Under the pieces are notes generated by a model, which had not been told where the DNA came from, did not search any database, and saw only the letters and a program-made list of their open reading frames with translations. Source: Candidatus Parcubacteria bacterium (GTDB lineage Bacteria > Patescibacteriota > Minisyncoccia > Phycocordibacterales > CAIZLB01). Taken from it: a stretch of 64,000 nt of DNA. The stretch is from positions 25,347-89,346 of the forward strand of contig JAYUPL010000014.1 in assembly GCA_043760135.1 (NCBI GenBank), given 5' to 3'. This document shows positions 1-64,000 of this stretch, in pieces (position 1 is the stretch's first letter; every line of letters starts with the position of its first letter). The translations under genes and the position numbers were made by a program.

Positions 1-358
1 GTCAAAAATGAAGTATCCAGAATTTTTATTACGTTCAGAACAATCAATCATGCTTGAGGAATTGAAAGCTGATGTTGCACAGAGTGGTCAATCATTTGGT
101 GAATATTTAAAAATGATAAATAAGACAGAAGATACAGTAAAAGAGGAGAGAAAAGAAATGGCTGATAAAAGAGTGAAAACTCAACTTGTACTTAGTAAAA
201 TTGCGAATGAGGAAAAGCTGAAGGCTGATCAAGTTCATGTAGACGAACAAGTTGTTGAGATATTAAGAACTCATGTAAACGCAGATAAGGACAATGTTCG
301 TATGTTTGTGGAGAGATTTGAACTTAACCAGCTTGTGTGGAAGCTGCTGGAAGCATAG
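1..358 (+). CDS. tig: trigger factor, C-terminal fragment (gene continues upstream of window)
   Basis: Frame is open back to position 1. C-terminal helical region resembles the trigger factor C-domain (EYLKM..., charged helical repeats). Confidence 0.5.
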   Translation, partial: SKMKYPEFLLRSEQSIMLEELKADVAQSGQSFGEYLKMINKTEDTVKEERKEMADKRVKTQLVLSKIANEEKLKADQVHVDEQVVEILRTHVNADKDNVRMFVERFELNQLVWKLLEA

Positions 359-398
359 CATCATAGGTAGGGGGGGGAGGCTATTGACAAACCATATT

Positions 399-436
399 AA
401 AAGTGCTATCATTATCAGGTAGCACTTTTAATATTG
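399..436 (+). terminator. hairpin aaaagtgcta-N11-tagcactttt followed by an AT-rich tail
   Basis: Perfect 10-bp inverted repeat right after the tig stop. The T-run is weak. Confidence 0.4.
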
Positions 437-502
437 AATAAATAAAACGATAACGAAAGTGCTTTCCTCTACCGCAAACCAACCTAAAACACTGAAAATA
501 CC

Positions 503-1420
503 ATGAAAACGCTAGTTATGCTTGCTGTGCTCCTTGGAGCGTTCTTAAATGTCTCCGTCAGGGCTAAAGCCGCCGAAATGCAACTTTGGATGTCTGTGTC
601 GCCTCCCAACCCAATCGTTGGGAAAATCGTAACAGTGTCCATCACGTCTTCTGGGGGTGATAATCCCCACCAATACGTTTGGAACTCCTCCAATCCGACT
701 GAGACCCCTCAGCTCTACAACTGGACGGCACCCTACCCATATGCAACAACGAAGACCATGAGCTTTGTTTACACCACCACCGGAGGGAAGTCGATTACGG
801 TCGCCGCCGCCAGTGGCAACCAGCAGATAGTTAGAACTCTCTATTTCAACGTTGTTGGAGGTAAGATGAGTCCTAATGGCGGCGATATATGGGTCTCAGC
901 CTCACCTCCTAATCCAATTGTTGGAGAAACCGTGACGGTCTCCGTCACATCTTCGTCGGGAGGTACCAAATCCACTAAAACCGCAACGTTTATTTACAAC
1001 GCTGCTGGAACTAAGTTTGTCAACGTTACCTCTCCTAGCGGGATTAGCAGAACCCTTTCCTTCGACGTTGTTGAAGGCAGGATCACTCTAATCACCCCTA
1101 ACGGCGGTGAAGTTTGGGAGGTCGGTAAGACTTACCAAATTCAGTGGATCACAGAAGGCAACGTCCCTTTCGTCCAGATTGGACTCTGGGATGATCGTTA
1201 CAACAGCGAAGTTGGTAGTAATGGCGAAGAATTGATCGCTTTTTCAACCACCAACACAGGTTGGTTCAACTATGAGGTTCCACCAGCTCGTGCTGACGGA
1301 ATCTCCGCTGGAAATCTTGGTGGTCAGAACTACAAAGTCTCTGTTCAGGGCTTCAATCCCTGCTTCGGTGGACTCTCGGCCGGGAAGTTCACAATAAAAC
1401 TCCCAGTTCTTCAGTTCTGA
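503..1420 (+). CDS. secreted repeat protein with two Ig-like SPPNPIVG..TVTVS.TSS repeats and a Kre9/KNH-like motif (ITLITPNGGEVWEVGKTYQIQW); GC-rich outlier
   Basis: Signal peptide MKTLVMLAVLLGAFLNVSVRAKA and internal protein repeats. Local GC is near 50% against a ~30% background. Confidence 0.6.
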   Translation: MKTLVMLAVLLGAFLNVSVRAKAAEMQLWMSVSPPNPIVGKIVTVSITSSGGDNPHQYVWNSSNPTETPQLYNWTAPYPYATTKTMSFVYTTTGGKSITVAAASGNQQIVRTLYFNVVGGKMSPNGGDIWVSASPPNPIVGETVTVSVTSSSGGTKSTKTATFIYNAAGTKFVNVTSPSGISRTLSFDVVEGRITLITPNGGEVWEVGKTYQIQWITEGNVPFVQIGLWDDRYNSEVGSNGEELIAFSTTNTGWFNYEVPPARADGISAGNLGGQNYKVSVQGFNPCFGGLSAGKFTIKLPVLQF

Positions 1421-1465
1421 AACCTCAACTCAAGGTAGGGCGACTACCTATAAAACTAAATTGTC

Positions 1466-1500
1466 GCCATCAGCTGTCACCTCGTGTGATGGCTTTTTCT
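1466..1500 (+). terminator. rho-independent terminator gccatca-N14-tgatggc + TTTTT
   Basis: 7-bp GC-containing stem followed by a T-run, 45 nt after the stop at 1420. Confidence 0.55.
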
Positions 1501-1687
1501 TATTCACCCCTATCTATCCTCGCACAACCGTGTTATACTCAAATCACAAGGGTATACCCACAGACTTTGAGAGAATACAGAGCCTGATTTATAACCAACT
1601 GCAGTGACTTTCAGTGGAATAAATCATACAGATTACAAAGTAGTGTTAGTCAGATTAATTTAAAATAAAAATACAAGAATAAACAAA

Positions 1688-2101
1688 ATGGAAGCAGTAA
1701 ACAATAAAAAATTATACGTAGGAAACCTATCATGGGGAATCAGTGATGATTCATTAAGAGCTGCTTTTGCAGAATTTGGTGAAGTTACATCAGCACAAGT
1801 TGCTATGGATAGAATGACAGGTAGATCAAGAGGATTCGCATTCGTTGAATTCGCAACTGATGAAGCTGCTGCAGCCGCAGTTGCAGCATTGGATGGTCGT
1901 GAATTAGACGGAAGAGAATTGAGAGTAAACATCGCTATGCCAAAAACAGAAGGAGGCTCATCAGCACCAAGAAGATCTTTTGGTGGAGATAGAGGTGGAC
2001 AAGGTGGTGGATACTCAAGAGGTGGAGACAGAGGAGGTGATAGAGGTGGATATTCTTCACCAAGAGGTGGACAAGGTGGTGGATACTCAAGAGGATACTA
2101 A
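1688..2101 (+). CDS. RRM-domain RNA-binding protein with C-terminal RGG/Gly-rich tail
   Basis: RNP-2 motif LYVGNL and RNP-1 motif RGFAFVEF. Tail has repeated GGDRGG/RGG units. Confidence 0.85.
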   Translation: MEAVNNKKLYVGNLSWGISDDSLRAAFAEFGEVTSAQVAMDRMTGRSRGFAFVEFATDEAAAAAVAALDGRELDGRELRVNIAMPKTEGGSSAPRRSFGGDRGGQGGGYSRGGDRGGDRGGYSSPRGGQGGGYSRGY

Positions 2102-2143
2102 TCTTTCGATAAAACCTTTGGTATTTTTTAAATAAAATAAATT

Positions 2144-2178
2144 AAAACTATGTGTTAATTCACATAGTTTTAATTTTT
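2144..2178 (+). terminator. hairpin aaaactatgtg-ttaatt-cacatagtttt + aattttt
   Basis: 11-bp perfect stem immediately after the RRM gene, followed by an A/T run. Confidence 0.5.
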
Positions 2179-2240
2179 AACTCCTCGGTTCGGAAATAAG
2201 TATTTGTATACTTATTTCTCTCACTCTACGTCGTTAATAA
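2177..2240 (+). repeat. conserved structured element, copy 1: TTAACTCCTCGGTTCGGAAA-[hairpin gaaataagtat/ttgt/atacttatttc]-TCTCTCACTCTACGTCGTTAATAA
   Basis: Flanks are identical to the reverse complement of 9658..9723. The central hairpin differs in sequence but keeps the same stem-loop geometry (compensatory changes). A hairpin plus T6 follows (2241..2275). Confidence 0.55.
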
Positions 2241-2280
2241 ACAAAAGACGCGACAAAATCGTGTTTTTTGTTTATTATAT

Positions 2281-3504
2281 ATGTATATGAAATTTTCTTA
2301 CATCGCAAAGAAAGCAGACGACTCTACGTATGAAAGTATTTTTGTTACAGAATCAAAAACAGATTTATTTAATAAAATAAAACAAAGTGGTGATGTTCTT
2401 GTTTCTTATAAAATAATAACAGATGACAAGTTTCAGGTTGCTTGGAATAAATTTCTGTCTTCATTTTCAAAAGTAAAAATGATAGATAAGATAGTGTTTG
2501 CTCGTAACTTAGCAAACATGCTTGAGGCTGGACTTTCTTTGACACGTTCTATTTCTGTGATGGAAAAACAGAGTAAAAATAAAAAACTAAAAAATATTTA
2601 TCATGAAATTAATCTTGACATATCAGCGGGTAAAACTTTTCATGATGCGTTAAATAAATGGAATACAGTATTTCCTCCAGTTTTTATTTCTATGGTGAAG
2701 GCTGGTGAGGAGTCTGGAAATCTAGCTGATTCTTTAAAGTCTGTTGGTACCCAAATGGAAGCAACATATAAGCTTCAAAAGAAAATTAAAGGAGCTATGA
2801 TGTATCCGTCCGTTATATTTGTTGTGATGATTTTGATTGCAATTATTATGATGGTGTTTGTTGTACCAAAATTGACCGCTACGTTTGCTGATGTAAAAGC
2901 TGAACTTCCAGGTTCAACAAAATTTGTTATTTTTGTGAGTGAGTTTTTAAGAAATCATTTTATATTACTACCTGTTGGTTTATTAATATTGATGACTGTA
3001 ATTTATCAAGTCCTTCACACAAAAGAAGGTAAGAATATTTTTGATAAGGTTATTATAAAACTACCTATCTTTGGAACTCTTATAAAAGAATCTAACTCTG
3101 CAAAAACTGCAAGAACGCTTTCATCACTGATAGGATCTGGAGTAGATTTGATTCAGTCAGTTGATATTACTTCCGAAGTTTTACAAAATAATTTATACAA
3201 AAAAGTTATGTTTGAAGTAAGAGAAAATGTAGAAAAAGGTAAGCCGATGTCGGACATATTCAGTCAACATGAAAATCTGTACCCTGTGTTTGTTTCAGAG
3301 ATGATAAATGTAGGTGAGGAAACTGGTAAGTTGTCGAGTATGCTCCAGGGGGTTGCTGGTTTTTATGAAAATGAGGTTGATCAAAAAACGAAAGATTTGT
3401 CTACAATTATAGAGCCTATTCTTATGGTATTTATAGGTGTTGCTGTTGGATTCTTTGCTATCTCTATGATTACTCCGATGTATAGTGTAATGAATAATAT
3501 ATAA
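2281..3504 (+). CDS. pilC: type IV pilus assembly / type II secretion platform protein PilC/GspF
   Basis: Polytopic membrane protein with two GspF-like repeats and GEESGNL/GEETGKL motifs. Confidence 0.85.
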   Translation: MYMKFSYIAKKADDSTYESIFVTESKTDLFNKIKQSGDVLVSYKIITDDKFQVAWNKFLSSFSKVKMIDKIVFARNLANMLEAGLSLTRSISVMEKQSKNKKLKNIYHEINLDISAGKTFHDALNKWNTVFPPVFISMVKAGEESGNLADSLKSVGTQMEATYKLQKKIKGAMMYPSVIFVVMILIAIIMMVFVVPKLTATFADVKAELPGSTKFVIFVSEFLRNHFILLPVGLLILMTVIYQVLHTKEGKNIFDKVIIKLPIFGTLIKESNSAKTARTLSSLIGSGVDLIQSVDITSEVLQNNLYKKVMFEVRENVEKGKPMSDIFSQHENLYPVFVSEMINVGEETGKLSSMLQGVAGFYENEVDQKTKDLSTIIEPILMVFIGVAVGFFAISMITPMYSVMNNI

Positions 3505-3507
3505 TAT

Positions 3508-3951
3508 ATGAAAAAAAATCTCATCACATACTGCAAGCAAAAAGGTTTTACATTCATAGAGATGATAATTTCTCTCGGTCTGGTTGCTATGATATCAAGT
3601 CTTATTTTAGTCTCGTTCAATTCTTTGAACAATAAACAGTCACTTGATAAACAGATGGACTTTATAAAATCAGCAATAGGAAAAACGAGAACCAATGCTA
3701 TTAATTCACTTAACGGTGCAGATCAAGTGTTTACCTTTGCTTCAACTTCTATCACATATAATAGTCAAACGATAGATCTAGATCCAAGCATCTTATTGTC
3801 ATCATACACAACCGGCAGTAAAAATATTACATTTTCAAGATTAACAGGTTATCCAAGTGCTACAGGAACTCTGATTTACGTACTTCAAAAAGGAAGCACT
3901 GTTATTGCAACCAGTAGTATTACAATAAATAATTTAGGAATTATAGAATAA
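3508..3951 (+). CDS. prepilin-type N-terminal methylation-domain protein (pilin/pseudopilin)
   Basis: N-terminus KGFTFIEMIISLGLVAMISSLILV (G-F-T-x-x-E prepilin motif followed by a hydrophobic helix). Confidence 0.7.
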   Translation: MKKNLITYCKQKGFTFIEMIISLGLVAMISSLILVSFNSLNNKQSLDKQMDFIKSAIGKTRTNAINSLNGADQVFTFASTSITYNSQTIDLDPSILLSSYTTGSKNITFSRLTGYPSATGTLIYVLQKGSTVIATSSITINNLGIIE

Positions 3952-4487
3952 TGAAATTAATAAAATTACAACAAGTCGTACAACAAGCGCACTTCTGTTT
4001 TGATAAATCAAAACAAGTCGTACAAAAAGGAATATCTTTAGTTGAGGTTATTATAGCTTCATCGATAATTAGTGTATCGATGATTTATATTTCTAATGTA
4101 TATGGAAATTTTTTAACTCTGTCTTTGGAAAATACTGACAAAGTGCAAGCAGTGTTCTTGTTAGACGAAGGGGTTGAAGCTGCAAAGACGATGAGAAACT
4201 ATGCATGGTCTTCTATTGCATCTTCAACTTCAGCTACGGATTATTATTTGGTGTGGCAGAGTGCTCGGTGGCAATCAACAACAACACCTGTGATTATTGA
4301 TAATAAGTTTATTAGAAAATTTACAGTTTCAGATGTATTTCGTGATGCTTCAACTTTGAACATTGTGACTAGTGGTGGAGTTCTGAATACAGACAGTAAG
4401 CTTGTAACTTTCGACGTATCTTGGAATTACAAAGGTGCAACATCAAGCAAGCAAATAAGTTTTTATATATTTAATCTATATGAATAA
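3951..4487 (+). CDS. prepilin-like minor pilin
   Basis: KGISLVEVIIASSIISVSMIYI N-terminal prepilin-like helix. Overlaps its neighbours by a few nt (operon). Confidence 0.55.
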   Translation: MKLIKLQQVVQQAHFCFDKSKQVVQKGISLVEVIIASSIISVSMIYISNVYGNFLTLSLENTDKVQAVFLLDEGVEAAKTMRNYAWSSIASSTSATDYYLVWQSARWQSTTTPVIIDNKFIRKFTVSDVFRDASTLNIVTSGGVLNTDSKLVTFDVSWNYKGATSSKQISFYIFNLYE

Positions 4488-5010
4488 AATAATTAACAAA
4501 AAAAAGAATAGCGGTTTTTCAATAATTGAAATAATTATTTATTTTTCAATACTCGCAATTATTTCTACTTTAGTAATTGGTAATATAATTTCACTTTTCA
4601 AAAACTATAATGTAGTAAGGGCTAATCAGGATATAGAATATAATGCCATTTCAATACTTGATAAGCTGACTCGAGATACTCGAGATGCTGCATTCATAAA
4701 TACATCAGACTCCTTATTTTCTGTGTCACAGGGTGCAATCTCTTTAAACATTGCAAGTTCGACTAATAGTACCGCTTCTAACACAGCTAAATTTTATCTA
4801 AACAATAATAAGATAAAATATAAAAAAGATGGTGTTGATTTTGGTAATCTTTCTACAAATGCAGTTACAGTTTCCAATTTTAAAATATATTATATAAATT
4901 CTTCCACCACTGAAGCTATAAAAGTAGAGCTGAATCTTGAAGTGACCCCTCACCTACATTCAGCAGTGATTTCTAAAAACTTTTACACTACTATACAACT
5001 TCGTGAATAA
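4480..5010 (+). CDS. prepilin-like minor pilin
   Basis: NSGFSIIEIIIYFSILAIISTLVIG prepilin-like N-terminus. Confidence 0.55.
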   Translation: MNKIINKKKNSGFSIIEIIIYFSILAIISTLVIGNIISLFKNYNVVRANQDIEYNAISILDKLTRDTRDAAFINTSDSLFSVSQGAISLNIASSTNSTASNTAKFYLNNNKIKYKKDGVDFGNLSTNAVTVSNFKIYYINSSTTEAIKVELNLEVTPHLHSAVISKNFYTTIQLRE

Positions 5011-5025
5011 TTAAGATATAATAAC

Positions 5026-6819
5026 TTGTATATGAGAAATAAGGGTACAAAAGAAAAAGGAGCAGCTATGATCATAGTTGTTTTATTTTTTATAATATTA
5101 TCGGCAACATTATTGATTGGAGTATCTACGCCTATATCAAATCAGATCAAGGGTACCAATGAATTTCTGATTTCCAAATCAAGCTACACTATTGCTGACA
5201 GTCAGGTGGAAAATTCACTTTATAGATTTAATAAGGGTAAAAATGACGCCCCAAGTGAATTATCATTATTGGATTCAACAGCTAACGCTGTCCTGACTGA
5301 GACGAGTGATGGAAGAAGTCTTGTGGTTCAAGGCAGTAAATCATTTTTTGATAGATATGTGAAAGCAATATTTCAGAAAGGTGAAGGTTATTCCTTTAAT
5401 TATGGAATCCAAGTGGGAAATGGTGGATTACAGATGACAGGTTCATCCTATGTGACAGGAAATGTATATTCGAATGGGGATATTTCAGGTTCTACTGGCG
5501 GTGGTGGTCCATACAAAAACTACATCACAGGAACTGCCATTGCTGCAACATTATCAAATCCAAATGTAAGTTTTAGTATATCAAGCTCAACGGCAGCTTA
5601 TCAGGCATATTCGATAGGTCAAACAGATACGAATCAGGATGTTTCTCAGTCTTTTGTTACAGCGACTACGACAGGTATTACTCAAATAACTTTTTTAATT
5701 AAAAAAACTGGAATACCTGCAAATGCTACTGTGAAGATCGTAAATAACAACTCAGGTGTACCCGGGTCTACTCTGATAACCTCAGGTACTTTAAATGCTT
5801 CATTGGTAACAACCTCTTTTGCTTATATTTCTGCATATATGTCTACTACTGTACCTTTGAGTGCTAATGCGACATATTGGATTGTTATTGATAATGGGTC
5901 AAATGATGCTTCAAATTACTACTCTGTGGCTGCATATGATGGGGTGTATTCGACCGGTACTACAAAACAAGGTAAATATGGTACATCTATGGTAAATCTT
6001 TCAACTACAACCCTAGATTTTGATCTTGGTATATTTGTAGGTGGTGATCCTGGAGTTATATTGAATGTAGGAGTTGGTACTTCGGGAACTGGTGATGCCT
6101 GGGCAAACACTGTGACAGGTAGTACTGTGGTGGGAACAGGTAGTTTGTTTTGTCAGATTGGTTCAGGTAACAATAAAGTCTGTGATACTTCAAAAATTGA
6201 CCCTGTAGCTGTTGCATATCCAATATCACAAGGAAATATTAATGATTGGAAAGATCAGGCTACGGCTGGAGGAGCAACAACAACCAATCTTTCAGTGCCC
6301 AGCTCGGGTACATCATCGCTCGGACCTATAAAAATTAATGGTAATTTGACAATAAGTAGTGCGGACTTGATTTTAACGGGACCTATTTATGTAACGGGAA
6401 ATGTTACGATTGATGGTGGTTCCGTAATATCTGCAGATCCTACATTGGCAGCTTTCAGTGCCTTGATTATTGCAGACGGGGTTATCAGTGTTACGGGTTC
6501 TGGAGGAATTAGCGGTTCTGGCACATATGGAAGTTATGTTATGCTAATTTCAGATAAGTCTTGTACTACAACGGCAAATTGTATTGCAAACCCGTCTATA
6601 ACTGTTGCAGGGTCGTCAGGTACTGTTGTTTTATATGCTATAAATGGTGGTGTTACACTATCTGGTTCTTCCAATGTAAAATCTATTGTTGCAAAACTTG
6701 TATACCTACAAGGTGGTGCTAATATAACTTATGAAACAGGTCTTGCTAACATGAGCTTTACCTCAGGCCCATCGGGGTCCTGGAACAGGAAATCTTGGAA
6801 AGAGGTATTGGGGTGGTGA
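5026..6819 (+). CDS. giant pilin-like protein (PilX-like hydrophobic N-terminus followed by a long Ser/Thr/Gly-rich beta-rich domain); putative pilus tip/adhesin
   Basis: N-terminus KGAAMIIVVLFFIILSATLLIGVSTPI. About 560 aa of low-complexity T/S/G-rich repeats. Last gene of the pilC-pilin operon. Confidence 0.5.
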   Translation: MYMRNKGTKEKGAAMIIVVLFFIILSATLLIGVSTPISNQIKGTNEFLISKSSYTIADSQVENSLYRFNKGKNDAPSELSLLDSTANAVLTETSDGRSLVVQGSKSFFDRYVKAIFQKGEGYSFNYGIQVGNGGLQMTGSSYVTGNVYSNGDISGSTGGGGPYKNYITGTAIAATLSNPNVSFSISSSTAAYQAYSIGQTDTNQDVSQSFVTATTTGITQITFLIKKTGIPANATVKIVNNNSGVPGSTLITSGTLNASLVTTSFAYISAYMSTTVPLSANATYWIVIDNGSNDASNYYSVAAYDGVYSTGTTKQGKYGTSMVNLSTTTLDFDLGIFVGGDPGVILNVGVGTSGTGDAWANTVTGSTVVGTGSLFCQIGSGNNKVCDTSKIDPVAVAYPISQGNINDWKDQATAGGATTTNLSVPSSGTSSLGPIKINGNLTISSADLILTGPIYVTGNVTIDGGSVISADPTLAAFSALIIADGVISVTGSGGISGSGTYGSYVMLISDKSCTTTANCIANPSITVAGSSGTVVLYAINGGVTLSGSSNVKSIVAKLVYLQGGANITYETGLANMSFTSGPSGSWNRKSWKEVLGW

Positions 6820-6841
6820 TAGAGTGTGATATAATATTTTA

Positions 6842-7651
6842 ATGATATCTAAAAAAACGATTGTAATTGCAAATCTCAAGGCATCCAATAGTGTATATAA
6901 AGAAGTTGAAAAAAAGATTACTCTTTTATGTAAAGTTTTAAGTAAAGATAAATCCAAAGTAGATTTGATTGTTGCTCCTGTATTTTTACATCTCTCTCGT
7001 CTTAAGACTTTTTTTAAAAAATCTGTATCTCTATCTGCTCAGGATGTATCTTTATTTGAAAATGGATCACATACAGGGGAAGTAACTGCAGGTTCCATAA
7101 AAGATGCTGGTATTGAGTATGTGATAATCGGTCACAGTGAAAAAAGAGAACAAGGTGATACTCAAGACATGGTGGTACAAAAAGTTCAAAATGCTATAAA
7201 AAATGATTTAAAGGTTGTCCTATGTATTGGTGAAAAAGATAGAGACGAAGGTGTAAAATATTTAAAGGTTATAGAAAATCAAATCACTTCAGTTTTTCAT
7301 ACTGTAGATAAAAAGAATCATGAAAATATTATCATAGCCTATGAACCTGTCTGGGCTATTAACAATAAAAATAATTTATCTATTGATGCTCATAGTTTGC
7401 ACTCTATGGTAATTTACATCAGAAAAATTTTACTTGAAAAATATGGTGAGGCAGTTTCTAAAAATATAAATATACTTTACGGTGGATCTCTTACTCCGGA
7501 GAATGCACAAGATATATTGTGGAATGGAGAAGTTCAAGGTTTACTTATTGGGCGTGCTTCATGGGAGGTTGATAGTCTCGTTAAAATTATAAAAAATATA
7601 ATCGTTAATCCGAAAAAAAGTCTACTAAAAGTTTATGGAAATAAAAAATAA
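6842..7651 (+). CDS. tpiA: triosephosphate isomerase
   Basis: Catalytic motifs IIGHSEKRE (His), AYEPVWAI (Glu) and YGGS. The usual GTG loop after AYEPVWAI is replaced by NNKNN. Confidence 0.85.
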   Translation: MISKKTIVIANLKASNSVYKEVEKKITLLCKVLSKDKSKVDLIVAPVFLHLSRLKTFFKKSVSLSAQDVSLFENGSHTGEVTAGSIKDAGIEYVIIGHSEKREQGDTQDMVVQKVQNAIKNDLKVVLCIGEKDRDEGVKYLKVIENQITSVFHTVDKKNHENIIIAYEPVWAINNKNNLSIDAHSLHSMVIYIRKILLEKYGEAVSKNINILYGGSLTPENAQDILWNGEVQGLLIGRASWEVDSLVKIIKNIIVNPKKSLLKVYGNKK

Positions 7652-8783
7652 AAAAGTATTACTACGTGCTGATTTCAATGTGCCTATAAAAGATAGTATT
7701 ATCAAGGATAATTACAGGATTGTATCAACTATTCCGACTTTAGAATTATTAAGAAATGCAGGAGCTAAAACAATTATTATTTCGCATATAGAAACTAAGG
7801 ATGCAGAAAAACCAACACTGAAACCTGTTTTTGATTATTTAAAAAATAATTATTCAGATTTAAATATTGAATTTATTGATAATGTTGAAATGCTAGAAGA
7901 TGCTTTAAATAATCTGGTTGATGGTGGATTTTTACTTTTAGAAAATATTAGAAATTTTGATGGAGAAAAAAATAATAGTACAGAACTTGCTGAAAATTTT
8001 AAAACATTAACAGAGGTGTACATCAATGATGCATTTGCAGTTTCGCATAGAGATCACATGTCTGTATCTGCGCTTCCTGCGTTGTACGATAAAGATCATA
8101 AAATGTTTGGATTACAGATGCAAAAAGAAATTAATAATTTATCAAAAATATTAATTCCAGAAAAACCTTCTGCTGTGATTTTGTCTGGTGCAAAATTTTC
8201 CACTAAGCTACCGTTGATTGAAAAATATTTACAAACTGCTGACAAGCTTTTGATTGGTGGTGCATTGTTTAACAACGTTTTAAGATCACTCGGACACAAT
8301 ATCGGAAAATCTTTGATAGATACTGAGGCTGATTTAACAACATTGGTTACAAGTGAGAATTTTATTAAAAAAGTTTATATACCGAAAACTGTTATTGTTA
8401 AAAATATAGATACAAATGAAGTTAGAAAATCTAGTGTACAGGATGTAAAAGAGAATGAGAGTATAATGGATGTGGACAGTATACAAAATTTTGTACAAAT
8501 CTTAAAAGATGAAAATTATAAAACCATAGTATGGAATGGGCCTCTTGGATATTATGAGGATGATCTGTTCAAAACAGGAACTTTGGAGTTGGCTAAAGGT
8601 TTAGTTGAATACGTGACTGTTCATGAAAACGCGCATCTATTTATAGGAGGAGGAGATACTGTGGGTGCAATACAAAGCATGCACATAGATAGTCAAAGGA
8701 TATTTATCTCAACCGGAGGTGGGGCAATGCTCGAGTTTTTGGAGAGGGATGGAAAATTACCTGGAGTTGTGAATGTTCAGTAG
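7635..8783 (+). CDS. pgk: phosphoglycerate kinase
   Basis: LRADFNVP, LLENIRNF and SHRDHMS motifs and a GGGDT-containing C-domain. 17-nt overlap with tpiA. Confidence 0.9.
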   Translation: MEIKNKKVLLRADFNVPIKDSIIKDNYRIVSTIPTLELLRNAGAKTIIISHIETKDAEKPTLKPVFDYLKNNYSDLNIEFIDNVEMLEDALNNLVDGGFLLLENIRNFDGEKNNSTELAENFKTLTEVYINDAFAVSHRDHMSVSALPALYDKDHKMFGLQMQKEINNLSKILIPEKPSAVILSGAKFSTKLPLIEKYLQTADKLLIGGALFNNVLRSLGHNIGKSLIDTEADLTTLVTSENFIKKVYIPKTVIVKNIDTNEVRKSSVQDVKENESIMDVDSIQNFVQILKDENYKTIVWNGPLGYYEDDLFKTGTLELAKGLVEYVTVHENAHLFIGGGDTVGAIQSMHIDSQRIFISTGGGAMLEFLERDGKLPGVVNVQ

Positions 8784-8840
8784 TTGTTGTATAAATACAT
8801 AATCTGAAAATGTATTTCAGACTGTACTACCCACAAAACC

Positions 8841-9272
8841 ATGAAAACCACACATTTGATTATTTTGTTCTTCGCGTTTTTTCTCTCTGCTTCGGCGCAG
8901 ACTGGTCCGAGTTATGGACTTCCGAAACTCAAAGAGGTTCAAGGTGCTCGGACGAGTGTTGACGGTCGTTGGATTAACTATGACGGTAGTCTGTACCATA
9001 TAATGGACACTTCCTTCAATAAGGATTCGGATGAACCAATTCTTTTTGTAAATAGTGATCCATACATTGTTGGGGCTCGGATCACTCTCAATGATGAGTT
9101 CGTGTACTACGGTCGAAACAATTACCAAAAGTTTCGGACCGCTTGGAAACCGATGGTGATACGTGGAGGTGAGATAAAACGTCCAACTGGAGCAGTCTTA
9201 GGATTTGCAGTTTTTATTGCTATTTTTATAACCTGCTTCGCAAGATCTACTGCCAAAAGGACAGCATGGTAG
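8841..9272 (+). CDS. hypothetical secreted protein with C-terminal TM anchor
   Basis: Signal peptide MKTTHLIILFFAFFLSASAQ, C-terminal hydrophobic segment, GC above background. Confidence 0.4.
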   Translation: MKTTHLIILFFAFFLSASAQTGPSYGLPKLKEVQGARTSVDGRWINYDGSLYHIMDTSFNKDSDEPILFVNSDPYIVGARITLNDEFVYYGRNNYQKFRTAWKPMVIRGGEIKRPTGAVLGFAVFIAIFITCFARSTAKRTAW

Positions 9273-9379
9273 GTGAATCTGTTTTTGTTTTCAAATCAAC
9301 CCTCGGGACTCTAAAAGTTCCAGGGTTTTCTTTTTATTTGATAAATTGCTGTTGGTGAGGTATACATAAAGTATCCGAA

Positions 9380-9601
9380 ATGGTTTCGGATCTTGAACCT
9401 TCGACCTATATGAGAACCATAAGCACCGTTTTCCTCGTTTTACTTACTGTCAAATTATTTTTCTCCTTCAGTGGTGTGCCGTTGTTTATTGTTATGATCG
9501 TTTCTGTATTTGCTGTTCCTTTCTTTATTATGGAGATACTCTACATCTCTCAAGATAGGGACAGTGACCTCGGATATATCAATCGATCTTCTAACTGGTA
9601 A
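9380..9601 (+). CDS. hypothetical small membrane protein
   Basis: Two predicted TM helices. No recognisable family. Confidence 0.3.
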   Translation: MVSDLEPSTYMRTISTVFLVLLTVKLFFSFSGVPLFIVMIVSVFAVPFFIMEILYISQDRDSDLGYINRSSNW

Positions 9602-9624
9602 CCTTGTGCAAACCCAAATCAAAA

Positions 9625-9657
9625 ATCCCCGGACTTTTACAGGACTGGGGATTCTCT
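9625..9657 (-). terminator. rho-independent terminator (minus-strand reading: ccccagtcctgtaaaagtccgggga + TTTTT)
   Basis: GC-rich stem followed by a T-run on the minus strand. It closes the structured region downstream of the DoxX-like gene. Confidence 0.55.
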
Positions 9658-9723
9658 TTATTAACGACGTAGAGTGAGAGAAACAAAAGTGATGACACTT
9701 TTGTTTCCGAACCGAGGAGTTAA
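9658..9723 (-). repeat. conserved structured element, copy 2 (inverted orientation): same flanks as copy 1, central hairpin gaaacaaaagtg/tcat/cacttttgtttc
   Basis: Reverse complement matches 2177..2240 in both flanks (about 20 + 24 nt identical). The hairpin sequence differs but is fully compensatory. Confidence 0.55.
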
Positions 9724-9819
9724 CGGTAAATACCTCGGAGCTTTGCTCCGGCACATGGACAAGCAAAGCTTGTTCGATGTGATACCTCGATGCTCTGCAT
9801 CGGGGAGGTATTCATTTAA

Positions 9820-10230
9820 TTAAAACTTTGGTAAATCAGCTGTTGAGTGTGCGACGATAATTTTATCTTTCGGGTGGTTTGTCACCAATGCCCATTTTCC
9901 ACCACCAACTGCAGCAAGGATTGCAGAACCGATAAGTAGTAGTATTGCATCTGTAGATTGACCATTTGTGTAATACACAGCACCAATCATTATGATGAGT
10001 GCACCAGCTGCGGCTAACTTGGTCCATATTCCAAAAATAAGACCAAGACCTGTTGCGAGCTCTCCAAGTGCCACTGCCCAGGCAAAGCCTGCAGATAATC
10101 CTGTTAACCCACCCAAGATATTTACCGCATGATTCATATCAGTAAGTTTGTTGTAACCTGCATATGCAAGCATTCCTCCAGCAACGAGGCGAATAATTAA
10201 TATTAGTATATTTTTTATATTTGTATTCAT
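9820..10230 (-). CDS. DoxX-family membrane protein
   Basis: About 135 aa with 4 TM helices. N-terminal LILIIRLVAGGMLAYAGYNKL resembles DoxX. Confidence 0.5.
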   Translation of the reverse strand: MNTNIKNILILIIRLVAGGMLAYAGYNKLTDMNHAVNILGGLTGLSAGFAWAVALGELATGLGLIFGIWTKLAAAGALIIMIGAVYYTNGQSTDAILLLIGSAILAAVGGGKWALVTNHPKDKIIVAHSTADLPKF

Positions 10231-10237
10231 GTACTAA

Positions 10238-10684
10238 TTATACCACCTCCTGTATTTCTTTTACCACCTCCTGCATCTCATTTTCTGTATAAGTATATTT
10301 TTCCTCTGCGAAATCATTATATCGAGGAATGATGTGTAGATGTGCGTGGAAAATTACCTGATGTGCTGTTGGTTCATTATTCATAACGATATTTATACCA
10401 TCAGCAGATAAAGCATTTTTCATAGCGATAGCTATTTTCTGAGCGGTGATATTCATACGGCACCATATTTCAACAGGTAAATCATATATATTCTCATGGT
10501 GATTTTTTGGGATAATCAACATATGACCTCGGGTATGTGGAAAGATATTAAGAAAAGCTAAGGTCTCATCATCTTCATGTACTTTAGTAGAAGGGTTTTC
10601 ATTTTTGATAATTTTACAAAATAGGCAATCTGCCACTATATTGTCTTCGTCATGTGTTGCTTTATTGTTGTCGTTTGGATTCAT
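10238..10684 (-). CDS. HIT-family (histidine triad) hydrolase
   Basis: CLFCKI near the N-terminus and the histidine triad HAHLHIIPR. Confidence 0.85.
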   Translation of the reverse strand: MNPNDNNKATHDEDNIVADCLFCKIIKNENPSTKVHEDDETLAFLNIFPHTRGHMLIIPKNHHENIYDLPVEIWCRMNITAQKIAIAMKNALSADGINIVMNNEPTAHQVIFHAHLHIIPRYNDFAEEKYTYTENEMQEVVKEIQEVV

Positions 10685-10707
10685 AAAACTATGATATCAT
10701 ATATCCC

Positions 10708-12486
10708 ATGTTTGAGACTATCGACCAAAGTTTTATAAAAAAAATCCTTAAAGATAGGGGTTTTAATAAGGGTGAGACAGAAGAATTTCTTAACCCTTTA
10801 TATATTGAAGAAAATGGCGGTATGTATGATGGCCGAAAAATGAAAGATATGGATAAGGCTATGCAGAGAATATGGACCGCAATAGATGCTGATGAAAAGA
10901 TTGCAATCTACTCTGACTACGATGCTGATGGGGTTCCAGGTGCTGTGGTTCTGTATTCATTTTTCAAGAAAATCAAATATCAAAATAATGTGGTTGTGAA
11001 AATTCCTCATCGTCATAAAGATGGGTTTGGTCTACATAAACATTTGATAGATGAATTGAAAGTTGATGGTGTAAAATTAATTATCACAATCGATCTAGGC
11101 AGTTCGAATGTTGAACAGGTTGACCATGCTAACTCTCTAGGTATCGATGTTATTATCACAGACCACCACGAGCCTCATGAAAAATTACCTCATGCTGTTG
11201 CAATTTTAAATCCAAAACAAGAAGGTTGTAAATATCCTGATAAGAATCTTTGTGGTTCTGGGGTGATTTTTAAGTTGGTTCATTTAATGATTATTGAAGC
11301 AAGAAAAAGAAAATATGATATTGCAGTTGGGTATGAAAAATGGCTATTGGACATGGTAGGTCTTGCTACCATATCGGACATGGTTCCTTTGACGGGAGAG
11401 AATAGAGTTTTTGCTCAGTATGGTTTGAAGGTTCTACAGAAGAATAAAAGAAAAGGAATCTATCATCTTTTAAGTAAGTTAAAAATAAATGAGAGATACC
11501 TCGACGAATCTGATATTGGATTCTCAGTTTCACCGTGCATCAATGCCGCATCTCGTATGAGTCACGCTATCGATGCTTTTAATTTATTGTCATCTGATGA
11601 TGAGGATACTTGTATCAAATCAGCCGATGCATTAATAAAGCTTAACAAGCTTAGGAAATCTTCTGCTGATAGTTTGATCGGAGATATCAAAAATAAAATC
11701 GATGTGAGTCAAGTTCGTGACATTATTGTGATTGGAGACGAAAATTGGTCACCCACTATCTTGGGTCCTGCCGCATCAAACTTGGTACGACAGTTTCAAC
11801 TCCCTGTTTTCATTTATGCATCCGCAGGAGAAGATGTGTTTCGTGGATCATGCAGGTCAATACCAGGAATATCAGTTGTTGACATCATGGGTCATGTTTC
11901 AGAAGATTTTTTTATAGAATCAGGCGGACATCACGCATCTGGTGGTTTTGCATTTGCCACAGAAAAGAGAGATTTATTTGAAGCCGAGATGAGGGAAGCT
12001 TTTAGAAAATATAAAGAGATACGTGACAGTGCAAAGGTGAACGAAGAGATTGTGGCTGATGAGATATCATACAAGATTACTCATAACAACGTTGATAATT
12101 TTTTAATTAAGCATCTTGCCCAGATGAAACCTTTCGGGATGAAAAATCAAAGTCCGTTATTTTGTATCAAACAGGTGTCTTTTCGTACTATAAAATATTT
12201 TGGTAAACAGAAAGAACACATCGAATTTGTTGTTGAACAGTTCTTAAATGATAAACAACAGATGGAAACAGTCACACCTGAGTTGTTTCAGGACACATAC
12301 AAGTATTCTTCAAACTATAGTAAGAAAGATGTTGTAAAATACATAAGCTTCTTTGCTGATAATTTATTGCAGGATATCAAAGCAAACATCGAGTACGACA
12401 TATATGGTCGTGTTGAGGAGAGTAATTTTTTGGGTAAAAAAGAGATTCGTGTTAAAGTTGAATACATACATGTTTCAGAAAAATAA
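10708..12486 (+). CDS. recJ: single-stranded-DNA-specific exonuclease RecJ
   Basis: DHH phosphoesterase motifs (DYDADGV, ITDHHEP) and a DHHA1-like C-terminal region. Confidence 0.85.
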   Translation: MFETIDQSFIKKILKDRGFNKGETEEFLNPLYIEENGGMYDGRKMKDMDKAMQRIWTAIDADEKIAIYSDYDADGVPGAVVLYSFFKKIKYQNNVVVKIPHRHKDGFGLHKHLIDELKVDGVKLIITIDLGSSNVEQVDHANSLGIDVIITDHHEPHEKLPHAVAILNPKQEGCKYPDKNLCGSGVIFKLVHLMIIEARKRKYDIAVGYEKWLLDMVGLATISDMVPLTGENRVFAQYGLKVLQKNKRKGIYHLLSKLKINERYLDESDIGFSVSPCINAASRMSHAIDAFNLLSSDDEDTCIKSADALIKLNKLRKSSADSLIGDIKNKIDVSQVRDIIVIGDENWSPTILGPAASNLVRQFQLPVFIYASAGEDVFRGSCRSIPGISVVDIMGHVSEDFFIESGGHHASGGFAFATEKRDLFEAEMREAFRKYKEIRDSAKVNEEIVADEISYKITHNNVDNFLIKHLAQMKPFGMKNQSPLFCIKQVSFRTIKYFGKQKEHIEFVVEQFLNDKQQMETVTPELFQDTYKYSSNYSKKDVVKYISFFADNLLQDIKANIEYDIYGRVEESNFLGKKEIRVKVEYIHVSEK

Positions 12487-12997
12487 TATTACAATTTATA
12501 CAGACGGTTCATCCCGTGGTAATCCTGGTCCCGGTGGCTTTGCCTCTATTGTTGTTATAAACGATGAGAAAGTGATAGAACTGGGTGGGCACGACAAACA
12601 TACTACCAACAATAAGATGGAGCTTAAAGGTGTAATCGAAGGATTAAAAGTTTCACTGAATAACATTGATGAGAACATTAAGAATGTAAACGTTTATTCT
12701 GATTCAAAGTACGTACTACAAGGTATAACCACTTGGATTCATAACTGGAAGAAGAACAATTGGCGAACTGCAGCTAAAAAGGAAGTATTGAATCAAGAAC
12801 TGTGGATGGAATTGGATAAGGTGGTTGAAACAGTTTCACAAAAGAAAGTGAAAATAGAATGGCATTATGTAAAAGGACATGCTGACAATCCATATAACAA
12901 CAGGGCAGATATCATTGCAACAACTTCAGCTGATATAGGTGAAACTAAAATTATGTTTGATGGCGATTTTCAGAAGTGGCACGAAAGATTTGATTAA
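12470..12997 (+). CDS. rnhA: ribonuclease HI
   Basis: TDGSSRGNPGPGGFAS, YSDSKYV and HYVKGHADNPYNNRADIIA motifs. The internal ATG at 12470 is the likely start (the track ORF at 12353 is an upstream extension). 17-nt overlap with recJ. Confidence 0.85.
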   Translation: MFQKNNITIYTDGSSRGNPGPGGFASIVVINDEKVIELGGHDKHTTNNKMELKGVIEGLKVSLNNIDENIKNVNVYSDSKYVLQGITTWIHNWKKNNWRTAAKKEVLNQELWMELDKVVETVSQKKVKIEWHYVKGHADNPYNNRADIIATTSADIGETKIMFDGDFQKWHERFD

Positions 12998-13050
12998 AAC
13001 TTTAGAACTTCTTTACTAAAACTTTAACCTCACTGTGTAACAATGGTGGG

Positions 13051-14406
13051 GTGAAGTTTTATATATTTTTTACACTAGTGGCAATAGCAGGGTTTATGAC
13101 TTTTAGAAGTTACAATGTCTTTGATGAAAGGCAGGGGTTTTTGGATGAAAAATTCTCAGAGGAGAAGATACAAAAATTTGAGACTGTTCTTCGGATAAAA
13201 AGTGAGATAACGATCTCAAACTTTAAGATGACTTTTATCGGAGAGGGTAAAGATTTTAGATACAGAATTACGAGTTCGGAAATGTCTGGTATAAAATTTG
13301 GAGACTGTCTTAAAGTTAAGGGAACTATCTTGAGACCAGAGATAAAAGATTCAGGGGAGACTTTGTACAATTTTCCGTATACAGAATATCTGGCTAAAGA
13401 TGGGGTGTATCTTTTGTATCGGGTAAACCAAGCTGAGAAAATTTTAGAATGTACACCTCTGAGTTTTTATGAAAAAGTTAAATTATTTTTTCTCACTAAA
13501 AAGATACAAATTACAAAAATATTTTTAGAAAAATATGACCAACCATATGCGGGGTTAGTTGTCGGAGTTTTGATTGCTGGGAAGGGACTCATGAGTCCAC
13601 AGACTTTGGAGACGTTTAAAAAAGTTTCTCTATCTCATGTGATCGTACTCTCGGGTTCAAATGTGTCGATCATAATTTTTTGTATCAAATATATTTTCGA
13701 TTTAATTTTTTCTCGAGTTAAAGAAAGTTTGCTGGTAGAAATTATTAAAAAGATTTTGACTCTACTGTCGGTGACAAGTTTTGTATTACTCACTGGCGGG
13801 GGTGCTCCAATCAACAGAGCATTCATCTCTAGTTTTTGTGCACTCGTAATTTTTAAGAAAGGGACTGATCAAGTCTATGCATTAACTATTGTAGTTTTGA
13901 TTATGACAATCGTCAATCCATTTGGAAGTATTTATGATCCATCATTTCATTTAACTTGTTGTGCAACATACGGGCTGATTTTATTTTCAAAATATTTTGA
14001 CAAGGCTATAATTTTTTCTTGGTTAAACTTTATACCAAATTTTTTGAGAGAAATTATTTCTGTAACTTTAGCAACTCAGGTTTTTGTTTTCCCCTGCATC
14101 ATTTTTATGAGTGGATCTTTTTCTACAGTTTTTCTTTTGTCGAATGTTTTAGTTTTGCCGCTGATTCCATTTATCATGTTGTTGGGATTTTTAAGTTTGT
14201 TTCCGGTAGTTGGAGGGGCGTGCATTTTGATAAATAATATAATTTTGAAAACCGTATTTTTCTTGGTGAAGTTTTTGTCTGAGATTCCTCATTCATATAT
14301 TTTGTTTGATAAAAAAACTAGTATTGGGATACTAGTAATTTATTCAATATTTGTTCTGTTTTTATTTTGGAAAATTAGAAGCGACCTTCAACCACCCCAA
14401 AGTTAA
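13051..14406 (+). CDS. comEC: ComEC/Rec2-like competence membrane protein (N-terminal and polytopic channel domains only)
   Basis: Competence-domain signature SLSHVIVLSGSNVSII and multiple TM helices. There is no MBL domain in this ORF. Confidence 0.65.
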   Translation: MKFYIFFTLVAIAGFMTFRSYNVFDERQGFLDEKFSEEKIQKFETVLRIKSEITISNFKMTFIGEGKDFRYRITSSEMSGIKFGDCLKVKGTILRPEIKDSGETLYNFPYTEYLAKDGVYLLYRVNQAEKILECTPLSFYEKVKLFFLTKKIQITKIFLEKYDQPYAGLVVGVLIAGKGLMSPQTLETFKKVSLSHVIVLSGSNVSIIIFCIKYIFDLIFSRVKESLLVEIIKKILTLLSVTSFVLLTGGGAPINRAFISSFCALVIFKKGTDQVYALTIVVLIMTIVNPFGSIYDPSFHLTCCATYGLILFSKYFDKAIIFSWLNFIPNFLREIISVTLATQVFVFPCIIFMSGSFSTVFLLSNVLVLPLIPFIMLLGFLSLFPVVGGACILINNIILKTVFFLVKFLSEIPHSYILFDKKTSIGILVIYSIFVLFLFWKIRSDLQPPQS

Positions 14407-14962
14407 CATTTTCAAAGAAGGCCTCAACATATTTCTTTTTCTCTGATGGTGGGACGTCAAGCATAAATGAGTGCTCCCACATATCAAGTGTAAGGATAGG
14501 CTTTAACCCAGTCAGATGCCCCTCATGTTGCTCACCAACCCAAGTATTTATCAAGTTGCCTGTAGTTTCATCTTTGTATAGAAATGCCCAACCAATGCCT
14601 CGTGTCATAGCAACGGTTTTAAACTCTGATAACCATTGCTCATATGATCCCCAAACCTCTTCTATTTTTTTATACAGGTTAGATTCTGGGTTTGCAGCTA
14701 CGGCTCCACCTTCAAATTGAGCAAAATAATACTCATGGTTTCTCATTCCTCCAAATTCAAACCCTAATCTTCTTTTTAACTCACCTATTGTATACATGTT
14801 TGTTTCAGTATCTTTAGATAATTCTGCTATTTTCTCAAGGATAAGATTGGTATGTTTAACATATCCAGTATAAAGCTTTAGATGTTCTTCTACAGTTTTA
14901 GCTGATATTCCTTTGAGTTCTCCAATATTGAATTGTTTTTTTATGTATGTATTGTATGTCAT
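14375..14962 (-). CDS. sodA: Fe/Mn superoxide dismutase
   Basis: LDMWEHSFMLD and the typical N/C-domain histidines. 195 aa. Confidence 0.9.
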   Translation of the reverse strand: MTYNTYIKKQFNIGELKGISAKTVEEHLKLYTGYVKHTNLILEKIAELSKDTETNMYTIGELKRRLGFEFGGMRNHEYYFAQFEGGAVAANPESNLYKKIEEVWGSYEQWLSEFKTVAMTRGIGWAFLYKDETTGNLINTWVGEQHEGHLTGLKPILTLDMWEHSFMLDVPPSEKKKYVEAFFENVNFGVVEGRF

Positions 14963-15015
14963 ATCTTTATTATTTCTTTTGTTTTTCTTTATATAGTATA
15001 TGCTTTAATCATTAG

Positions 15016-15933
15016 ATGAAAGATATATACTATAAATATAACATATTTTACCTGATTTTAGGGTTGCTGATTATTCTCAATATTTGCCTCGGTATTTTCA
15101 TATATATGAATAGAGGATGTAATGTTCATCGTAATATGGTCGCTTTTTTAAATATTGGACAGGGTGACGCAACATATATAGAGAATAAGTCGGGACAGAG
15201 TATTTTGATAGATACAGGTAATAAAGATTCTGGTGTATTAAAACAGATTCAACGAGTTACATCATGTTATAAGGTTCATATAAATAGTCTTATTCTTACT
15301 CATGCTGACCAAGATCATATTGGTGAGGCAGCTAACCTTGTTCAAAAAAGCTATGTTGATCGAGTGGTACATAATGGTTTTTTGGACATGGATCAACAAC
15401 AAGAAAATCAGAGTGAAAATGACCTTGAAAAAATTATTAAGATAAAACGAATACCAACTCAAGATATGGTTAAAGATCAAAATTTTAATTTCAAAAACTT
15501 TGATCTGGTTTTTCTCTATCCAACTACTACCCCATATATGGACAAAAAAGGAAAAAGTAAAAGTGTTGATGATAACGATTATTCGATTGTATTAAAATTA
15601 ACTCATGCTGACTACATCTTCATGCTTATGGGTGATGCACCAATAAAGGTGGAAAAAGAAATAATTAATTTTAATTGTGTTAAAAAAGCTACGAGCACTT
15701 GTCCTCTTTTGAAATCAAACGTGCTTAAGCTTGGACATCATGGTTCTAAAAATTCGTCAGGTATAGATTTTCTAAAAAAGGTTGATGCTAAAGACTATAT
15801 TGTTTCGGCAGGTCTTAATAATAAATATCACCATCCTAACGAAGAGACTATATATAGAGTATACCTCAACAAAAAAGACTCCCGAGTAAGGGAGACTTCT
15901 GTAGAGGGGAATATTGTGTATATCTTGAATTAG
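15016..15933 (+). CDS. metallo-beta-lactamase fold protein, ComEC C-terminal-domain-like
   Basis: HADQDHIG and LKLGHHGSKNSS motifs typical of the ComEC/Rec2 MBL domain. N-terminal TM helix. Confidence 0.65.
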   Translation: MKDIYYKYNIFYLILGLLIILNICLGIFIYMNRGCNVHRNMVAFLNIGQGDATYIENKSGQSILIDTGNKDSGVLKQIQRVTSCYKVHINSLILTHADQDHIGEAANLVQKSYVDRVVHNGFLDMDQQQENQSENDLEKIIKIKRIPTQDMVKDQNFNFKNFDLVFLYPTTTPYMDKKGKSKSVDDNDYSIVLKLTHADYIFMLMGDAPIKVEKEIINFNCVKKATSTCPLLKSNVLKLGHHGSKNSSGIDFLKKVDAKDYIVSAGLNNKYHHPNEETIYRVYLNKKDSRVRETSVEGNIVYILN

Positions 15934-16172
15934 ATAATACCTGCTTTTCTAAGAGTTTGAAAAGCACCATTTTTATTGATAGTTTTGATAGCTCTGGTTG
16001 AAACTGTTACAGAGACTGTTTGGTTTATTTCAGGAACGAAGATTTTTTTCTTTTGTAGGTTTATATATCTTCTTCTTTTTCCGGTAGGGTTAAATTGAGT
16101 AGCACGAGTTCTGTTAGAATACCCGCCTCCGTTTATTGATCCTCTTCCTGTTATTTCGCAAATTTTAGCCAT
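15930..16172 (-). CDS. rpmB: 50S ribosomal protein L28
   Basis: MAKICEITGRG...RRRYINLQKKKIFVPE...VSTRAIKTINKNG matches L28. The track ORF has a spurious N-terminal extension. Confidence 0.85.
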   Translation of the reverse strand: MAKICEITGRGSINGGGYSNRTRATQFNPTGKRRRYINLQKKKIFVPEINQTVSVTVSTRAIKTINKNGAFQTLRKAGII

Positions 16173-16239
16173 GACAAGTATACTATCACAAAGGTTTGAT
16201 TGTGGCAATATATATAGTTTGTATGGTATATTTAATTTT

Positions 16240-16743
16240 ATGCTTAAAATAAAGGACGAAAAGAAAATAAAAATAGCTAAAATTCCAGTACCAGAGACGT
16301 TTGAAGAAAAGGTTTCCAAAAGCATAGGGTCAATTTGGTCACTCTATATTCATACAGCTATATTTGTCCTTTCATTTTTACTTATAATTTTAGGGGTTTC
16401 TACAGAAGAAGTGTTACTAACACTAACAACATTGGTATCTTTGGAAGCAATCTACCTCTCTATTTTCATACAAATGGCGGTAAACAAGAACACCGAATCT
16501 CTTGAAGAAGTTGAGGAAGACCTGGATGAGATCCAAGAAGATATTGATGAGATTCAGGAGGGTGTTGAGAGTATTGAGGAGGACATCGATGAGATCCAAG
16601 AGGATGTTGAAGAGATTGAGGAGGATGTGGATGAGATAGAAGAAGGTGATAATAAAAGAGACAAAGCAGTAAATGACAAGTTCACAAAAATTGATAATCA
16701 ATTAAACTTAATATTAGCTGAATTAAAAAACTTACAAAAATAA
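16240..16743 (+). CDS. membrane protein with C-terminal acidic tandem repeats
   Basis: Two TM helices followed by a repeated E-E-D-[ILV]-D-E-I-Q-E 9-aa unit. Start chosen at the internal ATG to avoid overlap with rpmB. Confidence 0.45.
   Translation: MLKIKDEKKIKIAKIPVPETFEEKVSKSIGSIWSLYIHTAIFVLSFLLIILGVSTEEVLLTLTTLVSLEAIYLSIFIQMAVNKNTESLEEVEEDLDEIQEDIDEIQEGVESIEEDIDEIQEDVEEIEEDVDEIEEGDNKRDKAVNDKFTKIDNQLNLILAELKNLQK
16507..16650 (+). repeat. about 5 tandem 27-bp coding repeats (acidic 9-aa units)
   Basis: Repeating units gaggaagacctggatgagatccaagaa / gatattgatgagattcaggag, and so on. Confidence 0.6.
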
Positions 16744-16744
16744 T

Positions 16745-17332
16745 ATGACAATAATCGCAATACTTATATTAATACTCTCAATTGTAGCTCACGAAGTTGC
16801 TCATGGATTGGCCGCATTGTGGCAAGGTGATAGAACGGCACGAGATGCGGGAAGGCTAACATTAAACCCGATACCACATATAGATATGGTTGGATCAATA
16901 ATATTGCCAGTATTTATGTACATAATAGGAATGCCATTTCTTTTTGGATATGCAAAACCAGTTCCGATCAATCCATATAACTTTAGAAATATAAAATACG
17001 GAGAAGCATTAGTTGCTTTTGCTGGACCATTGGTAAACATTATATTTGTGGCAATATTTACAGTATTACTTCACACAGTTCCAATGAGTCCTGTGTACAC
17101 TGGTGTAGCTCAAATGATTATTTTAATAAACATTGTTCTAGCTTTGTTTAACTTGATGCCAGTTCCACCACTAGATGGTTCAAAAATATTGTTTGCATTT
17201 ATTCCACAAAGATTTTACAGGTTCCGTAAATCACTAGAGGGTAAAAGTTTCTTGTTTTGGTTTATTATCATCATCTTGATTTGGCAAGTATTTCAGCCTT
17301 TGGTTGCTTGGATTTTTGAGAAGTTGGTGTAG
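16745..17332 (+). CDS. small site-2-protease (M50)-like membrane metalloprotease
   Basis: HEVAHG inside TM1 and NLMPVPPLDGSKIL (LDG motif). Confidence 0.6.
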   Translation: MTIIAILILILSIVAHEVAHGLAALWQGDRTARDAGRLTLNPIPHIDMVGSIILPVFMYIIGMPFLFGYAKPVPINPYNFRNIKYGEALVAFAGPLVNIIFVAIFTVLLHTVPMSPVYTGVAQMIILINIVLALFNLMPVPPLDGSKILFAFIPQRFYRFRKSLEGKSFLFWFIIIILIWQVFQPLVAWIFEKLV

Positions 17333-17369
17333 GTAAAGTCAATATTGCAGAATTCGTACAAATGCTATA

Positions 17370-18554
17370 ATGACCTCCATGAAAGATAAACAAGTAAAAG
17401 CCATCATCGATGCTGAAACCAAAAGGCAGAAAAAAGTTATAAATCTGATTCCATCTGAGAACTTTACATCCGTTGATGTGATGTCTGCGGTAGGATCTGT
17501 TTTTGATAATAAATATGCAGAAGGGTATGTATTTGCTCGATACTATGGAGGAAATGAAGAAGTGGATAAGATAGAAACATTGTGTAAAGAAAGAGCATTA
17601 AAACTTTTCGGGCTTAAAGAAAAAGAATGGCATGTAAATTGTCAGGCGCACTCAGGTTCACCTGCAAACATGGCAGTGTATCTCGCTAATGTTCCAGTCG
17701 GTACAGGGAAAATTATGGGAATGAGTTTAACTTCAGGTGGGCATCTCACTCATGGACAAAAAGTTTCTGCTACAGGAAAATTTTGGACACCGGTAAACTT
17801 TGAAGTTGATAAAGATACAGAAGTTATTGATTATGATGCTGTTATGAAACTCGCACAAAAAGAAAAGCCAACTATTATCGTTGCTGGATTTACTGCGTAC
17901 CCGAGAGTTGTTGATTTTAAAAAGTTTAGAGAGATAGCAGATAGTTGTGGGGCACTTCTTATGGTTGATATGTCACACCTTGCAGGATTAGTTGCAGGTA
18001 AAGCATATCCATCACCATTTCCATATGCTGATGTGGTAACTACTACAACTCATAAAACATTGAGAGGTCCAAGAGGTGCATTAATTTTCTCAAGAAAAGA
18101 TGAAAGGGGAATAGATAAAAAAATAGACAAGGCAGTGTTTCCAGGACTTCAAGGTGGACCACACATGTCACATGTTGCTGGTATTGCCGTTGCATTAGGT
18201 GAAGCAAACACTCCCGCATTTAAAGCGTATGCAAAACAAGTTATTAAAAATGCAAAAGCTTTTGCAAAAGAAATGAAAAAACTTGGTTGGAGAGTTGTGT
18301 CAGGTGGAACAGATTCTCATTTACTACTTATCGACACATGGGCAAATGGTGTTACAGGAAAGATTGCTGAAGCAGCACTTGAAAAAGCGGGAATTATTTG
18401 TAATAAAAATACGATACCAGGTGAGACAAGATCTCCATTTGATCCATCGGGTATACGCGTTGGAACTCCAGCGATGACAACGAGAGGGTATAAGGAAAAT
18501 GATTTTGTGAAGGTGGCACAGAAGATTGATAAGGTATTGAGGGCGGTGAAGTAA
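17370..18554 (+). CDS. glyA: serine hydroxymethyltransferase
   Basis: SGGHLTHGQ and VVTTTTHKTLRGPRG (PLP-Lys region). Confidence 0.9.
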   Translation: MTSMKDKQVKAIIDAETKRQKKVINLIPSENFTSVDVMSAVGSVFDNKYAEGYVFARYYGGNEEVDKIETLCKERALKLFGLKEKEWHVNCQAHSGSPANMAVYLANVPVGTGKIMGMSLTSGGHLTHGQKVSATGKFWTPVNFEVDKDTEVIDYDAVMKLAQKEKPTIIVAGFTAYPRVVDFKKFREIADSCGALLMVDMSHLAGLVAGKAYPSPFPYADVVTTTTHKTLRGPRGALIFSRKDERGIDKKIDKAVFPGLQGGPHMSHVAGIAVALGEANTPAFKAYAKQVIKNAKAFAKEMKKLGWRVVSGGTDSHLLLIDTWANGVTGKIAEAALEKAGIICNKNTIPGETRSPFDPSGIRVGTPAMTTRGYKENDFVKVAQKIDKVLRAVK

Positions 18555-18555
18555 A

Positions 18556-18640
18556 TTTGAGGTCACAATTTGTGACCTCAAATTTGGTACAAGAAAATTC
18601 CCCAAGGACCGAGATGGTCCGAGGGGAATGTTTTTTGTTT
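18556..18640. terminator. two hairpins (aaatttgaggtcacaa/ttgtgacctcaaattt and ccccaaggacc/ggtccgagggg + T6) between convergent genes
   Basis: Perfect 16-bp palindrome plus a GC stem followed by TTTTTTG. Confidence 0.6.
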
Positions 18641-19547
18641 ATTCTACAGGCCACTCGCCATCGAAGTTTGGAAGCACTACTTTATCGATATAATCTTTAA
18701 AGAGGCTACTTTCAGGATTAATGCCTAAGAGTAGTTCATTGTAGAGATGACTAAAGAATCCTTTGTGTCCGAAAAATTCTCTAGCCGCTGTCCTGGTGTA
18801 CTTATAGTGACTCAACGCACCTACCCAGGAATTTAAAGTACTGAGTATGTGGAAACACTTAAAGTCTTCGGCATTTTCCCAATGACAATCTTCCGTGACG
18901 ATGCTCAGATGGGTATAGTCTAATCTCCCAGGCCGAATGATTCTTTGTCCAAAATGTGTCCATCGGCACAAGTTTTCATTAGTGATGTGGGCGGCGAATA
19001 ATGGACTCCATGCCTCGTGGTCTTCATCAGACAGAAAATCTGTAAGTCTTCCTGCATAATCATTGGGTGATGCAAGACCACACTTAATAAAAATCCAGAT
19101 TAACATCTTACGTAGGAATTCTTGTTCATCTCTGTATAAATCCAGACTAAAGCCGTACATTTCAGATGAATAACCGGAGGCATTTGGTACTTGAGACCAG
19201 ATAAGATCTATATCATTCCCTAACTTTTTGTATGAAGGTACATCTGATTTGCCGTATTTTTTATAAATAATGTTTTGTTTCCGACGCAATTCTTCAACGC
19301 GTTTGGTTCGGTTTGGAACCAAAACAGTAATATAGTGAATCAGCGATTCCAAAAGGGTAACATACAGATCATAATCACTGTTTTCTTTACGTTTTGCGTC
19401 GATATCACTGTTTCTGTTTTTATTCAGTACAATCCAAGGATAAAGTTGGCTAAAATCTCTCCAATCATTGCTCAGTTTTTGGATGAGCGCGTTGAGCAAG
19501 GGAAGGAATGCGGGGAATGCCACGAAGTTTTCTGGAAACATTTTCAT
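18639..19547 (-). CDS. hypothetical protein (302 aa), GC-elevated
   Basis: Long ORF with GC near 42% and no recognisable motif. Confidence 0.4.
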   Translation of the reverse strand: MKMFPENFVAFPAFLPLLNALIQKLSNDWRDFSQLYPWIVLNKNRNSDIDAKRKENSDYDLYVTLLESLIHYITVLVPNRTKRVEELRRKQNIIYKKYGKSDVPSYKKLGNDIDLIWSQVPNASGYSSEMYGFSLDLYRDEQEFLRKMLIWIFIKCGLASPNDYAGRLTDFLSDEDHEAWSPLFAAHITNENLCRWTHFGQRIIRPGRLDYTHLSIVTEDCHWENAEDFKCFHILSTLNSWVGALSHYKYTRTAAREFFGHKGFFSHLYNELLLGINPESSLFKDYIDKVVLPNFDGEWPVE

Positions 19548-19669
19548 TTTTGTATTTGGTTTAAGTTTCTTTGGTTTCTACTTTAGTAACCTTGCAATCA
19601 GTATACATCCATGTCATAATAATATATACCATTCGCCGAAACGCGAATAATATTGTAATATATAGATAT

Positions 19670-20465
19670 ATGACAAATTCTCACCTAAATATAGACCAAA
19701 TCTGTGAAGTTTTAGACATCAAAACGACCACAAAGCGCATACTTTTGCTGTTGAATAGAGAAGAATAATCTCTCAGTTTCCGATATTTCCTCAGAGCTAA
19801 AAATCCCAAAATCCTCAATATATGACTCATTAAACGAGCTTATCGAAAAAAGTATCGTAATTGAATACATGGAAGGACGCTCAAAAACCTTCGGTATCTC
19901 AGACCTATCCCAACTTGAGTCTGTATATAAGAAGAAAATAGATAGTTTAGAATCGGCACATAAATCATTCATTTCATATATTCAAGAAAATTTACATAAA
20001 GAAGATAAAAAAGTTGGATTATCCCGTCCAAGAATAAAGTTTTATTATGGCGTAGAAGGTATGAGACAAGCTTTCAGAGATACTCCTTGGGTAGCAGAAC
20101 ATAAAGACACCTATCTGATGTGGCCAATGGTTGAAATGGTAAATTTGTTAGGTGAAGATTTTTTGATCCACCATGGAACCTCAAGATTTAATCATGATGT
20201 TTTAATGCAAGTTGTGCAGAAGCATAGTGATAAGGAAAAAGTTCCGGAATCATTCAAATGGAAAAATCATGACATTGAGCAAAAATTAACACAGATTCGA
20301 TTTGCTCCTAAAAATATGGATTGGTCTATTAGTTATTGGATATATGGAGATCAGGTTTTATTTGCAGGGTCAGGATATGAAAAATATGCGTTTGTGGTAT
20401 ATAGTCGAGAATTTGCCCAGTTGATGAAGTTGATGTGGCAGCAAGTGTGGAGTGTTTCGGAATAA
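19670..20465 (+). pseudogene. TrmB-family wHTH transcriptional regulator interrupted by a frameshift near 19755-19768
   Basis: The N-terminal helix ICEVLDIKTTTKRILLLLNRE (ORF 19571..19768) and the continuation NLSVSDISSELKIPKSSIYDSLNELIEKSIV (upstream extension of ORF 19869..20465) lie in different frames. Joined, they form a canonical TrmB wHTH. Confidence 0.45.
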
Positions 20466-20477
20466 GTTTTGAAAAAA

Positions 20478-20969
20478 CTAAATCCACTTTCTCACTTTAT
20501 TTTTGTATTCAGTAAAAATATTTCCAAACTTAGATTGTAAAAACTTTTCTTCTTTTCGTATTAAAAAATAATCTAAACATATTCCTATAAAAATAGTATC
20601 TATAAAAATCCATAGACTGTTAAACAGTAAGGCGATTCCTACATTGATTAATATAACAGCAAGATAAATAGGGTTTCTTGAATATTTATAAATTCCTGTA
20701 TCGATAATATCTGTAACAATATTATTTGGTCCAGCTTTTATTTTATATTTTTTAAATTCTATTTTTGATGAAAATATAATTGACCAGCTAAGTGATAAAA
20801 TTAATATACCGAGAATAAAGTTAAATCTGAAATGTAAATCTGTAGAATAAAAATATTCTAATATTGAAGCAACAACCAAGTTTGAATATAAAATGAAATC
20901 AGATGTTTGGAAGAAATTTTTATGCATGATTGTATTATATAATATTTTAGATTTTCTATTTGACACCAC
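20478..20969 (-). CDS. isoprenylcysteine carboxyl methyltransferase (ICMT)/PEMT-family membrane methyltransferase
   Basis: RNPIYLAVILINVG motif and a polytopic membrane protein. Confidence 0.6.
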   Translation of the reverse strand: MVSNRKSKILYNTIMHKNFFQTSDFILYSNLVVASILEYFYSTDLHFRFNFILGILILSLSWSIIFSSKIEFKKYKIKAGPNNIVTDIIDTGIYKYSRNPIYLAVILINVGIALLFNSLWIFIDTIFIGICLDYFLIRKEEKFLQSKFGNIFTEYKNKVRKWI

Positions 20970-21037
20970 CTAAAAAAAGTATATTGTATAAAAAGATTTG
21001 GACAGGTAAAGTGCCTTTTCCCCAAGTCAAAATTTGC

Positions 21038-21589
21038 AATATGAAAACATGTGGATGGATAATTGCTACGGTTGTGGAAGTTACATCAAGAGAAATAAAG
21101 TTTCGTGTGGACGAATCAGAAATTTTCAAAAATTTACCTAAATTTGCTGACTTACTCGGACAAACTCTTGCGATTTCGAAGAAGGATAAGTTTTGGAAGT
21201 CTGAGATTTGTAAGGGGCGCAGGCACCCTATTACCTTCAACAGGACCGAGAAAGAAATCATTTTTTCTGAAAAGTCTGAACATGTATTACTTATTTCTTG
21301 TAATGATACAGCCCCAGTAAGGCTAATAGGCACTGGTTCCAAAGAGGGGTTGTATAGATTACTTGGAAGAAGTTATGTCCCAGCTGAAATGATATACCGG
21401 GTAAATATTCCTTTACTGGAAGGTTTTGTGAAGGGTACACTGAGTGAAATTGTTCATAAATTAAGGTGTTTTCATTCCGGTGACCCTGAGGTATATCTCA
21501 CTCATGAAAAAACAACCTGGTTTATTTTAGCTCCAGACGGAGGTCTTAAAGACACTACGATGCCTCTACTGACACAAAAGGTGAGGTAA
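21038..21589 (+). CDS. hypothetical protein
   Basis: Longer of two overlapping ORFs. Start set at an internal ATG to clear the divergent methyltransferase gene. Confidence 0.3.
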   Translation, partial: NMKTCGWIIATVVEVTSREIKFRVDESEIFKNLPKFADLLGQTLAISKKDKFWKSEICKGRRHPITFNRTEKEIIFSEKSEHVLLISCNDTAPVRLIGTGSKEGLYRLLGRSYVPAEMIYRVNIPLLEGFVKGTLSEIVHKLRCFHSGDPEVYLTHEKTTWFILAPDGGLKDTTMPLLTQKVR

Positions 21590-21699
21590 GATCCTTCAAT
21601 TTCAATGATTTCTGCAATACTTTCGAGTAGTGCAGGGATTTTTTAATAAAAAGGGTATGTTTCTTGCAAAAAACCCCAAAATATAGTACATTACTGCTC

Positions 21700-22119
21700 A
21701 TGCCTACATTAAATCAATTAGTAAAAAGAAATCGTTCAAAGGCAGTTAAAAAGAGTAAAGCTATTGCACTTACTCGTGGTTTTAACAGTATTTTAAACAA
21801 ACCTATCTTTTATACATCTCCTCAAAAAAGAGGTGTGTGTATTAAAGTTACAACAAAGACTCCGAAAAAACCTAACTCGGCTGTTCGTAAGATTGCTCGT
21901 GTGAGACTTACAAATGGTATCGAGGTTACAGCATATATCGGAGGTGAAGGACATAACTTACAAGAGCACTCAGTGGTACTACTACGTGGTGGTCGTGTAA
22001 AGGATGTTGGTATTAGATATACAGTGGTTCGCGGTAAGCTAGACTGTGCCGGCGTTGCAAAAAGACGTAAGGGCCGTTCTATGTATGGTAACAAGAGACC
22101 AAAAGCCACTACAAAATAA
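21700..22119 (+). CDS. rpsL: 30S ribosomal protein S12
   Basis: [11 protein letters not shown]...[10 protein letters not shown]...LRGGRVKD. Confidence 0.9.
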
Positions 22120-22259
22120 TTGGCAGCAAAATAATCTTTGAACGAGATCATTTCAAATCAAAAAAAATCCAGTTGGAGTACTCGTGCCGCGAGGAATAAA
22201 AACTTACAACAGCTGGTAAATTTATAAACATAAATTATTAAACAAATTAAAATAAAAAT

Positions 22260-22730
22260 ATGAGAAGAAAAGTAAAAAACCGAAACGTCGCTGGAGTTGA
22301 TCCACGCTTCGATTCACTAACATTAGGAAAATTTATTAACTATGTTATGTGGGACGGTAAAAAATCTACAGCAAGAACTGTCGTATATGACATGCTTGAA
22401 GTATTAAAAGAAAAAACTGGAAACGAAAATCCTATTGAGATTTTTGATACAGCGATTAAGAACGTATCTCCTCAAGTTGAAGTTCGATCAAGAAGAGTTG
22501 GTGGTGCAAACTATCAGGTTCCTTATGAGATCAGACAAGACAGAAGAACTTTCTTAGCTATGAACTGGATCATTGGTGCAGCTCGTAATAAAAAAGGAAA
22601 GCCTATGCACTTAAAATTGTCAGACGAGATATTGGCTGCAATGAAAGGTGAAGGTGAAGCTATGAAGAAAAGAGAGAATACACACAAGATGGCTGAGGCT
22701 AACAAAGCCTTCGCACACATGGCTTGGTAA
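22260..22730 (+). CDS. rpsG: 30S ribosomal protein S7
   Basis: MRRK...DPRFDS...FINYVMWDGKKSTA... conserved S7 signature. Confidence 0.9.
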   Translation: MRRKVKNRNVAGVDPRFDSLTLGKFINYVMWDGKKSTARTVVYDMLEVLKEKTGNENPIEIFDTAIKNVSPQVEVRSRRVGGANYQVPYEIRQDRRTFLAMNWIIGAARNKKGKPMHLKLSDEILAAMKGEGEAMKKRENTHKMAEANKAFAHMAW

Positions 22731-22732
22731 TC

Positions 22733-22800
22733 TCGTATTTTTATAGAGTGATGAAAGACTCCAGAGATGGAGTTTTTCTTTGTACCCCTTTATGGGGTGT
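22733..22800 (+). terminator. two successive hairpin terminators after rpsG (actcca-gaga-tggagt+TTTTC; acccc-tttta-tggggt+gtgtttt)
   Basis: Both stems are directly followed by T-runs. Confidence 0.55.
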
Positions 22801-22914
22801 GTTTTATAACTTTATAAAAAATACTGTAAAAATTTAAATTTTCTTGATCAGTATTTTATGTTGTTTTTGCTAACGTAAAACATTACAAAAACAGATATAC
22901 AAAAAATAAAAAGA

Positions 22915-23277
22915 TTGATTCTTGAGTACTATCTCCTCGAGTCTGGTGTTCTTATTGATAATCATGAAGAATTGTTGATTGTAATAGAGAGCCTCAAAGT
23001 TTACATTTCAAGACGAGCTTTAAAACATTTTGTTGAAAGAAGGAAAAGTAAGAATTTAAATATTGTAATGCTACACAAAGCAATTGATTTTATTAAACCG
23101 ACAATATTGTCATATGATGTTATTGAATATTTTGAACCTAATAAATATATCTATATAAAGCATTTTTACCGAATCAATATGCCCTCACTTAGGGTTGTGG
23201 CAGAGGTTATTGATAATCATCTGCAAATAAAATCAATTCATTACAGGATATATAAAAAGACCCAACCCGAAGGTTGA
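22915..23277 (+). CDS. hypothetical protein
   Basis: 120-aa ORF, first gene of the island that follows rpsG. Confidence 0.35.
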   Translation: MILEYYLLESGVLIDNHEELLIVIESLKVYISRRALKHFVERRKSKNLNIVMLHKAIDFIKPTILSYDVIEYFEPNKYIYIKHFYRINMPSLRVVAEVIDNHLQIKSIHYRIYKKTQPEG

Positions 23278-23436
23278 ATCTTTTTATCATAGTTGGGGTG
23301 TCGGCACTGCACCCATGAGTACTCTAGTTTTTACTAGTGCCCGCAGCGGCCATTTCTGTCGTCAAGCTATATGTTTAGAATTATATTCTTTTCAAATATT
23401 TTGTCAAATAATACTTATATATGCTATAAATGACAC

Positions 23437-24390
23437 ATGAAGATTTCGCAGGATAAACCCCTAGACCCCTCATACACCGTAATACTATTTTACAAATATA
23501 CTCCGATAAAAGAATTGGATCGTTGTTTGAATTGGCAAAGAGGGATATGTAGAAAATATAATCTCACAGGAAGAATCCGTTTGGCTTCAGAGGGAATAAA
23601 TGCAACATTAGAAGGTAAAAATGAAGACATTGAAAAATATATTAATGAAATAAAAACAGATTTAAAATATCATGACTTGCATGATGTGGAAATAAAAACA
23701 TCGGTTGGTAGTGGCTTTGCGTTTAATAATTTATCAGTAAAAATCGTAACTGAGATAGTAAAGCTTGGACTTGGAACAGAAGACATTGATCCAAATCAAT
23801 TAACTGGAGTTCATTTAAAACCTTCAGGGTTAAGAGAGTGGTATGAAAACAATGATGACTTTGTTGTTATTGATATGAGAAATGATTATGAGTTTAGAGT
23901 TGGACATTTTAAAAATTCTATCAATCCACCAATTACAAACTTTAGAGAGATTGCAGATGTGTTACCTGACATTGTAAAAGAAAATCCTGGCATAGAAAAC
24001 AAAAAAGTATTAACCGTATGTACGGGAGGGGTGCGTTGTGAAAAAGCATCAGGATATCTAATGAAGCAAGGGTTTAAAGATGTGTATCAACTGGATGGAG
24101 GAATGCATAAATATATGGAGGAGTTTCCAGGGAAAGATTTTCGTGGAGGATTGTTTACGTTTGATAATAGAGTAGTGATGGATTTTACAAAAGATAGAGA
24201 AGTTATTGGAGTGTGTGATATGTGTAATGAAAAGACAGAAAGATTTGATAATTGTATCAATGATGAATGTCATGTGCATATGATGGTGTGTCATGAATGT
24301 AGAGAGAAGAATAAGTTTATCTGGTGTTCAGATACATGTAGGGAGACCGGCAGAGTTGGGAAGGTGAGGTTTCGGGATATGGTGTTGTAA
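23437..24390 (+). CDS. trhO: rhodanese-domain tRNA U34 hydroxylase-like protein (TrhO/YceA family)
   Basis: ILFYKY N-terminus, rhodanese active-site loop CTGGVRCEKA, and a C-terminal Cys cluster. Confidence 0.7.
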   Translation: MKISQDKPLDPSYTVILFYKYTPIKELDRCLNWQRGICRKYNLTGRIRLASEGINATLEGKNEDIEKYINEIKTDLKYHDLHDVEIKTSVGSGFAFNNLSVKIVTEIVKLGLGTEDIDPNQLTGVHLKPSGLREWYENNDDFVVIDMRNDYEFRVGHFKNSINPPITNFREIADVLPDIVKENPGIENKKVLTVCTGGVRCEKASGYLMKQGFKDVYQLDGGMHKYMEEFPGKDFRGGLFTFDNRVVMDFTKDREVIGVCDMCNEKTERFDNCINDECHVHMMVCHECREKNKFIWCSDTCRETGRVGKVRFRDMVL

Positions 24391-24502
24391 GCTTTATATA
24401 TTCACGATATGTACCCTTTAAATCGTGAAAATATACGATTAAAGAGTACTTATTCACGGTTTAACTTGACTTTATAGTGAATAAAAGTATCATATTAGAT
24501 AT

Positions 24503-25384
24503 ATGATAATGTCTAATATATACAAAAAAATAGAAAATCTTCGTCAAAGGTACCAAAAAGCGTTACCAGGTAAGGAATCTTTGATAAAGATGATTGAAGA
24601 ATCAGAAGTTGCTGAACAGGTGTATAACTCAAATGCTATTGAAAACAGTACTCTTTCACTTGAAGAGACTGAAAAAATCATACTACAAATAGACCTAGAT
24701 AGATTCATATCCGAAAGAGAACTCTTCGAAGCTAAAAATCTAGCTCGAGTCGTTTCTTATATAAGCACGAAAGCAAAGGAAAAAGAGCTAGATCTTGATA
24801 TGATTTTACTTTTGCATAAAATGTTGATTTCAAATATTCAGGATGATATTGCGGGTAGGTTTAGAAAAAATGGTGAATGGGTTCGTGTTGGCAATCATAT
24901 CGCCCCAGACCCGCTTGAGGTCGTTTTAAGGCTTACTGACATGCTGGTTGAATATAACTCATACCCAAGTCATCCTATAACAAAAAGAGTTGCTTTAATG
25001 CATTTAATGTTCGAACACACTCACCCATTTTGTGATGGCAATGGTCGGATTGGCAGGATATTGAATAATTATGTACTTATACGAGAAGGTTTTGTTCCGA
25101 TCAATATAAAGTTCATAGACAGACAGTTGTATTATCAAGCATTTAAAGATTTTGATTTAAAAAATAGTATAGAAATAATGGAGGAAATTGTAGGCAAGGC
25201 GTTGTTAAATAGTTATCATAAAAGACTGGCATATCTTGAAGGGTTGAAAATTGTAACATTGGCAGAATATGCAAAGATGAAAAAGATGTCGCATCCAAAT
25301 CTTATAAATAAAGCCAATAGGCAGACGATAGAGGCGTTTTTGGATCAGGGGATTTGGAAGATTGGGGTGAGGGAGGGGGTGTAA
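24503..25384 (+). CDS. fic: Fic-family AMPylase, class II (N-terminal inhibitory helix)
   Basis: Fic motif HPFCDGNGRIGR. N-terminal SNAIEN matches the [ST]xxxE[GN] auto-inhibitory motif. Confidence 0.85.
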   Translation: MIMSNIYKKIENLRQRYQKALPGKESLIKMIEESEVAEQVYNSNAIENSTLSLEETEKIILQIDLDRFISERELFEAKNLARVVSYISTKAKEKELDLDMILLLHKMLISNIQDDIAGRFRKNGEWVRVGNHIAPDPLEVVLRLTDMLVEYNSYPSHPITKRVALMHLMFEHTHPFCDGNGRIGRILNNYVLIREGFVPINIKFIDRQLYYQAFKDFDLKNSIEIMEEIVGKALLNSYHKRLAYLEGLKIVTLAEYAKMKKMSHPNLINKANRQTIEAFLDQGIWKIGVREGV

Positions 25385-25387
25385 ACT

Positions 25388-26155
25388 TTACTTAATCGCA
25401 GTACTCCACACAAACAAAAAAATTTGCTTAAACATATTAGAAATAGTTGGAGATGAAATAGTCACTGCATAAATATTTCCATCTTTTAATGAAAATAATG
25501 CCACATGGTCTTCCATTGCAATCATTGTTGAATTAAATGGAAATTGATTTGGTAAAAATCTCACCTCTCTATATTCATCATTGGTATATGCTGGAAGATT
25601 GAGGTCTTTAACGAATTCTGGAGCAATCAGATGGGTAAATATTTTAAGTTTATTTTTACGATTAAGTACATTAGGTAGATATTTAGGAAAATTCTCTAAA
25701 AGTTCAGGGTGAGATACTGTATAAAGGTTTCTTTCTGTTTTTGTTTCTAAAATATCATAAAACCCATTAATAATATCTTTTATTGCATCCTTCCCTTCAT
25801 AAAATCTTACTTCTGGATGCAGGGTATTTTTTTGGAGTAGGGATTCAAGTTCGGGGAATATCTCTTTTATTATACTTGTTTTTGATTCAGCTTCTTTAAC
25901 TAATCGTCTAGGGTTTTCTGCATACCAGTAGGCAACCTGGTTTTTCTTAAATATGTTTACTAAATCACGCTTTTTTAATCTTTCCAGATCACAGTATACA
26001 GTGGTCCGGGGAAGGGTAAGATGTTTTGCAACCTGAAAAACAGTCTGATCTTTATTACTTAATAGGTAAAGATAGATTGAAGCCTCTCTGTCATTAAGGC
26101 CATATTCTATTAGATTTTGGGTTAAATTGTTTAGTGTCATAAAAGTGGACAACAT
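25388..26155 (-). CDS. TrmB-family transcriptional regulator
   Basis: N-terminal wHTH (EASIYLYLLSNKDQTVFQVAKHLTLPRTTVYCDLERLKKRDLV) plus a C-terminal TrmB-like domain. Confidence 0.7.
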   Translation of the reverse strand: MLSTFMTLNNLTQNLIEYGLNDREASIYLYLLSNKDQTVFQVAKHLTLPRTTVYCDLERLKKRDLVNIFKKNQVAYWYAENPRRLVKEAESKTSIIKEIFPELESLLQKNTLHPEVRFYEGKDAIKDIINGFYDILETKTERNLYTVSHPELLENFPKYLPNVLNRKNKLKIFTHLIAPEFVKDLNLPAYTNDEYREVRFLPNQFPFNSTMIAMEDHVALFSLKDGNIYAVTISSPTISNMFKQIFLFVWSTAIK

Positions 26156-26249
26156 TAGTATATATTATATTGCTTTACATGTAAAGGTTTTATGTATTTT
26201 ACTATAAGAACAGTCATATTTCATGACATTAATTGACATTTAATATATT

Positions 26250-26990
26250 ATGTTACTTGGAACTAGTTGTTCCAAAAGAACCCTAAAAATCAACAATATG
26301 ATCGGATTATCAAATAGTGTACGACTTGAGCAACGTGTATATTATCGTCAGTCTTTGTCCTTGGATTTGAGACTGGGTTGTGATCTCACAATAGAACAAC
26401 GAGTAGATCAAATCGATACAGGAAACTGGTACTATGCAAGTTTCATTGATTTTATTGATCGTGCTATAGGTCATCAGATTTTACCGTCTGCAACCTGTCT
26501 CAATTGTTATCATGAGCTTTCAATCGCTGAAATCGTTGTGGGCTTTAAAAGAGATAGGGATGATTTCACGACACAATGTCCAACATGTAAGAAAAGGTTT
26601 GAAGCAACAAACCTGCTTGATCGTCGGACAGGAAAGGAAACCCAGTTCTGGTGTGATGAACAAACACTTGCACGATTGTATAGCAAAGAGCATCTCGAAG
26701 TTGAGGAGTTTGAGGCTAAGCATCCAGAAATCTATTACTCTGCACTTTTTCACTTCGGTAGTTTATTGAATGCTTTTAGCAAAATTAAAATCAAGTATCA
26801 TAAAGAGAAGCTAAATTGGCCTGATAAGGCTAAACTTTTTCTGGGACAGATTCCTGATATTGATGTTGCGAAAGTGTTCGGTGTTAAAATCTCTGAGATT
26901 AGAAAAGCTCGCATCGAATTTGGTATCGATGCATTCCCAAGAAGTAAATCTATTATGCCTGCAAACTGGAAACCCTATAGAAACAACTAA
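26250..26990 (+). CDS. hypothetical zinc-ribbon protein with C-terminal HTH-like segment
   Basis: CLNCYHE...CPTCKK cysteines. C-terminal DVAKVFGVKISEIRKARIEFGI. GC elevated. Confidence 0.4.
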   Translation: MLLGTSCSKRTLKINNMIGLSNSVRLEQRVYYRQSLSLDLRLGCDLTIEQRVDQIDTGNWYYASFIDFIDRAIGHQILPSATCLNCYHELSIAEIVVGFKRDRDDFTTQCPTCKKRFEATNLLDRRTGKETQFWCDEQTLARLYSKEHLEVEEFEAKHPEIYYSALFHFGSLLNAFSKIKIKYHKEKLNWPDKAKLFLGQIPDIDVAKVFGVKISEIRKARIEFGIDAFPRSKSIMPANWKPYRNN

Positions 26991-26991
26991 C

Positions 26992-27246
26992 ATGCAACAC
27001 AACGGAGAAAATACAAAACTGGAAAAAGGAGATATATGTCGTTGGTTCAAAGGACATGGAACTATTACGTTTATCCGAGACTTAAAACATATGCGGATAC
27101 ACGAAGGTCAGGATGATAAATTCTGTGTCCAATCAATATCCTTCCTTCATTTTGCAGAAATGGTAAAAATGGTATCGGAAGCAACAGGTATGAAAGCGAG
27201 TATTCATGCAGACAACGAGCAGTTTGCGGATTACATATTCAGCTGA
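26992..27246 (+). CDS. hypothetical small protein
   Basis: 84-aa ORF taken from the internal ATG directly after the previous stop. Confidence 0.3.
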   Translation: MQHNGENTKLEKGDICRWFKGHGTITFIRDLKHMRIHEGQDDKFCVQSISFLHFAEMVKMVSEATGMKASIHADNEQFADYIFS

Positions 27247-27334
27247 CAGATTTGTTTATAATCATCAAACGCACGGACTCTTAATGGAGTACCGGCGTTT
27301 TTTTCTTGATTTGGATAATTTAAAAAGGACTAAA

Positions 27335-27387
27335 CCTATACTTAAGTACAGGAAAAAGGGTGGTTTTTCTATACTTGAGTATAGGAA
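27335..27387 (+). promoter_or_regulatory. two direct 20-bp repeats ctaTACTTAAGTAcaggaaa / ctaTACTTGAGTAtaggaaa, each with an internal palindrome, overlapping the promoter region of the Bro-N gene
   Basis: TACTTAAGTA is a perfect 10-bp palindrome. Repeats are spaced 33 bp apart (3 helical turns). A TATAAT lies at 27409..27414. Confidence 0.4.
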
Positions 27388-27425
27388 ATTTAGAATTTGA
27401 CACCAATGATATAATTAAATAATCA

Positions 27426-28250
27426 ATGAATAAAAAAGCTGATAACAAAAAAATAACTATCTTTGAGGATAAAGAAATACGTCGCGTGTGGCATGATGAG
27501 CGATGGTTTTTTGTTGTCGAAGATGTTATCAAAGCCCTTATTGACTCAAACGATGCTAAGCAGTATATACAGAAAATGAGAACACGTGATCTTGAATTAA
27601 ATCAAGGGTGGGTACAAATTGTACTGACCCTTGACGTGTCAACAAAAGGTGGTCTTCAGAAAATGATATGCTCTGACATGGAAGGTGTTTTTCGTATAAT
27701 CCAATCAGTATCATCCCCTAAAGCTGAACCATTCAAGCTCTGGCTAGCTCGAATAGGTAAAGAAAGACTGGAAGAAATAGCAAACCCTGAACTCGCTGTG
27801 GCTCGGGCTAAAGAACTATATGAGAAAAAAGGCTATGACAAGTCGTGGATAGATAAACGCATGCGAGGCATTGCAGTTCGTAACACTTTGACTGATGAAT
27901 GGAAAAACCGTGGAGCAAAAGGTTCTGATTATGCAATTCTGTCTGATGAGATATATAAAGCAACATTTGATAAAACTGCAAAAGAATACATGGATCATAA
28001 AAGCCTTGATAAAAAAGCGGGGGATAATCTTCGTGATCATATGGGTGATATCGAGCTTATCTTGACTATGCTTGGTGAAGCAACGACAACAGAGCTTTCG
28101 ACAACTAAAGATTCTCAGGGTATTGTTGCGCTTAAACAAGATGCTGAAACTGGTGGAGAAGTTGCTGGGCGGACACGGAAAGATATTGAGGAGAAGACGG
28201 GTAAGTTGTTGGTGTCGAAGAGGAATTTTAAGGATAGGAAACGGATTTAA
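27426..28250 (+). CDS. Bro-N domain protein (DinD-like, DNA-damage-inducible/phage-antirepressor family)
   Basis: ITIFEDKEIRRVWHDERWFFVVEDVIKAL and SSPKAEPFKLWLAR match the Bro-N domain. Confidence 0.75.
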   Translation: MNKKADNKKITIFEDKEIRRVWHDERWFFVVEDVIKALIDSNDAKQYIQKMRTRDLELNQGWVQIVLTLDVSTKGGLQKMICSDMEGVFRIIQSVSSPKAEPFKLWLARIGKERLEEIANPELAVARAKELYEKKGYDKSWIDKRMRGIAVRNTLTDEWKNRGAKGSDYAILSDEIYKATFDKTAKEYMDHKSLDKKAGDNLRDHMGDIELILTMLGEATTTELSTTKDSQGIVALKQDAETGGEVAGRTRKDIEEKTGKLLVSKRNFKDRKRI

Positions 28251-28530
28251 CTATTACATTTTTCGAACCATCGATGTATAATACATATGTGCTTGTTAAG
28301 CGAAAGCTTTATATCGGCTACTAAGCTGAAGGTAGGCATTGATAAAGATCTCGTTCTCGTAACGGGTTTTTATGTTATACGTTAGTCATTATAACTTTAT
28401 ATTTAGGGTTTGAATCAAGTAAACTTTATAAAGTTTGGTAAATATTAAGTCTGAGTATAAAGTTTGCTTACATCAAAGGGTTTTAAGGGTGCTTTGTAAA
28501 TATATAAAACTAGGCTACAATATTACCTAT

Positions 28531-29028
28531 ATGGAAGGATTACAAACATTAGAGGAAAATAAAATAAGTTCATTAGAAACACTTGCCACAGAGTATTCTG
28601 TCTTAGCTAAGTATTTAGAGTCAAGTGAAAAATTTTATAGTCACAATGGAATACCTTTACCTGAAGCATTGTATGACGAAGAAAATAAAGAGCTTGTTAT
28701 AGAAATGACTGTTCCTGAAACAGCTCAGGCTTGGGAAGGGTTTGCTCATGGTGGATATTTGGCCACTTTATTAGATACTGGTGCTGGTGTAGCAGGTTTT
28801 ATGGAAGCTATAAAAATGGGAAAAGGTATTGTAACAAAAGAAATAAATAATATAACTTACAAAGCGCCAATACCTGTTGGTTCGCTTATTAAAGTTCGAG
28901 GGAAAATTGTTTCAATAGAAGAAAATGTTGTCAATACTGAAGGATATATATCGTTAGTTATTGAAGGTAAAGAGCGAAGACCTTTTGTATATTGTACAGC
29001 AAAAATGGTTATTAAGGATATTGGTTAA
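28531..29028 (+). CDS. hotdog-fold acyl-CoA thioesterase (PaaI-like)
   Basis: AHGGYLATLLDTGAGVAGF motif. Start taken at the internal ATG. Confidence 0.6.
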   Translation: MEGLQTLEENKISSLETLATEYSVLAKYLESSEKFYSHNGIPLPEALYDEENKELVIEMTVPETAQAWEGFAHGGYLATLLDTGAGVAGFMEAIKMGKGIVTKEINNITYKAPIPVGSLIKVRGKIVSIEENVVNTEGYISLVIEGKERRPFVYCTAKMVIKDIG

Positions 29029-29098
29029 TATATAAAATGAACCCCACTCAGCTAATGCCTTGTGGGGTTATGTTTTGAACCAGAGTTTGTGACCCGGT

Positions 29099-29560
29099 TC
29101 ATTTCCTGATGACCGCTACGTTCCAGTAGTCGGGATACCAACCTTCATGCAGGTGTCTTTTTTGATAGTTGATTGCTGATCCGCGACGGCTGTATTCAAT
29201 TGAAACGACCCATTTATCAGTACTGAAATAATTCTCAAACATGCTACCGAAGAAGAAGAGAGCGTGACCATCCATGCATACAGGGGGAAGATGTTTGAGA
29301 CTTTCGTCAGCGGGATTTTTTGAAATATAATCAGACATGCAATGATTTAAGGGGATGTATTCTACCTGTTGTTGTAACAAGTTAAACATATCCCCAATAG
29401 TCATGTCCTTTGTTCCAATTTTGATTACTTCGATATGGCGAGGGTCAACCATTCCACAATTTTGAAAGTTTGTAATCGGTTCTTTGTATTTAAACCATTT
29501 ATGTTTCTGAATTTCTTCATATTCAGCTGAGGAACTGCAGTCTACTAATGTGTCAGTCAT
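29099..29560 (-). CDS. hypothetical protein
   Basis: 153-aa ORF, GC elevated. Confidence 0.4.
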   Translation of the reverse strand: MTDTLVDCSSSAEYEEIQKHKWFKYKEPITNFQNCGMVDPRHIEVIKIGTKDMTIGDMFNLLQQQVEYIPLNHCMSDYISKNPADESLKHLPPVCMDGHALFFFGSMFENYFSTDKWVVSIEYSRRGSAINYQKRHLHEGWYPDYWNVAVIRK

Positions 29561-29838
29561 ATTTTTGTTGAGTTAAATTTTCATCCACTACCCACACAGG
29601 TATAGGTAATTATTATTTAATTATAGCATATTTACCTATAAAAAGCAAGTTCATAATCGTTCATACCTCCCCGAGGTCGGGGTTCTTTTTCATCCCTAAA
29701 AGACACTCAAAACCCCCTAGAAATCCCCATCAATCCATGCTATAGTTCATGGACAAGTTTTGATTTTTTCGCACAAACTCGCGAGCATCAACACATTTAA
29801 CAAAAAATAAAACAAATATAAAAACAACACACAATTTT

Positions 29839-31983
29839 ATGCAACGTGATTATCCATTAGAAAAAACAAGAAACTTCGGTATTATCGCCCACATCGACGC
29901 CGGTAAAACAACAACATCAGAGCGTATCCTGTACTACACAGGTATGTCCCACAAGATCGGAGAGGTTCACGAAGGTGAAGCAGTAACTGACTGGATGGAG
30001 CAAGAGAAAGAAAGAGGTATTACGATCACTGCCGCTGCGATCACTTGTTTCTGGAATCCTTCTTACATGGGTACTGATAAGTCACAAATGCATAGATTTA
30101 ATATCATCGACACACCGGGTCACGTAGACTTTACGGTGGAGGTGGAGAGATCTCTAAAAGTTCTTGATGGTGCCGTTACTGTGTTTGACGGTGTTGCTGG
30201 AGTAGAGCCGCAATCAGAAACTGTATGGAGACAAGCTGATAAATATAACGTGCCTCGTATTTGTTTTATTAACAAACTAGATAGAACTGGTGGATCATTT
30301 GAAAAATCATTCAAATCAATCACAGAAAGACTTACTAAACATGCTGTTCGTATGCAAATCCCAATGGGAGAGGAAGAAAGAATGGTTGGTGTGATCGATC
30401 TTATGAAGATGAAATCATATACATTCGAAGGAGATATGGGAAGTAAGGTGATAGAAGCTGAAATCCCTGCTGAATACATGGCTGATGCTACAAAATTCAG
30501 AGCTGAGCTTGTTGAAGCTGCTGCATCACAAGATGATGATATGATGAACACATATCTTGAAGGTGGTGAATTTACTATTGAGCAATTAAAAGCTGCTATT
30601 AGAAAAGGAACATTGGCTAACAAACTTTTCCCAGTATTTACAGGAACAGCTTTGAAAAATAAAGGAGTACAGCTTGTACTTGATGCTGTTGTAGAATACC
30701 TACCATCTCCACTTGATATTCCACCAGTAAAAGGACTTGATCCTGAAACTGGAGAAGAGATTGTAAGAGAGGCTTCTGATACAGAACCTTTTGCTGCTCT
30801 TGCCTTCAAACTACAAACTGATCCATTCGTAGGACAACTTACATTCTTTAGAGTGTACTCAGGAACTATTGAAGCTGGTTCATATATCTATAACTCAACA
30901 ACTGGAAATAAAGAAAGACTAGGACGTATTGTTAGACTACAAGCAAATAAAAGAGAAGAGGTTACAAAAGTATATGCTGGAGAAATTGCTGCAGCTGTAG
31001 GTTTGAAAGAAGCTCTTACTTCACATACTTTCTGTGATGAAGCACATCCAATCGTACTTGACCCGATTACTTTTGCTGAGCCTGTTGTATCTCTATCAAT
31101 TGAACCAAAAACAAAAGCTGACCAAGAAAAAATGGGTCTCGCACTTAGAAAACTTGGTAATGAAGATCCAACTTTCCGTATTACTTCAAATGCAGAAACA
31201 GGTCAAACACTTATCGCTGGTATGGGTGAACTTCACTTAGAGATTATGATCGACCGTATGAAGAGAGAATTCAACGTTGAAGCAAATGTAGGTGCACCTC
31301 AAGTGGCATACAGAGAAACTATTACTGCCGAAGTAAAAGATGTTGATTATAAATACGCTAAGCAATCAGGAGGTAAGGGTCAATACGGACACGTACGTAT
31401 TACACTTAAACCACTTGAAGAATTACCAGAAGGAACTAAACTTGCTAAAAATGTTCACCGAGAGCCTGGATATGAGTTTATTGACTCTATCAAAGGAGGT
31501 ATTATTCCTGGAGAATTTATTCCTGCAGTACAAAAAGGTGTTCGTGAGGCTATGGAGCGTGGTATTGTTGCAGGGTTCCCACTTACTGGAGTGTCTTGTG
31601 AACTTACTTTCGGATCATCTCATGACGTGGACTCATCAGAAATCGCCTACAAGATTGCTGCATCACAGGCCTTCCAAGAAGGTGCAAGAAGAGCAAAACC
31701 AGTTATCATGGAACCTATCATGCGTATCGAGGTTGTTGTTCCTGAGAAATTCATGGGTGACGTTACAGGATCATTATCATCAAAAAGAGGACAGATCGAG
31801 GGTATGGAAGATCGAGGTTTAAACAAGGCTATCAAAGCTCTTGTGCCACTTTCAGAGCTATTTGGATACACTACACAACTACGTTCTATGACAGAAGGTC
31901 GTGGATCAAGTACTATGGAATTTGCTAAATATGAAGCGGTACCACCAAACGTAGAAAAACTAATAGTTGACGCGAGAAAATAA
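29839..31983 (+). CDS. fusA: elongation factor G
   Basis: GIIAHIDAGKTTT, DTPGHVDF and NKLDR GTPase motifs. 714 aa. Confidence 0.95.
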   Translation: MQRDYPLEKTRNFGIIAHIDAGKTTTSERILYYTGMSHKIGEVHEGEAVTDWMEQEKERGITITAAAITCFWNPSYMGTDKSQMHRFNIIDTPGHVDFTVEVERSLKVLDGAVTVFDGVAGVEPQSETVWRQADKYNVPRICFINKLDRTGGSFEKSFKSITERLTKHAVRMQIPMGEEERMVGVIDLMKMKSYTFEGDMGSKVIEAEIPAEYMADATKFRAELVEAAASQDDDMMNTYLEGGEFTIEQLKAAIRKGTLANKLFPVFTGTALKNKGVQLVLDAVVEYLPSPLDIPPVKGLDPETGEEIVREASDTEPFAALAFKLQTDPFVGQLTFFRVYSGTIEAGSYIYNSTTGNKERLGRIVRLQANKREEVTKVYAGEIAAAVGLKEALTSHTFCDEAHPIVLDPITFAEPVVSLSIEPKTKADQEKMGLALRKLGNEDPTFRITSNAETGQTLIAGMGELHLEIMIDRMKREFNVEANVGAPQVAYRETITAEVKDVDYKYAKQSGGKGQYGHVRITLKPLEELPEGTKLAKNVHREPGYEFIDSIKGGIIPGEFIPAVQKGVREAMERGIVAGFPLTGVSCELTFGSSHDVDSSEIAYKIAASQAFQEGARRAKPVIMEPIMRIEVVVPEKFMGDVTGSLSSKRGQIEGMEDRGLNKAIKALVPLSELFGYTTQLRSMTEGRGSSTMEFAKYEAVPPNVEKLIVDARK

Positions 31984-32005
31984 TTAATATACTATACAAA
32001 ACAAT

Positions 32006-32275
32006 ATGCCAATAACACAATCAGCCAAAAAAGCTCTTAGAGCAGGAGAAAAAAAGAAAGTTTTTAACTTGAGACGTAAGAAAAAAGTTGAAGATGCAGT
32101 TAAATCTGTTAAACGCCTTGTAAAAGAGGGTAAAACTAAAGAAGCTAATGCTTTATTGCCAGAAGCATACTCTGCGTTAGACAAAGCAGCTAAAGGTAAT
32201 ACTATCAAAGCCAATACAGCAGCGAGAAAGAAATCAAGACTTAATGCTATGGTGAAGAAGGCTACGCTGAAGTAA
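32006..32275 (+). CDS. rpsT: 30S ribosomal protein S20
   Basis: PITQSAKKALRA...Lys/Ala-rich basic 89-aa protein. Confidence 0.85.
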   Translation: MPITQSAKKALRAGEKKKVFNLRRKKKVEDAVKSVKRLVKEGKTKEANALLPEAYSALDKAAKGNTIKANTAARKKSRLNAMVKKATLK

Positions 32276-32297
32276 TATTCTAAACCTAAACAATAAA

Positions 32298-32331
32298 AAT
32301 ACACATCCTGGTTGGGGATGTGTATTTTTTT
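32298..32331. terminator. bidirectional rho-independent terminator acacatcc-tggtt-ggatgtgt flanked by A/T runs
   Basis: 8-bp stem with T7 on the plus strand and a T-run on the minus strand. Lies between the convergent rpsT and 32342 gene. Confidence 0.65.
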
Positions 32332-32341
32332 GAGAAGGTTT

Positions 32342-32938
32342 TTACTTCCCAACAAAGTTTCCCGCTGCTGTCATAATAGTATCCTTGATCTCAAGTGGTT
32401 TAGGGACATCATCAAATAAGAACCTTTGTGTAGCTCCAGCTGTCTGTATTTCCACATCTCCAAAGTTTAAGTATGACTGAACAAAACCATCAGTATGTAC
32501 CGAAGTATCTTCAATAGATGTTAAATGTAACTCAGAAACTTTTCTTCTAAAAAGTGCGAGTTGAGATATGTCCAATATTCTCTCGTCTGTAACTATCCAA
32601 CTATCAAGTGCGTACATTGTTAGTTTATAAAAAACATAAAACCATATTGTCATAAGATATATAACCCAGGTTAAAGTAAAGATTGAAGAAAGATTGTATT
32701 GTATAAGTATTTTCGCACCTAAAACTACAAGTAGAAGTGGTAGTATGCTTGCAAAAAGTCCAATTACAATGGTACTTAGAAGCACAAACCAATGACGTCT
32801 TGTAAAAACTAGTATTTTTTCATTTGGTTTTTTACCATCAAAATTCATCTCTGAGTGAGATAGAAAATCAAATAAATTTCTACTTTGTGTTTTTATTTCA
32901 ACATTAGCTATGTCGATAGTTTCTTTTATTATATTCAT
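32342..32938 (-). CDS. membrane protein with bacterial PH (bPH_2/YdbS-like) domain
   Basis: Two TM helices followed by a PH-like domain. Similar architecture to 50597..51205. Confidence 0.45.
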   Translation of the reverse strand: MNIIKETIDIANVEIKTQSRNLFDFLSHSEMNFDGKKPNEKILVFTRRHWFVLLSTIVIGLFASILPLLLVVLGAKILIQYNLSSIFTLTWVIYLMTIWFYVFYKLTMYALDSWIVTDERILDISQLALFRRKVSELHLTSIEDTSVHTDGFVQSYLNFGDVEIQTAGATQRFLFDDVPKPLEIKDTIMTAAGNFVGK

Positions 32939-32942
32939 AGTT

Positions 32943-33140
32943 TTATCTTATTGCTATAAGGAGCATTATACTTAATATGGTTAAAAAAACTGATCCAAAT
33001 ATCATTATAAAAGCAATCCGCCGAGGATATGTTCCAATTCCAAAACGTATTAAGTGATAGGAGAGAAGGAATATTCCGGTCCAGTAACCGAATAGAAATA
33101 ATCCGGTTATTATTGCAATAGAGTTGGATAGGGTGGGCAT
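32943..33140 (-). CDS. hypothetical small 2-TM membrane protein
   Basis: 65 aa, two hydrophobic helices, immediately upstream of the bPH protein. Confidence 0.35.
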   Translation of the reverse strand: MPTLSNSIAIITGLFLFGYWTGIFLLSYHLIRFGIGTYPRRIAFIMIFGSVFLTILSIMLLIAIR

Positions 33141-33246
33141 GTTTGGATTATATCATATTTGGAATAAAAATAGCCCTAAGCGTGTTTATTGACAACTCTA
33201 TATTTATTGATACTATTACCCTGTAAACCTTAAACCCCAAACTACC

Positions 33247-33843
33247 ATGGCCACAAAAGATATTGTCTGGATGTCTATTATCCTCCTTGTTATCATTATT
33301 ACTTCGGTTATTTCCTGGAAGGAAAAGAATAATGCTCGAAATTTTGTTTTGAACTCTAAAACCGCCCTGGAGGATTTACTTAACCAGGCAGAAGACTTAC
33401 TTGATAAAAATCCTGAAGTTGCACCTCCATTTTTCGATGATTTTCATGAGATGTGGTGCGATCTTATAAATTTATTCCAAGGTGTCGATGAGAACACCTT
33501 TGATATTTGTTGGGTCACGAAGCAGAAAGAGGTGTTGATATTTAAACACTCGATAACTGCCAAGGTCGTCGAAATCAAAGAAGACATTCAGATAGTAATC
33601 GACGCAAAGTTCCATGTGCCTTTGTTGTTAGAGCTACTGCCTCCATTGCTTTCAGAAGTTCGTAAAAAGATTTCTGAAGGAAAACTTTCCGAGGACAAAG
33701 CGAAGCCTTATCTTGATCGAGCACACGGTTGGTTTTCTGAAGCGTGTGCAGTGATGCGTCAAAGTCAGGATCATTCATTGATATGGGGTATGCTCAGAAG
33801 CGCAAACGAAGAACTTGGTTTGGCTGATTCTTTCGAGGTGTAA
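33247..33843 (+). CDS. hypothetical protein with N-terminal TM
   Basis: 198-aa ORF. Confidence 0.4.
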   Translation: MATKDIVWMSIILLVIIITSVISWKEKNNARNFVLNSKTALEDLLNQAEDLLDKNPEVAPPFFDDFHEMWCDLINLFQGVDENTFDICWVTKQKEVLIFKHSITAKVVEIKEDIQIVIDAKFHVPLLLELLPPLLSEVRKKISEGKLSEDKAKPYLDRAHGWFSEACAVMRQSQDHSLIWGMLRSANEELGLADSFEV

Positions 33844-33874
33844 ACCTTTTCAAAGCTCTCGATGATCCTAGTGG

Positions 33875-34408
33875 TTGTCGAGAGTAATTTTTTGTTATAC
33901 TAATATAATGAATAAAAAATTTGATACATTAAAAATAACCTTTGCTATTTTAGTGTCAATATATTTTTTCTACTATGCATCAACTTCAACTGAGTGGCAC
34001 TTTATTGATAGTATTAATCTTATCTTTCATGAAGCGGGACATACCCTTACTTTTTTCTTTGGACAATTTATTAGTATTGCTAGTGGATCTTTATTTCAAA
34101 TCTTGATTCCTGTTGTGTGTTGTTTGTATTTCTACAAAGAACAACAATATTATTCTACATCCTTACTATTATTTTGGGTTGGTCAAAATCTTATTAACGT
34201 ATCAGTGTACGTTGGAGATTCTATAAATATGCAGTTACCATTATTGGGAGGGGAAAGTGCAATTCATGATTGGAATTATTTATTATCAGAGATGGGTATT
34301 TTGAAATATGCACCTGGCGTGGCGGATATGATTTATTTAAGTGGAGTTTTGGTGATGGTGATGGGGTTGTATTATTCTATTACATTTTCAAAAAACTATA
34401 AAAAATAA
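33875..34408 (+). CDS. hypothetical membrane protein with HEXXH motif
   Basis: IFHEAGHTL at the edge of a TM helix. 4-5 TM helices. Confidence 0.4.
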   Translation: MSRVIFCYTNIMNKKFDTLKITFAILVSIYFFYYASTSTEWHFIDSINLIFHEAGHTLTFFFGQFISIASGSLFQILIPVVCCLYFYKEQQYYSTSLLLFWVGQNLINVSVYVGDSINMQLPLLGGESAIHDWNYLLSEMGILKYAPGVADMIYLSGVLVMVMGLYYSITFSKNYKK

Positions 34409-34428
34409 TTTTATATATAATACCCAAA

Positions 34429-35070
34429 CTATTTTCTAGATTCTTTAATCTTAAAAACAATGTTTTTAGCGTTGCTCAGTATTGAACTTGCGAATCGTGT
34501 CAAATCGGCTGGTCCGGAGTCAGAACTATTAAATCCTTTGTATGATCCATCCAACATATAAATAGTGCTATCAATACTACTATCGTTATTACGATCTCCG
34601 TTCTTTAATACCGGTCCAACATTTTTAAGTAAGGGGTATAACTCATTAACTTTTAATTTTAATTTGTTGGTTACTTCTGCTCTAATTGCTGGAGATGTGG
34701 CTCTATCTACTCTAAAACCAAATCCTTTAACTTCAGTTTCGAATTCGTCTATCATACCAAGAATTTTTTCAGAATCTGATTCAAAAGATTCTGTAGATTC
34801 ATTTACGGTACCAAGTTGGTTCTTTAATTCTATAATTCTATTTTGATCGTTTAATGCAGCTTCGCTATTAGAAATAGTTTTTTCAGTTGAAACGGGTATA
34901 TTATTACTTGTTTGATTTACCTCTTGTCTTGAACGTAATTCTTTTTCAACAGATTCCCTTATATCTGTTGGTAGAGAGTCAAGGAAGGCATTAATTTTAT
35001 CCAGCGAATCTTTTACTTTGGTTTCATGATCTGTGTTAACTTCAAATTGGTTTGGTTTTATGTCTTCCAT
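34429..35070 (-). CDS. hypothetical coiled-coil protein
   Basis: 213 aa, charged helical sequence. Confidence 0.4.
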   Translation of the reverse strand: MEDIKPNQFEVNTDHETKVKDSLDKINAFLDSLPTDIRESVEKELRSRQEVNQTSNNIPVSTEKTISNSEAALNDQNRIIELKNQLGTVNESTESFESDSEKILGMIDEFETEVKGFGFRVDRATSPAIRAEVTNKLKLKVNELYPLLKNVGPVLKNGDRNNDSSIDSTIYMLDGSYKGFNSSDSGPADLTRFASSILSNAKNIVFKIKESRK

Positions 35071-35130
35071 GAGTGATATTATATATTAATTAGAAATACT
35101 GCGCTATTACATAACCTTGTGATTATATAG

Positions 35131-35155
35131 AAAAACGCCCACATGGGCGTTTTTC
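35131..35155 (-). terminator. hairpin aaaaacgccc-acat-gggcgttttt downstream of the minus-strand tRNA
   Basis: Perfect 10-bp stem flanked by A/T runs. Confidence 0.55.
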
Positions 35156-35158
35156 TTA

Positions 35159-35230
35159 CTGTGCTCCTGTTAGGAATCGACCTCTACGAGGTCAGTATAC
35201 CTTTGTGGTTTTCTCGGACCAAAGGTCCTC
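35159..35230 (-). other. degenerate tRNA-like remnant sharing a 22-bp 3'-tRNA segment with tRNA-Arg
   Basis: ctgtgctcctgttaggaatcga (35159..35180) differs by 1 nt from 35301..35322 (T-loop, T-stem, acceptor 3' strand, 2-nt trailer). Upstream sequence cannot form a D-arm, anticodon arm or acceptor stem. Confidence 0.4.
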
Positions 35231-35302
35231 AAAAACATCACAAAGCTTTTCGATTCCTAAAAACCCTTCGGATTTTTTAACTCGAACATATCGTAACAAT
35301 CT

Positions 35303-35375
35303 GTGCTCCCGTTAGGAATCGAACCTAAATTTACAGTTCCGCAAACTATTGTCCTATCCATTGAACGACGAGAGC
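35303..35375 (-). tRNA. tRNA-Arg (anticodon GCG by manual folding)
   Basis: Acceptor gctctcg/cgggagc, D-arm gttc-aatggata-ggac, anticodon arm atagt-ttGCGga-actgt, T-arm ttagg-ttcgatt-cctaa. No encoded CCA. Confidence 0.65.
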
Positions 35376-35401
35376 ATTTAGACAATATACCTCAAATTGC
35401 T

Positions 35402-35884
35402 CTAAAAACCAAGATACTCTAACGCTTTTTGAAAGATTGACTCACTAATCCTTTCCTCAGGTAAGATTTTCACCAATTCCTCATGAATATCGTGGATTCT
35501 GTCATTTGTGGTATCTAAGGGTAAGGTTAAAACAAGCAGGGAATCCAATACACCATTGGTAGCAAACAATATTCTTGAATGTATGTGGTGCTCCCGATTA
35601 TCTTCTATCCAAAATGAGCGTATGTCAGTAAATGACCAAAATTCTTGATTTACCCGAACACCTTTAGTATTTATTTCAAAACGAAGGATACGAGGCTCTT
35701 GAAAAGCGTGTATCAACAGCACTCCTGTGGCAACCAAAACAAGAACTCCGAAAGTTATATTCGAAAACATGAAAGAAATCAAGGTTATAGTTATAGAGAT
35801 TATTGCTACTGACCATTTCCAATCCTTATCTTTTGGGAAATACAGGTGATTGTACTCTTCCCATACCATTGGTAGTTTACTCAT
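35402..35884 (-). CDS. hypothetical membrane protein
   Basis: 160 aa, two TM helices. Confidence 0.4.
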   Translation of the reverse strand: MSKLPMVWEEYNHLYFPKDKDWKWSVAIISITITLISFMFSNITFGVLVLVATGVLLIHAFQEPRILRFEINTKGVRVNQEFWSFTDIRSFWIEDNREHHIHSRILFATNGVLDSLLVLTLPLDTTNDRIHDIHEELVKILPEERISESIFQKALEYLGF

Positions 35885-35898
35885 GATATTATTATACT

Positions 35899-38800
35899 AT
35901 GTTTACATTTATAATTACAGTATTTATTATTTTATACCTATTCAAAATAAATTCTCGCATCACTGATCTAGAAAATAAATTTAAAAACCCAAATCTCAAT
36001 CAAAATCTCGCGCCTGTACCAGCACCAGTGATACCAAATATGGTTGCGCCTGTACCTCAGCATGAGATACAAATACCAGCACCTGTTGTATCTCATCAAG
36101 ATAACTTTGCAACAAATTTGGCAAAATTTGGTATTGCAATTCTTGTGCTCGGCGTATTGTTTTTCTTAAACTACCTTGATAAACAAGGATTAATTGGTCC
36201 TGTGTTTAAATACGTTGCTGGATTATCTTTCGGTACTGTACTTCTAGGTGTTGGAGAATACTTGAGAAGTAGAAGTAAGGCCTATGTAAATATTCTTCGT
36301 GGTGCTGCATTTGTTATTTTCTACCTTACTTTATTTATTGGATACTTTGTATTTAAAATAGTTGCCTTGCCATTAACGTTAGGTTTAATAATCGCAGTCT
36401 TGGCGGTATCAATTATTATTTCATTACGTGAAAATGATGAGTTACCATTTACTATTGGAGCGCTGGGAGCATATCTGGTTTCTTTTTTAGTTAATTTAAA
36501 TTTTGGAGGATTGAGTGAGGAAAATGTAATCGGAATCTTATCATATCTATGTATATTAAATATTGCAGTGTTGGTTGTTTCATTTAGAAAACAATGGATA
36601 AATGGTGCGGTGATTGGATTTATATTTACCTGGTGTATCTTTGGATCAACGTTATCAGCCGATATTGGTAAAGGGTTGTTATTTGCATTCTCTACAATAT
36701 ACGGACTTCAATATATGATCGTGTTCTTGCTGCAAGATTTTAAAAAGGATAAAATCACCCACAATACCGTATTTTTAACCGTTATGAATACAATTGTGTA
36801 TTTGATGGTATTTTACAAATTGGTAGATAAAACATTCTGGTTTGACTATGTTGGGTTTTTGGTAGCTCTACTTGGAATATTCCACTTTATGGTGTATATG
36901 ATGCTTCGGGTTGTGAATAAAACATCAGATGGTGTTATCACACTTACACACTTTGTTATTTCTATTTTACTTATTACTGTTGCAATACCATTACAATTTG
37001 ACGGACCTTTGGTAACAATGATCTGGTTCTTTGAAGGTGTGGTATTGTCATTCCTATCTGTATTGCCAGACTTTAAAAATAAACCCATTATGTATGTTCT
37101 TGGTTTTGGATCTATTATTGCTGGTATTGCTCATATGATTATGTTTGGTGATTACAAGACGGTGTTAGAAACAGGTCAGATACTATTAAATCAATCATAT
37201 ATTGTATGGTTTGGAGTATTTGCCTTGATCAATCTTGTTGCCTATATCTGGTACAACACAGTGCAAGATTCACAAGATGTAAAATTCAAAACCGATATTG
37301 CTAAAGCTGCCTTCGCTTTGATCTTGGTTGGACAGGTGCTATTTGTCGCATTGACTTCTTTTGAAATAAATAATTATGGAAGATATAGGATAGATGTTGT
37401 AAACAAAGAGATTAACCAACAAGTACAATTAGATAGAAAATTATCTCCAGATAATTATGGATATGATACTACAAAATATGAAACAGAATATGCAGAAATA
37501 TCTTCTATTGCAAAACAAACCACATTTATGCAAATAGTATTATTTATTCTTATGACAATAATATATTTTGTAATCGGTTTGGTGAAGAAAAACAAAGTTG
37601 TGAGAAATATGGGTATTGTAACTTTGGTGATTACATCGGTATTACTTGTTACTCTAACTTGGGAACTTGGAGCGGTATATAGAATTATCACATTTGTTGG
37701 TTTTGGTATCTTACTACTTATTGTTTCATATTTGTATATTTCTAAAAACAAGAGGATGGATATGCCACAGGCACTGATGTTGTTGTTGATGATCGGATTA
37801 TTTGCAACGACAGTTGATGCAAAAGTAATAGATATAAAAAATTGGACCTCGGTTGCAACTCTAGGTCACTCACAGATCTCCGTGGGCAGTAGTACTGCGA
37901 TCAATAATCAAAATCTCTATGTGTTGCCAATTAATAAAGATGTTATAAATTTATCAAAAAAAAATTATCTGAGTGATATACGTATAATAGATAAGGCTCA
38001 TAATGAAATACCGTATATCTTGGTAAAATCAAATCAAAACACTCAAGACCTAAGAGAAAATAAAACTGATGTAAAGATTTTGGAAAATGGTGTGAGTCGT
38101 GATGGAAAAAGAATGTTGGTTATAGATACAACAAGAGAGGGGGTATTATATAATAACCTATATCTATCTCGTGATTTTAAATCACAAAACTTTAGAAAGA
38201 AAGTAAAAGTATATATCTCAGATAGTTTTTTAACCGTTAACAGTACATCGTGGATAGAGTTTGAACAAAGAAATGTAATATATAATTATACTGATGTAAA
38301 TAATTTTATAGTTGAAAACTTAGATATAAATTTAGCTGGTGTATCTTCACGATATCTAAAAATAGAATTAGCTGATGATACAGAGTTTGATAAAAATATA
38401 AAAGTTAATAATCAAATCTCTATTATAGGGGCACAAGTTGAATATTTGAAAACAGAAGACAAAAATATTGGTTATAAAGTAAAAGATTATCTAGGTGGTA
38501 ACTTTATTTTTGATAATGTATCAATTTACAAAGATGTGAAAGTTTTGGATAAGACGGAAAAAGAAGACAGGTCAGAAATAATATATGAAGGTGATATAGA
38601 TGTTGTAGAGTTAACTATTCGAGTTGATGAAAGTGAAAAAAACTTTAATAGGAATGTGGTCATTCAAGGATCGAATGATGATATTAATTGGCCAACACTG
38701 GGAAACACTAATGTATACCGCATAGACTCACCAACGTATAAAGGTGAAAAACTGAACATTATAATACCTCCATCTACCTATAAAAAATTCAAAGTAATTA

Positions 38801-39168
38801 TTCAAAATAATAATAATAAATCACTCGATGTACTAAAAACTGGAAAAATAAAGTTGCAAAATACAGGTCTGTTATTTAAAACTGAGGGTGTACCGGTTAC
38901 AGATTTACAAATCATCGTTGGTAATAATACAGAAAATGCTCCTGTGTATGACATAAAAAGCATTATAGGGTTTTTCGAAGAAATAACTCCACAAATCATT
39001 CAGTATTCTGATTTGGTTAAAAACCCAGAATATGTGCCTACAAAATCAATAATTCCTTTTGGTGAGAGGAATAAAATCCTATTAAATATAGGACTATTGT
39101 TATTTATTGCAATCGTTGGTATATTTGGGTTTTTCTGGATGAAGAAAGATATCACACATCATGAGTAA
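35899..39168 (+). CDS. giant polytopic membrane protein (Pro-rich N-terminus, about 14 TM, large C-terminal extracytoplasmic domain, final TM anchor)
   Basis: 1089-aa ORF with a long run of TM helices followed by about 450 aa of Asn/Lys-rich globular sequence. Confidence 0.6.
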   Translation: MFTFIITVFIILYLFKINSRITDLENKFKNPNLNQNLAPVPAPVIPNMVAPVPQHEIQIPAPVVSHQDNFATNLAKFGIAILVLGVLFFLNYLDKQGLIGPVFKYVAGLSFGTVLLGVGEYLRSRSKAYVNILRGAAFVIFYLTLFIGYFVFKIVALPLTLGLIIAVLAVSIIISLRENDELPFTIGALGAYLVSFLVNLNFGGLSEENVIGILSYLCILNIAVLVVSFRKQWINGAVIGFIFTWCIFGSTLSADIGKGLLFAFSTIYGLQYMIVFLLQDFKKDKITHNTVFLTVMNTIVYLMVFYKLVDKTFWFDYVGFLVALLGIFHFMVYMMLRVVNKTSDGVITLTHFVISILLITVAIPLQFDGPLVTMIWFFEGVVLSFLSVLPDFKNKPIMYVLGFGSIIAGIAHMIMFGDYKTVLETGQILLNQSYIVWFGVFALINLVAYIWYNTVQDSQDVKFKTDIAKAAFALILVGQVLFVALTSFEINNYGRYRIDVVNKEINQQVQLDRKLSPDNYGYDTTKYETEYAEISSIAKQTTFMQIVLFILMTIIYFVIGLVKKNKVVRNMGIVTLVITSVLLVTLTWELGAVYRIITFVGFGILLLIVSYLYISKNKRMDMPQALMLLLMIGLFATTVDAKVIDIKNWTSVATLGHSQISVGSSTAINNQNLYVLPINKDVINLSKKNYLSDIRIIDKAHNEIPYILVKSNQNTQDLRENKTDVKILENGVSRDGKRMLVIDTTREGVLYNNLYLSRDFKSQNFRKKVKVYISDSFLTVNSTSWIEFEQRNVIYNYTDVNNFIVENLDINLAGVSSRYLKIELADDTEFDKNIKVNNQISIIGAQVEYLKTEDKNIGYKVKDYLGGNFIFDNVSIYKDVKVLDKTEKEDRSEIIYEGDIDVVELTIRVDESEKNFNRNVVIQGSNDDINWPTLGNTNVYRIDSPTYKGEKLNIIIPPSTYKKFKVIIQNNNNKSLDVLKTGKIKLQNTGLLFKTEGVPVTDLQIIVGNNTENAPVYDIKSIIGFFEEITPQIIQYSDLVKNPEYVPTKSIIPFGERNKILLNIGLLLFIAIVGIFGFFWMKKDITHHE

Positions 39169-40411
39169 CATAGACTACGACATAATCATAATAGGGGGCG
39201 GGGCATCAGGAATGATGGCCGCTTCTTCTGTTGGTAAGAATAAAAAGGTTTTATTGATAGAGAAGAATAACATCTTAGGAAAAAAACTTTTGATTACAGG
39301 TGGTGGACGCTGTAATCTAACAAATGAAGAATATGATTTACGAAAGCTTTTGAAAAATTATAAGAAGGCTGAGCAATTTTTATATTCTGCTTTCACTCAA
39401 TATGGGGTTAAGGATTCTTTAACATTTTTTAATACTCGAAGTATGCCAACTAAGGTAGAGAATGAAGGAAGGGTGTTTCCCGTATCTGATTCCGCACGTA
39501 GTGTTTATAATGTATTAGTTAAAGAAATTAAAAATAAAAATATAGAAGTACTTTCTGATGCTAAGGTGTTGGATGTTTTACATGACGCTAAACAAGTCAC
39601 CGGGGTAGAGGTTGAAGTAAATAAAAAGAAAATAATCTATACTGCAAAAAAATATGTACTTGCAACAGGTGGAACATCTCATCCAGAGACAGGGTCAACA
39701 GGAGATGCATATGATTGGTTAAAAAATATGGGACATACGGTTCACACACCAAAACCTTCACTCGTTCCAGTAAAGAGTAATGATGCCTGGCTTAAAAAGT
39801 TACAGGGTATTGTTTTACAAAACGTGAAGATACATATATTCGCTGACGGTGAAAAGAAGAATTCTAAAAAAGGTAGGATTTTATTTACTCATTTTGGAAT
39901 CTCCGGTCCAACTGTTTTAAATATGAGTAAGGAGATTAGTGATTATTTAAATCTAAACCAAAAAGTATATTTGAGTTTAGATTTATTGTCAGAATATGAT
40001 CATGGCACACTCAATAAAACATTGACTGATTTGTTTCAAAATAATTCCAAGAAGAAAATTTCAAATATTTTAGGTGAAGTGATTAACAAAAATTTGATTT
40101 CAATCATTTTACAAAATGGAAAGATAGATGAAAGTATAACAGGGAACGCTGTAACCAAAGAAATGAGAATGGTATTGATAGAAAATATTAAAGGTTTGAA
40201 AATAAATATTCACGGTTTGTTAGATGAAAGTGAGGCGGTGATCGCTGATGGTGGGGTGGATATAAAGGAAATAGATTTTAAAACAATGAAATCAAAGATT
40301 ATGGATAATCTTTGTATTATTGGAGATTTGTTAAATATTGATAGACCGTCAGGTGGGTATAGTTTGCAGCTGTGTTGGACGACAGGGTGTATTGCTGGGA
40401 GTGGTCAATAA
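39161..40411 (+). CDS. HI0933/BaiN-family FAD-dependent flavoprotein
   Basis: DIIIIGGGASGMMAA dinucleotide fold and the TGGGRCNLTN signature. 8-nt overlap with the preceding gene. Confidence 0.8.
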   Translation: MSNIDYDIIIIGGGASGMMAASSVGKNKKVLLIEKNNILGKKLLITGGGRCNLTNEEYDLRKLLKNYKKAEQFLYSAFTQYGVKDSLTFFNTRSMPTKVENEGRVFPVSDSARSVYNVLVKEIKNKNIEVLSDAKVLDVLHDAKQVTGVEVEVNKKKIIYTAKKYVLATGGTSHPETGSTGDAYDWLKNMGHTVHTPKPSLVPVKSNDAWLKKLQGIVLQNVKIHIFADGEKKNSKKGRILFTHFGISGPTVLNMSKEISDYLNLNQKVYLSLDLLSEYDHGTLNKTLTDLFQNNSKKKISNILGEVINKNLISIILQNGKIDESITGNAVTKEMRMVLIENIKGLKINIHGLLDESEAVIADGGVDIKEIDFKTMKSKIMDNLCIIGDLLNIDRPSGGYSLQLCWTTGCIAGSGQ

Positions 40412-40815
40412 AAAAATCCCGGAGTGCATACTGTGAGGTATGATCTGGGATTTTGGTGTGGTTGTGTTTTTAAATCGGAACATTAATCCTAATTTCACCT
40501 GTCTTGGTTTTTTGCTTTTTGCCTTTGATGTTTAGAATTGCTAGGGTTTTGTTGAAATGGTTTAATACCGATTGCGTAGGCTTTCTGGGTGGGGTGATTA
40601 TGAACTCGACAGTATTCTTGCGTAAAATGATTCTTGTTTTCATTGGGGTTAGGGTTTGACCTATAAAAATTACCACAGAATATGATGCTTGTAAACCGAC
40701 ACTTAGGAATATTGTAATAAACCAATATGTATAAACGTATAATTTAGTATAAACTTATTCTTGTTGAGGTTCGTGTCCAGGGTATTAGTTTTTGTGGTAG
40801 AATATTTTTAAACCT

Positions 40816-41652
40816 ATGTTCAAAAAAATATTTAAATTTCTCCTCAAAATCATGATCACTCTTATTGTTGTACTTATAATCTTTTTCGTCTCAATAAACA
40901 TTTTCATAAAACCAACAAACGATCGAAATTGGAATGATGATCAAAAAATTTTACCGTCGGCTACTATAAAAGGAAATATTGTAGAAATAAAAAATATTAG
41001 AGATTTTCGCTATGCATCAACAACTTCGTACACACAATACTATTACGATAAAGAATATGATCTTAGTAAGATTAAAAGAGTGTGGTATATTGTAGAACCT
41101 TTTTCAGGAATACCTGGATCTGCACATACATTTTTAAGTTTTGAATTTGAAGATAATATTTTTATATCTGTCTCTGTTGAAATTAGAAAAGAAAAAGGAG
41201 AATCATTTCATCCGGTAAAAGGTTTGTTGAATCAATATGAAATAATGTATGTTTGGGCAGATGAAAAGGATGTTGTTGATCTACGTATTAATCATAGAAA
41301 GGATCAGGTGTTTTTGTATCCGATGAAGGCTGGTCCTGAGAAAACTAAAGAATTATTTTTGAGTATTATTGATAGAACGAATAAGCTATATACCGAGCCA
41401 GAATTTTACAATACACTATTCAATACTTGCACGACAAATATTGTGAAGCATGTGAATTTGATAAGTCCAAAAACAATACCGGCTATAGATACAAGTATTT
41501 TGTTTCCTGAAAATTCTGATTTGTTGGCCTACAATCTAGGGCTAATCGATACTGATTTACCTGTGGACCAAATAAGGGAAAAATTCAACATAAACAAGAA
41601 AGGGGAGATGTATAAAGGGTCTGATGATTTCTCGGTGAAAATTAGAGAGTAA
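40816..41652 (+). CDS. hypothetical membrane-anchored protein (possibly DUF4105/Lnb-N-like)
   Basis: N-terminal TM. An extended -10 tgtggTAGAAT lies at about 40790. Confidence 0.4.
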   Translation: MFKKIFKFLLKIMITLIVVLIIFFVSINIFIKPTNDRNWNDDQKILPSATIKGNIVEIKNIRDFRYASTTSYTQYYYDKEYDLSKIKRVWYIVEPFSGIPGSAHTFLSFEFEDNIFISVSVEIRKEKGESFHPVKGLLNQYEIMYVWADEKDVVDLRINHRKDQVFLYPMKAGPEKTKELFLSIIDRTNKLYTEPEFYNTLFNTCTTNIVKHVNLISPKTIPAIDTSILFPENSDLLAYNLGLIDTDLPVDQIREKFNINKKGEMYKGSDDFSVKIRE

Positions 41653-41669
41653 GATGTTATGATGTTTGT

Positions 41670-42254
41670 ATGGACATGCAAACAATAAAAATAATGATAT
41701 ATGTGGTTATTGGCGGTGCAATATTATTTACATTATTTAGAAAACTCGGCTCAATTAAAAGAAAATGTGCAGTGTGTGAAGCAGAAACTTCAGATTCCTA
41801 TGTAGATTCTTCAGGAAAAATGTTTAATTTATGTAGAACCCATTTAACTGACAGGTGGAAAACTGATGTGGTATCATCAAGTAATACAATGGTTGTAATA
41901 GAACCTGATCTCGAGGATAAAAATCATGCCAGGGGGTACATGTATGCTGACATTGCTCAACTAGGTTTATGGCAATATGGAAAACCTGCCCAGGAGAATA
42001 TATCTAAATATTTAGATCTTATAAAGGATAAATCCTGTGAAAAATGCGGTAATGCAGCCAGTGTGGCTTACCTTAAGAAAGAAGATTATGAGATACCTGT
42101 AATGGAAAAAATATCAGCTACTCCACAATATCTTTGTAAAAATTGTATGATAAAAAAAGTTGCGCCAATGATTGTTGGCTCACAGCACAGTTTTTATGAA
42201 GGGGTGTATGCACCTACGTCAGAGAATGGTGTTTATCATTCACAGGAGTTTTAA
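41670..42254 (+). CDS. hypothetical TM protein with two CxxC zinc-ribbon-like pairs
   Basis: CAVCEAE...CRTHL and CEKCGN...CKNC. A terminator hairpin aaaatcc-cactta-aggatttt follows. Confidence 0.4.
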   Translation: MDMQTIKIMIYVVIGGAILFTLFRKLGSIKRKCAVCEAETSDSYVDSSGKMFNLCRTHLTDRWKTDVVSSSNTMVVIEPDLEDKNHARGYMYADIAQLGLWQYGKPAQENISKYLDLIKDKSCEKCGNAASVAYLKKEDYEIPVMEKISATPQYLCKNCMIKKVAPMIVGSQHSFYEGVYAPTSENGVYHSQEF

Positions 42255-42862
42255 AATCTATACAAAATAAAATCCCACTTAAGGATTTTTTATTTTTAAT
42301 AGTCATGCGGTTTAACTATACATCTTCCGAAGGCTATTTTTATTTCGATCATAAGTCGATGCTTTTTGCCTCATTGATGTCTTCGTTAAACATTCGATTG
42401 TGTTTCCTGGTCAACTACGCCGAGGGGGATGGTATTGGATCTGTCCTTTATCCAAATTATTGTATCTGTATATATACTTATTTAACAAATTCATATATCT
42501 ACGTTATTGTTATAGTAATAATTAACAAATAATTTTTTCGATACTACAACATACTTATATATACGTAAGATGAAGTGCTATTTATTACAATAAATAGTAA
42601 AAGATGACTCGTCCTTTAGTTTAAGTTTAAAAATAAAGGTTTTGTAAGTTTTAAAAGACATAAACATATTTTAAAGACAGGTTGATTGGGGTTTGTTTAC
42701 TATTTCTTTCTGTTGAGAAGAAAGGGAGAAAGGAAAATTATCCCGAAAATTATATACAGCAAAGGTTTAGATTCTTGTCCTGACCGGGCAAAGACAGCGC
42801 CTAAAAAGGATAAATATAAACCATTCTTCCCAGGTGTCTTTCATAGCGGTATTGTAGCATTT

Positions 42863-43360
42863 TTACCTAAACTCAGGACTTATATAACTATAAGACAAAT
42901 TGTTGTATTCATCAGTTGGATACACACAGACACCCTGGTCGTGCCATAAGACAAATTCTTTAACTCCAGTATCAGGTGCAAAGCGGCTACATACAGTGCA
43001 AAGTGGTTCTCCTGATTTTGTTATATTATTTTCTTTATCAACTCTTGTAAAATATAAGGTTGAACCGTTTATCTTGTCTGGATTTCTTTTTGTGGCATCA
43101 AGTATTGCTCTCCATTCAGCATGCATGCAGCAAGTTTGATCATATCCAGGTTTTCCTTGTGTATTTTTTTCTTTGAGACAGTAGTTATGGTCCATGTTAT
43201 CGAGTGGGGGACCATTGTATCCTTCACCGATTATGTTCCCATCTTTGACTATGATACTTCCACACTTTGCTTTAAGACACAGAGCTTTTTGTGCAACTTT
43301 GGCTGCTTCATGCATCCAGTTGATTGCATTGGTTTCTTCTTGGTTTTGGAAGTATTTCAT
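42863..43360 (-). CDS. divergent cytidine/deoxycytidylate-deaminase-fold protein
   Basis: CMHAEWRAI (H-A-E zinc ligand) and PLCTVCSRF (CxxC). This is additional to the canonical ComEB at 57169. Confidence 0.55.
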   Translation of the reverse strand: MKYFQNQEETNAINWMHEAAKVAQKALCLKAKCGSIIVKDGNIIGEGYNGPPLDNMDHNYCLKEKNTQGKPGYDQTCCMHAEWRAILDATKRNPDKINGSTLYFTRVDKENNITKSGEPLCTVCSRFAPDTGVKEFVLWHDQGVCVYPTDEYNNLSYSYISPEFR

Positions 43361-43436
43361 ATTTTGATTTTAGCATAAAAATAAAACAGGTTAGAGAGTT
43401 GGAGGCTCTCTAACCTGAGTGAAGTGTTGGCAGCTG

Positions 43437-43973
43437 CTATTTTCCGATCAACTCATCAACAGCTACTTGGATTTTTTTGGTGATATAGATTGAAACGTTA
43501 GGATCACCATCGTTAGCATGTCCAGGACCTGGTAGGTTGAGGAATTTTTCGTAGCGCAGGTATCTTCCTTGATATGCCACCTCTCCACCGCACCGGTTGA
43601 TAATAGGTTGTCCGTATTCCGGATCATACACATCAGAAAATCCGAAGGCGGTCAGCAAATCTTCCAAAGAAAGCCAGATGGTTCCACTGCTGAAGGATTG
43701 GGTAGAATGATTGATTTTATAAGTTAAAAGCCAACCATCAGGTTCTCGGGCAAGTCCGGTGAGATCCTTTGTGATGGCGATTTCCACCGCACTTGAACCA
43801 AGGAGTAGTGTTTTCCGTACTGAGTTGGCGTCGTTGAACCCAATCCAATCGATTTTTGAGCCGTGGTGATGGAACCAGTCGGGAATACCCAACCCTCTTT
43901 GGAAGATCGGTTTAATTATTGGTGTTGTTTGTTTCATCAGTGTATCTTGTTGAAGTTTCTGTCTTTTGTACAA
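43437..43973 (-). CDS. hypothetical protein, GC-rich outlier
   Basis: 178 aa with GC near 45-47%. Directly upstream of the divergent deaminase on the same strand. Confidence 0.4.
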   Translation of the reverse strand: MYKRQKLQQDTLMKQTTPIIKPIFQRGLGIPDWFHHHGSKIDWIGFNDANSVRKTLLLGSSAVEIAITKDLTGLAREPDGWLLTYKINHSTQSFSSGTIWLSLEDLLTAFGFSDVYDPEYGQPIINRCGGEVAYQGRYLRYEKFLNLPGPGHANDGDPNVSIYITKKIQVAVDELIGK

Positions 43974-44103
43974 TATATGAAAATTTGGTAGGTGTAAATA
44001 GGGATGATTGGGTCCTTATATTATGACCTTTGTGGTTACAGGACCAGTATATCTTTCGAATCTCACCCGCAAGCCGAACTGTCGGCTTGCTCTCCATCTA
44101 ATG

Positions 44104-44136
44104 AAAAACAGATGTCTTTAAAAGACATCTGTTTTT
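44104..44136. terminator. palindromic hairpin aaaaacagatgtctttt/aaaagacatctgttttt
   Basis: 15-bp perfect palindrome with A/T runs, adjacent to the 3' end of tRNA-Ser. Confidence 0.55.
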
Positions 44137-44141
44137 CCTAG

Positions 44142-44228
44142 CGGAGGAGGTGAGATTCGAACTCACGGGACCCGTTAGAGCCCTCTTGTTTTCAAGACAA
44201 GCGCATTCGACCTCTCTGCCACTCCTCC
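44142..44228 (-). tRNA. tRNA-Ser (anticodon TGA), class II with long variable arm
   Basis: Reverse complement ggaggag-tg-gcagagaggtcgaatgcgc-ttgtc-ttTGAaa-acaag-agggctctaacgggtccc-gtgag-ttcgaat-ctcac-ctcctcc-g closely matches bacterial tRNA-Ser(UGA). Confidence 0.8.
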
Positions 44229-44272
44229 AAGTGTGTACGTCGATATACCTTTATGATATTATCAGATTATCT

Positions 44273-44722
44273 ATGAAATATCTAGGGCTAGACTATGGTC
44301 AAAAAAAGATTGGTATTGCGATAAGTGATGATAGGGCATCACTGGCTTTTCCAAGGGATATCATCATTAATGATATAAAGCATATAGAGTACATCCAACA
44401 TCTCTGTGATCAGGAGGAAATCAAGGATATTGTTATTGGGAAATCAGTCGATTATGACAAAAGGGATAATTCTGTTGAAAAACATATAACAGCATTTATC
44501 AAAATTTTAAATGCAGATAAAAAATACATTATTCACCGCATTGATGAGCGTATGACCACCTCTCTCGTAAATGCAGAAACTCGATTTCATTTTCAAAAAA
44601 AACAAACTTCAAAGACATTTTCCAAAAATGCTAAAACAGTTCGCGAAAGTACAAAAAATGATGACTCTAAAGTTGCTGCATTGATTCTTCAAAATTTTCT
44701 CGATTCGAAGTCGAAAGTGTAG
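44273..44722 (+). CDS. ruvX: Holliday-junction-resolvase-like RNase YqgF/RuvX
   Basis: MKYLGLDYGQKKIGIAISD N-terminal signature. Start taken at the internal ATG, since the track ORF runs across the tRNA. Confidence 0.7.
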   Translation: MKYLGLDYGQKKIGIAISDDRASLAFPRDIIINDIKHIEYIQHLCDQEEIKDIVIGKSVDYDKRDNSVEKHITAFIKILNADKKYIIHRIDERMTTSLVNAETRFHFQKKQTSKTFSKNAKTVRESTKNDDSKVAALILQNFLDSKSKV

Positions 44723-44734
44723 TATAATCACTAC

Positions 44735-45058
44735 ATGATTACATTTGACGAATTTAAAAAACTTGAAATGAAGGTGGGACAGATATTGTCAGCTACGCCA
44801 GTAGAAGGATCTGAAAAACTATTAAAGCTAGAAGTTGATTTTGGAGAGGATAAAACCAGAACAGTGGTGTCTGGTATAGCGGGACATGTTGAATTGGAAA
44901 ATTTTATTGGTAGTCAAAAAGTTTTTGTTACAAACTTAGAGCCAAGAGCTATTATGGGCATAGAAAGTCAGGCTATGATTTTGGCAGGGAAGGATGGGCA
45001 AGGTTTGGCCCTGATAGAACCAACGAGAGATTTACCAATTGGCACATTACTATCATAA
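44735..45058 (+). CDS. tRNA-binding protein (CsaA/Trbp111-like, EMAP/Myf domain)
   Basis: FKKLEMKVGQILSATPVEGSEKLLKLEVDFGEDKTRTVVSGIA... OB-fold tRNA-binding signature. Confidence 0.8.
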   Translation: MITFDEFKKLEMKVGQILSATPVEGSEKLLKLEVDFGEDKTRTVVSGIAGHVELENFIGSQKVFVTNLEPRAIMGIESQAMILAGKDGQGLALIEPTRDLPIGTLLS

Positions 45059-45067
45059 TATCATTAT

Positions 45068-46072
45068 ATGAGTACTTTTTTTGATAAATTAAAAAAACAC
45101 CTTCCTGTTCCAAAAATGATTAGATTTGATCATGCTGGGATTGATATTGGTATTGATCATATTAGGCATATAAACTTTAAAAGTAAAAATGGAAAGTTGT
45201 CGGTTGATAAATATGGGGTAGAGACTTTAACTAAATCAGTAGATAAAAAAAGTTTATTATCAGAAAATGTTGGTGTTATTTTATCCCTAAAAAAAATTCA
45301 AAAAGAATTCAAATGCAAATATGTCGAAGTTTCTTTGCCTGAAGAGTTGGCGTATATCTATACTCAAGAAGTGGATGATGGTGAGGTTTCTGTAATCAAA
45401 GGACAGATAGAATTTAAAATTGAAGAAAATGTTCCACTAAAGGCTGACGAAGCTATATTTGATTTTGTAACTGTTTTAACATTAAAAAATAATAGAAAAT
45501 TAATATCAGTTTCAGTTGTTTCCAAAAAAGTCATAGAGGATTATACAGACACTTTTCAAAAATGTAACATGAAAGTTGTTTCATTTTTAATACAAAACCA
45601 AGCCTTGAGTAAATCCTTAATACAAACAAATGACAAAAACGCATATTGTATTGTGGCGATAGAAAAAAAATATATTGTTGTATCTATTGTTTCTTCTGGA
45701 ATTGTTTTATATACCTCTACTATTAACAAAACATTATTTGATGATAATCTAAATCTTGAAAGAAAGGAAATCCTAGAAGAGGTGATAAAAGATATATATA
45801 GAATAATTGTATTCTGGCTTTCCTATATAGAAAATAATGATACGTACGGATTAGAGAAGATAAAATCTATTATTGTTAGTTCCACACACTCTAATATAAT
45901 AGAGTCAGAGTTTATAAATATGATGATTAATAAACTGGCAATACAGATTGATAAGCCAAATGTATGGACAAATGCCTTTGATTTAAATAGGCAGATTCCG
46001 CCAATTAATAAAATTGATTCGTATCAATATGCTACAGCAATTGGCTTGGCATTACCAAGATTACTAAAATAA
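45068..46072 (+). CDS. pilM: PilM-like actin-fold pilus assembly protein
   Basis: N-terminus IRFDHAGIDIGIDHIRHINFK resembles PilM, which begins with a GIDIG nucleotide-binding loop. Followed by two bitopic proteins in PilN/PilO positions. Confidence 0.45.
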   Translation: MSTFFDKLKKHLPVPKMIRFDHAGIDIGIDHIRHINFKSKNGKLSVDKYGVETLTKSVDKKSLLSENVGVILSLKKIQKEFKCKYVEVSLPEELAYIYTQEVDDGEVSVIKGQIEFKIEENVPLKADEAIFDFVTVLTLKNNRKLISVSVVSKKVIEDYTDTFQKCNMKVVSFLIQNQALSKSLIQTNDKNAYCIVAIEKKYIVVSIVSSGIVLYTSTINKTLFDDNLNLERKEILEEVIKDIYRIIVFWLSYIENNDTYGLEKIKSIIVSSTHSNIIESEFINMMINKLAIQIDKPNVWTNAFDLNRQIPPINKIDSYQYATAIGLALPRLLK

Positions 46073-46077
46073 AAAAT

Positions 46078-46605
46078 ATGCTCTTCTTAATTACAAAAAA
46101 ACAAAAAGATAAAATACTTGACGAATATCACGGAAATCTAATATATATCTTTACTATAAGTTTGGTTGTTTTATTTGTAATATTTTTGATTTCACTTTTT
46201 CCATCTTATTTAACAATGAGAGTGGATAGACAAATACTTACAGATAAAATAGCTCCTCTGCAACTTCGGATAGATTATTATAAAGCAGAAAGTGAAAAGA
46301 ATAATACGGCAGGTATAAATGATGATATATCTATCCTAAGTTTAAATCCTAAAAAAGATACTGTTGCTATCTACAAAGAAATAAAAAATATTTATCAAGA
46401 GATTCCAAATCTTCAGATTACAAGTATAAGTGTAGATAGTTTGTCTAAAAAAGTTACCGTAATAGCAAATATTGATAATAAAAATACAGCCAACTTGCTG
46501 GTTGATAAATTAAATTCTACACGGTATAAAGGTGCTGATCTGCCATACTCAGTATTTAGTGAAAGTAAAAATTTTACATTTAGTCAAACATTAACTTATG
46601 AATAA
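46078..46605 (+). CDS. PilN-like bitopic membrane protein
   Basis: Single N-terminal TM after a short cytoplasmic segment. Position directly after the pilM-like gene. Confidence 0.35.
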   Translation: MLFLITKKQKDKILDEYHGNLIYIFTISLVVLFVIFLISLFPSYLTMRVDRQILTDKIAPLQLRIDYYKAESEKNNTAGINDDISILSLNPKKDTVAIYKEIKNIYQEIPNLQITSISVDSLSKKVTVIANIDNKNTANLLVDKLNSTRYKGADLPYSVFSESKNFTFSQTLTYE

Positions 46606-47170
46606 AATCAATTTAAATTTTAATAAAAAAGCTATAAGTATTATCATATTGGTAATAGTTATTTCGGTGTTTGTATATCCTGTGTACTTTGTAAATAGTA
46701 AAATTAGAAATTATAAGACAGAGGTGTTGGGGGATTATACAAAATTGGCTGAATTACAAAGTGAGAAAAATGTGCTTGATATGTACAATAAGATTTTACT
46801 AAAAGGATCTAAGGAATCGATACAGATTAAAAAACATATTTTATCGAGTAATAGAAAAGAGGTGTTGGGTTTGATAAATGAATTGGAGAATTATACAAAA
46901 AAAGTAGGATTAACGGAAAACGGTATATCACCAATACAGTCTGTTGCTACACGTGAAAATGCGGCATTAACAAAATATAAGGCTGCAGATTTGGTTATTG
47001 ATATGAAAGTTGTGGGTAGTGAAAAGAATATTGATAATTTTATAAATTTAATAAACAATATGCCGATGATTTCGTATATAGAAAAAGTGGACATTCGATT
47101 CGATGCTGTGAGTGGTAAAAATAATGCTACTATAATATTAGTAATGTATCAAAAAAATGAAGTTAAATAA
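46598..47170 (+). CDS. PilO-like bitopic membrane protein
   Basis: Single N-terminal TM followed by a coiled coil. 8-nt overlap with the previous gene. Confidence 0.35.
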   Translation: MNKINLNFNKKAISIIILVIVISVFVYPVYFVNSKIRNYKTEVLGDYTKLAELQSEKNVLDMYNKILLKGSKESIQIKKHILSSNRKEVLGLINELENYTKKVGLTENGISPIQSVATRENAALTKYKAADLVIDMKVVGSEKNIDNFINLINNMPMISYIEKVDIRFDAVSGKNNATIILVMYQKNEVK

Positions 47171-47534
47171 TAGTAAAAAACACAAAAAACAATTTAATCC
47201 AATATATCATTGGTACCTTCTACTTCTTGCTTTTTTTGTACTGACTTTGATTGTTATTTTATATAGTGTTTATAGTTTTTTCTACATTAAAAATGAAATA
47301 GTGTTGATCGACCTTGAGGCTCAAAATAGTGCCGAAAACTCAACTTCTACCGAGGTTTTGGAGAAATCCCGCACTAATTCTAAGTTTTTGAAAGATATTA
47401 ATAATCTAAACAAAACTTTGGAAGAATTTGATAAAAAGGAAATAGAGTACAACAGGCTTATTAAAACAGCTACAGTGACTACTGTTTTGGCTACAACTAC
47501 AGCGTCTACTACGGTTGCAACTTCAACGAACTAA
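47157..47534 (+). CDS. hypothetical bitopic membrane protein (fourth gene of the pilM-like operon)
   Basis: Single TM, C-terminal T/A-rich tail. Confidence 0.3.
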   Translation: MKLNNSKKHKKQFNPIYHWYLLLLAFFVLTLIVILYSVYSFFYIKNEIVLIDLEAQNSAENSTSTEVLEKSRTNSKFLKDINNLNKTLEEFDKKEIEYNRLIKTATVTTVLATTTASTTVATSTN

Positions 47535-47552
47535 TGTTATATATTATATACT

Positions 47553-47627
47553 GCTCTTGTAGTTCAATGGATAGAACTGCGGACTTCTAAGCCGTTAATG
47601 TTGGTTCGATTCCAACCGAGAGCACCA
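47553..47627 (+). tRNA. tRNA-Arg (anticodon TCT), CCA encoded
   Basis: gctcttg-ta-gttc-aatggata-gaac-t-gcgga-ctTCTaa-gccgt-taat-gttgg-ttcgatt-ccaac-cgagagc-a-cca. Confidence 0.8.
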
Positions 47628-47630
47628 CAG

Positions 47631-47659
47631 GCACTTCTATTTTGCCAAGGCAAAATATG
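47631..47659 (+). repeat. tRNA-trailer hairpin motif gcacttctattttgccaaggcaaaatatg (copy 1)
   Basis: 27 of 29 nt identical to the reverse complement of 50335..50363, which directly follows tRNA-Val. Confidence 0.5.
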
Positions 47660-47839
47660 TCGCACAAAAAAATATTCGCTCATGCGAAAAAGACCGGAAT
47701 AATCCCATCTCCTAGTGAGATGGGATTTTCCTCTGACTCAGACCTACTGGTCTTCTGTAAAGCCTTTTTCTTCTTCACTCGTGTTTAGTTAAGTGATAAA
47801 AACTTTTTGTGAATAAATGATTCTCCCTCTGTAATAAAA

Positions 47840-48577
47840 ATGCTACAATACACGTATATTATGTATATGCGTAAAACTTTATTGTCTTTGATATTGCTTC
47901 TTTCTATGGGTACAGTTAGTATTGTATTTGCTGATACAATGAATATTGTAAATACACAGGTGTATAAAGATATAAAACTAAAAGCTCCTATTTACAAACA
48001 ACAATATGCAAACAGTTGTGAAGCTGCTGCTTTGCGTATGGCATTGGCATTTAAAGGAGTTATGAAAAATGACGTGCAGATTTTGACAAAGTTTGGATAC
48101 AATCCAACCTACAAAGATTGGGCCAACAATATTTGGGACGATCCTCAAAAACAATATGTTGGGTTTGTCGATGTGACTGGTAGGATAAAAGGTGGATATG
48201 GAGTGTATGGTCTTCCGGTTGTAAAAGCTATTGAGTCCTTTAAGTTAAATGCTGAATATGCAACAAGTACAGCGATAACACCAACTTTTATTGCACAAGC
48301 TGTTGATAATAAAAACCCAGTTATGATCTGGGGATATACATCATTCACTGAGGCCCCTTATACATGGCAAACACCTGAAGGCAACACTGTTAAGGCCTTT
48401 AAGGGTGAGCATGTACGCTTAGTTGTAGGTTTTAAGGGAACTATTGAAAAGCCTGTAGGTTTTTACATACACGATTCAGTTACAGGAAAGGCTTTTGAAT
48501 ACTGGACAACTGAACAGTTGGTAACACATATGAATAAAGTTCCAGGAGTGACCGATCAAGCTGTTATTGTAAAATAG
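47840..48577 (+). CDS. secreted C39-like cysteine peptidase-domain protein (YvpB-like)
   Basis: Signal peptide and QQYANSCEAAALRMAL (Q...CxxxxLxMxL motif of the Peptidase_C39_2 family). Confidence 0.5.
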   Translation: MLQYTYIMYMRKTLLSLILLLSMGTVSIVFADTMNIVNTQVYKDIKLKAPIYKQQYANSCEAAALRMALAFKGVMKNDVQILTKFGYNPTYKDWANNIWDDPQKQYVGFVDVTGRIKGGYGVYGLPVVKAIESFKLNAEYATSTAITPTFIAQAVDNKNPVMIWGYTSFTEAPYTWQTPEGNTVKAFKGEHVRLVVGFKGTIEKPVGFYIHDSVTGKAFEYWTTEQLVTHMNKVPGVTDQAVIVK

Positions 48578-48602
48578 TTTTTTAAAAGGGTATACTAGGG
48601 TT

Positions 48603-49574
48603 ATGTTTTTAGAATTTATTGTGCTCGTGTTATCTTTGATGACAGGGTCAACAACAACCAATATACAAGTTAAACCCGAACCTGCTTCTGCTTCGGTGTT
48701 GTTTTTAGGTGATATGATGTTTGATAGGAGTGTGAGAGCAACTGCAAATAAGATTGGATATGAAAATATTTTTGGTCCAAGTACGACGACTATTGCTCAG
48801 TATGATGTAGCCGTTGCTAATCTTGAAGGACCGATAACTACATTTAAATCAAAAACCATATCATCAACAGGTTATCCTATATCAGGATTTCAATTTACAT
48901 TTGATAATGCAGTCGCTTCAGCTTTAAAAAAATCAGGTGTAGATATTGTAAGTCTTGCTAATAATCACACTGATAATTTTGGACAACAAGGCATAGATCA
49001 AACTCGATCAATATTATCTAAAAATAATGTTATGTATTTTGGTAGTCCTAAAAATAATCCTGCGTATACTGCCACATCTACTTGTGTTAATGATATTTGT
49101 ATTGGTGTGATAGGTTGGAATGAATTTGGATATGCTAATAATCAATTTATTATTGATAAAATAAAAGATATGAGATCTAAAGTTGACTACTTGGCTATAT
49201 ATCCACATTGGGGAATAGAGTATCAATTGACGCCAAGTAAGAATCAAATCAAGCTAGCGCACGAATGGATTGATGCAGGGGCTGATGTGATTATAGGTGC
49301 ACATCCACACGTGATCCAGTCTGTGGAACAATATAAGGATAAATATATCTTTTACTCATTAGGTAATTTTATCTTTGATCAATATTTTTCTTTCAATACA
49401 ACTCATGGTATTGGGGTTGAGGCAATTGTATATAAAGATAAAGTTGAATATAAGGTAATACCTTTTTCAAGTATTGGTCATAAGGTGAGTGTTCCGAGTG
49501 AGGCTAATAAAGATAAGTTGTTTAATATATTAAGGAAGGTGTCAGGAAGTATTATCGATAAAATGATTATCTGA
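48603..49574 (+). CDS. capA: CapA/PgsA-family metallophosphoesterase (poly-gamma-glutamate/capsule synthesis-like)
   Basis: LFLGDMMFDR, VANLEGPIT, LANNHTDNFG, HWGIEY and GAHPHVIQ motifs. Confidence 0.8.
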   Translation: MFLEFIVLVLSLMTGSTTTNIQVKPEPASASVLFLGDMMFDRSVRATANKIGYENIFGPSTTTIAQYDVAVANLEGPITTFKSKTISSTGYPISGFQFTFDNAVASALKKSGVDIVSLANNHTDNFGQQGIDQTRSILSKNNVMYFGSPKNNPAYTATSTCVNDICIGVIGWNEFGYANNQFIIDKIKDMRSKVDYLAIYPHWGIEYQLTPSKNQIKLAHEWIDAGADVIIGAHPHVIQSVEQYKDKYIFYSLGNFIFDQYFSFNTTHGIGVEAIVYKDKVEYKVIPFSSIGHKVSVPSEANKDKLFNILRKVSGSIIDKMII

Positions 49575-49663
49575 TATAGATAATTTTACAAAATTTGTTG
49601 ACTTAGATAAATAGTATATTCCAATTTTGTAAAAAGTTGCACTTGTGTAATTTGAGAATATAA

Positions 49664-50023
49664 TTGTCTGTAATGAATCCAAACATTAACAACCAAAAAG
49701 GAATAAAAGATGATATGTCAGTGAAGGAACTGGCTGTTTTGATGATGGAAGGTTTTGCCGTTGTTAATAAAAGGATAGATAAACTTGAGGGAAGACTCGA
49801 TAGTTTAGAAAATAGATTTGATCATTTAGAATCTTACATGAAAGAAGGTTTTGAGGCTATTGATCAACGTTTTGATGATTTGGAAAATAGGTTTGGAAGA
49901 TTTGAAACTCGCTTTAATAAATTTGAAAAAGAGGTAAGTAGGCACTTATCCATAATAGATAAAAATATGGTAAATCCATTTGAGTTTCAGGCACTGTCTT
50001 TGAAGGTTGAACAGCTGGGGTAG
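49664..50023 (+). CDS. hypothetical coiled-coil protein with RFD..LE..RF heptad-like repeats
   Basis: Repeated xRFDxLExRFxxxExRF units over 119 aa. Confidence 0.4.
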   Translation: MSVMNPNINNQKGIKDDMSVKELAVLMMEGFAVVNKRIDKLEGRLDSLENRFDHLESYMKEGFEAIDQRFDDLENRFGRFETRFNKFEKEVSRHLSIIDKNMVNPFEFQALSLKVEQLG

Positions 50024-50199
50024 GGTGCTATCATTATCTATGAATATCAAGATAAAACGATAGCAGATGTTGATAGGTTGGTGGGTGTATAAATAAGAAT
50101 CATACGTAAGGACCAGTATTTTTCTATCTCATTTCACCAAGGATCATTCGATAAAGAAAAATTTTTCACTTGTATTTTGGGTCCCTAACTCAAAGCTCA

Positions 50200-50284
50200 C
50201 TCACAGAACTGCCACAGGGCAGTTCCTATTGCTAAAACTCTTTCAAGTCCCTCACAAAATTGCCATCAGGCAATTTTTATCGCT
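50200..50284 (+). repeat. two 34-nt tandem hairpin units (ctcacaGaaCtgccaCAGggcaGttCCtatTgct / ctcacaAaaTtgccaTCAggcaAttTTtatCgct)
   Basis: The units are 51 nt apart. Stems differ by compensatory c-g to t-a changes. Confidence 0.45.
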
Positions 50285-50295
50285 TATATTGTGCA

Positions 50296-50333
50296 AAATA
50301 AATAGAGCCCTTAAAAAAGGACCCTATTTATTT
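50296..50333. terminator. long AT-rich palindrome aaataaatag-agcccttaaaaaaggacc-ctatttattt
   Basis: 10-bp perfect outer stem with an inner cctt/aagg stem. Confidence 0.4.
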
Positions 50334-50334
50334 C

Positions 50335-50363
50335 ACATTTTGCCTTGGCAAAATAGAAGTACA
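50335..50363 (-). repeat. tRNA-trailer hairpin motif (copy 2, follows tRNA-Val on the minus strand)
   Basis: Minus-strand reading gtacttctattttgccaaggcaaaatgtg. Confidence 0.5.
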
Positions 50364-50369
50364 CTTGTT

Positions 50370-50442
50370 GTGCGCGATGAGGGACTTGAACCCCCGACCT
50401 TCTCAGTGTAAATGAGTTGCTCTACCAACTGAGCTAATCGCG
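50370..50442 (-). tRNA. tRNA-Val (anticodon TAC)
   Basis: Reverse complement gcgcgat-ta-gctc-agttggta-gagc-a-actca-ttTACac-tgaga-aggtc-ggggg-ttcaagt-ccctc-atcgcgc-a. Classic D-arm. Confidence 0.8.
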
Positions 50443-50512
50443 CTCTCACGTAAAAATAATATATCATATTCCGATTTGATATACAAATACAACTATAGTA
50501 ATCTAATACTAT

Positions 50513-50595
50513 GCGCAGGTGGCGAAACGGTAGACGCACTACCTTGAGGTGGTAGCGCCCGCAAGGGTGTGGGAGTTCAAATCTCCCCCCGCGCA
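50513..50595 (+). tRNA. tRNA-Leu (anticodon GAG), class II
   Basis: gcgcagg-tg-gcgaaacggtagacgc-a-ctacc-ttGAGgt-ggtag-cgcccgcaagggtgt-gggag-ttcaaat-ctccc-cccgcgc-a. One A:C mismatch in the acceptor stem. Confidence 0.75.
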
Positions 50596-50596
50596 C

Positions 50597-51205
50597 ATGA
50601 AAAATGTAGAATTAATACAAGACAAAAAGTATACCCTTGGTAAAAGGGCTTTCTGGTTCTTATTTTTTAAACATGGTTACAAACCTTTTCTCGTTTTATT
50701 GGCTTGTGGAACTATTGTATATTTTATAAACACAGCCAACTTCGAAAGCTGGCTTTCTACTGTAGATACTATTATTACGGTCGGTCTTTTAAATCTTTGG
50801 ATTATATCTTTGATTCTATCTATATTATTTTTAATATTTGTTTCAACATTTGAACGATATATTCAGCATAAATTTTTATTAGGAGAGCATTCATTTCATG
50901 TTCGAAGGGGAATATTTATGGTGAAAGAAAAAGTTATTCCATATAGACATATTCAAAATGTAGACATTGATAGACCATATCACTACAGACTGCTTGGTTT
51001 ATCAAAGTTAAATATTACAACTGCCCGACTCGACAACTTTGAAGATGAGAAGACAAATCTTATCCCTTTGATCGACAAACACCTTGCTAAAAAGTTATCA
51101 GATTTTTTAATTAAACAAGGTGTTATGAGTCATAAAGGTTATGCTGTAACAGTAGATCAAACTCCAAACACTGCTGTTATTATTGAGGAAATAAATCAAG
51201 AATAA
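50597..51205 (+). CDS. membrane protein with bacterial PH (bPH_2/YdbS-like) domain
   Basis: Two TM helices followed by HVRRGIFMVKEKVIPYRHIQNVDIDRPYHYRLLGLSKL (PH-like). Start set after the tRNA. Confidence 0.5.
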   Translation: MKNVELIQDKKYTLGKRAFWFLFFKHGYKPFLVLLACGTIVYFINTANFESWLSTVDTIITVGLLNLWIISLILSILFLIFVSTFERYIQHKFLLGEHSFHVRRGIFMVKEKVIPYRHIQNVDIDRPYHYRLLGLSKLNITTARLDNFEDEKTNLIPLIDKHLAKKLSDFLIKQGVMSHKGYAVTVDQTPNTAVIIEEINQE

Positions 51206-51208
51206 TAT

Positions 51209-51775
51209 ATGTCATTATTTTTAGTCCAATTATCAATATATGTTACCAATACCTTTGCACCAGAGGTGTTGATATTATTTTGTGTTTTTATGTTAACTTT
51301 GTCAGTTTTATATTTTAATATTAAAGAAATAAAATATAAAGAAGTTCTCAGTGTAAATTGCCCTAACAATGTAAAAGGGGTAGTCATAGTTTCTACAGCA
51401 GTTTTTATTGCTACAATTTTAGCAACATCATTTAAATATATTTTTAAGATTGAAAGACCTGAAAATATGTTGGTCTTAGAATACGGGTATGGCTTTCCAT
51501 CAACTCATACTGCCTTAATTTTTGCACTCTGCTCAGCCTCTATATTTATATTGTTTAAATACTTTGAAAATAACAGCAGGAGATATTTAAATTATCTTCA
51601 CTCTGCTTTATTTATTTCTGTTGCACTACTTGTGGCATCTACTCGTCTAATATTACAGGTGCACAGACCAGTGGATGTGGTAGCGGGGGTTATAGTTGGT
51701 TTAGCATCTACTTACGCAGCGATTAAAATATATTATACTATAACTAAATATGTCGATTTTAAAATTTTTAAATAG
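51209..51775 (+). CDS. PAP2-family phosphatase (undecaprenyl/phosphatidic acid phosphatase-like)
   Basis: PAP2 motifs KIERPENM, PSTHT and TRLILQVHRPVDV. Confidence 0.7.
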   Translation: MSLFLVQLSIYVTNTFAPEVLILFCVFMLTLSVLYFNIKEIKYKEVLSVNCPNNVKGVVIVSTAVFIATILATSFKYIFKIERPENMLVLEYGYGFPSTHTALIFALCSASIFILFKYFENNSRRYLNYLHSALFISVALLVASTRLILQVHRPVDVVAGVIVGLASTYAAIKIYYTITKYVDFKIFK

Positions 51776-52103
51776 TATAAAATATGCGTGGTATGGAATA
51801 AAACAGGTCTTCTTGGAAGAACAGAATTTTCAAATACAATCATTCTGTGGGATTGTGGTTATATTGTTATCTATATTTAAATTTCATTTTAATTACATTG
51901 AACTGTGCTTAACATTTATTTGTATTGCACTGGTACTTGCAACAGAGATTGTAAATACGGCTATTGAAAACACGTGGGATCATTTAGAGCCAAATCATCA
52001 TCCTGTAGTAAAGGCAGTGAAAGATATGATGGCTGCAGCGGTTATGGTGGTTTCGGTTTTTTCTGCTATAGTGTGGTTATTACTCATTGTTAATCGTTAT
52101 TAA
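51750..52103 (+). CDS. dgkA: diacylglycerol kinase / undecaprenol kinase
   Basis: 117-aa 3-TM protein with ATEIVNTAIENTWD...VKDMMAAAV (DAGK_prokar). Confidence 0.75.
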   Translation: MSILKFLNSIKYAWYGIKQVFLEEQNFQIQSFCGIVVILLSIFKFHFNYIELCLTFICIALVLATEIVNTAIENTWDHLEPNHHPVVKAVKDMMAAAVMVVSVFSAIVWLLLIVNRY

Positions 52104-52962
52104 TTCTCTTATGGAAACTCTTTTATTAAAATCTAAACCTATCTTAGATTTTTTTCACCTACATCATAAGATGACTGGTATATCTATTAAAGCTCGCCTC
52201 GATATTTTTTTAATCGGTAGTGATTTATCATCTGGAATCTATGTAAACAAGAAAAAAGAATTAGCTGATACATTAGGAATCGAAACTGTTATTCATACAT
52301 ATCAAGACGATGCTGAGCAAGAGTTTTTAAAATCAGAAATAAAAAATATCTCAGATGATCCAAATGTGAATGGAATAATAATTCAACTTCCTATCCAGAA
52401 AGAATTAAACGTTCGTGAACTTTACAATCAAATTGATCCACAGAAAGATATTGAATCTTTGTCAGACACAAATGTTTCAAAAAGAGAGTATGGTGAGAAA
52501 ACATATTTACCAGCAACTGCTCGTGCGGTACAAAGTCTTTTTGATTTTTATCAAATAGAAATAGAAGGGCTCCACATTGTGATGATTGGTAATTCGGATA
52601 TTGTAGGAAAACCCATCGCAAACATGTGTCTCGAGAAAAAAGCCACAGTGACCATCTGTCACGAATTTACAAAAGACTTACAAGGTATAACCAAGACTGC
52701 TGACATTGTAATAGTGGCTATCGGGAAACCAAAGTTCATTGATCAATCATATTTCAGACATGATAATACGCAGATTGTGATCGATATTGGCATAACTGAT
52801 ATTGGACTCGATGAAAAAACAGGTAAAAGGAAGGTCTCAGGGGATGTGGATTTTGAAAATGTGAAAGATAAAGTTTTGGCAATAACCCCAGTTCCAGGCG
52901 GGGTTGGTCCTCTGACTGTTTTAAGCCTTATTGAAAATCTCCTCGAATCGGTGGTACAATAG
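52087..52962 (+). CDS. folD: bifunctional methylenetetrahydrofolate dehydrogenase/cyclohydrolase
   Basis: VGKPIANM, TICHEFTKDL and PVPGGVGPLTVLSLIENLL. Confidence 0.8.
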   Translation: MLIVINSLMETLLLKSKPILDFFHLHHKMTGISIKARLDIFLIGSDLSSGIYVNKKKELADTLGIETVIHTYQDDAEQEFLKSEIKNISDDPNVNGIIIQLPIQKELNVRELYNQIDPQKDIESLSDTNVSKREYGEKTYLPATARAVQSLFDFYQIEIEGLHIVMIGNSDIVGKPIANMCLEKKATVTICHEFTKDLQGITKTADIVIVAIGKPKFIDQSYFRHDNTQIVIDIGITDIGLDEKTGKRKVSGDVDFENVKDKVLAITPVPGGVGPLTVLSLIENLLESVVQ

Positions 52963-53839
52963 GTATATGAATAACATCCAACAAAACATTACAGAATTCG
53001 TTCAGGCGAATAACTTAAGAAGAAATTTAGCCACATTAATTTTGATTTTTATAGCCCTATTTTTAGTAGCTAAGACTGTGCTTACATACAAAGAAGCAGT
53101 TGGTTATGAAAACCCAAACAATATCAACTATATAAATGTAACTGGTAAGGCAGAAAAGTATATAGTTCCTGATACACTAACTTTTAATATTACAATCAAC
53201 GAGGAAGGTAAAAATATATCTGAAGTAACTACAAAAGCAAAAGCGAAAGCAGAAAAAGCTATAGCAATTCTTGTTGCAAATGGTGTAGAGAAAGAAAATA
53301 TAAAACTAGAAAATTACAATGTATCGGATAAATATGAAAATGTGTCACAGCCATGTGCATATCCAGATATTGCAACATCAATGAAAGTGAGTGTTGCATA
53401 CCCATGTCCATCAAATCCTAGAATTGTGGGGCAGATATTAAATCAAATTATGGTTGTAAAAATTCGTGATATAGAGAAAAATGCTGATAATGAGAAGAGA
53501 ACAAAGATTATAAGTGAATTATCGACAGAAAATATTAGAGCTGACGGCTTTAATTTCACAGTCTATGATATCGAGAGTGTTCAAAAGGAAATACGTGAGG
53601 AAGCTATAAAAAATGCTAAAGATGATGCCAAAAGATTAGCAAAAGCATTAGGTGTAAGGCTAGATGAATTATCATCATTCTCAGATAACGGTCAACCAGT
53701 CTATCCGATGTATGGAGGAACTGCATATGATAGTATGAGTGCAAAGGTTGAGAGGGCAGTAGCTCCGGTAGCTCCTGAACTTACTCCAGGTCAAGAGAAA
53801 ATCACATCAAATGTAACATTGACATACTCAATCAAATAG
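52931..53839 (+). CDS. SIMPL/DUF541-like membrane-anchored protein
   Basis: N-terminal TM followed by the two-lobed repeat architecture typical of DUF541 (YggE-like). Confidence 0.45.
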   Translation: MKISSNRWYNRYMNNIQQNITEFVQANNLRRNLATLILIFIALFLVAKTVLTYKEAVGYENPNNINYINVTGKAEKYIVPDTLTFNITINEEGKNISEVTTKAKAKAEKAIAILVANGVEKENIKLENYNVSDKYENVSQPCAYPDIATSMKVSVAYPCPSNPRIVGQILNQIMVVKIRDIEKNADNEKRTKIISELSTENIRADGFNFTVYDIESVQKEIREEAIKNAKDDAKRLAKALGVRLDELSSFSDNGQPVYPMYGGTAYDSMSAKVERAVAPVAPELTPGQEKITSNVTLTYSIK

Positions 53840-53931
53840 GCTACTATAATTACATGTTTAAGGCGCTCCCAAAAGAGCGTTTTAAATTTGAAAAAATTTC
53901 AAAAATAATTAAAATCTAATATAATAAAAAC

Positions 53932-54111
53932 ATGTCTATCATATCGTACATCAAAGAAGTTGCATCTGAAAGTAGAAATATAAAATGGCCTACTCGTAAA
54001 CAAGTGATCAGTTATACATTGATTGTTATTGTTCTTTCTCTTTTACTTGCAATATATGTTGGGGCACTAGACGCTGCGTTCGCAAGGCTATTATCAATAT
54101 TACTTAACTAA
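53932..54111 (+). CDS. secE: preprotein translocase subunit SecE (59 aa; not in the supplied ORF track)
   Basis: MSIISYIKEVASESRNIKWPTRKQVISYTLIVIVLSLLLAIYVGALDAAFARLLSILLN. KWPTRK followed by a single TM, directly upstream of nusG. Confidence 0.75.
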   Translation: MSIISYIKEVASESRNIKWPTRKQVISYTLIVIVLSLLLAIYVGALDAAFARLLSILLN

Positions 54112-54130
54112 TATAATCTTATAAAAATTT

Positions 54131-54673
54131 ATGGCAAAACAAATTGAAAAAGATCGAAACTGGTATGCGGTACAAACATATTCAGGATATGAAAATGCAG
54201 TTGTTCGTAATCTTAAACAACGTATTGAATCTCTTGGACTTGAAGATAAAATCTTTAATGTGCTTATCCCAACAAAAAAGGTGATCAAAATCAAATCTGG
54301 AAAGAGAATTGAGGAAGATGAAAAAATCTACCCAGGATACGTACTTGTAGAAATGATCGTGAATGATGAGACATGGTTCAACGTTCGTAATACTCCGAGA
54401 GTTACAGGGTTCGTAGGATCAGGAAATATTCCAGTTCCTGTGACAGATACTGAATTGGCTGACATATTTGCAAACATGAAGGGGGACAACCTGATACATA
54501 ACCTTGACGTACGTGTTGATGAATACGTTTCAATCGTAGATGGTCCATTTAAGGACTCAGAAGGTAAGGTTTCAAAGATTGATCAAGAAAAAGGGAAGCT
54601 CACTGTACTCGTTTCTATGTTCGATCGCGAGATTCCAGTGGAACTCGACTTCTTGCAAGTAAAGAAAAAATAG
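54131..54673 (+). CDS. nusG: transcription antiterminator NusG
   Basis: NGN domain WYAVQTYSGYEN and KOW motif GPFKDSEGKV. Confidence 0.9.
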   Translation: MAKQIEKDRNWYAVQTYSGYENAVVRNLKQRIESLGLEDKIFNVLIPTKKVIKIKSGKRIEEDEKIYPGYVLVEMIVNDETWFNVRNTPRVTGFVGSGNIPVPVTDTELADIFANMKGDNLIHNLDVRVDEYVSIVDGPFKDSEGKVSKIDQEKGKLTVLVSMFDREIPVELDFLQVKKK

Positions 54674-54709
54674 GTTATTATCAATCACACAAACAAAACT
54701 AATATATAT

Positions 54710-55135
54710 ATGGCAAAAAAAGTAGTAAAAATAATAAAATTACAGATCGCAGCTGCAAAAGCAACACCTGCACCACCTATTGGTACAGCCCTTGGGCCGG
54801 CCGGTGTTAACATTGCTGATTTCGTAAAGAGGTTCAACGATGCAACACAAGCTCTTGTGGGAAGTACTGTTCCTGTTGTGATCAATGTATATGACGATAG
54901 ATCTTTTGATTTTATCATGAAAACAGCTCCTGCAGCTGAGATGGTTAAAAAAGCTATTGGACTTGAAACAGGTTCAGGTACACCAAACTCTAAGAAAGCT
55001 GGTAAGATTACAAAGGCTCAAGTAGCTGAGATTGCTGCGAGAAAGATGGTGGACATGAATGCGTATAATCTAGAAGGGGCAATCAAAATGATTGAAGGTA
55101 CATGTCGATCTCTAGGGGTTGAGGTTGTAAACTAA
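54710..55135 (+). CDS. rplK: 50S ribosomal protein L11
   Basis: [35 protein letters not shown]. Confidence 0.9.
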
Positions 55136-55236
55136 AGAAAATAAAGAAGCATCACTGAGAGGTGATGTTTTTTTGTTGTTCTTATACTATAATAATAGTC
55201 AGAATTATAATTATAAATAAAATTTATACAATCTTA

Positions 55237-56268
55237 ATGTTTACAAAACATAATATTTTATCCATCTCAGTCCTTGCACTCTTCATTGTTTCTTCTTCAC
55301 TCAAAGCATCAACTTATGAGCTGGCTGAAAATTTATCAGGACCATCAACGTACACTTTAACTGCAGTCAAGTCGGGTACAGGAACAGGGTTGATTAACGG
55401 TATTGATGCAGCGACTACTACATTTATGTTCGGAGAAACTTTCACCCTGACAGCTACTGCAAACCCAGGTTCAACTTTCACCGGTTGGTCAGGAGATTGC
55501 ATTGGCACTGCCTCATGTCTTTTGGTTATGAGTGGGAATAAATCAATCACCACAACCTTTACGGCAAATAATGTTGTAACTCCTCCAGGTACAGCTGGCG
55601 GTGGAGGAGGTGCAAGTGGAGGTGGTAACACATCAGGTGGGGGCAGTAATACATCAGGTGCTACCAATACTGGCGGGTATACAAATCCCAACAATACAGG
55701 TCTTGGAATAAATACAAATCTGAATGTAACCCCAATTAAATACTCATTTGTTCAAACTCTGGGTGTGACACAGAAGAGTGATGATGTGATCAAACTTCAA
55801 CAACTCTTAAATGCAAACGGCTACACTGTTGCTTTCAGCGGTATTGGTTCAAGAGGTCAAGAATCAAACTACTTTGGTCCAGCTACTCGAGCTGCTTTGA
55901 TTAAATTCCAGACTGCAAAAAAAATCCCCACTACTGGCGTGCTCGACCTTGCAACTCGAACTGCGTTAAATGAATTTAATATGCCTATTACTCCAGAAGC
56001 TAATACACTAGTTAATGCAACAGGAGGGTATGCCTTTGTACGAAACTTAATGGTCAACTCTAGAGATTCTGATGTGATCAAATTACAACAAATTTTAAAT
56101 GCTAAAGGTTATATTATTGCAACAAGAGGGGCAGGTTCTCCTGGACTTGAATCAAACTACTTTGGACCAGCTACTCGCGCAGCGCTGGCTCGATTTCAGA
56201 GAGATAACGGCATTAGTCCAGCTGCTGGTTTCTTGGGAGTAATAACTCGAGCAAAACTAAGTAAGTAA
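55237..56268 (+). CDS. secreted protein with Gly-rich linker and two peptidoglycan-binding (PG_binding_1) repeats
   Basis: Signal peptide. DDVIKLQQLLNANGY...NYFGPATRAAL is repeated twice. Start at the internal ATG. Confidence 0.65.
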   Translation: MFTKHNILSISVLALFIVSSSLKASTYELAENLSGPSTYTLTAVKSGTGTGLINGIDAATTTFMFGETFTLTATANPGSTFTGWSGDCIGTASCLLVMSGNKSITTTFTANNVVTPPGTAGGGGGASGGGNTSGGGSNTSGATNTGGYTNPNNTGLGINTNLNVTPIKYSFVQTLGVTQKSDDVIKLQQLLNANGYTVAFSGIGSRGQESNYFGPATRAALIKFQTAKKIPTTGVLDLATRTALNEFNMPITPEANTLVNATGGYAFVRNLMVNSRDSDVIKLQQILNAKGYIIATRGAGSPGLESNYFGPATRAALARFQRDNGISPAAGFLGVITRAKLSK

Positions 56269-56341
56269 TTATTCTTAAATTCAAAAAAAATAAATTATCT
56301 ATAACACAGGTGATTTATTTTTTTATGTTATTATATAAATT

Positions 56342-57118
56342 ATGAATATATACCTTATGTTAATTTCAATCCTAGAAGGTCTAACAGAATTTCTTCCTAT
56401 ATCTTCTACGGCCCATCTTATTATTTTCTCAAAGTTTACCAATGTTGATTTAACCGATATGTATATAAAGTTTTATTTACTCTTTATTCAGTTCGGAGCA
56501 TTGCTTGCAGGTGCTTCGGTTTTTGCTAAGAAAATTTTTACAGATAAAAAATTATTTACAAATATAATTGTAAGTTTTATTCCAAGTGCTATTGTTGGAT
56601 TTATTTTTTATAAAATGTTTAAGAAATTATTAGAAGGAAATATATTACTGATGGCTACTATGCTTATAGTGGGTGGTGTTATATTTATATATATAGAAAA
56701 AGTATTTCTAAAAAAGCAGGTAAACATACAGAAACAAAAAGATACACTGACCACGAAGGATGCTTTTGTTGTAGGACTTGCTCAAGCTGTTGCTATCATC
56801 CCTGGGGTTTCCAGATCGGGAGCTACTATTATCGCTGGTGTGTTTAGAAATATTAAAAAATCTGTGATCATTGAGTATACATTTATATTGGCATTACCAA
56901 CGCTAGGTGCTGCAGTACTATATGATGCATATAAGTCGAGAGAGATTTTTTCTATGATATATGGATATGGTGAATTGATAACAGGGTTTGTTTTGGCTTT
57001 TGTGTCTGGATATGCAACATTGTTTATTTTGAGAAAATATTTGACTCGGATATCTTTGACTTTCTTTGGGTGGTATAGGATTGTGTTGGCGATTCTGATA
57101 CTTTTGACATTGTATTAG
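56342..57118 (+). CDS. uppP: undecaprenyl-diphosphatase
   Basis: LEGLTEFLPISSTAHLII and GVSRSGATIIAG. Confidence 0.85.
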   Translation: MNIYLMLISILEGLTEFLPISSTAHLIIFSKFTNVDLTDMYIKFYLLFIQFGALLAGASVFAKKIFTDKKLFTNIIVSFIPSAIVGFIFYKMFKKLLEGNILLMATMLIVGGVIFIYIEKVFLKKQVNIQKQKDTLTTKDAFVVGLAQAVAIIPGVSRSGATIIAGVFRNIKKSVIIEYTFILALPTLGAAVLYDAYKSREIFSMIYGYGELITGFVLAFVSGYATLFILRKYLTRISLTFFGWYRIVLAILILLTLY

Positions 57119-57168
57119 AAAAAAAGTCAAGCAGTCATTAAAAATTCAAAAATGATACAATTACCAAA

Positions 57169-57687
57169 ATGGCTACTAAAAAAGTATCAACTATTCAAAT
57201 TAAAAAAGAACCCGTACAAGTTCTGAGACCATCTTGGGACGAATATTTTATGGAGCTTGTGGAAACAACAGGACATCGAGCAACTTGCAACAGAGGGAGA
57301 TCGGGATGTGTGATTGTAAAAGATAAAAGAATTTTAACTACAGGGTATGTAGGATCTCCTATGGGGGCGAAACATTGTGATGAAGTTGGACATGAGATGC
57401 ATAAAGTAACGCATGATGATGGTACAGAAACGATGCATTGCATCAGAACGATTCATGCAGAACAAAATGCATTGATACAAGCATCACGTGTTGGAGTATC
57501 ACTTCAAGGTTCAACTTTATATTGTACAATGACACCATGTTATACCTGTGCGAAGTTAATTATTAACGCCGGTATTATTCGTGTTGTTGCAAAGCAAGAT
57601 TATCAGTCAGCACTTCAAACAAAAAGAATTTTCAAAGAGACAAAGGTGAAGCTTGAGATACAAGATAAAAATATTACAAAATATTAA
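57169..57687 (+). CDS. comEB: dCMP deaminase (ComEB-type)
   Basis: HAEQNAL and PCYTCAKLI zinc-binding motifs. Confidence 0.8.
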   Translation: MATKKVSTIQIKKEPVQVLRPSWDEYFMELVETTGHRATCNRGRSGCVIVKDKRILTTGYVGSPMGAKHCDEVGHEMHKVTHDDGTETMHCIRTIHAEQNALIQASRVGVSLQGSTLYCTMTPCYTCAKLIINAGIIRVVAKQDYQSALQTKRIFKETKVKLEIQDKNITKY

Positions 57688-57698
57688 TTTTTAAATAT

Positions 57699-58124
57699 AT
57701 GCAATTAAAATTTAAAAAAATTCATCCTAATGCAAAAATACCAAGTTATGCTTATACAGGGGATGCAGGTTTGGATTTATATATTCCAGAAGATTTACTT
57801 TTTAAAAAAAAAGAAAGAAAATCGATTGCTCTTGGAATAGCTATTGAGATACCTGAGGGATATGTAGGAATATTGTTTGATAAAAGTGGATTGTCACACA
57901 AACATGGTTTAAAAAGTTATGGTGGTATTATCGATTCTGGATATAGAGGAGAGGTTCATGTAGGTATGATGAATTTGTCAGATAAGGATTATGAATTTAA
58001 GGCAGGAGATAAGATTATACAGATACTAATCATGCCGGTTCTTCAGGCTCAGGTTGTTGAGTGTGAACAATTGTCAGAATCAGATCGAGGTGAGGGGGCA
58101 TTTGGTAGTAGTGGAAATAAATAA
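57699..58124 (+). CDS. dut: dUTP diphosphatase
   Basis: AYTGDAGLDLY and IDSGYRGEV. Confidence 0.9.
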   Translation: MQLKFKKIHPNAKIPSYAYTGDAGLDLYIPEDLLFKKKERKSIALGIAIEIPEGYVGILFDKSGLSHKHGLKSYGGIIDSGYRGEVHVGMMNLSDKDYEFKAGDKIIQILIMPVLQAQVVECEQLSESDRGEGAFGSSGNK

Positions 58125-58139
58125 AAATAAAACATATAC

Positions 58140-58820
58140 ATGACAAAATCAATACACATTGCAATAGAAGGAACGGACTGTTCAGGAAAAGCCACTCAGA
58201 CACAAAAATTAAAAGAAAGATTTGTAGCTTCAGGTGCACCAACTGAAGTCTTTGCATTCCCAAGATACGGAGAGCCTGCATGTGTATTAGTTGAAAAATA
58301 TTTGCATGGAGAATATGGTACTGCTGTTGAAGTTGGCCCATTTGCAGGTTCGATGTTTTATGCAGCTGATAGATATGATGCCTCATTTGCTATTAGAAAA
58401 AATCTGGACGCAGGAACAAACGTTATTTGTGATAGATTTACATCTTCAAACATGGGGCATCAAGCAGGGAAGATTGATGATCTAACTGAACGAGATGCAT
58501 ATCTTGAATGGTTGGATAATCTAGAGTTTAAACTTTTAAATATTCCAAGACCAGATAAAATAGTTTTTTTGTATGTACACCCTGAGATCAGTCAAAAACT
58601 TATGGCAGAGCGTGCTGATAAAGATTATTTGAAAGGAAAGAAAAAAGATATTCATGAAGCAGACATGGATCACTTAATGAAGGCATCAAATGCGTTTTTA
58701 TATGTAGCGAAGAAATATAATTGGATTGTGATTGATTGTGCACCGGAGGGTGAGCTTTTGAGTATTGATACCATACATGAGATGGTGTGGAAAGGGGTGA
58801 ATTCAAGAATGCGTAGTTGA
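58140..58820 (+). CDS. tmk: thymidylate kinase
   Basis: P-loop IAIEGTDCSGKATQ, DRFTSSNMGHQ and lid region. Confidence 0.75.
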   Translation: MTKSIHIAIEGTDCSGKATQTQKLKERFVASGAPTEVFAFPRYGEPACVLVEKYLHGEYGTAVEVGPFAGSMFYAADRYDASFAIRKNLDAGTNVICDRFTSSNMGHQAGKIDDLTERDAYLEWLDNLEFKLLNIPRPDKIVFLYVHPEISQKLMAERADKDYLKGKKKDIHEADMDHLMKASNAFLYVAKKYNWIVIDCAPEGELLSIDTIHEMVWKGVNSRMRS

Positions 58821-58850
58821 CTAATTTTATAGAGGTGGTATTTTGAGAGA

Positions 58851-59384
58851 GTGAGCACTACAAAAAATACAATATTTGATATTTCAAGCCCAGACGTTGC
58901 TGTGCAAAAGACCGTTTTTGATCAGCTTGTTGGATTGGACTTTTTACAGGCTAATCCTATTCGTACTAAGGATCATGTATATACGATGAATAGTTTTTTA
59001 CACTACGGCCAAGGTCATCATTCTGTATTGAATGCCGCCAGTCAAGTTTTAAGTTCAACCAATCCGATTCATATAAGCTGTGGATTGTTTGCAGATTTCT
59101 TTGTGGAAATGGAAAATTCCGAACTTAAACACAAGCCCAATTCAGCGGCCGAGGCTGTTCGGGCTTTGAAAAGAGAAGTTCTAAGTTTGATCAGAATTGT
59201 TCATATCCATATCAAATCGGATTGCATTCACAATCTGACAAGAAGGATGGCATTGAATATATGGCATCAGAGCATCGATTATCGTAATCCAAATGAAAGG
59301 TGGTTGACGTTCGAGACTTTGGACATTGATTTGATCTCTAAGCAAATACTGCAGTACATACGGGAATCAGAAGTACCTGCCTAA
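58851..59384 (+). CDS. hypothetical protein (GC-elevated)
   Basis: 177-aa ORF followed by a strong terminator. Confidence 0.4.
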   Translation: MSTTKNTIFDISSPDVAVQKTVFDQLVGLDFLQANPIRTKDHVYTMNSFLHYGQGHHSVLNAASQVLSSTNPIHISCGLFADFFVEMENSELKHKPNSAAEAVRALKREVLSLIRIVHIHIKSDCIHNLTRRMALNIWHQSIDYRNPNERWLTFETLDIDLISKQILQYIRESEVPA

Positions 59385-59397
59385 TTTACATTTCACC

Positions 59398-59430
59398 AAA
59401 GCTGGTCCCACCCCGGGACCGGCTTTTTTT
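59398..59430 (+). terminator. rho-independent terminator ggtccc-acccc-gggacc + T8
   Basis: GC stem followed by tttttttt. Confidence 0.65.
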
Positions 59431-59450
59431 ACTACCCCAATTCTGATATA

Positions 59451-61199
59451 GTGAACTATATGTTACCCATCGCCTTGCAGATAAAAACCCACTGTATTTC
59501 ATTCCTTAAAACGAACGATATGACAGACGAAGATATACAAAAAATAAAATTTACAGTCGATATAAATAAAGATATTGATAGGGGGGATCTCTATACTAAC
59601 TTTGCTTTAGTGGCTTCAAAAACGTTCAATCAGAACCCTATTGTGATTGCTATCAATCTGGCAGAATATTTACATCAACAACTCGATAAAAATATTTTCA
59701 AAAAAGTAGAGGCGGCTGATTCTTATGTAAATTTTTATTTAGTTGATGATTTTCAAACATCGATAGGGAAAATAAACCATCCAGAATTTACTGGAAAAAA
59801 AATAGCTTACGAATATACTGATCCAAACCCAATGAAAGAATTTCATATTGGGCATCTTATGTCGAACACTATAGGAGAAGCCGTCTCTCGTCTAGGGGAA
59901 ATTGCCGGTGCGGAAATAAAAAGATATTCATATCAAGGAGACACAGGTCGTCACTTGGCAATTACTATGTGGGGACTTCGTTATATGAAAAATCCTTGGC
60001 CTGATGCGGAAGGTATGACTATAACTGATAAAGTAAAATTTTTAGGACAAGCCTATGTGATAGGAAATATAAAACTTGCTGAAGCAAAAGAGAAAGGTGA
60101 GGAAGAATACTCTCGTGTGATGACTGAGATAGAAATTATGAATCAAAAGATTTATGATCGGTCTGATGAAGATGTGAATACGTTATATGATCAAGGAAAA
60201 GAATGGTCTTTGCAAAAGTTTGAGCAATTGTATGAAGTGCTTGGAACAAAATTTGATCATTATTTTTTCGAAAGTCAGACAGCTCCTATTGGCCTAAAGA
60301 TTGTTACGGATAATCTTAATGCAACTTCAAGTATATTTACCAAAGGTGAAAATGATGCAATTATATTTGTAGGTGAAGCTTATGGTTTACATACTCGTGT
60401 GTTTATAAACGCCAAAGGAATTCCAACTTATGAAACAAAAGAGATGGGTCTGGCTCAGATGAAATATGATTTGTGGAACTTTGATCGGAGTATTGTCCTA
60501 ACTGCCAATGAGCAAAATGAAGTGTTTAAAGTAACAAATAAGACAATCACTCTTTTGATGCCGGAGATTGGTTCAAAGATGGAACATTTGGGACACGGTA
60601 TGATGAGTTTTGTTGGAGTGAAAATGAGTTCACGAACAGGAAAGATCTTAGCAGGAGATGAGTTGCTGGAAGATATGATGGCGAGCTCATATGAGAAAAT
60701 GGCAGAGCGTGATATGACAGAAGAAGAAAAACAAGATGTGTCAAAAGACATTGCAGTTGCAGCGATCAAGTTTTCTATACTCAAACAAAACTTTAGAAAA
60801 AACATTATTTTTGATAAAGAGAAAGCATTGTCATTGGAAGGAGATTCAGGTCCGTATATACAATATGCAATTGTGCGTATTAATTCTATTGAGAAAAAAA
60901 CAGAAGGATTGTCTGTTTCTGTCGTGAAAAATGAAATGTCTCCTGAGGCAGAAAATCTACGGCGAACATTGTGGAGATTTAATCATATGTGTTACAAAGC
61001 GATTGATGAATTTGCCCCACAATATATCGCACAGTATCTTATTGATCTGGCTTCAAGGTTCAATACTTTTTACAACAAGAATAAAATTATAGAGGATGAG
61101 AAGGTAAGTAAAGAATTATTGGATCTGTGTGTAAAAACTAGAGATATATTGACACAAGGGTTGACAACACTTGGGATACGGGTGGTTTCGAAGATGTAA
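59451..61199 (+). CDS. argS: arginine--tRNA ligase
   Basis: Class I HIGH motif (FHIGHLMSNTIGEA) and C-terminal DALR anticodon-binding region. Confidence 0.85.
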   Translation: MNYMLPIALQIKTHCISFLKTNDMTDEDIQKIKFTVDINKDIDRGDLYTNFALVASKTFNQNPIVIAINLAEYLHQQLDKNIFKKVEAADSYVNFYLVDDFQTSIGKINHPEFTGKKIAYEYTDPNPMKEFHIGHLMSNTIGEAVSRLGEIAGAEIKRYSYQGDTGRHLAITMWGLRYMKNPWPDAEGMTITDKVKFLGQAYVIGNIKLAEAKEKGEEEYSRVMTEIEIMNQKIYDRSDEDVNTLYDQGKEWSLQKFEQLYEVLGTKFDHYFFESQTAPIGLKIVTDNLNATSSIFTKGENDAIIFVGEAYGLHTRVFINAKGIPTYETKEMGLAQMKYDLWNFDRSIVLTANEQNEVFKVTNKTITLLMPEIGSKMEHLGHGMMSFVGVKMSSRTGKILAGDELLEDMMASSYEKMAERDMTEEEKQDVSKDIAVAAIKFSILKQNFRKNIIFDKEKALSLEGDSGPYIQYAIVRINSIEKKTEGLSVSVVKNEMSPEAENLRRTLWRFNHMCYKAIDEFAPQYIAQYLIDLASRFNTFYNKNKIIEDEKVSKELLDLCVKTRDILTQGLTTLGIRVVSKM

Positions 61200-61433
61200 A
61201 CGGACATAGAGTGTACGAGTGTCAATTTGCTTTTTTTAAATGCGGATGGTGATTAAGTAAATAATTTCACATAGTTTACTGTTTACTATAAACTATAAAC
61301 TATTATTAAAATCTATATAAACACTGTCCTCAAATTATGAAAAAATACCCTATTCGCTGTTTCTTAAAAAATCAGAGTAGTTCCCAAGATGTAGGTTTTG
61401 TGCTTAAATAGAACTGTCTAACATTTAAAAATT

Positions 61434-61832
61434 ATGAACATAGAAAAACATCTCCCGTATTGGCATAAAGGTAGGTATTATCCCAATCGCTTTGAAATAA
61501 AACCTGCACTTCATCTTGGGGGATGGCAACATCCTGATCAGCACGGCACCGTTTCAAGACCTAATGGTCATGAGATTATTCGCATACTAGAAGCTCGCTT
61601 CCTTCACCGTGTTATCGGTTTGGTAACTTTGATACATTATCAGAAATTCCCTAAAACACGTCCAGTCATTTTTCAAAATATTCACATGTGTGGCTGGCTT
61701 GATATAGTTCTTGGTTCACATAGTGACAGAATCTTTGTTCCAACCTTGACCCCTCAAAACAAGATTCATTGGATGGATCTCAACAGTGGATTCAATTGTT
61801 TGGACTTTATTCCACTTCGACGCGCTACTTGA
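61434..61832 (+). CDS. hypothetical protein (GC-rich outlier between argS and lysS)
   Basis: 132-aa ORF, GC near 45%. Confidence 0.4.
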   Translation: MNIEKHLPYWHKGRYYPNRFEIKPALHLGGWQHPDQHGTVSRPNGHEIIRILEARFLHRVIGLVTLIHYQKFPKTRPVIFQNIHMCGWLDIVLGSHSDRIFVPTLTPQNKIHWMDLNSGFNCLDFIPLRRAT

Positions 61833-61919
61833 TTGGTCTACTATTTTTTTCGCCTACCTAGGTCACTGTTGACCTTGGAGGCGATTATTTTTTTACTCAA
61901 TTTATGCTAAACTGCACTC

Positions 61920-63383
61920 ATGACATCAATCGAAGACATTCGCGACCAACGAGTAGAAAAGGTAAAACTTATACAAGACAAAGGACTAGAAGCTTTTCCG
62001 GTTAAATCAAATATAAACACAACCAATGCGGAATTTACAGATTCTTTTAAAGATCTTTTGGATTCTCAAAAAGAGATAATTACAGGAGGAAGAATTATTT
62101 CAGTTCGTGGACAAGGAAAACTTGGTTTTGTTGATCTTATTGACGGTACATCTGAGAAAGTACAATGTTTTCTATCTTTAGAAAATTTGGGTGAGGAATG
62201 TATTACAGATTTTTTTGAATTAATTGATACAGGGGATTTTATAGAATTCACTGGAAATGCTTATGTGACAAAAAGAGAAACGAATGCACTTTCAGTGACT
62301 GGGTGGAGATTGTTATCAAAGAGTTTGAGGCCGATTCCAGATTCATTTTATGGAATAGAAGATGAAGATGAGAGATACAGAAAGCGATATCTGGATTTTA
62401 TTTTAAATAAAGATAATCGAGATATGATGAAGAGACGAAGTATGTTCTGGAATACTATCCGTACATTTTTATTACAAAGAGATTATATTGAAGTAGAAAC
62501 TCCTGTACTGGAGAATACTACTGGCGGGGCAGATGCTCGACCTTTTACAACTCATCACAATGCGCTTGATATGGATGTGTATTTGAGAATATCAGCAGGT
62601 GAACTATGGCAGAAGAGATTATTGATTGCAGGACTTCCTAAAACTTTTGAAATAGGACGTATTTTTAGAAATGAAGGAATGTCTGCTGAACATGCGCAAG
62701 ACTATACTCAAGTAGAATTTTATGAGGCATACTCTGATTTTACAAAAGGTATGCAAATGACAAGAGAGTTATATATCAAGATTGGAAAAGAAGTTTACGG
62801 AAAAACAACTTTTGAAAATAAAGGACTTACATTTGATTTAAAAGATGAATGGTCAATATATGATTTCTCAAAAATTATTGAAGAAAAATATAATATCGAT
62901 ATTCACAATACAAATGTTGATGAAGTAGAAAAAGAATTAAAAAATAATGAAGTTGAGTATGATAAAAAAACTTTGTCTGTAGAAAGGGGAATAGACTTAT
63001 TGTGGAAGAAGGTGAGAAAAACTTTAGCTGGTCCTGGGTTCCTTGTTGGTATTCCGGTATACCTTGAGCCGTTAGCTAAGAAATCAAAAACAGATGAGAG
63101 AGTAGTAGAAAGATTCCAGGTTATACTAGCTGGATCTGAAGTTGGAAAAGGATTTTCAGAATTGAACGATCCGATCGATCAAAGAGAGAGATTTATGGCA
63201 CAACAAGCTTTGAGAGATGCTGGAGATGATGAGGCACAGATGGCTGATCTCGAATATGTGGAGGCGATGGAATACGGTATGCCACCAGCATTTGGTTTTG
63301 GTGTATCAGAAAGATTATTTTCATTTCTTGAGGGTAAATCAGTGAGAGAATGTCAGGCATTTCCATTGATGAGGAAGAGATAA
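61920..63383 (+). CDS. lysS: lysine--tRNA ligase (class II)
   Basis: N-terminal OB anticodon-binding domain, motif 2 FRNEGMSAEHAQDYTQVEFYEAY and motif 3 GFGVSERL. Confidence 0.85.
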   Translation: MTSIEDIRDQRVEKVKLIQDKGLEAFPVKSNINTTNAEFTDSFKDLLDSQKEIITGGRIISVRGQGKLGFVDLIDGTSEKVQCFLSLENLGEECITDFFELIDTGDFIEFTGNAYVTKRETNALSVTGWRLLSKSLRPIPDSFYGIEDEDERYRKRYLDFILNKDNRDMMKRRSMFWNTIRTFLLQRDYIEVETPVLENTTGGADARPFTTHHNALDMDVYLRISAGELWQKRLLIAGLPKTFEIGRIFRNEGMSAEHAQDYTQVEFYEAYSDFTKGMQMTRELYIKIGKEVYGKTTFENKGLTFDLKDEWSIYDFSKIIEEKYNIDIHNTNVDEVEKELKNNEVEYDKKTLSVERGIDLLWKKVRKTLAGPGFLVGIPVYLEPLAKKSKTDERVVERFQVILAGSEVGKGFSELNDPIDQRERFMAQQALRDAGDDEAQMADLEYVEAMEYGMPPAFGFGVSERLFSFLEGKSVRECQAFPLMRKR

Positions 63384-63443
63384 AGAAAAGATAAAGATGT
63401 TAAGACACAGCATGAGTTTTTTGTCTTTGATATTATATCCTTC

Positions 63444-64000
63444 ATGAAGCAAAACATAAAAATATTTGAAGACAATAACATACGAAGGGTGTATGATGAA
63501 AAATCAGAAAAGTGGTATTTTTCAGTAGTTGATATTATTGCAGTATTAGTTGATCAAAAAAATTTCAAACTTGCCCAAAATTATTGGAAAGTGCTTAAAA
63601 ATCGTTTAAATAAAGAAGAAAGTCAGTTGGTTACAATTTGTAACCAACTGAAAATGCAGTCTTCAGATGGTAAATATTATCTAACAGACACTATGGATGT
63701 AGAATCTCTACTTCGACTTGTTCAATCCGTTCCATCACCCAAAGCCGAGCCTATCAAACTTTGGCTCGCCAAGGTTGGATATGAACGGATGCAAGAAACT
63801 GTAGATCCAGAAAGATCCATAAATCGTGCCCGCAAAAATTGGAAAAATGCAGGCATGGATGAAAAATGGATACAGCAACGCATGTTTAGTCAAGAGACTC
63901 GAAACAAGCTTACTGACTATTGGTCAAATAATGAAGTTAAAGAAGGAAAGGAATACGCCATTTTAACAAATATCATTCACAAAGAATGGTCAGACTTGTC
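63444..64000 (+). CDS. Bro-N domain protein (DinD-like), second paralog; 3' end beyond window
   Basis: KIFEDNNIRRVYDEKSEKWYFSVVDIIAVL and SVPSPKAEPIKLWLAK parallel the protein at 27426..28250. Confidence 0.65.
   Translation, partial: MKQNIKIFEDNNIRRVYDEKSEKWYFSVVDIIAVLVDQKNFKLAQNYWKVLKNRLNKEESQLVTICNQLKMQSSDGKYYLTDTMDVESLLRLVQSVPSPKAEPIKLWLAKVGYERMQETVDPERSINRARKNWKNAGMDEKWIQQRMFSQETRNKLTDYWSNNEVKEGKEYAILTNIIHKEWSDL

Follow-up and report, generated by a model that had tools for sequence, protein, structure and literature searches.

Proteins with a Kre9/KNH domain (PF10342, named at NCBI "Ser-Thr-rich GPI-anchored membrane family protein") are extracytoplasmic and have an Ig-like beta-sandwich fold. 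Their characterised members are fungal and take part in beta-1,6-glucan synthesis, our search for literature on bacterial PF10342 proteins returned only fungal work, and the relatives in bacteria are surface proteins of giant size with many repeats. At the level of genome organization, recombination-hotspot islets are fixed gaps between core genes which hold alternative cargos or are empty, with sharp boundaries and foreign composition, and integron cassettes are single-gene units, possibly in tandem, exchanged at one position 3' of a common 5' sequence. Acquired DNA is usually AT-richer than its host. Other Patescibacteria are the source of most horizontal gene transfer into Patescibacteria (PMC12455944).

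We analyzed a 64-kb stretch of DNA (the window) in which an earlier note had singled out the open reading frame 503..1420 (+ strand, ATG start, 305 amino acids) as a recent horizontal acquisition. This gene lies between tig, the gene for trigger factor, and the gene for an RRM-domain RNA-binding protein, and the locus works like a small recombination-hotspot islet carrying the gene of an Ig-like surface or secreted protein. As in described islets there is a fixed gap between core genes, with alternative cargos or an empty site, sharp boundaries and foreign composition. The tig-RRM slot differs from them in being very small (a single gene, 0.3-1.3 kb, without integrase, tRNA or IS), in having a cargo that is GC-richer than the host, and in providing or sharing a module of promoter and hairpin that precedes the cargo. 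The flanks, both in the window and in L001, a second assembly of the same DNA, contained neither an integrase or transposase nor a tRNA. With integron cassettes the locus has in common the exchange of single-gene units at one position 3' of a common 5' sequence, and possible tandem occupancy (L018 holds two ORFs and L011 ends in a second module-like sequence), but here each cargo has its own terminator and a promoter immediately upstream. An ORF and Pfam survey of up to 8 kb upstream and 60 kb downstream revealed no integrase, and no attC-like element was found to be repeated or common to different cargos, therefore the gene is not an integron cassette. We regard it as the current cargo of a hypervariable slot, a horizontally transferred and long-diverged allele which was delivered or exchanged more than once rather than received in one recent event, and to this reading we assign a probability of roughly 0.55.

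Occupancy and organization of the tig-RRM slot

The gene order is tig, cargo, the RRM glycine-rich RNA-binding protein gene, PilC, three pseudopilins, a 597-amino-acid protein, TIM and PGK. The window begins within tig, which is present in full length in L001. Relatives were found by scanning reference genomes with tig as an anchor, and both flanks are well maintained in them, tig being 83-94% and the RRM protein 89-96% identical. The right boundary region (Table 1) shows 84-95% DNA identity in occupied and empty slots alike. The leader of the RRM gene is highly conserved in sequence and shows one covarying pair.

Orthologs of the cargo are present at the same locus in L003/L004 (P0003, GC 0.477 and GC3 0.474 in a host of GC 0.31), in L036 (P0004, GC3 0.57) and in the distant L013, whose tig is only 72% identical (P0005, GC3 0.34). 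L011 encodes P0002 with a 3' UTR common to the window and L003, and it probably also carries its ortholog at the tig-RRM locus. Examination of orthologous loci, which the earlier note had proposed, revealed five further species-level relatives (L017-L021, tig 83-91% identical), annotated as Paceibacteria, Parcubacteria or 'Nomurabacteria' MAGs, all of which are without the gene. In L020 the spacer is an empty site of 175 bp, in L021 it consists of 335 bp of AT-rich filler, and in L017 it holds an unrelated AT-rich ORF of 103 amino acids. L018 and L019 possess an unrelated, GC-rich (0.44-0.46) gene for a 133-amino-acid membrane-anchored orphan, of which three members are known and for which no donor was found, and L018 holds an additional ORF of 86 amino acids. 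The slot is thus polymorphic for presence and absence, empty site included. In a tree of tig and PilC, L003, which has the gene, is the sister of L017, which has another cargo (98.5% bootstrap), and the window genome groups with L018/L019 (64.5% bootstrap). Since sister taxa differ in cargo, turnover of the slot outpaces species divergence, and the slot is hypervariable in this genus-level group of AT-rich Paceibacteria (Patescibacteria/CPR). The tig-RRM locus is a clean case of interspecies swapping in very small genomes without obvious mobile-element machinery.

This distribution bears on a less probable, though serious, alternative, namely that the gene entered the tig locus once, long ago, in the ancestor of the genus and was then inherited vertically, being lost or replaced in several lineages. 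Its GC content would be maintained by selection on bulk composition, for instance through mRNA stability or the translation kinetics of a secreted beta-rich protein, or by GC-biased gene conversion at a recombination hotspot. Four or five lineages, the distant L013 among them, agree in the locus, the 5' module and in part the 3' UTR, as such an insertion would predict, but at least four independent losses or replacements would be required.

Table 1. Features of the cargo gene and its flanks, in window coordinates.
Feature	Position	Strand	Basis
3' end of tig (trigger factor), C-terminal 116 amino acids; left flank of the slot	8..358	+	Pfam Trigger_C, E=6e-16
Near-consensus sigma-70-type promoter element (TTGACA, 17 nt, TATCAT, TG upstream)	384..412	+	11/12 match in scan
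Perfect 15-bp inverted repeat ATATTAAAAGTGCTA/TAGCACTTTTAATAT, arms 394-408 and 420-434, overlapping the promoter element	394..434	+	0 expected by chance
A/C-rich 5' leader, no obvious Shine-Dalgarno	435..502	+	direct sequence reading
Putative signal peptide (aa 1-24)	503..574	+	sequence inspection; hydrophobic N-termini in all family members
N1 domain (aa 25-120), family-specific beta-sandwich	575..862	+	family alignment A1; all-beta model, pLDDT ~50-60
N2 domain (aa 121-190), shortened duplicate of N1	863..1072	+	BLASTP N1 vs N2, E=5e-10; pLDDT 70-83
C-terminal Kre9/KNH-type Ig-like domain (aa 191-305) and stop codon	1073..1420	+	profile homology; pLDDT 70-89
Conserved 3'-UTR element CTCAAGGTAGGGCGACTACCTA..AAAACTAAATTGTCGCC, small hairpins	1429..1468	+	~90% conservation among window, L003 and L011
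Intrinsic terminator of the cargo gene: stem 1472-1494 (9 bp), then TTTTTCTTATT	1472..1504	+	terminator scan; in MFE fold
Right boundary of the slot: RRM-gene promoter and ~150-nt leader, from CCCCTATCTAT	1507..1687	+	common to all eight species
RRM-domain glycine/arginine-rich RNA-binding protein gene; right flank	1688..2101	+	Pfam RRM_1, E=1e-23

The cargo is a self-contained monocistronic unit, in which a promoter-like element and an A/C-rich leader precede the ORF and a terminator of its own follows. Judged by its sequence, the element at 384-412 is likely the promoter of the gene. Its TTGACA is kept in all occupied slots of the tig locus, where TTGACA, hairpin and T-run form a module directly after tig; this module is confined to the tig locus, and its promoter part is unique within the window. 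The hairpin is of the terminator type and is conserved: L003 has a compensatory change (A>G/T>C), and in L017-L019 pairing is kept by G-U wobbles. It is absent from the empty site of L020. The earlier note had described hairpin terminators on both sides of the gene; the downstream one is canonical, and the upstream inverted repeat, although perfect, is without the full T-run in the window that is present in relatives. Comparable A/C-rich leaders were seen in L011, L013, L018 and L019.

Downstream of the gene, the element at 1429-1468 is unique in the window and degenerate in L036, and it retains its high conservation although synonymous sites of the coding sequence are saturated. The 3' UTR fold has a z-score of -3.1, with the terminator within the minimum free energy fold. 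An Rfam search of positions 340-1720 in E-value mode returned only sub-threshold noise (PYLIS_5, SpF10, miRNAs), and at the gathering threshold the whole window yielded five tRNAs only. A preQ1-like reading of the 3'-UTR element was rejected for want of Rfam support. The only flanking repeat at the site is the 8-bp AGGTAGGG at 364-371 and 1433-1440, which could be due to chance. Homologs at other loci each have their own near-consensus promoter and terminator. A dispersed family of mobile cassettes sharing the 5' module was rejected for the window, in which both the module and the 3' element are unique.

The encoded protein and its family

The putative signal peptide (MKTLVMLAVLLGAFLNVSVRA, followed by KAAE) has on inspection a Lys at position 2, a hydrophobic core of 15 residues and a VRA motif ahead of K, after which cleavage is probable; the protein would thus be secreted by the Sec pathway. 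The evidence supports a product of three tandem Ig-like domains, two family-specific N-domains and one of the Kre9/KNH type. The two SPPNPIVG..TVTVS..TSSGG repeats which had been noticed earlier are located at amino acids 33-52 and 134-154, within N1 and N2, and the two domains are 32% identical, N2 having a deletion of about 26-29 amino acids. Apart from the window protein, N2 is present in P0002 alone, and in alignment A1 it is an insertion in relation to the six other members. N1 has no Pfam match, and none to the PKD profiles (PF00801/PF18911), so that its likeness to PKD and bacterial Ig-like (Big) adhesin modules is one of fold class only, in a part of the model with low confidence; a PKD-like motif in the N-domains is a lead only.

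The Kre9/KNH-like motif of the earlier note holds at the level of profiles, while the window protein has no Pfam match of its own: it gave no PF10342 match at E<=1, it falls short of the PF10342 gathering score of 24.6 bits, and the one Pfam hit that it gave (RHS_repeat, E=0.15) was not significant and was dismissed. Among other family members P0018 passes this cutoff with 26.0 bits, and P0020 (24.4) and P0034 (23.2) are just under it. A family HMM built on A1 matched 5259 proteins among 1.84 billion (1.84e9) representatives. The part of the profile at positions ~117-193 is present in as many as 55 copies in giant proteins called PF10342 by Pfam, and sampled matches contained 4-10 PF10342 stretches each, with E down to 5e-78; the initial protein search had also returned a PF10342 protein, P0009. 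The C-terminal ~115 amino acids are therefore homologous, at the profile level, to bona fide PF10342 repeats. The window protein differs from PF10342 proteins in being below the Pfam threshold and in having a single copy of the domain, which in the family is fused to one or two family-specific N-domains; the members are short (221-317 amino acids) and have no anchor, unlike the giant bacterial relatives. Since the characterised PF10342 members are fungal, no function can be transferred to the window protein. The predicted structure of the protein is of moderate confidence (mean pLDDT 63.5) and shows the Ig-like beta-sandwich fold, and the family profile compared with PDB sequences gave only Ig-like matches, all with E>0.02.

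The full architecture was found in 9 matches among 5.8e9 proteins, and full-length members form about 12 clusters (50% identity) among the 1.84e9 representatives; the family is tiny, and it seems to be confined to Paceibacteria. Its domain type makes an extracellular adhesion or glycan-binding module the most likely role. Paceibacteria, like the rest of the CPR bacteria, presumably live in attachment to other cells, and for this reason secreted Ig-like proteins that vary are candidates for determining attachment to a host or partner.

Composition and codon usage

The gene has a GC content of 0.497 compared with 0.346 across the window, which confirms the sharp contrast of an approximately 50% GC gene with its surroundings that had first been noticed; the genome is indeed AT-rich, and the earlier figure of ~30% GC was slightly low. 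With 0.523 the gene also has the highest GC3 of the window (z=4.1), the mean of the 72 other window ORFs of at least 100 amino acids being 0.28 (sd 0.066). The log-likelihood of its synonymous codons under host usage is the lowest among 66 genes (z=-6.1), and among about 70 window ORFs it is the top outlier in both composition and codon usage. GC content rises in a step, from ~0.34-0.44 before position 500 to 0.48-0.53 over the gene, and is again 0.31-0.34 by ~1600. Within the gene GC3 is even along the signal peptide and all domains, and in the flanks next to the cargo, the 3' end of tig and the RRM gene, it is 0.17-0.28. Two other sequencing runs gave, in independent assemblies (L001 and L002), the same DNA with 0 mismatches; identity of the three assemblies rules out an assembly artefact, and chimeric contigs are an unlikely source of the signal.

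Could a native gene look like this? Such a gene would owe its GC content to a protein rich in Gly, Pro, Thr, Ser, Ala and Val and to an expression-linked preference for NNC codons, an explanation which we consider highly improbable. Back-translation of the 305-amino-acid protein with host codons does raise the expected GC to 0.405, and therefore amino acid content accounts for about 40% of the total GC excess. It accounts for none of the GC3 excess, as the expected GC3 is 0.264+-0.023 with a maximum of 0.342 in 2000 simulations, and amino acid composition was rejected as its cause. The excess stems mainly from C-ending codons, with C3 at 0.34 compared with a native mean of 0.107+-0.041 and with 0.10-0.15 in highly expressed native genes. 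At two-fold pyrimidine-ending codons the genes for S7, EF-G, RRM, NusG and L11 are also raised in NNC (0.40-0.60, against 0.64 in the cargo), but in four-fold families the cargo uses C-ending codons which native genes avoid. The native preference thus covers two-fold codons only, an Akashi-type test was flat, and translational selection as the cause of the GC content was rejected as well. A native gene is further contradicted by its absence from five close relatives. Codon usage, which had been proposed as a check, is therefore foreign beyond what amino acid content or the expression-linked bias of the host explain. The earlier note had named as contrary evidence similar GC-rich orthologs at the same locus throughout the lineage, with codon usage like that of highly expressed native genes. 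Half of this is present: such orthologs exist in L003, L036, L013 and probably L011, that is in a part of the lineage, and the codon usage is unlike that of the highly expressed genes.

Age of the alleles and origin of the cargo

Nei-Gojobori dS was saturated or undefined, and age was therefore measured as residual codon identity, i.e. codon identity at conserved residues above chance expectation. Between the window and L003, flanking orthologs have 57-94% amino acid identity and nearly saturated synonymous sites, and 17 flanking genes pooled give a residual of 0.224. For the cargo gene the same pair gives 0.09 (95% bootstrap -0.04 to 0.21), and every other pair of tig-locus alleles gives about 0, including the window and P0002, which have the domain duplication in common. 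From a synonymous residual of 0-0.09 compared with 0.22 in the flanks it follows that the alleles diverged no later than the species did.

A recent one-off acquisition by the window lineage from a GC-richer donor would explain the strong unameliorated contrast and the sharp boundaries, and the nearest sampled relatives of the window genome (L018, L019 and L021) are without the gene. We nevertheless find it improbable. The closest allele, P0003, is 71% identical to the window protein and P0002 62-68%, both being saturated at synonymous sites; the best non-self match overall is 63-71%, no near-identical copy exists among 5.8e9 proteins, and both the slot which the gene occupies and its locus-specific 5' module are those seen in other lineages. 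Of the claim made in the earlier note, the horizontal origin is thus upheld by composition, presence and absence, and homologs of native composition, while its recency is contradicted by saturated alleles and same-locus orthologs.

Evidence for horizontal origin also comes from homologs elsewhere. On contigs of ~49-50% GC the homolog matches its host, as for P0007 in L005-L010 (host GC 0.47-0.50) and L031/32, and in L034 and L035 (0.49). The hosts of P0007 (L005-L010) were placed in Paceibacterota/Parcubacteria by ClpB, which is 80-84% identical to proteins of Paceibacterota, Parcubacteria and Taylorbacteria. Native genes of these ~50% GC hosts have a C3 of 0.26-0.44, above G3, a spectrum which matches that of the window gene (C3 0.34, G3 0.18). 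Where the host is AT-rich, the homolog exceeds its flanks in GC in every case, at several loci: the one in L033 is within a 3-kb GC-rich islet next to a Dcm methyltransferase, the one in L012 has an IS3-type transposase 600 bp upstream, and the one in L037 has a GC3 of 0.73 between short AT-rich flanks. Native composition in ~50% GC hosts and the position of a GC-rich outlier at varied loci in AT-rich hosts support horizontal movement within Paceibacteria, and hence acquisition of the gene by the AT-rich lineages from an origin within this class, in accordance with the published survey of transfers into Patescibacteria (PMC12455944). The donor search suggested earlier has in this way led to a pool of ~50% GC Paceibacteria (P0007 hosts, L034/L035) with a matching codon spectrum, but not to a GC-rich donor with an allele of the tig-locus type, and no phage, plasmid or viral contig was found to carry the family.

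According to the reading we prefer, in which the slot was supplied repeatedly, the family would have arisen in and circulate among Paceibacteria, with native composition in the ~50% GC lineages, and AT-rich lineages would receive the gene horizontally and keep the donor-like C-ending codons. Exchange of the slot would probably proceed by homologous recombination through the conserved 3' end of tig and the RRM leader. The window allele would then be one of several long-diverged alleles brought into the slot by more than one delivery or exchange, and the secreted product would work outside the cell, in adhesion or glycan binding.

In the protein tree the alleles of the tig locus form a single clade, and the conserved 3' UTR is common to three of them. 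This pattern argues for one common origin, and a single ancestral insertion with vertical descent and losses explains it more simply than several deliveries do. Allele divergence is also commensurate with, or above, that of the flanks, in accordance with an ancient insertion. Under vertical descent from one such insertion, however, the gene should have ameliorated, and this was not observed. A single insertion followed by neutral decay to a host GC3 of ~0.2 would need an ancestral GC3 of 0.79-0.86 when based on the flanks, and one above 1 when the gene's own residual is used.

Possible sources of the lasting GC-richness are repeated delivery or exchange, selection on bulk composition, and GC-biased conversion confined to the cargo. 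We favor repeated delivery or exchange, since turnover of the slot is a direct observation and the gene has a donor-like codon spectrum. That the gene, and perhaps other cargos too, is actively kept GC-rich in AT-rich Paceibacteria past synonymous saturation, by GC-biased conversion restricted to a recombination-hot cassette or by selection on the bulk composition of the mRNA for a secreted protein, the tig-RRM slot being a dedicated, promoter-equipped and integrase-free site of cassette exchange, appears doubtful to us. If non-amelioration is true, it bears on the dating of transfers by GC deviation and on biased conversion or composition-level selection in CPR genomes; apart from it, this is an ordinary accessory gene. 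Maintenance would account for a homolog GC of 0.43-0.59 in every host, whatever the host GC (0.29-0.50), and would avoid the implausible ancestral GC3 of at least 0.8 that the neutral model demands. Against it, conserved residues were not enriched in G/C-ending codons in the Akashi-type test (OR 0.88-1.08), GC3 is uniform along the gene, there is no site-specific codon conservation in the cargo (residual ~0), and biased conversion would need to stop exactly at the cargo edges, next to the AT-rich third positions of tig and the RRM gene. The other cargos of the slot point both ways: the unrelated gene in L018/L019 is likewise GC-rich, as maintained composition would predict, but L017 has an AT-rich cargo in this slot, and the L013 allele of the gene itself is partly ameliorated.

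Noncoding elements at the cargo gene and the RRM gene

The 3'-UTR of the cargo gene contains an element of about 40 nt, CTCAAGGTAGGGCGACTACCTA..AAAACTAAATTGTCGCC, which is approximately 90% conserved in the three alleles (the window and two other genomes, L003 and L011), all of them saturated at synonymous sites. Two small alternative hairpins lie within this element, and a comparison with Rfam gave no match. The 8-bp repeat AGGTAGGG which it carries is present a second time close to the insert's left end, at window 364-371.

The RRM/glycine-rich RNA-binding-protein gene possesses a promoter and leader of about 180 nt (window 1507-1687), 84-95% identical across the eight species compared (the window, L003, L017-L021 and L036), although synonymous sites in these species are almost saturated. 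RNAalifold gave a long-range fold in which only one pair covaries, and no match to Rfam was found. This sequence is a candidate for a leader that is structured or acts in autoregulation.

Occupants and neighbourhood of the tig-RRM slot

In L018 and L019, relatives without the cargo gene, the same slot carries an unrelated orphan, with only three members known, downstream of the same module of TTGACA and hairpin; in L018 an additional multi-TM ORF of 86 aa is situated between tig and the module. The contig end of L011 (1120-1152), past the terminator of the gene for P0002, its cargo-protein allele, reads TTGACAAATGTATATAT, which is similar to the beginning of the 5' module of the slot; a second cassette may be present in tandem in the slot of this genome.

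Type IV pilus/competence-like genes surround the slot (window 2281-6819; 2919-4676 in L001, identical DNA from another sequencing run): PilB is encoded upstream of it, while PilC, three pseudopilins and a 597-aa protein follow downstream. Such a neighbourhood would fit DNA uptake as a candidate route for cassette exchange.

GC-richer islets and genes elsewhere

Another AT-rich genome (L033, 5000-8130) harbors a cargo-gene homolog within a GC-rich islet of about 3 kb, which also holds a GC-rich 557-aa ORF on the opposite strand. A Dcm-type DNA methyltransferase and what is probably a restriction gene lie next to this islet.

Two orphan ORFs between PGK and DoxX have a GC of 0.41-0.43 and neither matched Pfam. 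The corresponding position in the sister genome L003 spans just 328 bp, so this region has the appearance of another small variable islet, again of raised GC. Five more ORFs of the window, with no match in Pfam, have GC3 of 0.38-0.43 compared with the genome mean of 0.28, and may be other GC-richer acquired genes.

Table. Location of the elements and ORFs described
Feature	Location	Strand	Properties
3'-UTR element	window 1429-1468		
3'-UTR element	L003 ~10700-10745		
3'-UTR element	L011 ~1045-1090		
Slot orphan	L018 1714-2115; L019 7152-7553		133 aa, N-terminal TM helix, GC 0.44-0.46
PGK-DoxX orphan ORFs	window 8841-9766	+; -	143 aa, signal peptide (+); 103 aa (-)
ORF, raised GC3	window 18639-19547	-	
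ORF, raised GC3	window 29099-29560	-	
ORF, raised GC3	window 33247-33843	+	
ORF, raised GC3	window 43437-43973	-	
ORF, raised GC3	window 58851-59384	+

Follow-up and report, generated by a model that had tools for sequence, protein, structure and literature searches.

We were intrigued by two look-alike segments that lie 7.4 kb apart and in opposite orientation in a 64-kb stretch of a Candidatus Parcubacteria genome (the window). Do they act together as the ends of a segment, do they control the genes beside them, or did each arrive on its own?

Two look-alike segments in the window

The initial annotation placed the pair at 2177–2240 (plus strand) and 9723–9658 (minus strand) with identical flanks, and it was right. 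The copies share an exact 20-nt and an exact 24-nt flank around a hairpin that differs in sequence yet pairs in both. Each flank has exactly two matches in the window, at these positions and strands (chance expectation 0.01 and 0.00), and none of 100 shuffles yielded two matches. Each copy folds into an outer helix (UUAAC/GUUAA), an internal loop, and a perfect hairpin of 11–13 bp (z = −3.5 and −5.0). Also as annotated, a hairpin and T-run follow each copy on its own strand (∼2235–2277, plus; ∼9656–9613, minus), and the genes between the copies include T2SS-F/PilC, three N-methyl prepilin-like genes, TIM and PGK.

The proposed length of ∼65 nt needed revision: The flanks and hairpin are real, but the true unit is longer, with hairpins on its 5′ side that had been omitted. 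A hairpin at 2139–2176 extends copy 1 to ∼2137–2240 (plus), and a ∼90-nt 5′ domain of three hairpins extends copy 2 to ∼9817–9655 (minus). Copy 1 lies between the stop of an RRM/RGG gene (2101) and the ancestral terminator of that gene; copy 2 lies between the DoxX stop (9820) and a bidirectional terminator. A covariance model found no third copy within the 64-kb window. The two copies represent different sub-lineages, differing in both P2 and the 5′ domain, and copy 2 matches copies from unrelated loci of two MAGs, GFS_112 and GFS_1662, with 83%–94% identity over ∼160 nt. Their features are as follows.

2137..2240, plus: copy 1, whole unit (minimal form, 5′ hairpin P0 plus core); fold z = −8.4
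2139..2176, plus: P0 hairpin of copy 1; 16 pairs, loop UUAAUU
2177..2181, plus: P1 5′ strand of copy 1 (UUAAC), pairing with 2233–2237; P1 covaries family-wide
2182..2192, plus: conserved 5′ internal loop of copy 1, UCCUCGGUUCG; positions unchanged or ≥95% conserved among 108 aligned copies
2193..2218, plus: P2 hairpin of copy 1; 11 bp, loop UUGU
2219..2232, plus: conserved 3′ internal loop of copy 1, UCUCACUCUACGUC; CTC.CTCTA.GTCG nearly invariant
2233..2240, plus: P1 3′ strand of copy 1 (GUUAA) with its A-rich tail (UAA); overlaps the base of the extended terminator stem
2235..2277, plus: pre-existing intrinsic terminator of the RRM gene, outside the element; conserved in element-free L001, L005, L008, L051 and L053
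9655..9817, minus: copy 2, whole unit (long form); fold z = −7.2
9728..9813, minus: 5′ domain of copy 2; closing helix GAAUACCUC/GAGGUAUU around three hairpins
Within 9728..9813, minus: hairpins H1 (GAUGC-AGA-GCAUC), H2 (CACAU..AUGUG) and H3 (GGAGC-AAA-GCUCC)
9658..9723, minus: core of copy 2; covariance model 88.7 bits
9723–9719/9665–9661, minus: P1 of copy 2
9718–9708, minus: 5′ loop of copy 2
9707–9680, minus: P2 of copy 2
9679–9666, minus: 3′ loop of copy 2
9660–9658, minus: tail of copy 2
9613..9656, minus: pre-existing bidirectional terminator of a small ORF (9380–9601, plus) and DoxX (minus), outside the element; homologous hairpin in L005, L051, L053 and L027

A family with covarying helices and conserved loops

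The element belongs to a family with ∼50 copies in GTDB genomes and copies in at least 120 metagenome stretches, essentially all from Patescibacteria. Its core consensus consists of P1, an 11-nt loop (UCCUCGGYUCG), the hairpin P2, a 14-nt loop (NCUCRCUCUACGUC) and P1′, followed by an A-rich tail. P1 is UUAGC/GCUAA, CUGGC/GCCAG or UAAGC/GCUUA in most copies and TTAAC...GTTAATA in the window. Upstream of the core is an accessory, variable 5′ hairpin domain made of P0 and sometimes H1–H3; the 5′ module occurs with or without H2–H3, giving long and short forms. A hairpin directly 5′ of P1 recurs family-wide (e.g., AAAGGU-AUUAA-ACCUUU) with changes such as AGU/ACU versus GGU/ACC.

A conserved, covarying secondary structure had been proposed from the two window copies, and more than 100 copies now support it very strongly: The covariance model found further copies, and both helices covary. 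Paired cells made up 92% of the total, compared with 44%–52% when partners were slid. Double-sided changes were seen in 18 of 19 helix pairs, with no shuffle out of 500 reaching the observed values, and all 12 modelled P2 pairs had changed on both sides across the family. The loops, on the other hand, are nearly fixed. In the alignment of 108 copies, TCCTCGG, TCGG and neighboring positions either never varied or were conserved to 95% or more; part of this conservation is an inflation owed to the search patterns, in which many of these bases were fixed. Copies detected by the model alone, and not by the search pattern, differed at merely one to three loop positions. P2 has a strong purine/pyrimidine asymmetry between its strands (A-U 857 vs. 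U-A 150), and its G·U pairs are rare and no commoner than A·C mismatches (19 vs. 31).

The element was present in 41 genome stretches. Single MAGs have as many as ∼20 copies, and many contigs end within the element. Copies are mostly solitary and lie among housekeeping genes, although tandem arrays occur (L020, L066 and L109). Across ∼150 loci there was no recurrent neighboring gene family, the largest neighbor cluster accounting for six loci when either side and either strand were counted. Orientation relative to neighboring genes was random (26 copies in the +E+ arrangement vs. 32 in −E−), opposite orientations within one contig were common (L024, L033, L056, L123, L127 and L152), and no conserved promoter was found upstream of the copies. 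Some copies sit in transcribed spacers, one separating 23S from 5S (L022), one separating tRNAs (L039) and the two window copies in 3′ UTRs. In L118 and L142, a larger conserved unit (∼260 nt) surrounds the core. One whole unit is inserted in frame in an RNase R gene, adding 53 aa between the RNB and S1 domains as judged against a 69%-identical homologue. This was the single in-gene case among ∼170 copies.

Sites with and without the element

Gene order and orientation from the RRM gene to DoxX are identical in six relatives (L001, L005, L008, L051/L052 and L053), which lack both copies. Copy 1 is missing from the corresponding spacer in L001, L005, L008, L051 and L053, and comparison with these empty relatives shows that the ancestral sequence starts at AATAAACAAAAGACGCGAC. 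At the copy 2 site, the spacer in L005, L051 and L053 measures just 11–14 nt. The reverse case was found as well: Locus L025 of GFS_112 carries a copy 5′ of AATAAACAGAGCCC beside a tRNA-Val gene, whereas the counterpart in the window (50297–50334) has only AATAAATAGAGCCC.

In these three filled/empty comparisons, the element landed at AATAAA, a tract located on the 5′ foot of a terminator hairpin that was already in place. The 3′ end of the element faces the hairpin, and A-rich sequence is found at both junctions. The hairpins and T-runs that follow the window copies predate the insertions, being the ancestral terminators of the RRM gene on one side and the DoxX/small-ORF pair on the other. 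The DoxX site is also occupied in GFS_112 (L027), where the core is nearly identical to that of the window despite flanks of only ∼75% identity; this contrast implies purifying selection, gene conversion or a site used more than once.

Search for known families and partner enzymes

At the gathering threshold, Rfam 15 recognized only five tRNAs in the window. Relaxing to E ≤ 10 around both copies added only hairpin or terminator look-alikes far under threshold, and 32 further loci, including the dominant variant, gave only rRNA, tRNA or subthreshold chance matches. The Rfam 15 families without a match include hammerhead, twister, twister-sister, pistol, hatchet, HDV-like, riboswitch, IS605-orfB and HEARO RNAs. 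No viral contig matched the element, and its loop sequences appear in none of the papers searched. Absent from Rfam 15 and from these papers, the element is a new structured repeat family.

We found no transposase, reverse transcriptase or recombinase linked to the copies. No transposase was among the 25 most frequent families in a census of 63 window ORFs and 136 copy-adjacent ORFs, where a single occurrence could be missed because only these 25 are shown. Y1_Tnp, OrfB and integrase were likewise absent from the neighbor families listed, neither tnpA (Y1) nor tnpB was seen in the flanks of the copies examined, and a large serine recombinase lay within 2.3 kb at only four loci. A retron ncRNA or group II intron fragment was rejected: Reverse transcriptase was not among the neighbor families listed, and sequence inspection revealed neither GUGYG nor a domain V-like hairpin. 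In no case did an ORF separate the 5′ module from the core.

The ends of the unit are also unlike those of classical transposons. No reverse complementarity exists between the 5′ terminus of the unit (AAAUGAAUACC.. or AAAUAAAGG..) and its 3′ terminus (..GUCGYUAAUAAA), and since the 5′ domain lies beyond P1, that helix is internal. The longest direct repeat between the flanks of one copy was no longer than that across different copies, giving no target-site duplication above background; short A-rich junction repeats (AATAA) cannot be told from the element's own A-rich ends. Like a MITE, the element is multi-copy with insertion polymorphism between relatives. Unlike a MITE, it has no terminal inverted repeats, and no related transposase-encoding autonomous element was found among the neighbor families listed.

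Competing explanations

Two proposals tied the copies to the genes around them, and both are contradicted by the comparisons above. The convergent orientation of the copies had suggested terminal inverted repeats of an invertible or mobilizable 7.4-kb pilus/glycolysis segment, and adjacent inverted pairs elsewhere are convergent rather than divergent by six to one, which is not significant. The order, orientation and neighbors of the block are, however, unchanged in the six copy-free relatives, none of the ten ORFs scanned between 503 and 9272 has a recombinase domain, each copy is individually homologous to solo copies elsewhere, and the two come from different sub-lineages; we consider such a segment extremely improbable. 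The block is ordinary chromosome and not a cassette. A cis-acting attenuator or riboswitch controlling downstream genes such as pilC was suggested by the succession of a structured element, a hairpin and a T-run upstream of pilC. It is almost certainly not the explanation: The terminator belongs to the upstream RRM gene and is present in element-free relatives with an otherwise identical pilC leader, both window copies follow stop codons and do not lie in leaders, copy 2 faces a convergent gene, and the family as a whole has no preferred downstream gene.

We favor, with moderate confidence, independent insertions of a non-autonomous interspersed element of ∼100–165 nt that has spread through Patescibacteria and whose two window copies do not work as a pair. 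The filled and empty sites with terminators conserved at the empty ones, the multiple copies, tandem arrays, contig breaks and in-frame RNase R insertion, the lack of gene association, the random orientation and the scarcity of G·U pairs all point this way. The element may reach new sites by copying of a folded single strand. Its helices would set the shape, and a trans-acting enzyme, encoded at another place in the genome, would recognize its ∼25 invariant loop nucleotides. Among targets, the A-rich feet of terminators would be preferred or best tolerated, and transcription of the RRM gene and DoxX would passively include the window copies in their 3′ UTRs. What fits this explanation less well is the lack of a linked enzyme, of terminal inverted repeats and of a target-site duplication above background, together with the near-identical cores at the DoxX site. 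Moreover, invariant loops across distant Patescibacteria and optional helices in hairpin loops resemble a functional RNA, unlike a short-lived MITE.

These same features make it possible, if less probable, that the element is a structured RNA useful to the host and repeatedly duplicated or recruited: a protein-binding platform, a 3′-end stabilizer or processing signal, or a new self-cleaving ribozyme, acting in carrier transcripts or as its own small RNA. Covarying helices around nearly invariant unpaired nucleotides, the modular architecture, the P2 strand asymmetry, the better conserved core at the shared DoxX site, the copies in transcribed spacers and the ∼260-nt unit are consistent with such a role. 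Against it, with random orientation and no conserved upstream promoter, transcription would read one copy in two in antisense unless every copy had a promoter to itself; copies have no gene association, close relatives do without both window copies, G·U pairs are no commoner than A·C mismatches, and the ribozyme and riboswitch models of Rfam give no match up to E = 10. We regard as rather unlikely the specific proposal that the core is a new Patescibacteria-specific functional RNA class. It could be a ribozyme that cleaves itself, or it could serve as recognition element in a retro-mobile, SINE-like RNA whose A-rich 3′ tail primes insertion at terminator T/A tracts; the invariant loops would then be a catalytic or protein-recruiting center and not a DNA site. 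Still less probable is a folded single-stranded DNA substrate, either an ORF-less derivative (PATE) of an IS200/IS605-type transposon or another such site (integron attC), with hairpins recognized by a Y1/HUH enzyme or integrase. Structure kept while stem sequence varies, near-perfect Watson-Crick pairing with few G·T pairs, the missing terminal inverted repeats and clear target duplication, the A-rich junctions, and a P1 5′ strand that pairs near the 3′ end in a manner resembling guide/cleavage-site pairing would suit it. The window copies are nevertheless on opposite strands of one replichore 7.4 kb apart (GC skew is positive throughout 1–14 kb), mixed orientations are common within single contigs, no matching enzyme is among the neighbor families listed, and the conserved 11- and 14-nt loops have no counterpart in such sites. 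For attC in particular, most copies lack the R″/R′ consensus (RYYYAAC/GTTRRRY), and the copies are mostly solitary, with no cassette arrays of ORF plus attC beside intI.

Relation to known repeats and implications

Pneumococcal BOX and RUP, enterobacterial ERIC/IRU, REP/BIME and the Neisseria Correia element are stably folded small interspersed repeats that are not known to have a transposase. The Patescibacteria element is similarly ∼100–170 nt long, non-coding, multi-copy and intergenic, varies in copy number between relatives, and is often found beside terminators, where it would be co-transcribed with flanking genes; its short and long forms recall the modular A-B(n)-C composition of BOX. 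Those repeats are restricted to a genus or family, most form one long hairpin from terminal inverted repeats, and a TA is duplicated by Correia and RUP. In contrast, the element described here has variable helices but two nearly invariant internal-loop strands across many lineages, without terminal inverted repeats or detectable duplication. Rickettsia palindromic elements (RPE) are short structured repeats found both in intergenic regions and in frame within protein-coding genes that they do not break, much like the RNase R insertion; their sequence and host lineage are unrelated to ours, where the in-gene case is single.

With IS200/IS605 ends, PATEs and attC sites, the element shares an emphasis on structure over stem sequence, the lack of terminal inverted repeats and, with attC, an outline of outer helix, unpaired spacer, inner helix and variable tip; it differs in its long invariant loops and in lacking replication-strand bias, associated Y1/TnpB/IntI genes and RYYYAAC/GTTRRRY boxes. 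Like twister, pistol and hatchet motifs, it has a compact fold with covarying helices around invariant unpaired nucleotides and is scattered, sometimes multi-copy or tandem, with no fixed gene context, but it differs from them in matching nothing in Rfam 15 and in its random orientation to transcription units.

In practical terms, the element breaks assemblies of Patescibacteria MAGs, and it marks probable mis-binned contigs, since copies also occur in bins labelled Nitrospira and Gammaproteobacteria. A new family model, whether of an RNA or of a repeat, could be seeded directly with an alignment of its copies. In the Patescibacteria, whose genomes are tiny and streamlined, repeats and known non-coding RNAs are considered scarce. 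With ∼25 nearly invariant unpaired bases maintained in many lineages, ∼20 copies in some genomes and varied sites, the element would be either an unusually successful, long-lived selfish element or the carrier of an unrecognized RNA function.

Two window copies of a folded element

The element is a folded repeat unit of ~100–165 nt, with a core (P1, 5' loop, P2 hairpin, 3' loop, P1') and a 5' domain containing helix P0. It occurs in the window as copy 1 (2137–2240, plus strand) and copy 2 (9817–9655, minus strand). The flanks that the initial annotation had noticed were confirmed in position and strand, and each was found exactly twice in the window (chance expectation ~0):

2177–2196/2217–2240, plus strand: shared flanks of copy 1, exact match to TTAACTCCTCGGTTCGGAAA/TCTCTCACTCTACGTCGTTAATAA
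9723–9704/9681–9658, minus strand: shared flanks of copy 2, exact match to TTAACTCCTCGGTTCGGAAA/TCTCTCACTCTACGTCGTTAATAA

In the predicted fold of both copies, an outer 5-bp helix (UUAAC/GUUAA) is joined through an asymmetric internal loop to a hairpin of 11–13 bp with perfect pairing. The inner hairpin is unlike in sequence between the copies, bearing out the claim that it had changed yet remained perfectly paired, and a hairpin plus T-run does lie 3' of each copy on its own strand. Copy 1 (insert ~100 nt, including the hairpin at 2139–2176) is a minimal form with a long P0, and copy 2 (~160 nt, including a three-hairpin 5' domain) is the typical long form. A covariance model built from 29 copies found no third copy in the window; its 21.6-bit match at 44085–44159 (minus strand) is the 3' end of a tRNA-Ser with its terminator. 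We rejected a protein-coding reading: P2 differs by 2 nt between the window copies, which would change the reading frame, and conservation of the loops extends to every position. An ORF of 103 aa running through copy 2 (9455–9766, minus strand) is spurious and lies antisense to ORF 9380–9601.

A domain scan of the genes between the copies identified PilC (T2SS-F), three N-methyl prepilin-like genes, a 597-aa ORF, TIM, and PGK; an RRM/RGG protein gene (1688–2101) lies upstream of the block. PilC homologues placed the genome in Patescibacteria/Parcubacteria.

Covarying helices and conserved loops

Across 105 distinct copies, 92% of cells held standard pairs, compared with 44%–52% when partners were slid by 1–3 columns. 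Double-sided changes were seen in 18 out of 19 pairs, and 0 of 500 shuffles reached the observed values. P1 varies as one unit (UUAAC/GUUAA, UUAGC/GCUAA, UAAGC/GCUUA, CUGGC/GCCAG, CUAGCG/CGCUAG). P0, located immediately 5' of P1 in most copies, also covaries (AAAGGU..ACCUUU; AGU/ACU vs. GGU/ACC), and its loop may hold one to three additional hairpins, resulting in short and long forms. Copies found by the model only had mismatches at just one to three loop positions, so the search pattern alone does not account for the conservation of the loops. The 5' strand of P2 is purine-rich and the 3' strand pyrimidine-rich; G·U pairs in P2 (19) were no commoner than A·C mismatches (31), and these counts showed no asymmetry indicating the strand of function.

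In two unrelated contigs (L118, ~130–400; L142, ~500–760), the core lies inside a larger conserved unit of ~260 nt (CUAUCGCAAUCC ... GGCGAUGCGAAA) with outer ends capable of pairing. Flanks beyond this unit are not homologous between the two contigs. Rfam has no match to the unit, which represents a larger relative or else a nested element.

A family spread across Patescibacteria

When one genome from each GTDB species was scanned with an exact pattern, 41 stretches with the element were recovered, nearly all from Parcubacteria/Paceibacterota, Vogel-, Lloyd-, and Komeilibacteria, and unclassified Patescibacteria. Two MAGs carry many copies (GFS_112, ~20; GFS_1662, ~9), and many copies are located at contig ends. 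A degenerate pattern matched at least 120 metagenome stretches in JGI/ENA, mostly from groundwater and sediment; the commonest variant among the metagenome matches listed was UCCUCGGCUCGG...CUCGCUCUACGUCG, and the variant of the window is UUCGG/CUCACUC. The covariance model recovered extra copies in the fetched loci that the patterns had missed. Copy 1 was also seen in a metagenome run (Logan, SRR23617251). Viral contigs gave no matches with strict or degenerate patterns. These copies and their covarying helices bear out the initial proposal of a structured family, which is far larger than the window alone could show.

The element was also observed in contigs from bins labeled Nitrospira sp. 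and Gammaproteobacteria (L049, L041), and a PilC 89% identical to that of the window (P0006) is attributed to Arenimonas sp.; mis-binning of Patescibacteria contigs is the probable cause.

Empty sites in syntenic relatives

We compared the window with relatives whose PilC is 71%–89% identical to its own (L001, L005, L008, L051/L052, and L053). All share one gene order and orientation (trigger factor, RRM gene, pilC, pilins, tpiA, pgk, DoxX, HIT, recJ), and neither fuzzy search nor the covariance model detected the element in their syntenic regions. The RRM–pilC spacer is 65–82 nt in the relatives and ends in a terminator (AATAAAACAAAAGACGCGAC...GTTTATT) that is the same as that 3' of copy 1. 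Likewise, 11–14 nt separate the DoxX stop from a bidirectional terminator in the relatives, and the same terminator follows copy 2. Since relatives without the element carry these terminators, they are ancestral. The comparison indicates that copies 1 and 2 are separate insertions, each between a stop codon and a pre-existing terminator, and that they are not a functional pair.

The idea that the copies bound an invertible or mobilizable 7.4-kb segment is wrong and failed its defining tests: the relatives keep order and orientation without either copy, and no recombinase domain was found in the ten ORFs scanned between 503 and 9272. Convergent inverted pairs in other loci outnumbered divergent ones by six to one, which was not significant. 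GC skew is positive throughout 1–14 kb of the window, and therefore both copies lie in one replichore.

The pgk–DoxX interval (window 8784–9819) is variable, spanning 25 nt in L001 and 360–1030 nt elsewhere, with small hydrophobic ORFs that differ among genomes (8841–9272 and 9380–9601 in the window). A conserved hairpin, GUAUCCGAAAUGGUUUCGGAUC, lies at window 9370–9391 and also at ~16460–16481 in L005, upstream of the small ORF there.

Insertion sites, arrays, and a gene insertion

Filled and empty sites were found both ways: the window holds two copies that relatives lack, and GFS_112 has a copy adjoining tRNA-Val where the window has the AATAAA-hairpin target alone. GFS_112 is also filled at the DoxX site of copy 2, with an almost identical core, flanks ~75% identical, and a different 5' module. 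In three out of three filled/empty comparisons, the insertion point was an AATAAA tract at the 5' foot of a terminator hairpin, and the 3' end of the element faced that hairpin. Target-site duplication gave no signal above the cross-copy background; isolated suggestive cases (11 nt in L068 and 9 nt in L026) were both within expectation, and the latter is incompatible with the reading frame. Head-to-tail tandem arrays were observed at L020:1–368 (a Vogelbacteria MAG, period 159 nt), L066 around 3139–3241, and L109:1583–1736, the last two with units of ~80–90 nt holding little beyond a short hairpin and the core.

In the Vogelbacteria locus L026, a complete 159-nt unit lies inside the RNase R gene, in frame and without a stop codon:

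L026:5399–7297, minus strand: RNase R gene, with the element at ~L026:5758–5920

The insert adds 53 residues to the RNB–S1 linker relative to a 69%-identical homolog and three others; that closest homolog (P0122, 581 aa) is without it. A 99%-identical ENA protein (P0121, 632 aa) probably carries the same insert, since its length equals that of the L026 protein.

Gene context and orientation

Clustering of 1961 ORFs flanking ~150 copies revealed no neighbor gene family recurring in more than six loci. Among 199 ORFs searched with Pfam, the frequent families included no transposase or reverse transcriptase, and immediate neighbors were housekeeping genes. Orientation relative to neighboring genes was random (+E+ 26, −E− 32, +E− 21, −E+ 17); statistics on terminator polarity are confounded, since the element itself contributes hairpins and A-rich ends. 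No promoter-like conserved sequence was found upstream of the copies. The ancestral terminators, the lack of a recurrent neighbor, and the random orientation show the conserved attenuator suggested initially to be wrong; it failed its defining tests. Some copies lie inside stable-RNA operons, in a 23S–5S spacer (L022:1447–1521) and between two tRNAs downstream of 16S (L039:1249–1324). In L022, 23S model positions 2373–2925 align to just 292 nt, with ~1.1 kb from there to the element, so the 3' region of this 23S may be unusual.

In L013, L102, L109, and L122, the element has a large serine recombinase gene 0.6–2.3 kb away, in every case on the other strand; these loci are too few to call an association. 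In the window and in L060, L119, and L170, a copy is found within ~250 nt of a gene for an RRM-domain (RGG-tailed) RNA-binding protein, just beyond the 3' end of the gene and in either orientation; in a fifth locus (L056), the distance is ~1.8 kb. This may reflect strong A-tract terminators there and nothing more.

Relation to known repeats and best explanation

Rfam 15 had no family for either variant (gathering thresholds and E ≤ 10; both copies and 32 other loci). The literature searched contained no paper with the loop sequences and described no such Patescibacteria repeat, ribozyme, or structured RNA; the family appears to be undescribed. Likeness to group II intron domain V, the tRNA T-arm, 5S rRNA, the K-turn, and the hairpin ribozyme was dismissed by eye, the defining bases being absent. 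Nor does the element pass as an integron attC site, either in R boxes or in cassette arrays. In the TIGR-Tas arrays described in CPR, the stems are conserved and the loops vary, the reverse of the element. BOX, RUP, ERIC, REP, and Correia repeats have a similar lifestyle, and Rickettsia RPEs insert in frame into genes, as the element does in RNase R. The element differs from these repeats in being distributed on the scale of a phylum, and where they have conserved terminal repeats, it has conserved loops and variable stems.

The main rival is an RNA module useful to the host. Covarying helices, invariant unpaired bases, optional helices in loops, the opposite purine and pyrimidine bias of the P2 strands, and a core better conserved than its flanks all argue for constraint on RNA or on a single strand. 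A role inside host transcripts, however, sits poorly with random orientation, close relatives without copies, the absence of an upstream promoter-like sequence, and G·U pairs no commoner than A·C mismatches. A classical DNA transposon, MITEs included, is disfavored by the lack of terminal inverted repeats, of target duplication above background, and of a linked enzyme or autonomous partner among the frequent neighboring families; PATEs of the IS200/IS605 type are disfavored by the absence of strand bias, with mixed orientations within one replichore. On balance, we therefore consider, with moderate confidence, that the element is selfish and non-autonomous. It would be copied as a folded single strand, an enzyme encoded elsewhere would recognize it through its invariant loops, and A-rich terminator feet would serve as its landing sites.

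Follow-up and report, generated by a model that had tools for sequence, protein, structure and literature searches.

The GC-elevated loci analyzed here probably belong to the accessory (flexible) gene set of a freshwater Paceibacteria bacterium and are placed at gene-turnover hot spots between core genes. The window, a stretch of 64,000 nucleotides, came from the metagenome genome of an uncultured freshwater ultra-small Paceibacteria (CPR) bacterium. A preliminary description had listed eight unknown genes of 40 to 47% GC within a backbone of 30% GC and had proposed several independent acquisitions rather than one island. ORFs were present at each of the eight places. The interval 26250-27246, described as one gene, was found to hold two genes in different frames, and the ORF described as 43437-43973 was real, but public assemblies start this gene at the ATG at 43937. 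The nine candidate ORFs, referred to below by their first coordinates, and the related features of the window are as follows:

503-1420, + strand: secreted repeat protein, 305 aa (GC 0.497, GC3 0.523, codon-fit z -7.4); not a candidate
8841-9272, + strand: 143-aa gene, PGK/DoxX slot (GC 0.428, GC3 0.396)
18639-19547, - strand: 302-aa gene, SHMT/TrmB-like slot (GC 0.394, GC3 0.386)
24509-29560, no strand assigned: variable multi-gene segment between rhodanese and EF-G, in the order Fic, TrmB, 26250, 26992, Bro-N, 4HBT, 29099
26250-26990, + strand: 246-aa gene with CxxC...CxxC (zinc-ribbon-like) motifs (GC3 0.320, four-fold GC 0.230)
26992-27246, + strand: 84-aa gene with atypical codon usage, rhodanese/EF-G segment (GC3 0.353)
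29099-29560, - strand: 153-aa gene adjoining EF-G (GC 0.390, GC3 0.403)
33247-33843, + strand: 198-aa gene with an N-terminal transmembrane helix (GC 0.400, GC3 0.407)
43437-43937, - strand: 166-aa gene directly downstream of tRNA-Ser, Lnb_N/RuvX slot (GC 0.447, GC3 0.437)
44141-44228, - strand: tRNA-Ser(TGA), bordering the variable slot that holds 43437
58851-59384, + strand: 177-aa gene with a GTG start, tmk/argS slot (GC 0.388, GC3 0.376)
61434-61832, + strand: 132-aa His-rich gene between argS and lysS (GC 0.406, GC3 0.331)

The base composition only partly matched the preliminary description. The GC content of the window was 34.6% and that of the noncandidate genes averaged 33.9% ± 3.9, instead of 30%, and the nine candidate ORFs measured 37.8 to 44.7%. 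Their total-GC z-scores were +1.0 to +2.8, with only 8841 and 43437 exceeding 2 SD. EF-G (0.400), L11 (0.408), DoxX (0.406) and a peptidoglycan (PG)-binding protein (0.418) were as rich, and a sliding-window scan (1 kb) gave peaks of 0.38 to 0.40 over EF-G and L11, equal to most candidates. Therefore, the elevation over housekeeping genes lay largely within gene-to-gene variance as far as total GC is concerned, whereas the synonymous composition did not. The GC3 of the candidates was 0.32 to 0.44 (z, +1.5 to +4.3), compared with 0.259 ± 0.042 in the other genes, and six candidates exceeded the maximum among the latter (0.354). Four-fold-site GC and GC3 were 2 to 4 SD over those of the other genes, 26250-26990 being in the normal range. 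In a leave-one-out analysis of codon-usage fit over 75 genes, the lowest nine were 503-1420 and eight of the nine candidate ORFs (z, -2.2 to -7.4 overall and -2.2 to -4.2 for the candidates; 26250-26990 was not an outlier, at -1.6), although such composition statistics are partly circular because the candidates were originally picked by GC. The strongest compositional outlier within the window, 503-1420, was absent from the preliminary list, in which 43437 was the most deviant gene. In GC-rich housekeeping genes the GC came from the first and second codon positions, and their GC3 was just 0.24 to 0.28. What was seen as GC elevation is chiefly the absence of the A/T-ending codon bias of the genome (GC3 of 0.33 to 0.44 versus 0.25). 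The composition-normalized Karlin dinucleotide signature of the candidates did not differ from that of native genes (p 0.84).

We compared the window with 11 syntenic loci of related genomes (L numbers designate related genomes and contigs). Every candidate lay in a variable slot flanked by conserved core genes and was absent, replaced or much more diverged in relatives. All nine ORFs were missing from at least one relative, most of them from all relatives covering the slot; slots were empty or otherwise filled in L008, L010, L072, L076, L088, L090, L091, L093, L094 and L095. The proteins flanking the slots were 78 to 99% identical between the window and relatives, and the close relatives used for calling absence or replacement had an EF-G about 93% identical. 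Since each candidate fell within a variable slot, and at least seven slots were occupied (PGK/DoxX, SHMT/TrmB-like, rhodanese/EF-G, bPH-like/orf35402, Lnb_N/RuvX, tmk/argS and argS/lysS), the genes are not one island and several separate events are supported, but 26250, 26992 and 29099 share one 5-kb variable segment. In L095 the whole segment was lacking and rhodanese directly adjoins EF-G; L088 and L094 carried different contents in it. When core and flexible classes were assigned by synteny alone, a test free of the circularity noted above, GC3 was 0.251 ± 0.043 in core genes (n = 40) versus 0.303 ± 0.069 in flexible genes (n = 27; Mann-Whitney p 6.5e-4), codon fit differed as well (p 3e-4), and the flexible class contained all nine candidate ORFs (hypergeometric probability of about 1e-4). 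Some flexible genes were low in GC3 (4HBT, 0.169; PEMT, 0.173; orf34429, 0.215; TrmB, 0.238), and therefore flexibility alone does not account for the composition. GC3-rich unique genes of relatives were also found only in such slots, for example, a 212-aa gene in L088 and a secreted-protein gene in the bacA/dCMP-deaminase slot of L008, L010 and L076. Slot occupants were frequently alike in strand and position between relatives. An assembly chimera was ruled out because the same gene order was found in independent assemblies of three sequencing runs. The observation of scattered GC-elevated genes was thus confirmed in part, as an ordinary kind of genome flux.

Judged by the relatives sampled, 8841, 18639, 29099, 33247 and 43437 probably entered this genome recently and are peculiar to it. 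Genes 8841, 18639, 26250, 29099 and 33247 formed singleton 90% clusters and had no match in the retrieved Paceibacteria loci, which totaled roughly a megabase. Gene 8841 was absent in L090 and L091, where PGK adjoins DoxX, the relatives sampled for this slot being distant (PGK about 50% identical). A signal peptide at the N terminus of its product, and at the C terminus a hydrophobic anchor that carries a basic tail, mark it as a putative surface protein; the products of 8841 and 33247 are both predicted to be membrane or surface anchored. Gene 18639 was absent in L088 and L095, and the corresponding slot of L088 held the 212-aa gene (GC 0.469), which is nonhomologous and on the same strand as 18639. 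A single-sequence AF2 model of 18639 was unusable (pLDDT 37). No homologue of 26250 was found in L088, L094 or L095; 29099 was absent in the same three loci, and 33247 was absent in L093, L094 and L095.

Three candidates, 61434, 58851 and 26992, are older than the species. Their homologues were found only in sister genomes (six for 61434 and one each for 58851 and 26992), so none of the three is an ORFan. Gene 61434 sits between argS and lysS, as first described, and is one of a lineage-specific family that shares the motif GWQHPDQ. Homologues with 33 to 82% identity occurred in or beside the argS/lysS slot of six other genomes or contigs, and the slot of L072 retained half a terminator and a decayed remnant of the gene, so it is not a fresh import; the gene was absent in L008, L010 and L076. 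Three traits may be read as a footprint of recombination: a second copy of the argS 3' end upstream of 61434, the half terminator and gene remnant of L072, and a 5' half of 61434 that was 90 to 97% identical to L011 at the DNA level, compared with about 81% for lysS. A syntenic orthologue of 58851 in L008 was 45% identical, with promoter and terminator conserved, and had a GC3 of 0.356; 58851 was absent in L072, L010 and L076. Both 61434 and 58851 predate the species and were lost in some relatives; they are not recent imports. The orthologue of 26992 in L088 was 77% identical and in the matching position. All three genes were under purifying selection (dN/dS of 0.11 to 0.37: 0.11 for 26992, 0.29 for 58851 and 0.13 to 0.37 for 61434). 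Orthologue pairs with saturated dS (>1) were still elevated in GC3 (0.376 versus 0.356 for 58851 and 0.353 versus 0.464 for 26992). Therefore, the high GC3 is not simply that of unameliorated foreign DNA.

The family of gene 43437 is large and without annotation, comprising at least 428 homologous clusters (E ≤ 1e-3), so the gene could not be regarded as an ORFan. The sole named relative is a Parcubacteria protein, and a 48%-identical homologue lies on a contig with 42.5% GC. The AF2 model was confident (pLDDT 94). In a comparison made for this family only, the predicted fold weakly resembled the single-strand nucleic-acid-binding folds of the Whirly, MRP1-MRP2 and PUR-alpha type.

The flagged loci are also likely to be genuine, separately transcribed small accessory protein-coding genes. 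All nine units ended with a hairpin and T-run terminator; in eight the fold reached z ≤ -3.2 and was more stable than that of any of 200 shuffles. They included terminators at about 9298-9335 for 8841 and downstream of 26992, 18639 (z -4.0), 29099 (z -3.6) and 33247 (z -4.5). Promoter-like boxes and A+C-rich leaders were found upstream of the units, such as TTGCTT...TGCTATAAT for 29099 and TTGACA...TACTAT with an A+C-rich leader for 33247, and the leaders of candidates were similar to those of EF-G, L11 and S12. Gene 503-1420 had a promoter-like TTGACA...TATCAT upstream and a terminator downstream. The coding pattern of GC1 > GC2 held in all candidates, and independent annotations also called them. 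No tRNA or Rfam RNA was found under any candidate, and none had a Pfam match.

According to the explanation we favor, each locus is a self-contained unit in which a single ORF is preceded by a sigma-70-like promoter or an A+C-rich leader and ends in a strong intrinsic terminator, and the core genes on either side keep their order in related species. Between sister genomes the occupant of a slot is present, lost, decayed or swapped for an unrelated gene, and retained occupants evolve several times faster than their neighbors. We infer that turnover proceeds by DNA uptake followed by homologous recombination within the conserved flanks; the window encodes ComEC and a type IV pilus cluster. The gene pool would most likely be related Patescibacteria or their unrecognized mobile elements, and not distant phyla. 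Genomic islands and individually transferred genes, mostly from intra-Patescibacteria exchange, amount to up to 13% of genome length in Patescibacteria (PMC12455944). It is doubtful that the GC3-rich units form a distinct class of self-contained promoter-ORF-terminator cassettes circulating among Paceibacteria, whose non-native codon usage would be sustained by repeated reintroduction from a GC-richer reservoir (an unrecognized mobile element or host) and which would encode surface and nucleic-acid-binding proteins for episymbiosis, including the new widespread Whirly-like family of 43437.

Ordinary gene-to-gene GC variance of the kind that amino-acid content causes in EF-G or ribosomal proteins is an improbable source of the pattern. 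The modest total-GC z-scores, the sliding-window peaks, the fully in-range 26250-26990 and the normal dinucleotide signature agree with it, but the high GC3 and four-fold GC, the low GC3 of the GC-rich housekeeping genes and the confinement of all nine candidates to variable slots do not, and codon fit together with the synteny classes largely refutes it for eight of the nine ORFs. Recent independent acquisition from GC-richer donors outside the lineage, e.g., the host of the episymbiont, a reading that takes up the independent acquisitions of the preliminary description, is unlikely. The atypical codon usage and GC3, the five genes without a counterpart in any sampled relative, and the tRNA-Ser and the 42.5% GC contig associated with 43437 and its homologue would suit such donors. 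However, no foreign affinity was found: no gene had a homologue outside Patescibacteria or anonymous metagenomes (deep searches covered the candidates other than 8841, 18639, 26250, 29099 and 33247), traceable relatives being only of the same lineage or from Parcubacteria or metagenomes. Moreover, the dinucleotide signature was native-like, promoters, leaders and terminators were native in style, 61434 and 58851 are old residents, and the elevated GC3 persists where dS is saturated. Alternatively, these may be native, lineage-specific, fast-evolving genes with a higher GC3 maintained by selection on mRNA or expression or by a different translational regime, absence then meaning loss or divergence rather than gain. 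This is possible but not likely. The high GC3 retained in sister genomes by orthologues of 58851, 61434 and 26992 despite a dS of at least 1, the remnants in L072, the similar strand and position of slot occupants and the EF-G-like leaders speak for it. On the other hand, in a backbone about 93% identical, retained fast-evolving genes were still 60 to 77% identical, so that the lack of similarity for 18639, 26250 and 29099 in L088 means replacement, not divergence. Low-GC3 flexible genes also exist, and relaxed selection cannot give a GC3 of 0.40 because intergenic GC was 0.317 and the four-fold GC of core genes was about 0.21.

We also gave little credence to remnants or cargo of a prophage, plasmid or defense island. 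Bro-N and Fic genes lie in the rhodanese/EF-G segment, 43437 adjoins a tRNA, L088 has nearby an AAA_14/DUF4143 gene and a fragment that, read from its sequence, may be of a transposase, and relatives carry a diversity-generating retroelement (DGR) in the argS/lysS slot. Against this, the candidates had no significant match in PHROGs, only chance-level matches to PADLOC defense models (E of 0.005 to 0.02), and no tblastn match in the 50,697 records of phages or the 72,556 of plasmids; five of the genes or families were scanned for in IMG/VR with no relative found, and BFVD gave no structural match at E ≤ 0.001. The single-gene slots had no donor, integrase, att repeat or mobile-element gene next to them, and in the window as a whole there was no integrase among the called genes, nor were there long repeats around any candidate or a TR/VR-like pair. 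Finally, spurious ORFs or noncoding GC-rich structured regions are very improbable. Genes 8841 and 29099 barely exceed the chance ORF length at 40% GC and have no homologues or family matches so far, but the searches for RNA, the GC1 > GC2 pattern, the purifying selection on three genes, the confident fold of 43437, the signal peptide and anchor of 8841, the independent annotations, and the position of each unit between a promoter-like site and a terminator argue for coding.

Flexible-genome islets, or turnover hot spots between syntenic core genes, have been described for many bacteria. The loci resemble these in having one or a few genes between core genes, patchy presence in close relatives, atypical codon usage and GC, mostly hypothetical products and fast sequence evolution. 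Acquired genes are classically AT-richer than the host, whereas the candidates deviate toward higher GC in an AT-rich genome; moreover, their dinucleotide signature is native-like, some old occupants are still deviant, and mobility genes are lacking. As in tRNA-linked genomic islands, 43437 is directly downstream of tRNA-Ser, and a 14-nt inverted copy of the T-arm follows the tRNA. Unlike such islands, this unit is a single 0.5-kb gene without an integrase or a direct repeat of the tRNA 3' end, and the other seven candidate loci are not beside tRNAs. A classical genomic island or integrative element was rejected given the lack of an integrase and of long flanking repeats and the single tRNA at 43437. 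A DGR like those of CPR bacteria was likewise rejected for the window, which has no reverse transcriptase among its called genes and no TR/VR-like repeat; the 61434 homologues of L011 and L097 are also without one. Only L009 and L012 qualified. In both, a DGR lies in the argS/lysS slot beside the 61434 homologue and is made up of a VR-bearing target gene, a 130-nt TR and an RVT_1 reverse transcriptase, with 26 of 27 and 21 of 22 mismatches, respectively, at TR adenines.

ORFs were present at all eight places flagged in the preliminary description, which had set unknown genes of 40-47% GC against a 30% GC backbone. The backbone was in fact at about 34% GC (other genes, 0.339 ± 0.039; the whole 64-kb window, 34.6%), and the candidates measured 0.378 to 0.447. 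Two coordinates were also in error: 26250-27246 was not one gene but two, 26250-26990 and 26992-27246, and for the gene said to run from 43437 to 43973, public gene calls put the start at 43937. The candidates, named here by the lower coordinate, are therefore nine ORFs. Their GC elevation was overstated in total GC, at only 1.0 to 2.8 SD above the mean, but held in codon usage. Total GC was equalled by EF-G (0.400), L11 (0.408), DoxX (0.406) and a PG-binding protein (0.418), and in a 1-kb sliding profile the plateaus over EF-G and L11 were as high as the candidates. The objection that such deviations lie within gene-to-gene variance thus largely succeeds for total GC, but it fails at synonymous positions. 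The GC of the housekeeping genes stems from codon positions 1 and 2, their GC3 being 0.24 to 0.28; the GC3 of the candidates was 0.32 to 0.44, versus 0.259 ± 0.042 for other genes, and in six candidates it was above that of every other gene. In a leave-one-out codon-usage fit, the 9 lowest of 75 genes were eight candidate ORFs and the gene at 503-1420 (z from -2.2 to -7.4), and 26250-26990 fitted normally (z, -1.6). No tRNA or Rfam family was found beneath any candidate GC peak. Judging total GC by eye overstates the signal and places it wrongly; its seat is codon usage. The original observation is therefore partly confirmed, with one stronger case having been missed:

503-1420, plus strand: 305-aa secreted protein with internal repeats (SVSPPNPIVG...VTVS.TSS)

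Of all genes in the window, this one deviated most in composition (GC, 0.497; GC3, 0.523; codon-fit z, -7.4). The unit includes its own promoter-like site (TTGACA/TATCAT), an approximately 90-nt leader and a terminator, and the protein gave no family match.

The window encodes the housekeeping proteins TIM, PGK, RecJ, SHMT, S12, S7, EF-G, S20, NusG, L11, ArgRS and LysRS, together with a type IV pilus cluster and ComEC. Its sequence recurred in Logan assemblies from three sequencing runs and on an NCBI contig of 105 kb; the arrangement is therefore not a chimera. An exact look-up of the S12 protein matched only this genome's own contigs and no sister species. When species-representative genomes were scanned with LysRS, matches came only from Paceibacteria/Parcubacteria/Nomurabacteria-type CPR metagenome genomes, the nearest being loci L008 to L011 and L072 (88-91% identity), followed by L012 to L014 and L076 (78-80%). 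Syntenic loci of relatives (L-numbers) were gathered via LysRS, rhodanese homologues and DUF2339 homologues and compared by tblastn. In close relatives the core proteins were 78-99% identical (EF-G, about 93%; S7, 95-99%; SHMT, 96%), and the gene order of the core was conserved.

Across these loci the core order was kept and the candidates were patchy. Gene 8841 was missing in L090 and L091, both distant relatives, where PGK abuts DoxX. Gene 18639 was missing in L088 and L095; its slot in L088 held an unrelated 212-aa gene of 46.9% GC on the same strand. Genes 26250, 26992 and 29099 share one 5-kb variable segment (Fic-TrmB-26250-26992-BroN-4HBT-29099), which L095 lacks in its entirety, rhodanese being directly next to EF-G in that locus; in L088 and L094 the contents were different, and only 26992 (77%) and Bro-N (76-82%) recurred. 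Both 33247 and 43437 were missing from L093 to L095, with other genes filling those slots. Gene 58851 was found in L008 only (45% identity), with promoter and terminator conserved. The GC3-rich unique genes of relatives likewise occupied slots between core genes. For example, L008 (5238-5813, minus strand), L010 (5682-6401, minus strand) and L076 (4362-4964, minus strand) carry between bacA and the dCMP deaminase gene a GC3-rich, fast-evolving secreted protein (29-33% identity) with a PEP-CTERM-like C-terminal tail (IPEPG..., a hydrophobic stretch and RRR); the window has no such protein, and its bacA and dCMP deaminase genes are adjacent. L088 carries, upstream of SHMT and in place of the window's M50 peptidase, a probable transposase or integrase-core fragment at 363-941 (MIEIHPDTGGEFINWHMKGWCDSQNIH...), which suggests IS activity in the lineage.

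We then set the gene classes by synteny alone, core genes being those shared by all relatives that cover the position (n = 40) and flexible genes those missing from at least one relative (n = 27). GC3 was 0.251 ± 0.043 in core versus 0.303 ± 0.069 in flexible genes (Mann-Whitney, p = 6.5e-4), and codon fit also differed (p = 3e-4). All nine candidate ORFs, which span 4.8 kb or 7.5% of the window, fell in the flexible class, with a chance of about 1e-4 given 27 of 67 genes. Since this class also holds strongly AT-biased genes (GC3 of 4HBT, 0.169; PEMT, 0.173; orf34429, 0.215), flexibility by itself is not the cause of high GC3.

All candidates displayed the coding pattern GC1 > GC2, and the orthologues of three were under purifying selection (dN/dS of 0.11 for 26992, 0.29 for 58851 and 0.13-0.37 for 61434). 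A hairpin followed by a T-run was found at the 3' end of every candidate unit (9/9), and in eight of them none of 200 shuffles folded as stably. Sigma-70-like boxes lay upstream, and most leaders were A+C-rich and G-poor, resembling those of EF-G, L11 and S12. As this style of box and leader is common to candidates and native genes, the expression signals are native in style. Many other native genes have a -10 box immediately 5' of the ATG; at 6842, 10230 (minus strand), 17379, 44735 and 52967, for example, a TATAAT-like box ends 6-9 nt before the ATG, without a Shine-Dalgarno sequence, which suggests from sequence that leaderless mRNAs may be widespread in the window. A single-sequence AF2 model of 18639 was unusable (pLDDT, 37).

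The candidates had been taken for multiple independent acquisitions, a reading that holds in part: the variable loci are several and separate, but the candidates are not all independent and not all recent. As to an outside origin, taxonomic-affinity searches gave no evidence of foreign donors. No candidate had a significant match in Pfam, PHROGs, NCBIfam or PADLOC; PDB sequence searches, a tblastn search of phage and plasmid records with the candidates concatenated as query, and scans of IMG/VR contigs, of low sensitivity for single proteins, gave no match either; and no paralogy was found among the candidates. Traceable relatives were limited to sister genomes and, for 43437, one Parcubacteria MAG and anonymous metagenomes. 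In composition-normalised dinucleotide signature the candidates could not be told apart from native genes (length-adjusted z from -1.3 to +0.6; p = 0.84). Integron cassettes were set aside, the candidates being scattered singletons and attC arrays and an integrase not being found; an alternative genetic code was also considered and set aside. Relaxed selection cannot explain a GC3 of about 0.40, because intergenic DNA is at 31.7% GC and four-fold sites of other genes are at about 21%. Nor does a simple history of recent arrival without amelioration fit 58851 and 26992, since the orthologues share high GC3 at saturated synonymous divergence (0.376 versus 0.356 at a dS of about 1.7, and 0.353 versus 0.464 at about 1.0, respectively). 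The codon-usage signal is partly old, not recently imported. That this subset keeps G/C-ending codons could come from re-introduction from a GC-richer reservoir or from gene-specific selection.

The slot between argS and lysS carried probable footprints of recombination. Homologues of 61434 lay in or beside it in L011 (82%), L009 (62%) and L012 (33-37%), and on three JGI contigs (63-67% in alignment), with the motif GWQHPDQ in common. L072 retained a 30-residue remnant and half the terminator; in L008, L010 and L076 argS adjoins lysS with no 61434 between them. A second, degenerate argS 3' end (GTAGTTCCCAAGATGTAGG) was found at 61383-61410 (compare 61170-61199), about 200 nt past the true stop codon of argS and a short way upstream of 61434. 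It matched the argS end of L072 better than the window's own and resembles a scar left by recombination. Over its 5' half (61452-61651), 61434 was 90-97% identical in DNA to the L011 orthologue (dS, 0.26), versus about 81% for the adjacent lysS and a backbone dS of 0.7-0.9, which points to recent exchange between lineages or to nucleotide-level constraint. In the same slot, adjoining the 61434 homologue, L012 (3521-7329) and L009 (about 1900-3934) carry a complete diversity-generating retroelement, comprising a target gene with a 3'-terminal 130-nt VR, a TR 485-487 nt downstream and an RVT_1 reverse transcriptase. The TR/VR mismatches fell at TR adenines in 26 of 27 cases in L012 and 21 of 22 in L009. 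The window has no such element.

The best-supported reading is that the core is rigid and has defined slots, where self-contained promoter-ORF-terminator genes would be gained, lost, decayed and replaced. Turnover would follow DNA uptake, with homologous recombination acting in the conserved flanks, a route we infer because ComEC and type IV pili are encoded in the window, and the gene pool would be shared mostly among Patescibacteria. CPR bacteria have tiny, streamlined genomes; therefore, which genes are still exchanged, and where, matters. The window offers a clean gene-by-gene case, with a rigid syntenic backbone, slots with turnover of small genes predicted to be autonomously expressed, and a shortlist of genes that are candidates for a host-interaction or accessory role. 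In a survey of aquifer Patescibacteria, genomic islands and individually transferred genes covered up to 13% of genome length, and most exchanges were of Patescibacteria with Patescibacteria (PMC12455944), in agreement with the pool proposed here. The window is a further example of the genome flux already known in CPR bacteria and leaves views of genome evolution unchanged.

A by-product of the analysis is one sizeable uncharacterised protein family. Gene 43437 had 428 homologous 50%-identity clusters at E <= 1e-3, and the fold predicted with this alignment was confident (pLDDT, 94; pTM, 0.89). Conserved motifs include P.W.H.HG and LNIPGPGTG.DGDPNISI; a Foldseek search of PDB and BFVD with the model gave no analogue. 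High GC3 (0.491) was also seen in a homologue of 48% identity located on a contig of 42.5% GC. The family is unannotated and open to characterisation. Just upstream of 43437, past the tRNA-Ser terminator, 44040-44140 (minus strand) contains a GC-rich hairpin (GCAAGCCGACAGTTCGGCTTGC) together with 14 nt that repeat the tRNA T-arm/acceptor in inverted orientation (GGGTGAGATTCGAA); this may be the relic of an integration or recombination event.

A structured element of about 70-90 nt occurs in two copies, at 2177-2270 (plus strand), just upstream of pilC, and at 9723-9600 (minus strand), downstream of DoxX and beside 8841. Both copies have a conserved box (TTAACTCCTCGGTTCGGAAA), then a hairpin with a stem that varies in sequence between them but keeps its pairing, a second conserved box (TCTCACTCTACGTCGTTAA) and a terminator. 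It had no Rfam match, was missing from all fetched relatives and may represent an sRNA or else a miniature repeat element. The Logan contigs L002 and L003 stop precisely there; strain variation, considered for the contig ends at about 9685, was rejected, as those ends coincide exactly with a 70-nt inverted repeat. The RRM-domain RNA-binding protein encoded at 1688-2101 has a C-terminal RGG/GGY repeat tail; its gene contains an exact 32-nt direct repeat (at 1991 and 2063) and is kept beside the pilus operon in L090 and L091. Within a DUF948-like gene, seven copies of a 21-nt tandem repeat (16490-16673) encode an acidic, heptad-like E/D-rich repeat. Two nearly identical 27-nt palindromic hairpins (47633-47659 and 50334-50360; 96% complementary), located after tRNA-Arg and before the minus-strand tRNA-Val, flank a 2.7-kb C39-peptidase/PGA_cap/orf49664 segment and are probably shared tRNA terminators.

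Follow-up and report, generated by a model that had tools for sequence, protein, structure and literature searches.

A probable mobile, hairpin-rich repeat between a DoxX gene and its terminator in a Parcubacteria genome, with relatives in several CPR classes

Our analysis points to a mobile repeat as the source of a densely structured stretch downstream of a DoxX-like gene in a Parcubacteria genome. The stretch (positions 9602-9819 of the window, i.e. of the whole 64,000-nt piece of DNA that was analysed) is probably one copy, 160 nt long (9816-9657, minus strand), of a mobile DNA repeat that is non-autonomous, modular and rich in hairpins, together with the pre-existing terminator of the DoxX gene. 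The best reading of its kind is that of a REP/BIME-, BOX/ERIC- or MITE-like repeat, here one without terminal inverted repeats (TIR) or a clear target site duplication (TSD). The family is new to Rfam and to the searched literature but of a known general kind, and it is atypical in that it is modular, lacks TIR and a clear TSD, lies next to terminators and carries boxes that are invariant CPR-wide. CPR (Patescibacteria) genomes are tiny and streamlined and are usually described as poor in mobile DNA. A repeat that occurs at tens of copies per genome, is near-unchanged in several CPR classes and is absent from the searched RNA and repeat catalogues would add a new component to such genomes.

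Read on the minus strand, the DoxX gene (9820-10230, from the ORF list and with a Pfam DoxX match at E = 9e-14) ends with the stop codon TAA at 9820-9822, and after a gap of 4 nt the inserted unit begins (9657-9816, minus; AATGAATACC ... CGTCGTTAATAAA). This 160-nt copy, termed copy 2, is of full length, as are the 13 further copies to which it was aligned and which come from Parcubacteria MAGs and metagenomes. Its 5' part contains three hairpins on the minus strand, namely H1 (9782-9811) with an outer stem ATACCT/AGGTAT and an inner stem CGATGC-AGA-GCATCG, H2 (9752-9781) with 14 bp and a TTT triloop (CACATCGAACAAGC-TTT-GCTTGTCCATGTG), and H3 (9736-9750; CGGAGC-AAA-GCTCCG), which is followed by the repeated GAGGTATT motif. 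A motif of the GAGGTAT type lies 3' of each of the three, and the second GAGGTAT (9729-9735, minus) is an alternative pairing partner for the outer arm of H1. The conserved element then extends from 9723 to 9657 (minus) and consists of a 5' box (TTAACTCCTCGGTTCGG, 9707-9723, with an exact second match at 2177-2193), a hairpin of 12-13 bp whose sequence varies between copies while the pairing is kept (9680-9707), and a 3' box (TCTCACTCTACGTCGTTAATAAA, 9657-9679), which is the most conserved part of the family. In general form this core is 73 nt long, and between its 5' box TTAACTCCTCGGYTCGG and its 3' box CTCRCTCTACGTCGTTAATAAA lies a stem whose sequence is free. Outside the repeat lies the terminator of the DoxX gene (9620-9653, minus), a stem AATCCCC.../...GGGGATT followed by T5. 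With its GC-containing stem-loop, T-run and position behind the gene end it corresponds to the definition of an intrinsic (Rho-independent) terminator.

The preliminary description had regarded the conserved element as a second copy, and this was confirmed. The other one, copy 1, is found at 2142-2241 (plus), where an AT-rich 13-bp hairpin (2142-2173) precedes a core of 73 nt that has its 5' box at 2177-2193, then a hairpin, and its 3' box at 2217-2241. The covariance-model score is 81.5 bits, and the core stem differs in sequence from that at 9680-9707 and is compensated. Copy 1 is located between the gene of an RRM protein and the terminator of that gene (AAACAAAAGACGCGACAAAATCGTGTTTTTTGTTT, 2239-2275, plus). 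A covariance-model search detected no third copy in the 64-kb window. A weak match at 44086-44158 is just the 3' end of a tRNA-Ser gene and a terminator, and positions 9330-9360, considered as a decayed second copy, were rejected after comparison with a relative (L159) identified them as native sequence.

Some further features of the window were recorded beside these copies. The RRM gene upstream of copy 1 (1688-2101) contains an exact 32-nt duplication (1991-2022 / 2063-2094) in its RGG-rich tail. A 305-aa ORF at 503-1420 has no Pfam match, shows internal domain repeats and has a GC content of 0.48-0.52 as compared to ~0.31 around it; it may be foreign or may be under an unusual constraint on composition. 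ORF 16171-16743 carries seven in-register 21-nt tandem units (16490-16673) that encode an acidic, E/D-rich heptad-like repeat. Positions 47633-47659 and 50334-50360 form an inverted repeat of 27 nt (96%) that represents the same terminator-like hairpin, ATTTTGCCAAGGCAAAAT, beside tRNA-Arg and tRNA-Val and could be a second, much smaller family of repeated hairpins.

The unusually dense structure that had been noted at 9602-9819 is non-random. On the minus strand the 218-nt stretch folds with -71.9 kcal/mol as compared to -49.4 +/- 4.2 kcal/mol for 200 dinucleotide shuffles (z = -5.4), none of which was as stable. The plus strand folds equally well (z = -6.3), so that the folding energy alone gives no choice of strand. 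An end-to-end alignment of 14 full-length (~160 nt) homologues showed pairs changed on both sides in H2 (6/14), H3 (5/6) and the core hairpin (3), and paired cells amounted to 93% (95.7% in H2) versus 35-46% in controls with slid partners. H1 is the weakest of the hairpins, with one compensatory pair, several G-U pairs and an outer arm that pairs equally well with the second GAGGTAT. Of the consecutive hairpins in the preliminary description, H1, H2 and H3 are thus supported by covariation, H1 less so, whereas the additional CCGAGG/CCTCGG helix is not: it is compatible with most copies, but shares 3 nt with H3 and has no pair that changed on both sides. For the core, 50 diverse sequences were compared. 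Covariation was seen in 13/13 pairs of the stem, with 135 doubly changed cells versus 36 +/- 7 in shuffles, and both boxes were near-invariant. G-U cells in the core stem (11) do not exceed A-C cells (18), so there is no sign of one RNA strand being the selected folder, and the same comparison on the long form (32 versus 19) likewise gave no strand signal.

These numbers make it barely conceivable that we are dealing with chance structure in an ordinary spacer or with a small protein-coding gene. Palindromic terminators are frequent in AT-rich genomes, and an ATG...TAA frame of 31 codons is present at 9814-9719, but none of 200 shuffles reached the stability of the region, its stems show compensatory changes, and about 150 homologous copies exist. 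The frame itself was rejected as a gene, as indels break it in other copies and no ribosome-binding site precedes it. A 103-aa ORF at 9455-9766 (minus) is an artefact overlapping the repeat.

The homologous copies were collected by one scan of a genome collection and one of metagenomes. Among the GTDB species genomes, the 18-mer CTCACTCTACGTCGTTAA matched 35 loci, with about 27 genuine copies in the Parcubacteria MAG GFS_112 (at least 25) and 7 in GFS_1662, many of these located at contig ends. Single copies were found in three Saccharibacteria, one Komeilibacteria, UBA2135 and another CPR bin, and two of the 35 loci, on a Gemmatimonadota and a Roseomonas contig, were discarded as chance matches to the 18-mer without the rest of the element. 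The metagenome scan with CTCTACGTCGTTAATAAA yielded 110 stretches, and both scans together amount to about 150 distinct copies; a covariance model (R1) gave 112 matches in 99 loci. The sequence CTCTACGTCGTTAA is identical in copies from Parcubacteria, Saccharibacteria and Komeilibacteria, and a box of 18-22 nt is identical across at least three CPR classes. At least nine loci of GFS_112 share an identical 66-nt core with unrelated flanks, and between genomes with ~75% identity in the flanks the repeat itself retains ~93%, both of which indicate recent spread or homogenisation. In public read assemblies, contigs from the same species as the window end within the element, from both sides, and this is how a repeat behaves.

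There was no match to the repeat in viral contigs, phage records or plasmid records. Against Rfam 15 only tRNAs passed the gathering thresholds in the whole window, and the Rfam search that had been proposed as a check returned no relevant RNA family in 9200-10000 at E <= 10, nor in ten other element-bearing loci at E <= 1; IS605-associated Rfam motifs likewise had no match in the window or in these ten loci. A literature search by box sequences and keywords retrieved no description of such a CPR repeat. A tRNA- or tmRNA-like identity was rejected, since ARAGORN finds only the five tRNAs of the window.

Evidence for insertion came from syntenic contigs of relatives, which were reached via PilC-like homologues (71-89% identity) and share ~75% nucleotide identity with the window. 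Copy 2 is absent from the DoxX site in three of them (L158, L159 and L160), where 8-22 nt separate the stop codon from a homologue of the terminator at 9653-9620. Copy 1 is missing from five relatives, in which the RRM-pilC spacer measures 65-82 nt and contains only the conserved terminator AAACAAAAGACGCGACAAAATCGCGTTTTTTGTTT; the corresponding spacer of the window holds ~100 extra bases, i.e. the AT-rich hairpin and the core, immediately upstream of this terminator. No copy of the repeat was detected in 3 x 21 kb of syntenic relatives. The empty orthologous sites identify both window copies as insertions. Since the terminator is present at the empty sites, the terminal GC stem with T5 (9653-9620), which the preliminary description had included in the structured region, belongs to the host and not to the repeated unit. 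Presence and absence are reversed at a tRNA-Val locus, where GFS_112 (L019) carries a copy upstream of the terminator and the window has an empty site. GFS_112 also has a short form at its DoxX site (L020), and the DoxX-site copies of the window and of GFS_112 could be one inherited copy or independent insertions on the same niche. Long and short forms at one orthologous site were seen in L011 and L018.

The interval between PGK and DoxX is itself variable, spanning 8784-9819 in the window, 16473-16800 in L158, 16434-17205 in L159 and 16437-17336 in L160. In the window it encodes a 143-aa secreted or anchored protein and a 73-aa membrane protein, and in the relatives differing sets of small membrane proteins, all without Pfam match.

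Of 70 copies with both neighbouring genes called, 26 lie between convergent genes, 17 between co-directional genes in sense and 22 in antisense orientation, and 5 between divergent genes. Divergent intergenic regions are therefore avoided (5/70), and orientation relative to the flanking genes is unbiased (17 sense versus 22 antisense). About 40% of the copies start 0-30 nt behind a co-oriented stop codon. At seven or more loci the upstream reading frame ends in a stop codon that belongs to the element, TAA (ATAAAGG) or TGA (AATGAATACC), and in antisense placements a TAA or TAG in the complement of the 3' box terminates the convergent ORF. Within 75 nt of their 3' end, 26% of the copies have a terminator-like hairpin on the same strand and 32% have one on the opposite strand; at the 5' end the figure is 5-10%. 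By strict terminator criteria 34 of 151 copies have a terminator at the 3' end versus 57 of 1498 random windows, a ~6-fold enrichment. In each of the three comparisons of filled with empty sites, the repeat's 3' end directly adjoins the A-tract of a terminator that was already there. Left flanks of about 50 copies have only A-richness in common, with no conserved tetra- or pentanucleotide target. Placement at gene ends could also result from purifying selection on random insertions instead of targeting.

Such placement could also be expected of a cis-acting 3'UTR RNA module that is selected by the host, e.g. a stabiliser of mRNA 3' ends, a terminator enhancer or a platform for an RNA-binding protein, which had spread by duplication and was kept as useful in the manner of a domesticated REP-like sequence. 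The short distance to co-oriented stops in about 40% of the copies, a terminator just downstream in about a quarter, covarying stems and boxes invariant across CPR classes all agree with this, and copy 1 lies in the 3' region of a gene for an RRM RNA-binding protein, itself a candidate binder. We nevertheless consider such a module unlikely. Among co-directional genes there is no preference for the sense orientation, G-U is not enriched in the stems relative to A-C, copies with truncations or rearrangements are tolerated, and the same genes lack the repeat in close relatives, so that it is dispensable for both DoxX and the RRM gene.

A family of trans-acting sibling sRNAs was weighed as well, whose targets would be Shine-Dalgarno regions, paired with the exposed CUCCUC in the 5' box and with the CU-rich 3' box, and in which each copy would end at a terminator. 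Multi-copy sRNA families with anti-Shine-Dalgarno motifs exist in Firmicutes (csRNAs, LhrC) and offer a precedent; the CUCCUC motif is predicted to be unpaired or in a loop, and many copies are followed by a terminator. These terminators, however, are host-derived and older than the insertion, the sequences 5' of the copies are unrelated and contain no conserved promoter, and many copies begin inside, or a few nt from, the stop of the upstream ORF. A copy number of at least 25 with many truncated forms and the lack of an Rfam match also argue against sibling sRNAs, which we regard as highly improbable. Near the DoxX-site repeat, a scan for sigma-70-like promoters gave nothing over shuffled expectation. 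The preliminary description's proposal of an sRNA or 3'UTR element holds as far as the position in the DoxX 3'UTR is concerned. It fails with regard to a locus-specific sRNA or a dedicated DoxX regulator, given a multi-copy dispersed repeat that is absent from this site in three syntenic relatives and shows no orientation bias, no G-U signal and no conserved promoter.

Comparison of the copies revealed a modular build. Small hairpin modules in variable number, each ending in GAGGTAT, precede the 73-nt core, and size forms of 160 nt, ~108 nt (H2 and H3 missing) and ~72 nt are set apart by deletions located at short repeats, e.g. GAGGTAT or GCAGAGC. In other CPR lineages the 5' module is a ATAAAGGATCCTCG-hairpin-CGAGGTATT or a degenerate remnant of the 3' box, and the central stem reaches >150 nt through nested palindromes. 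Head-to-tail tandems share junctions of the GTTAAT/ATTAAC type, and one palindromised copy and one inverted 5' box were found. Microhomology deletions, tandem duplication and palindromisation indicate evolution by events at the DNA level. Examples of the nested palindromic modules in the variable stem of the core are L014 5470-5652 (minus), L057 8185-8420 (minus) and L046 3420-3523 (minus), with sequences such as AAGGTCTGGCCTT.../...AAGGCCAGACCTT and CCGAGTCAGACTCGG. Such modules recur in UBA2135-like contigs, which suggests that further small palindromic repeat families exist in CPR genomes. A run of N in one GTDB genome record (L014 4219-4596) lies exactly inside a copy of the repeat. Its interpretation as a large insertion or a mask was rejected in favour of a scaffold gap caused by the repeat, as the same locus in a metagenome contig (L139) holds an ordinary 84-nt core. 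Orphan 5' boxes were likewise rejected as autonomous elements and represent truncations or a scaffold gap.

The ends of the element, AATGAATACC and TTTATTAACG (the reverse complement of the 3' end), are not complementary, and there are therefore no terminal inverted repeats. Only the core is bracketed by an inverted pair of 5-9 bp, TTAAC/GTTAA, which in some lineages is extended to TATATTAAC/GTTAATATA. At two sites where both junctions could be compared to empty sites no clean or consistent duplication was seen. Strings like AATAAA or TTAA occur on both sides of the repeat, with AATGAA on the left and AATAAA on the right being constant within genomes, and for this reason they look like part of the element.

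The bracketing pair also brings to mind the DNA site of a site-specific recombinase, integron attC-like or Xer/dif-like, with the TTAAC...GTTAA inverted ends and the head-to-tail junction GTTAATATTAAC as crossover sites. AAC/GTT core triplets typify the R''/R' boxes of attC sites, whose form is RYYYAAC/GTTRRRY, and TATTAAC/GTTAATA resemble these triplets; a central structure of variable length between conserved boxes and a palindromic junction common to tandem units would fit too. Apart from TTAAC/GTTAA, however, the resemblance fails, since the inner boxes TCCTCGGYTCGG and CTCRCTCTACGTC are not complementary and provide no L''/L' pairing, and the full element has ends (AATGAATACC / GTTAATAAA) that do not form inverted repeats. 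Core housekeeping genes and not cassette arrays surround the copies, and no integrase was present among the 25 Pfam families hit most often by the 149 neighbouring ORFs or in the fully read ORFs. The lone tyrosine recombinase noticed, ~1.3 kb from a copy in L038, resembles an ordinary XerC/D, as judged by eye from its translation. We therefore hold a recombinase site to be a very remote prospect. Readings as attC, Xer/dif, boxA/nut, 16S mimic, TIGR/CRISPR or ribozyme were dropped, as the sequence lacks their defining features.

The neighbourhoods of the copies were also searched for the enzyme of a mobile element. Pfam domains on the 149 neighbouring ORFs belonged to 122 families, the 25 most frequent being housekeeping families without any transposase or recombinase among them. 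ORFs between oppositely oriented copies were again housekeeping genes with no partner enzyme seen, and no pair of 5' box and 3' box enclosed an ORF, as an autonomous version would, in the examined loci. The most frequent neighbour families were DoxX (4 of 149 ORFs) and VanY (3); the frequency of DoxX may stem from orthologous loci in related metagenome genomes and not from a real association. In L048, positions 1-672 comprise the 3' part of a 16S rRNA gene with group II intron-like interruptions, ~600 nt upstream of a copy.

We propose that the repeat settles in the gap between the end of a gene and its terminator and that it would be mobilised in trans by an enzyme recognising the invariant boxes and the hairpin. 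With no TIR and no clear TSD, with subterminal hairpins and with an association with hairpin targets, the most plausible mobiliser would be a HUH/Y1-like enzyme; our best guess is one that recognises single strands or hairpins (IS200/IS605- or REP-RAYT-like). Horizontal spread of the repeat among CPR bacteria appears probable, and such spread of an active element would explain the conservation of the boxes throughout CPR classes. Identity of the boxes across classes exceeds the conservation of most transposon ends, though, and could also be explained if a conserved host factor recognises the boxes or if they act at the RNA level, two possibilities to which we together give roughly one chance in four. 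At the DoxX site the repeat, judged by its position between the stop codon and the gene's own terminator, is very probably co-transcribed with DoxX up to the host terminator. Read-through would add four stable hairpins to the 3'UTR, and these may incidentally stabilise the DoxX mRNA or affect termination. The structured 3'UTR of DoxX is thus real, but it is a by-product of insertion.

A more far-reaching version is possible but rather doubtful. The 73-nt core might be the recognition module of an undescribed CPR-wide system, either for hairpin-guided mobilisation at the flank of terminator A-tracts or as an RNA or DNA motif bound by a conserved CPR-specific protein; in the protein-bound variant it may be, for example, a regulatory RNA with the anti-Shine-Dalgarno CUCCUC or a module for the protection of 3' ends. 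If this were true, repeats in minimal genomes would be more than selfish DNA. The mobile repeat that we favour has implications of its own. It explains contig breaks in CPR assemblies, serves as a marker for recent gene flow among CPR lineages and marks the gap between stop codon and terminator as a niche for insertion. The two invariant boxes and the stem provide a handle for finding the recognising enzyme or binding protein. For annotation, the case is a warning that structured 3'UTR or sRNA candidates in CPR genomes may be insertions of repeats.

Among known systems, the REP/BIME/REPIN repeats of Proteobacteria, which are mobilised by RAYT, a Y1 transposase of the IS200/IS605 type, share many traits with the CPR repeat. 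They are short, multi-copy, extragenic palindromic repeats found mostly downstream of genes in convergent or co-directional gaps, form mosaics of palindromic units and linker motifs, have no TIR or TSD and are transcribed within 3'UTRs. GTAG and CGTC tags have been described for REP superfamilies, a REP being an imperfect palindrome of 20-40 nt with an adjacent tag (PMC3733652). The 3' box of the CPR repeat contains CTACGTCG, i.e. complements of the GTAG and CGTC tags (PMC3733652), with GTAG and GACG on the complementary side, but this tag-like sequence lies 9 nt 3' of the 12-13-bp core stem and is not adjacent to it. There is no sequence similarity to REPs, which the CPR unit exceeds in size (73-160 nt), and its single-stranded boxes are long and invariant. 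Unlike REPINs, CPR copies are single or head-to-tail and not inverted pairs. They number tens and not hundreds per genome, and their boxes are conserved across classes, in contrast to the species-specific REPs. The flanks examined yielded no RAYT gene.

Modular intergenic repeats are also known as BOX in Streptococcus pneumoniae (boxA-boxB(n)-boxC) and as ERIC/IRU in enterobacteria, the latter with internal insertion and deletion variants. The CPR repeat resembles them in its stable hairpins, its probably transcribed intergenic location, the lack of a known dedicated transposase and its fixed ends enclosing variable internal hairpin modules (160-, ~108- and ~72-nt forms). However, the sequences are unrelated and belong to another phylum, and the CPR repeat differs further in that its 3' end abuts terminator hairpins and that it occurs in several CPR classes. 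With MITEs and similar elements (Correia/NEMIS of Neisseria, RUP, Rickettsia palindromic elements) the repeat shares its small size, non-autonomy, multiple copies and filled and empty sites between relatives, and, as in these elements, stop codons can be supplied to neighbouring ORFs and the copies are probably co-transcribed with flanking genes. It is multi-copy, dispersed and polymorphic for presence or absence between relatives, as expected of a MITE. Classical MITEs, in contrast, have TIR and a fixed target duplication (e.g. TA), whereas the ends of the CPR repeat are not inverted repeats and no consistent duplication was seen.

The last group, the IS200/IS605-derived PATEs, differs from the CPR repeat in that the latter has no conserved tetra- or pentanucleotide 5' of its left end, no TnpA or TnpB seen in the flanks examined and no match to IS605-associated Rfam motifs. 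PATEs nevertheless have no TIR or TSD, the CPR repeat has no TIR and no clear TSD, and both show a strand-defined architecture with subterminal hairpins near both ends; in the CPR repeat H1 begins 5 nt from the 5' end, and 22 nt lie between the core hairpin and the 3' end. As in PATEs, mobilisation as single-stranded DNA is plausible for the CPR repeat.
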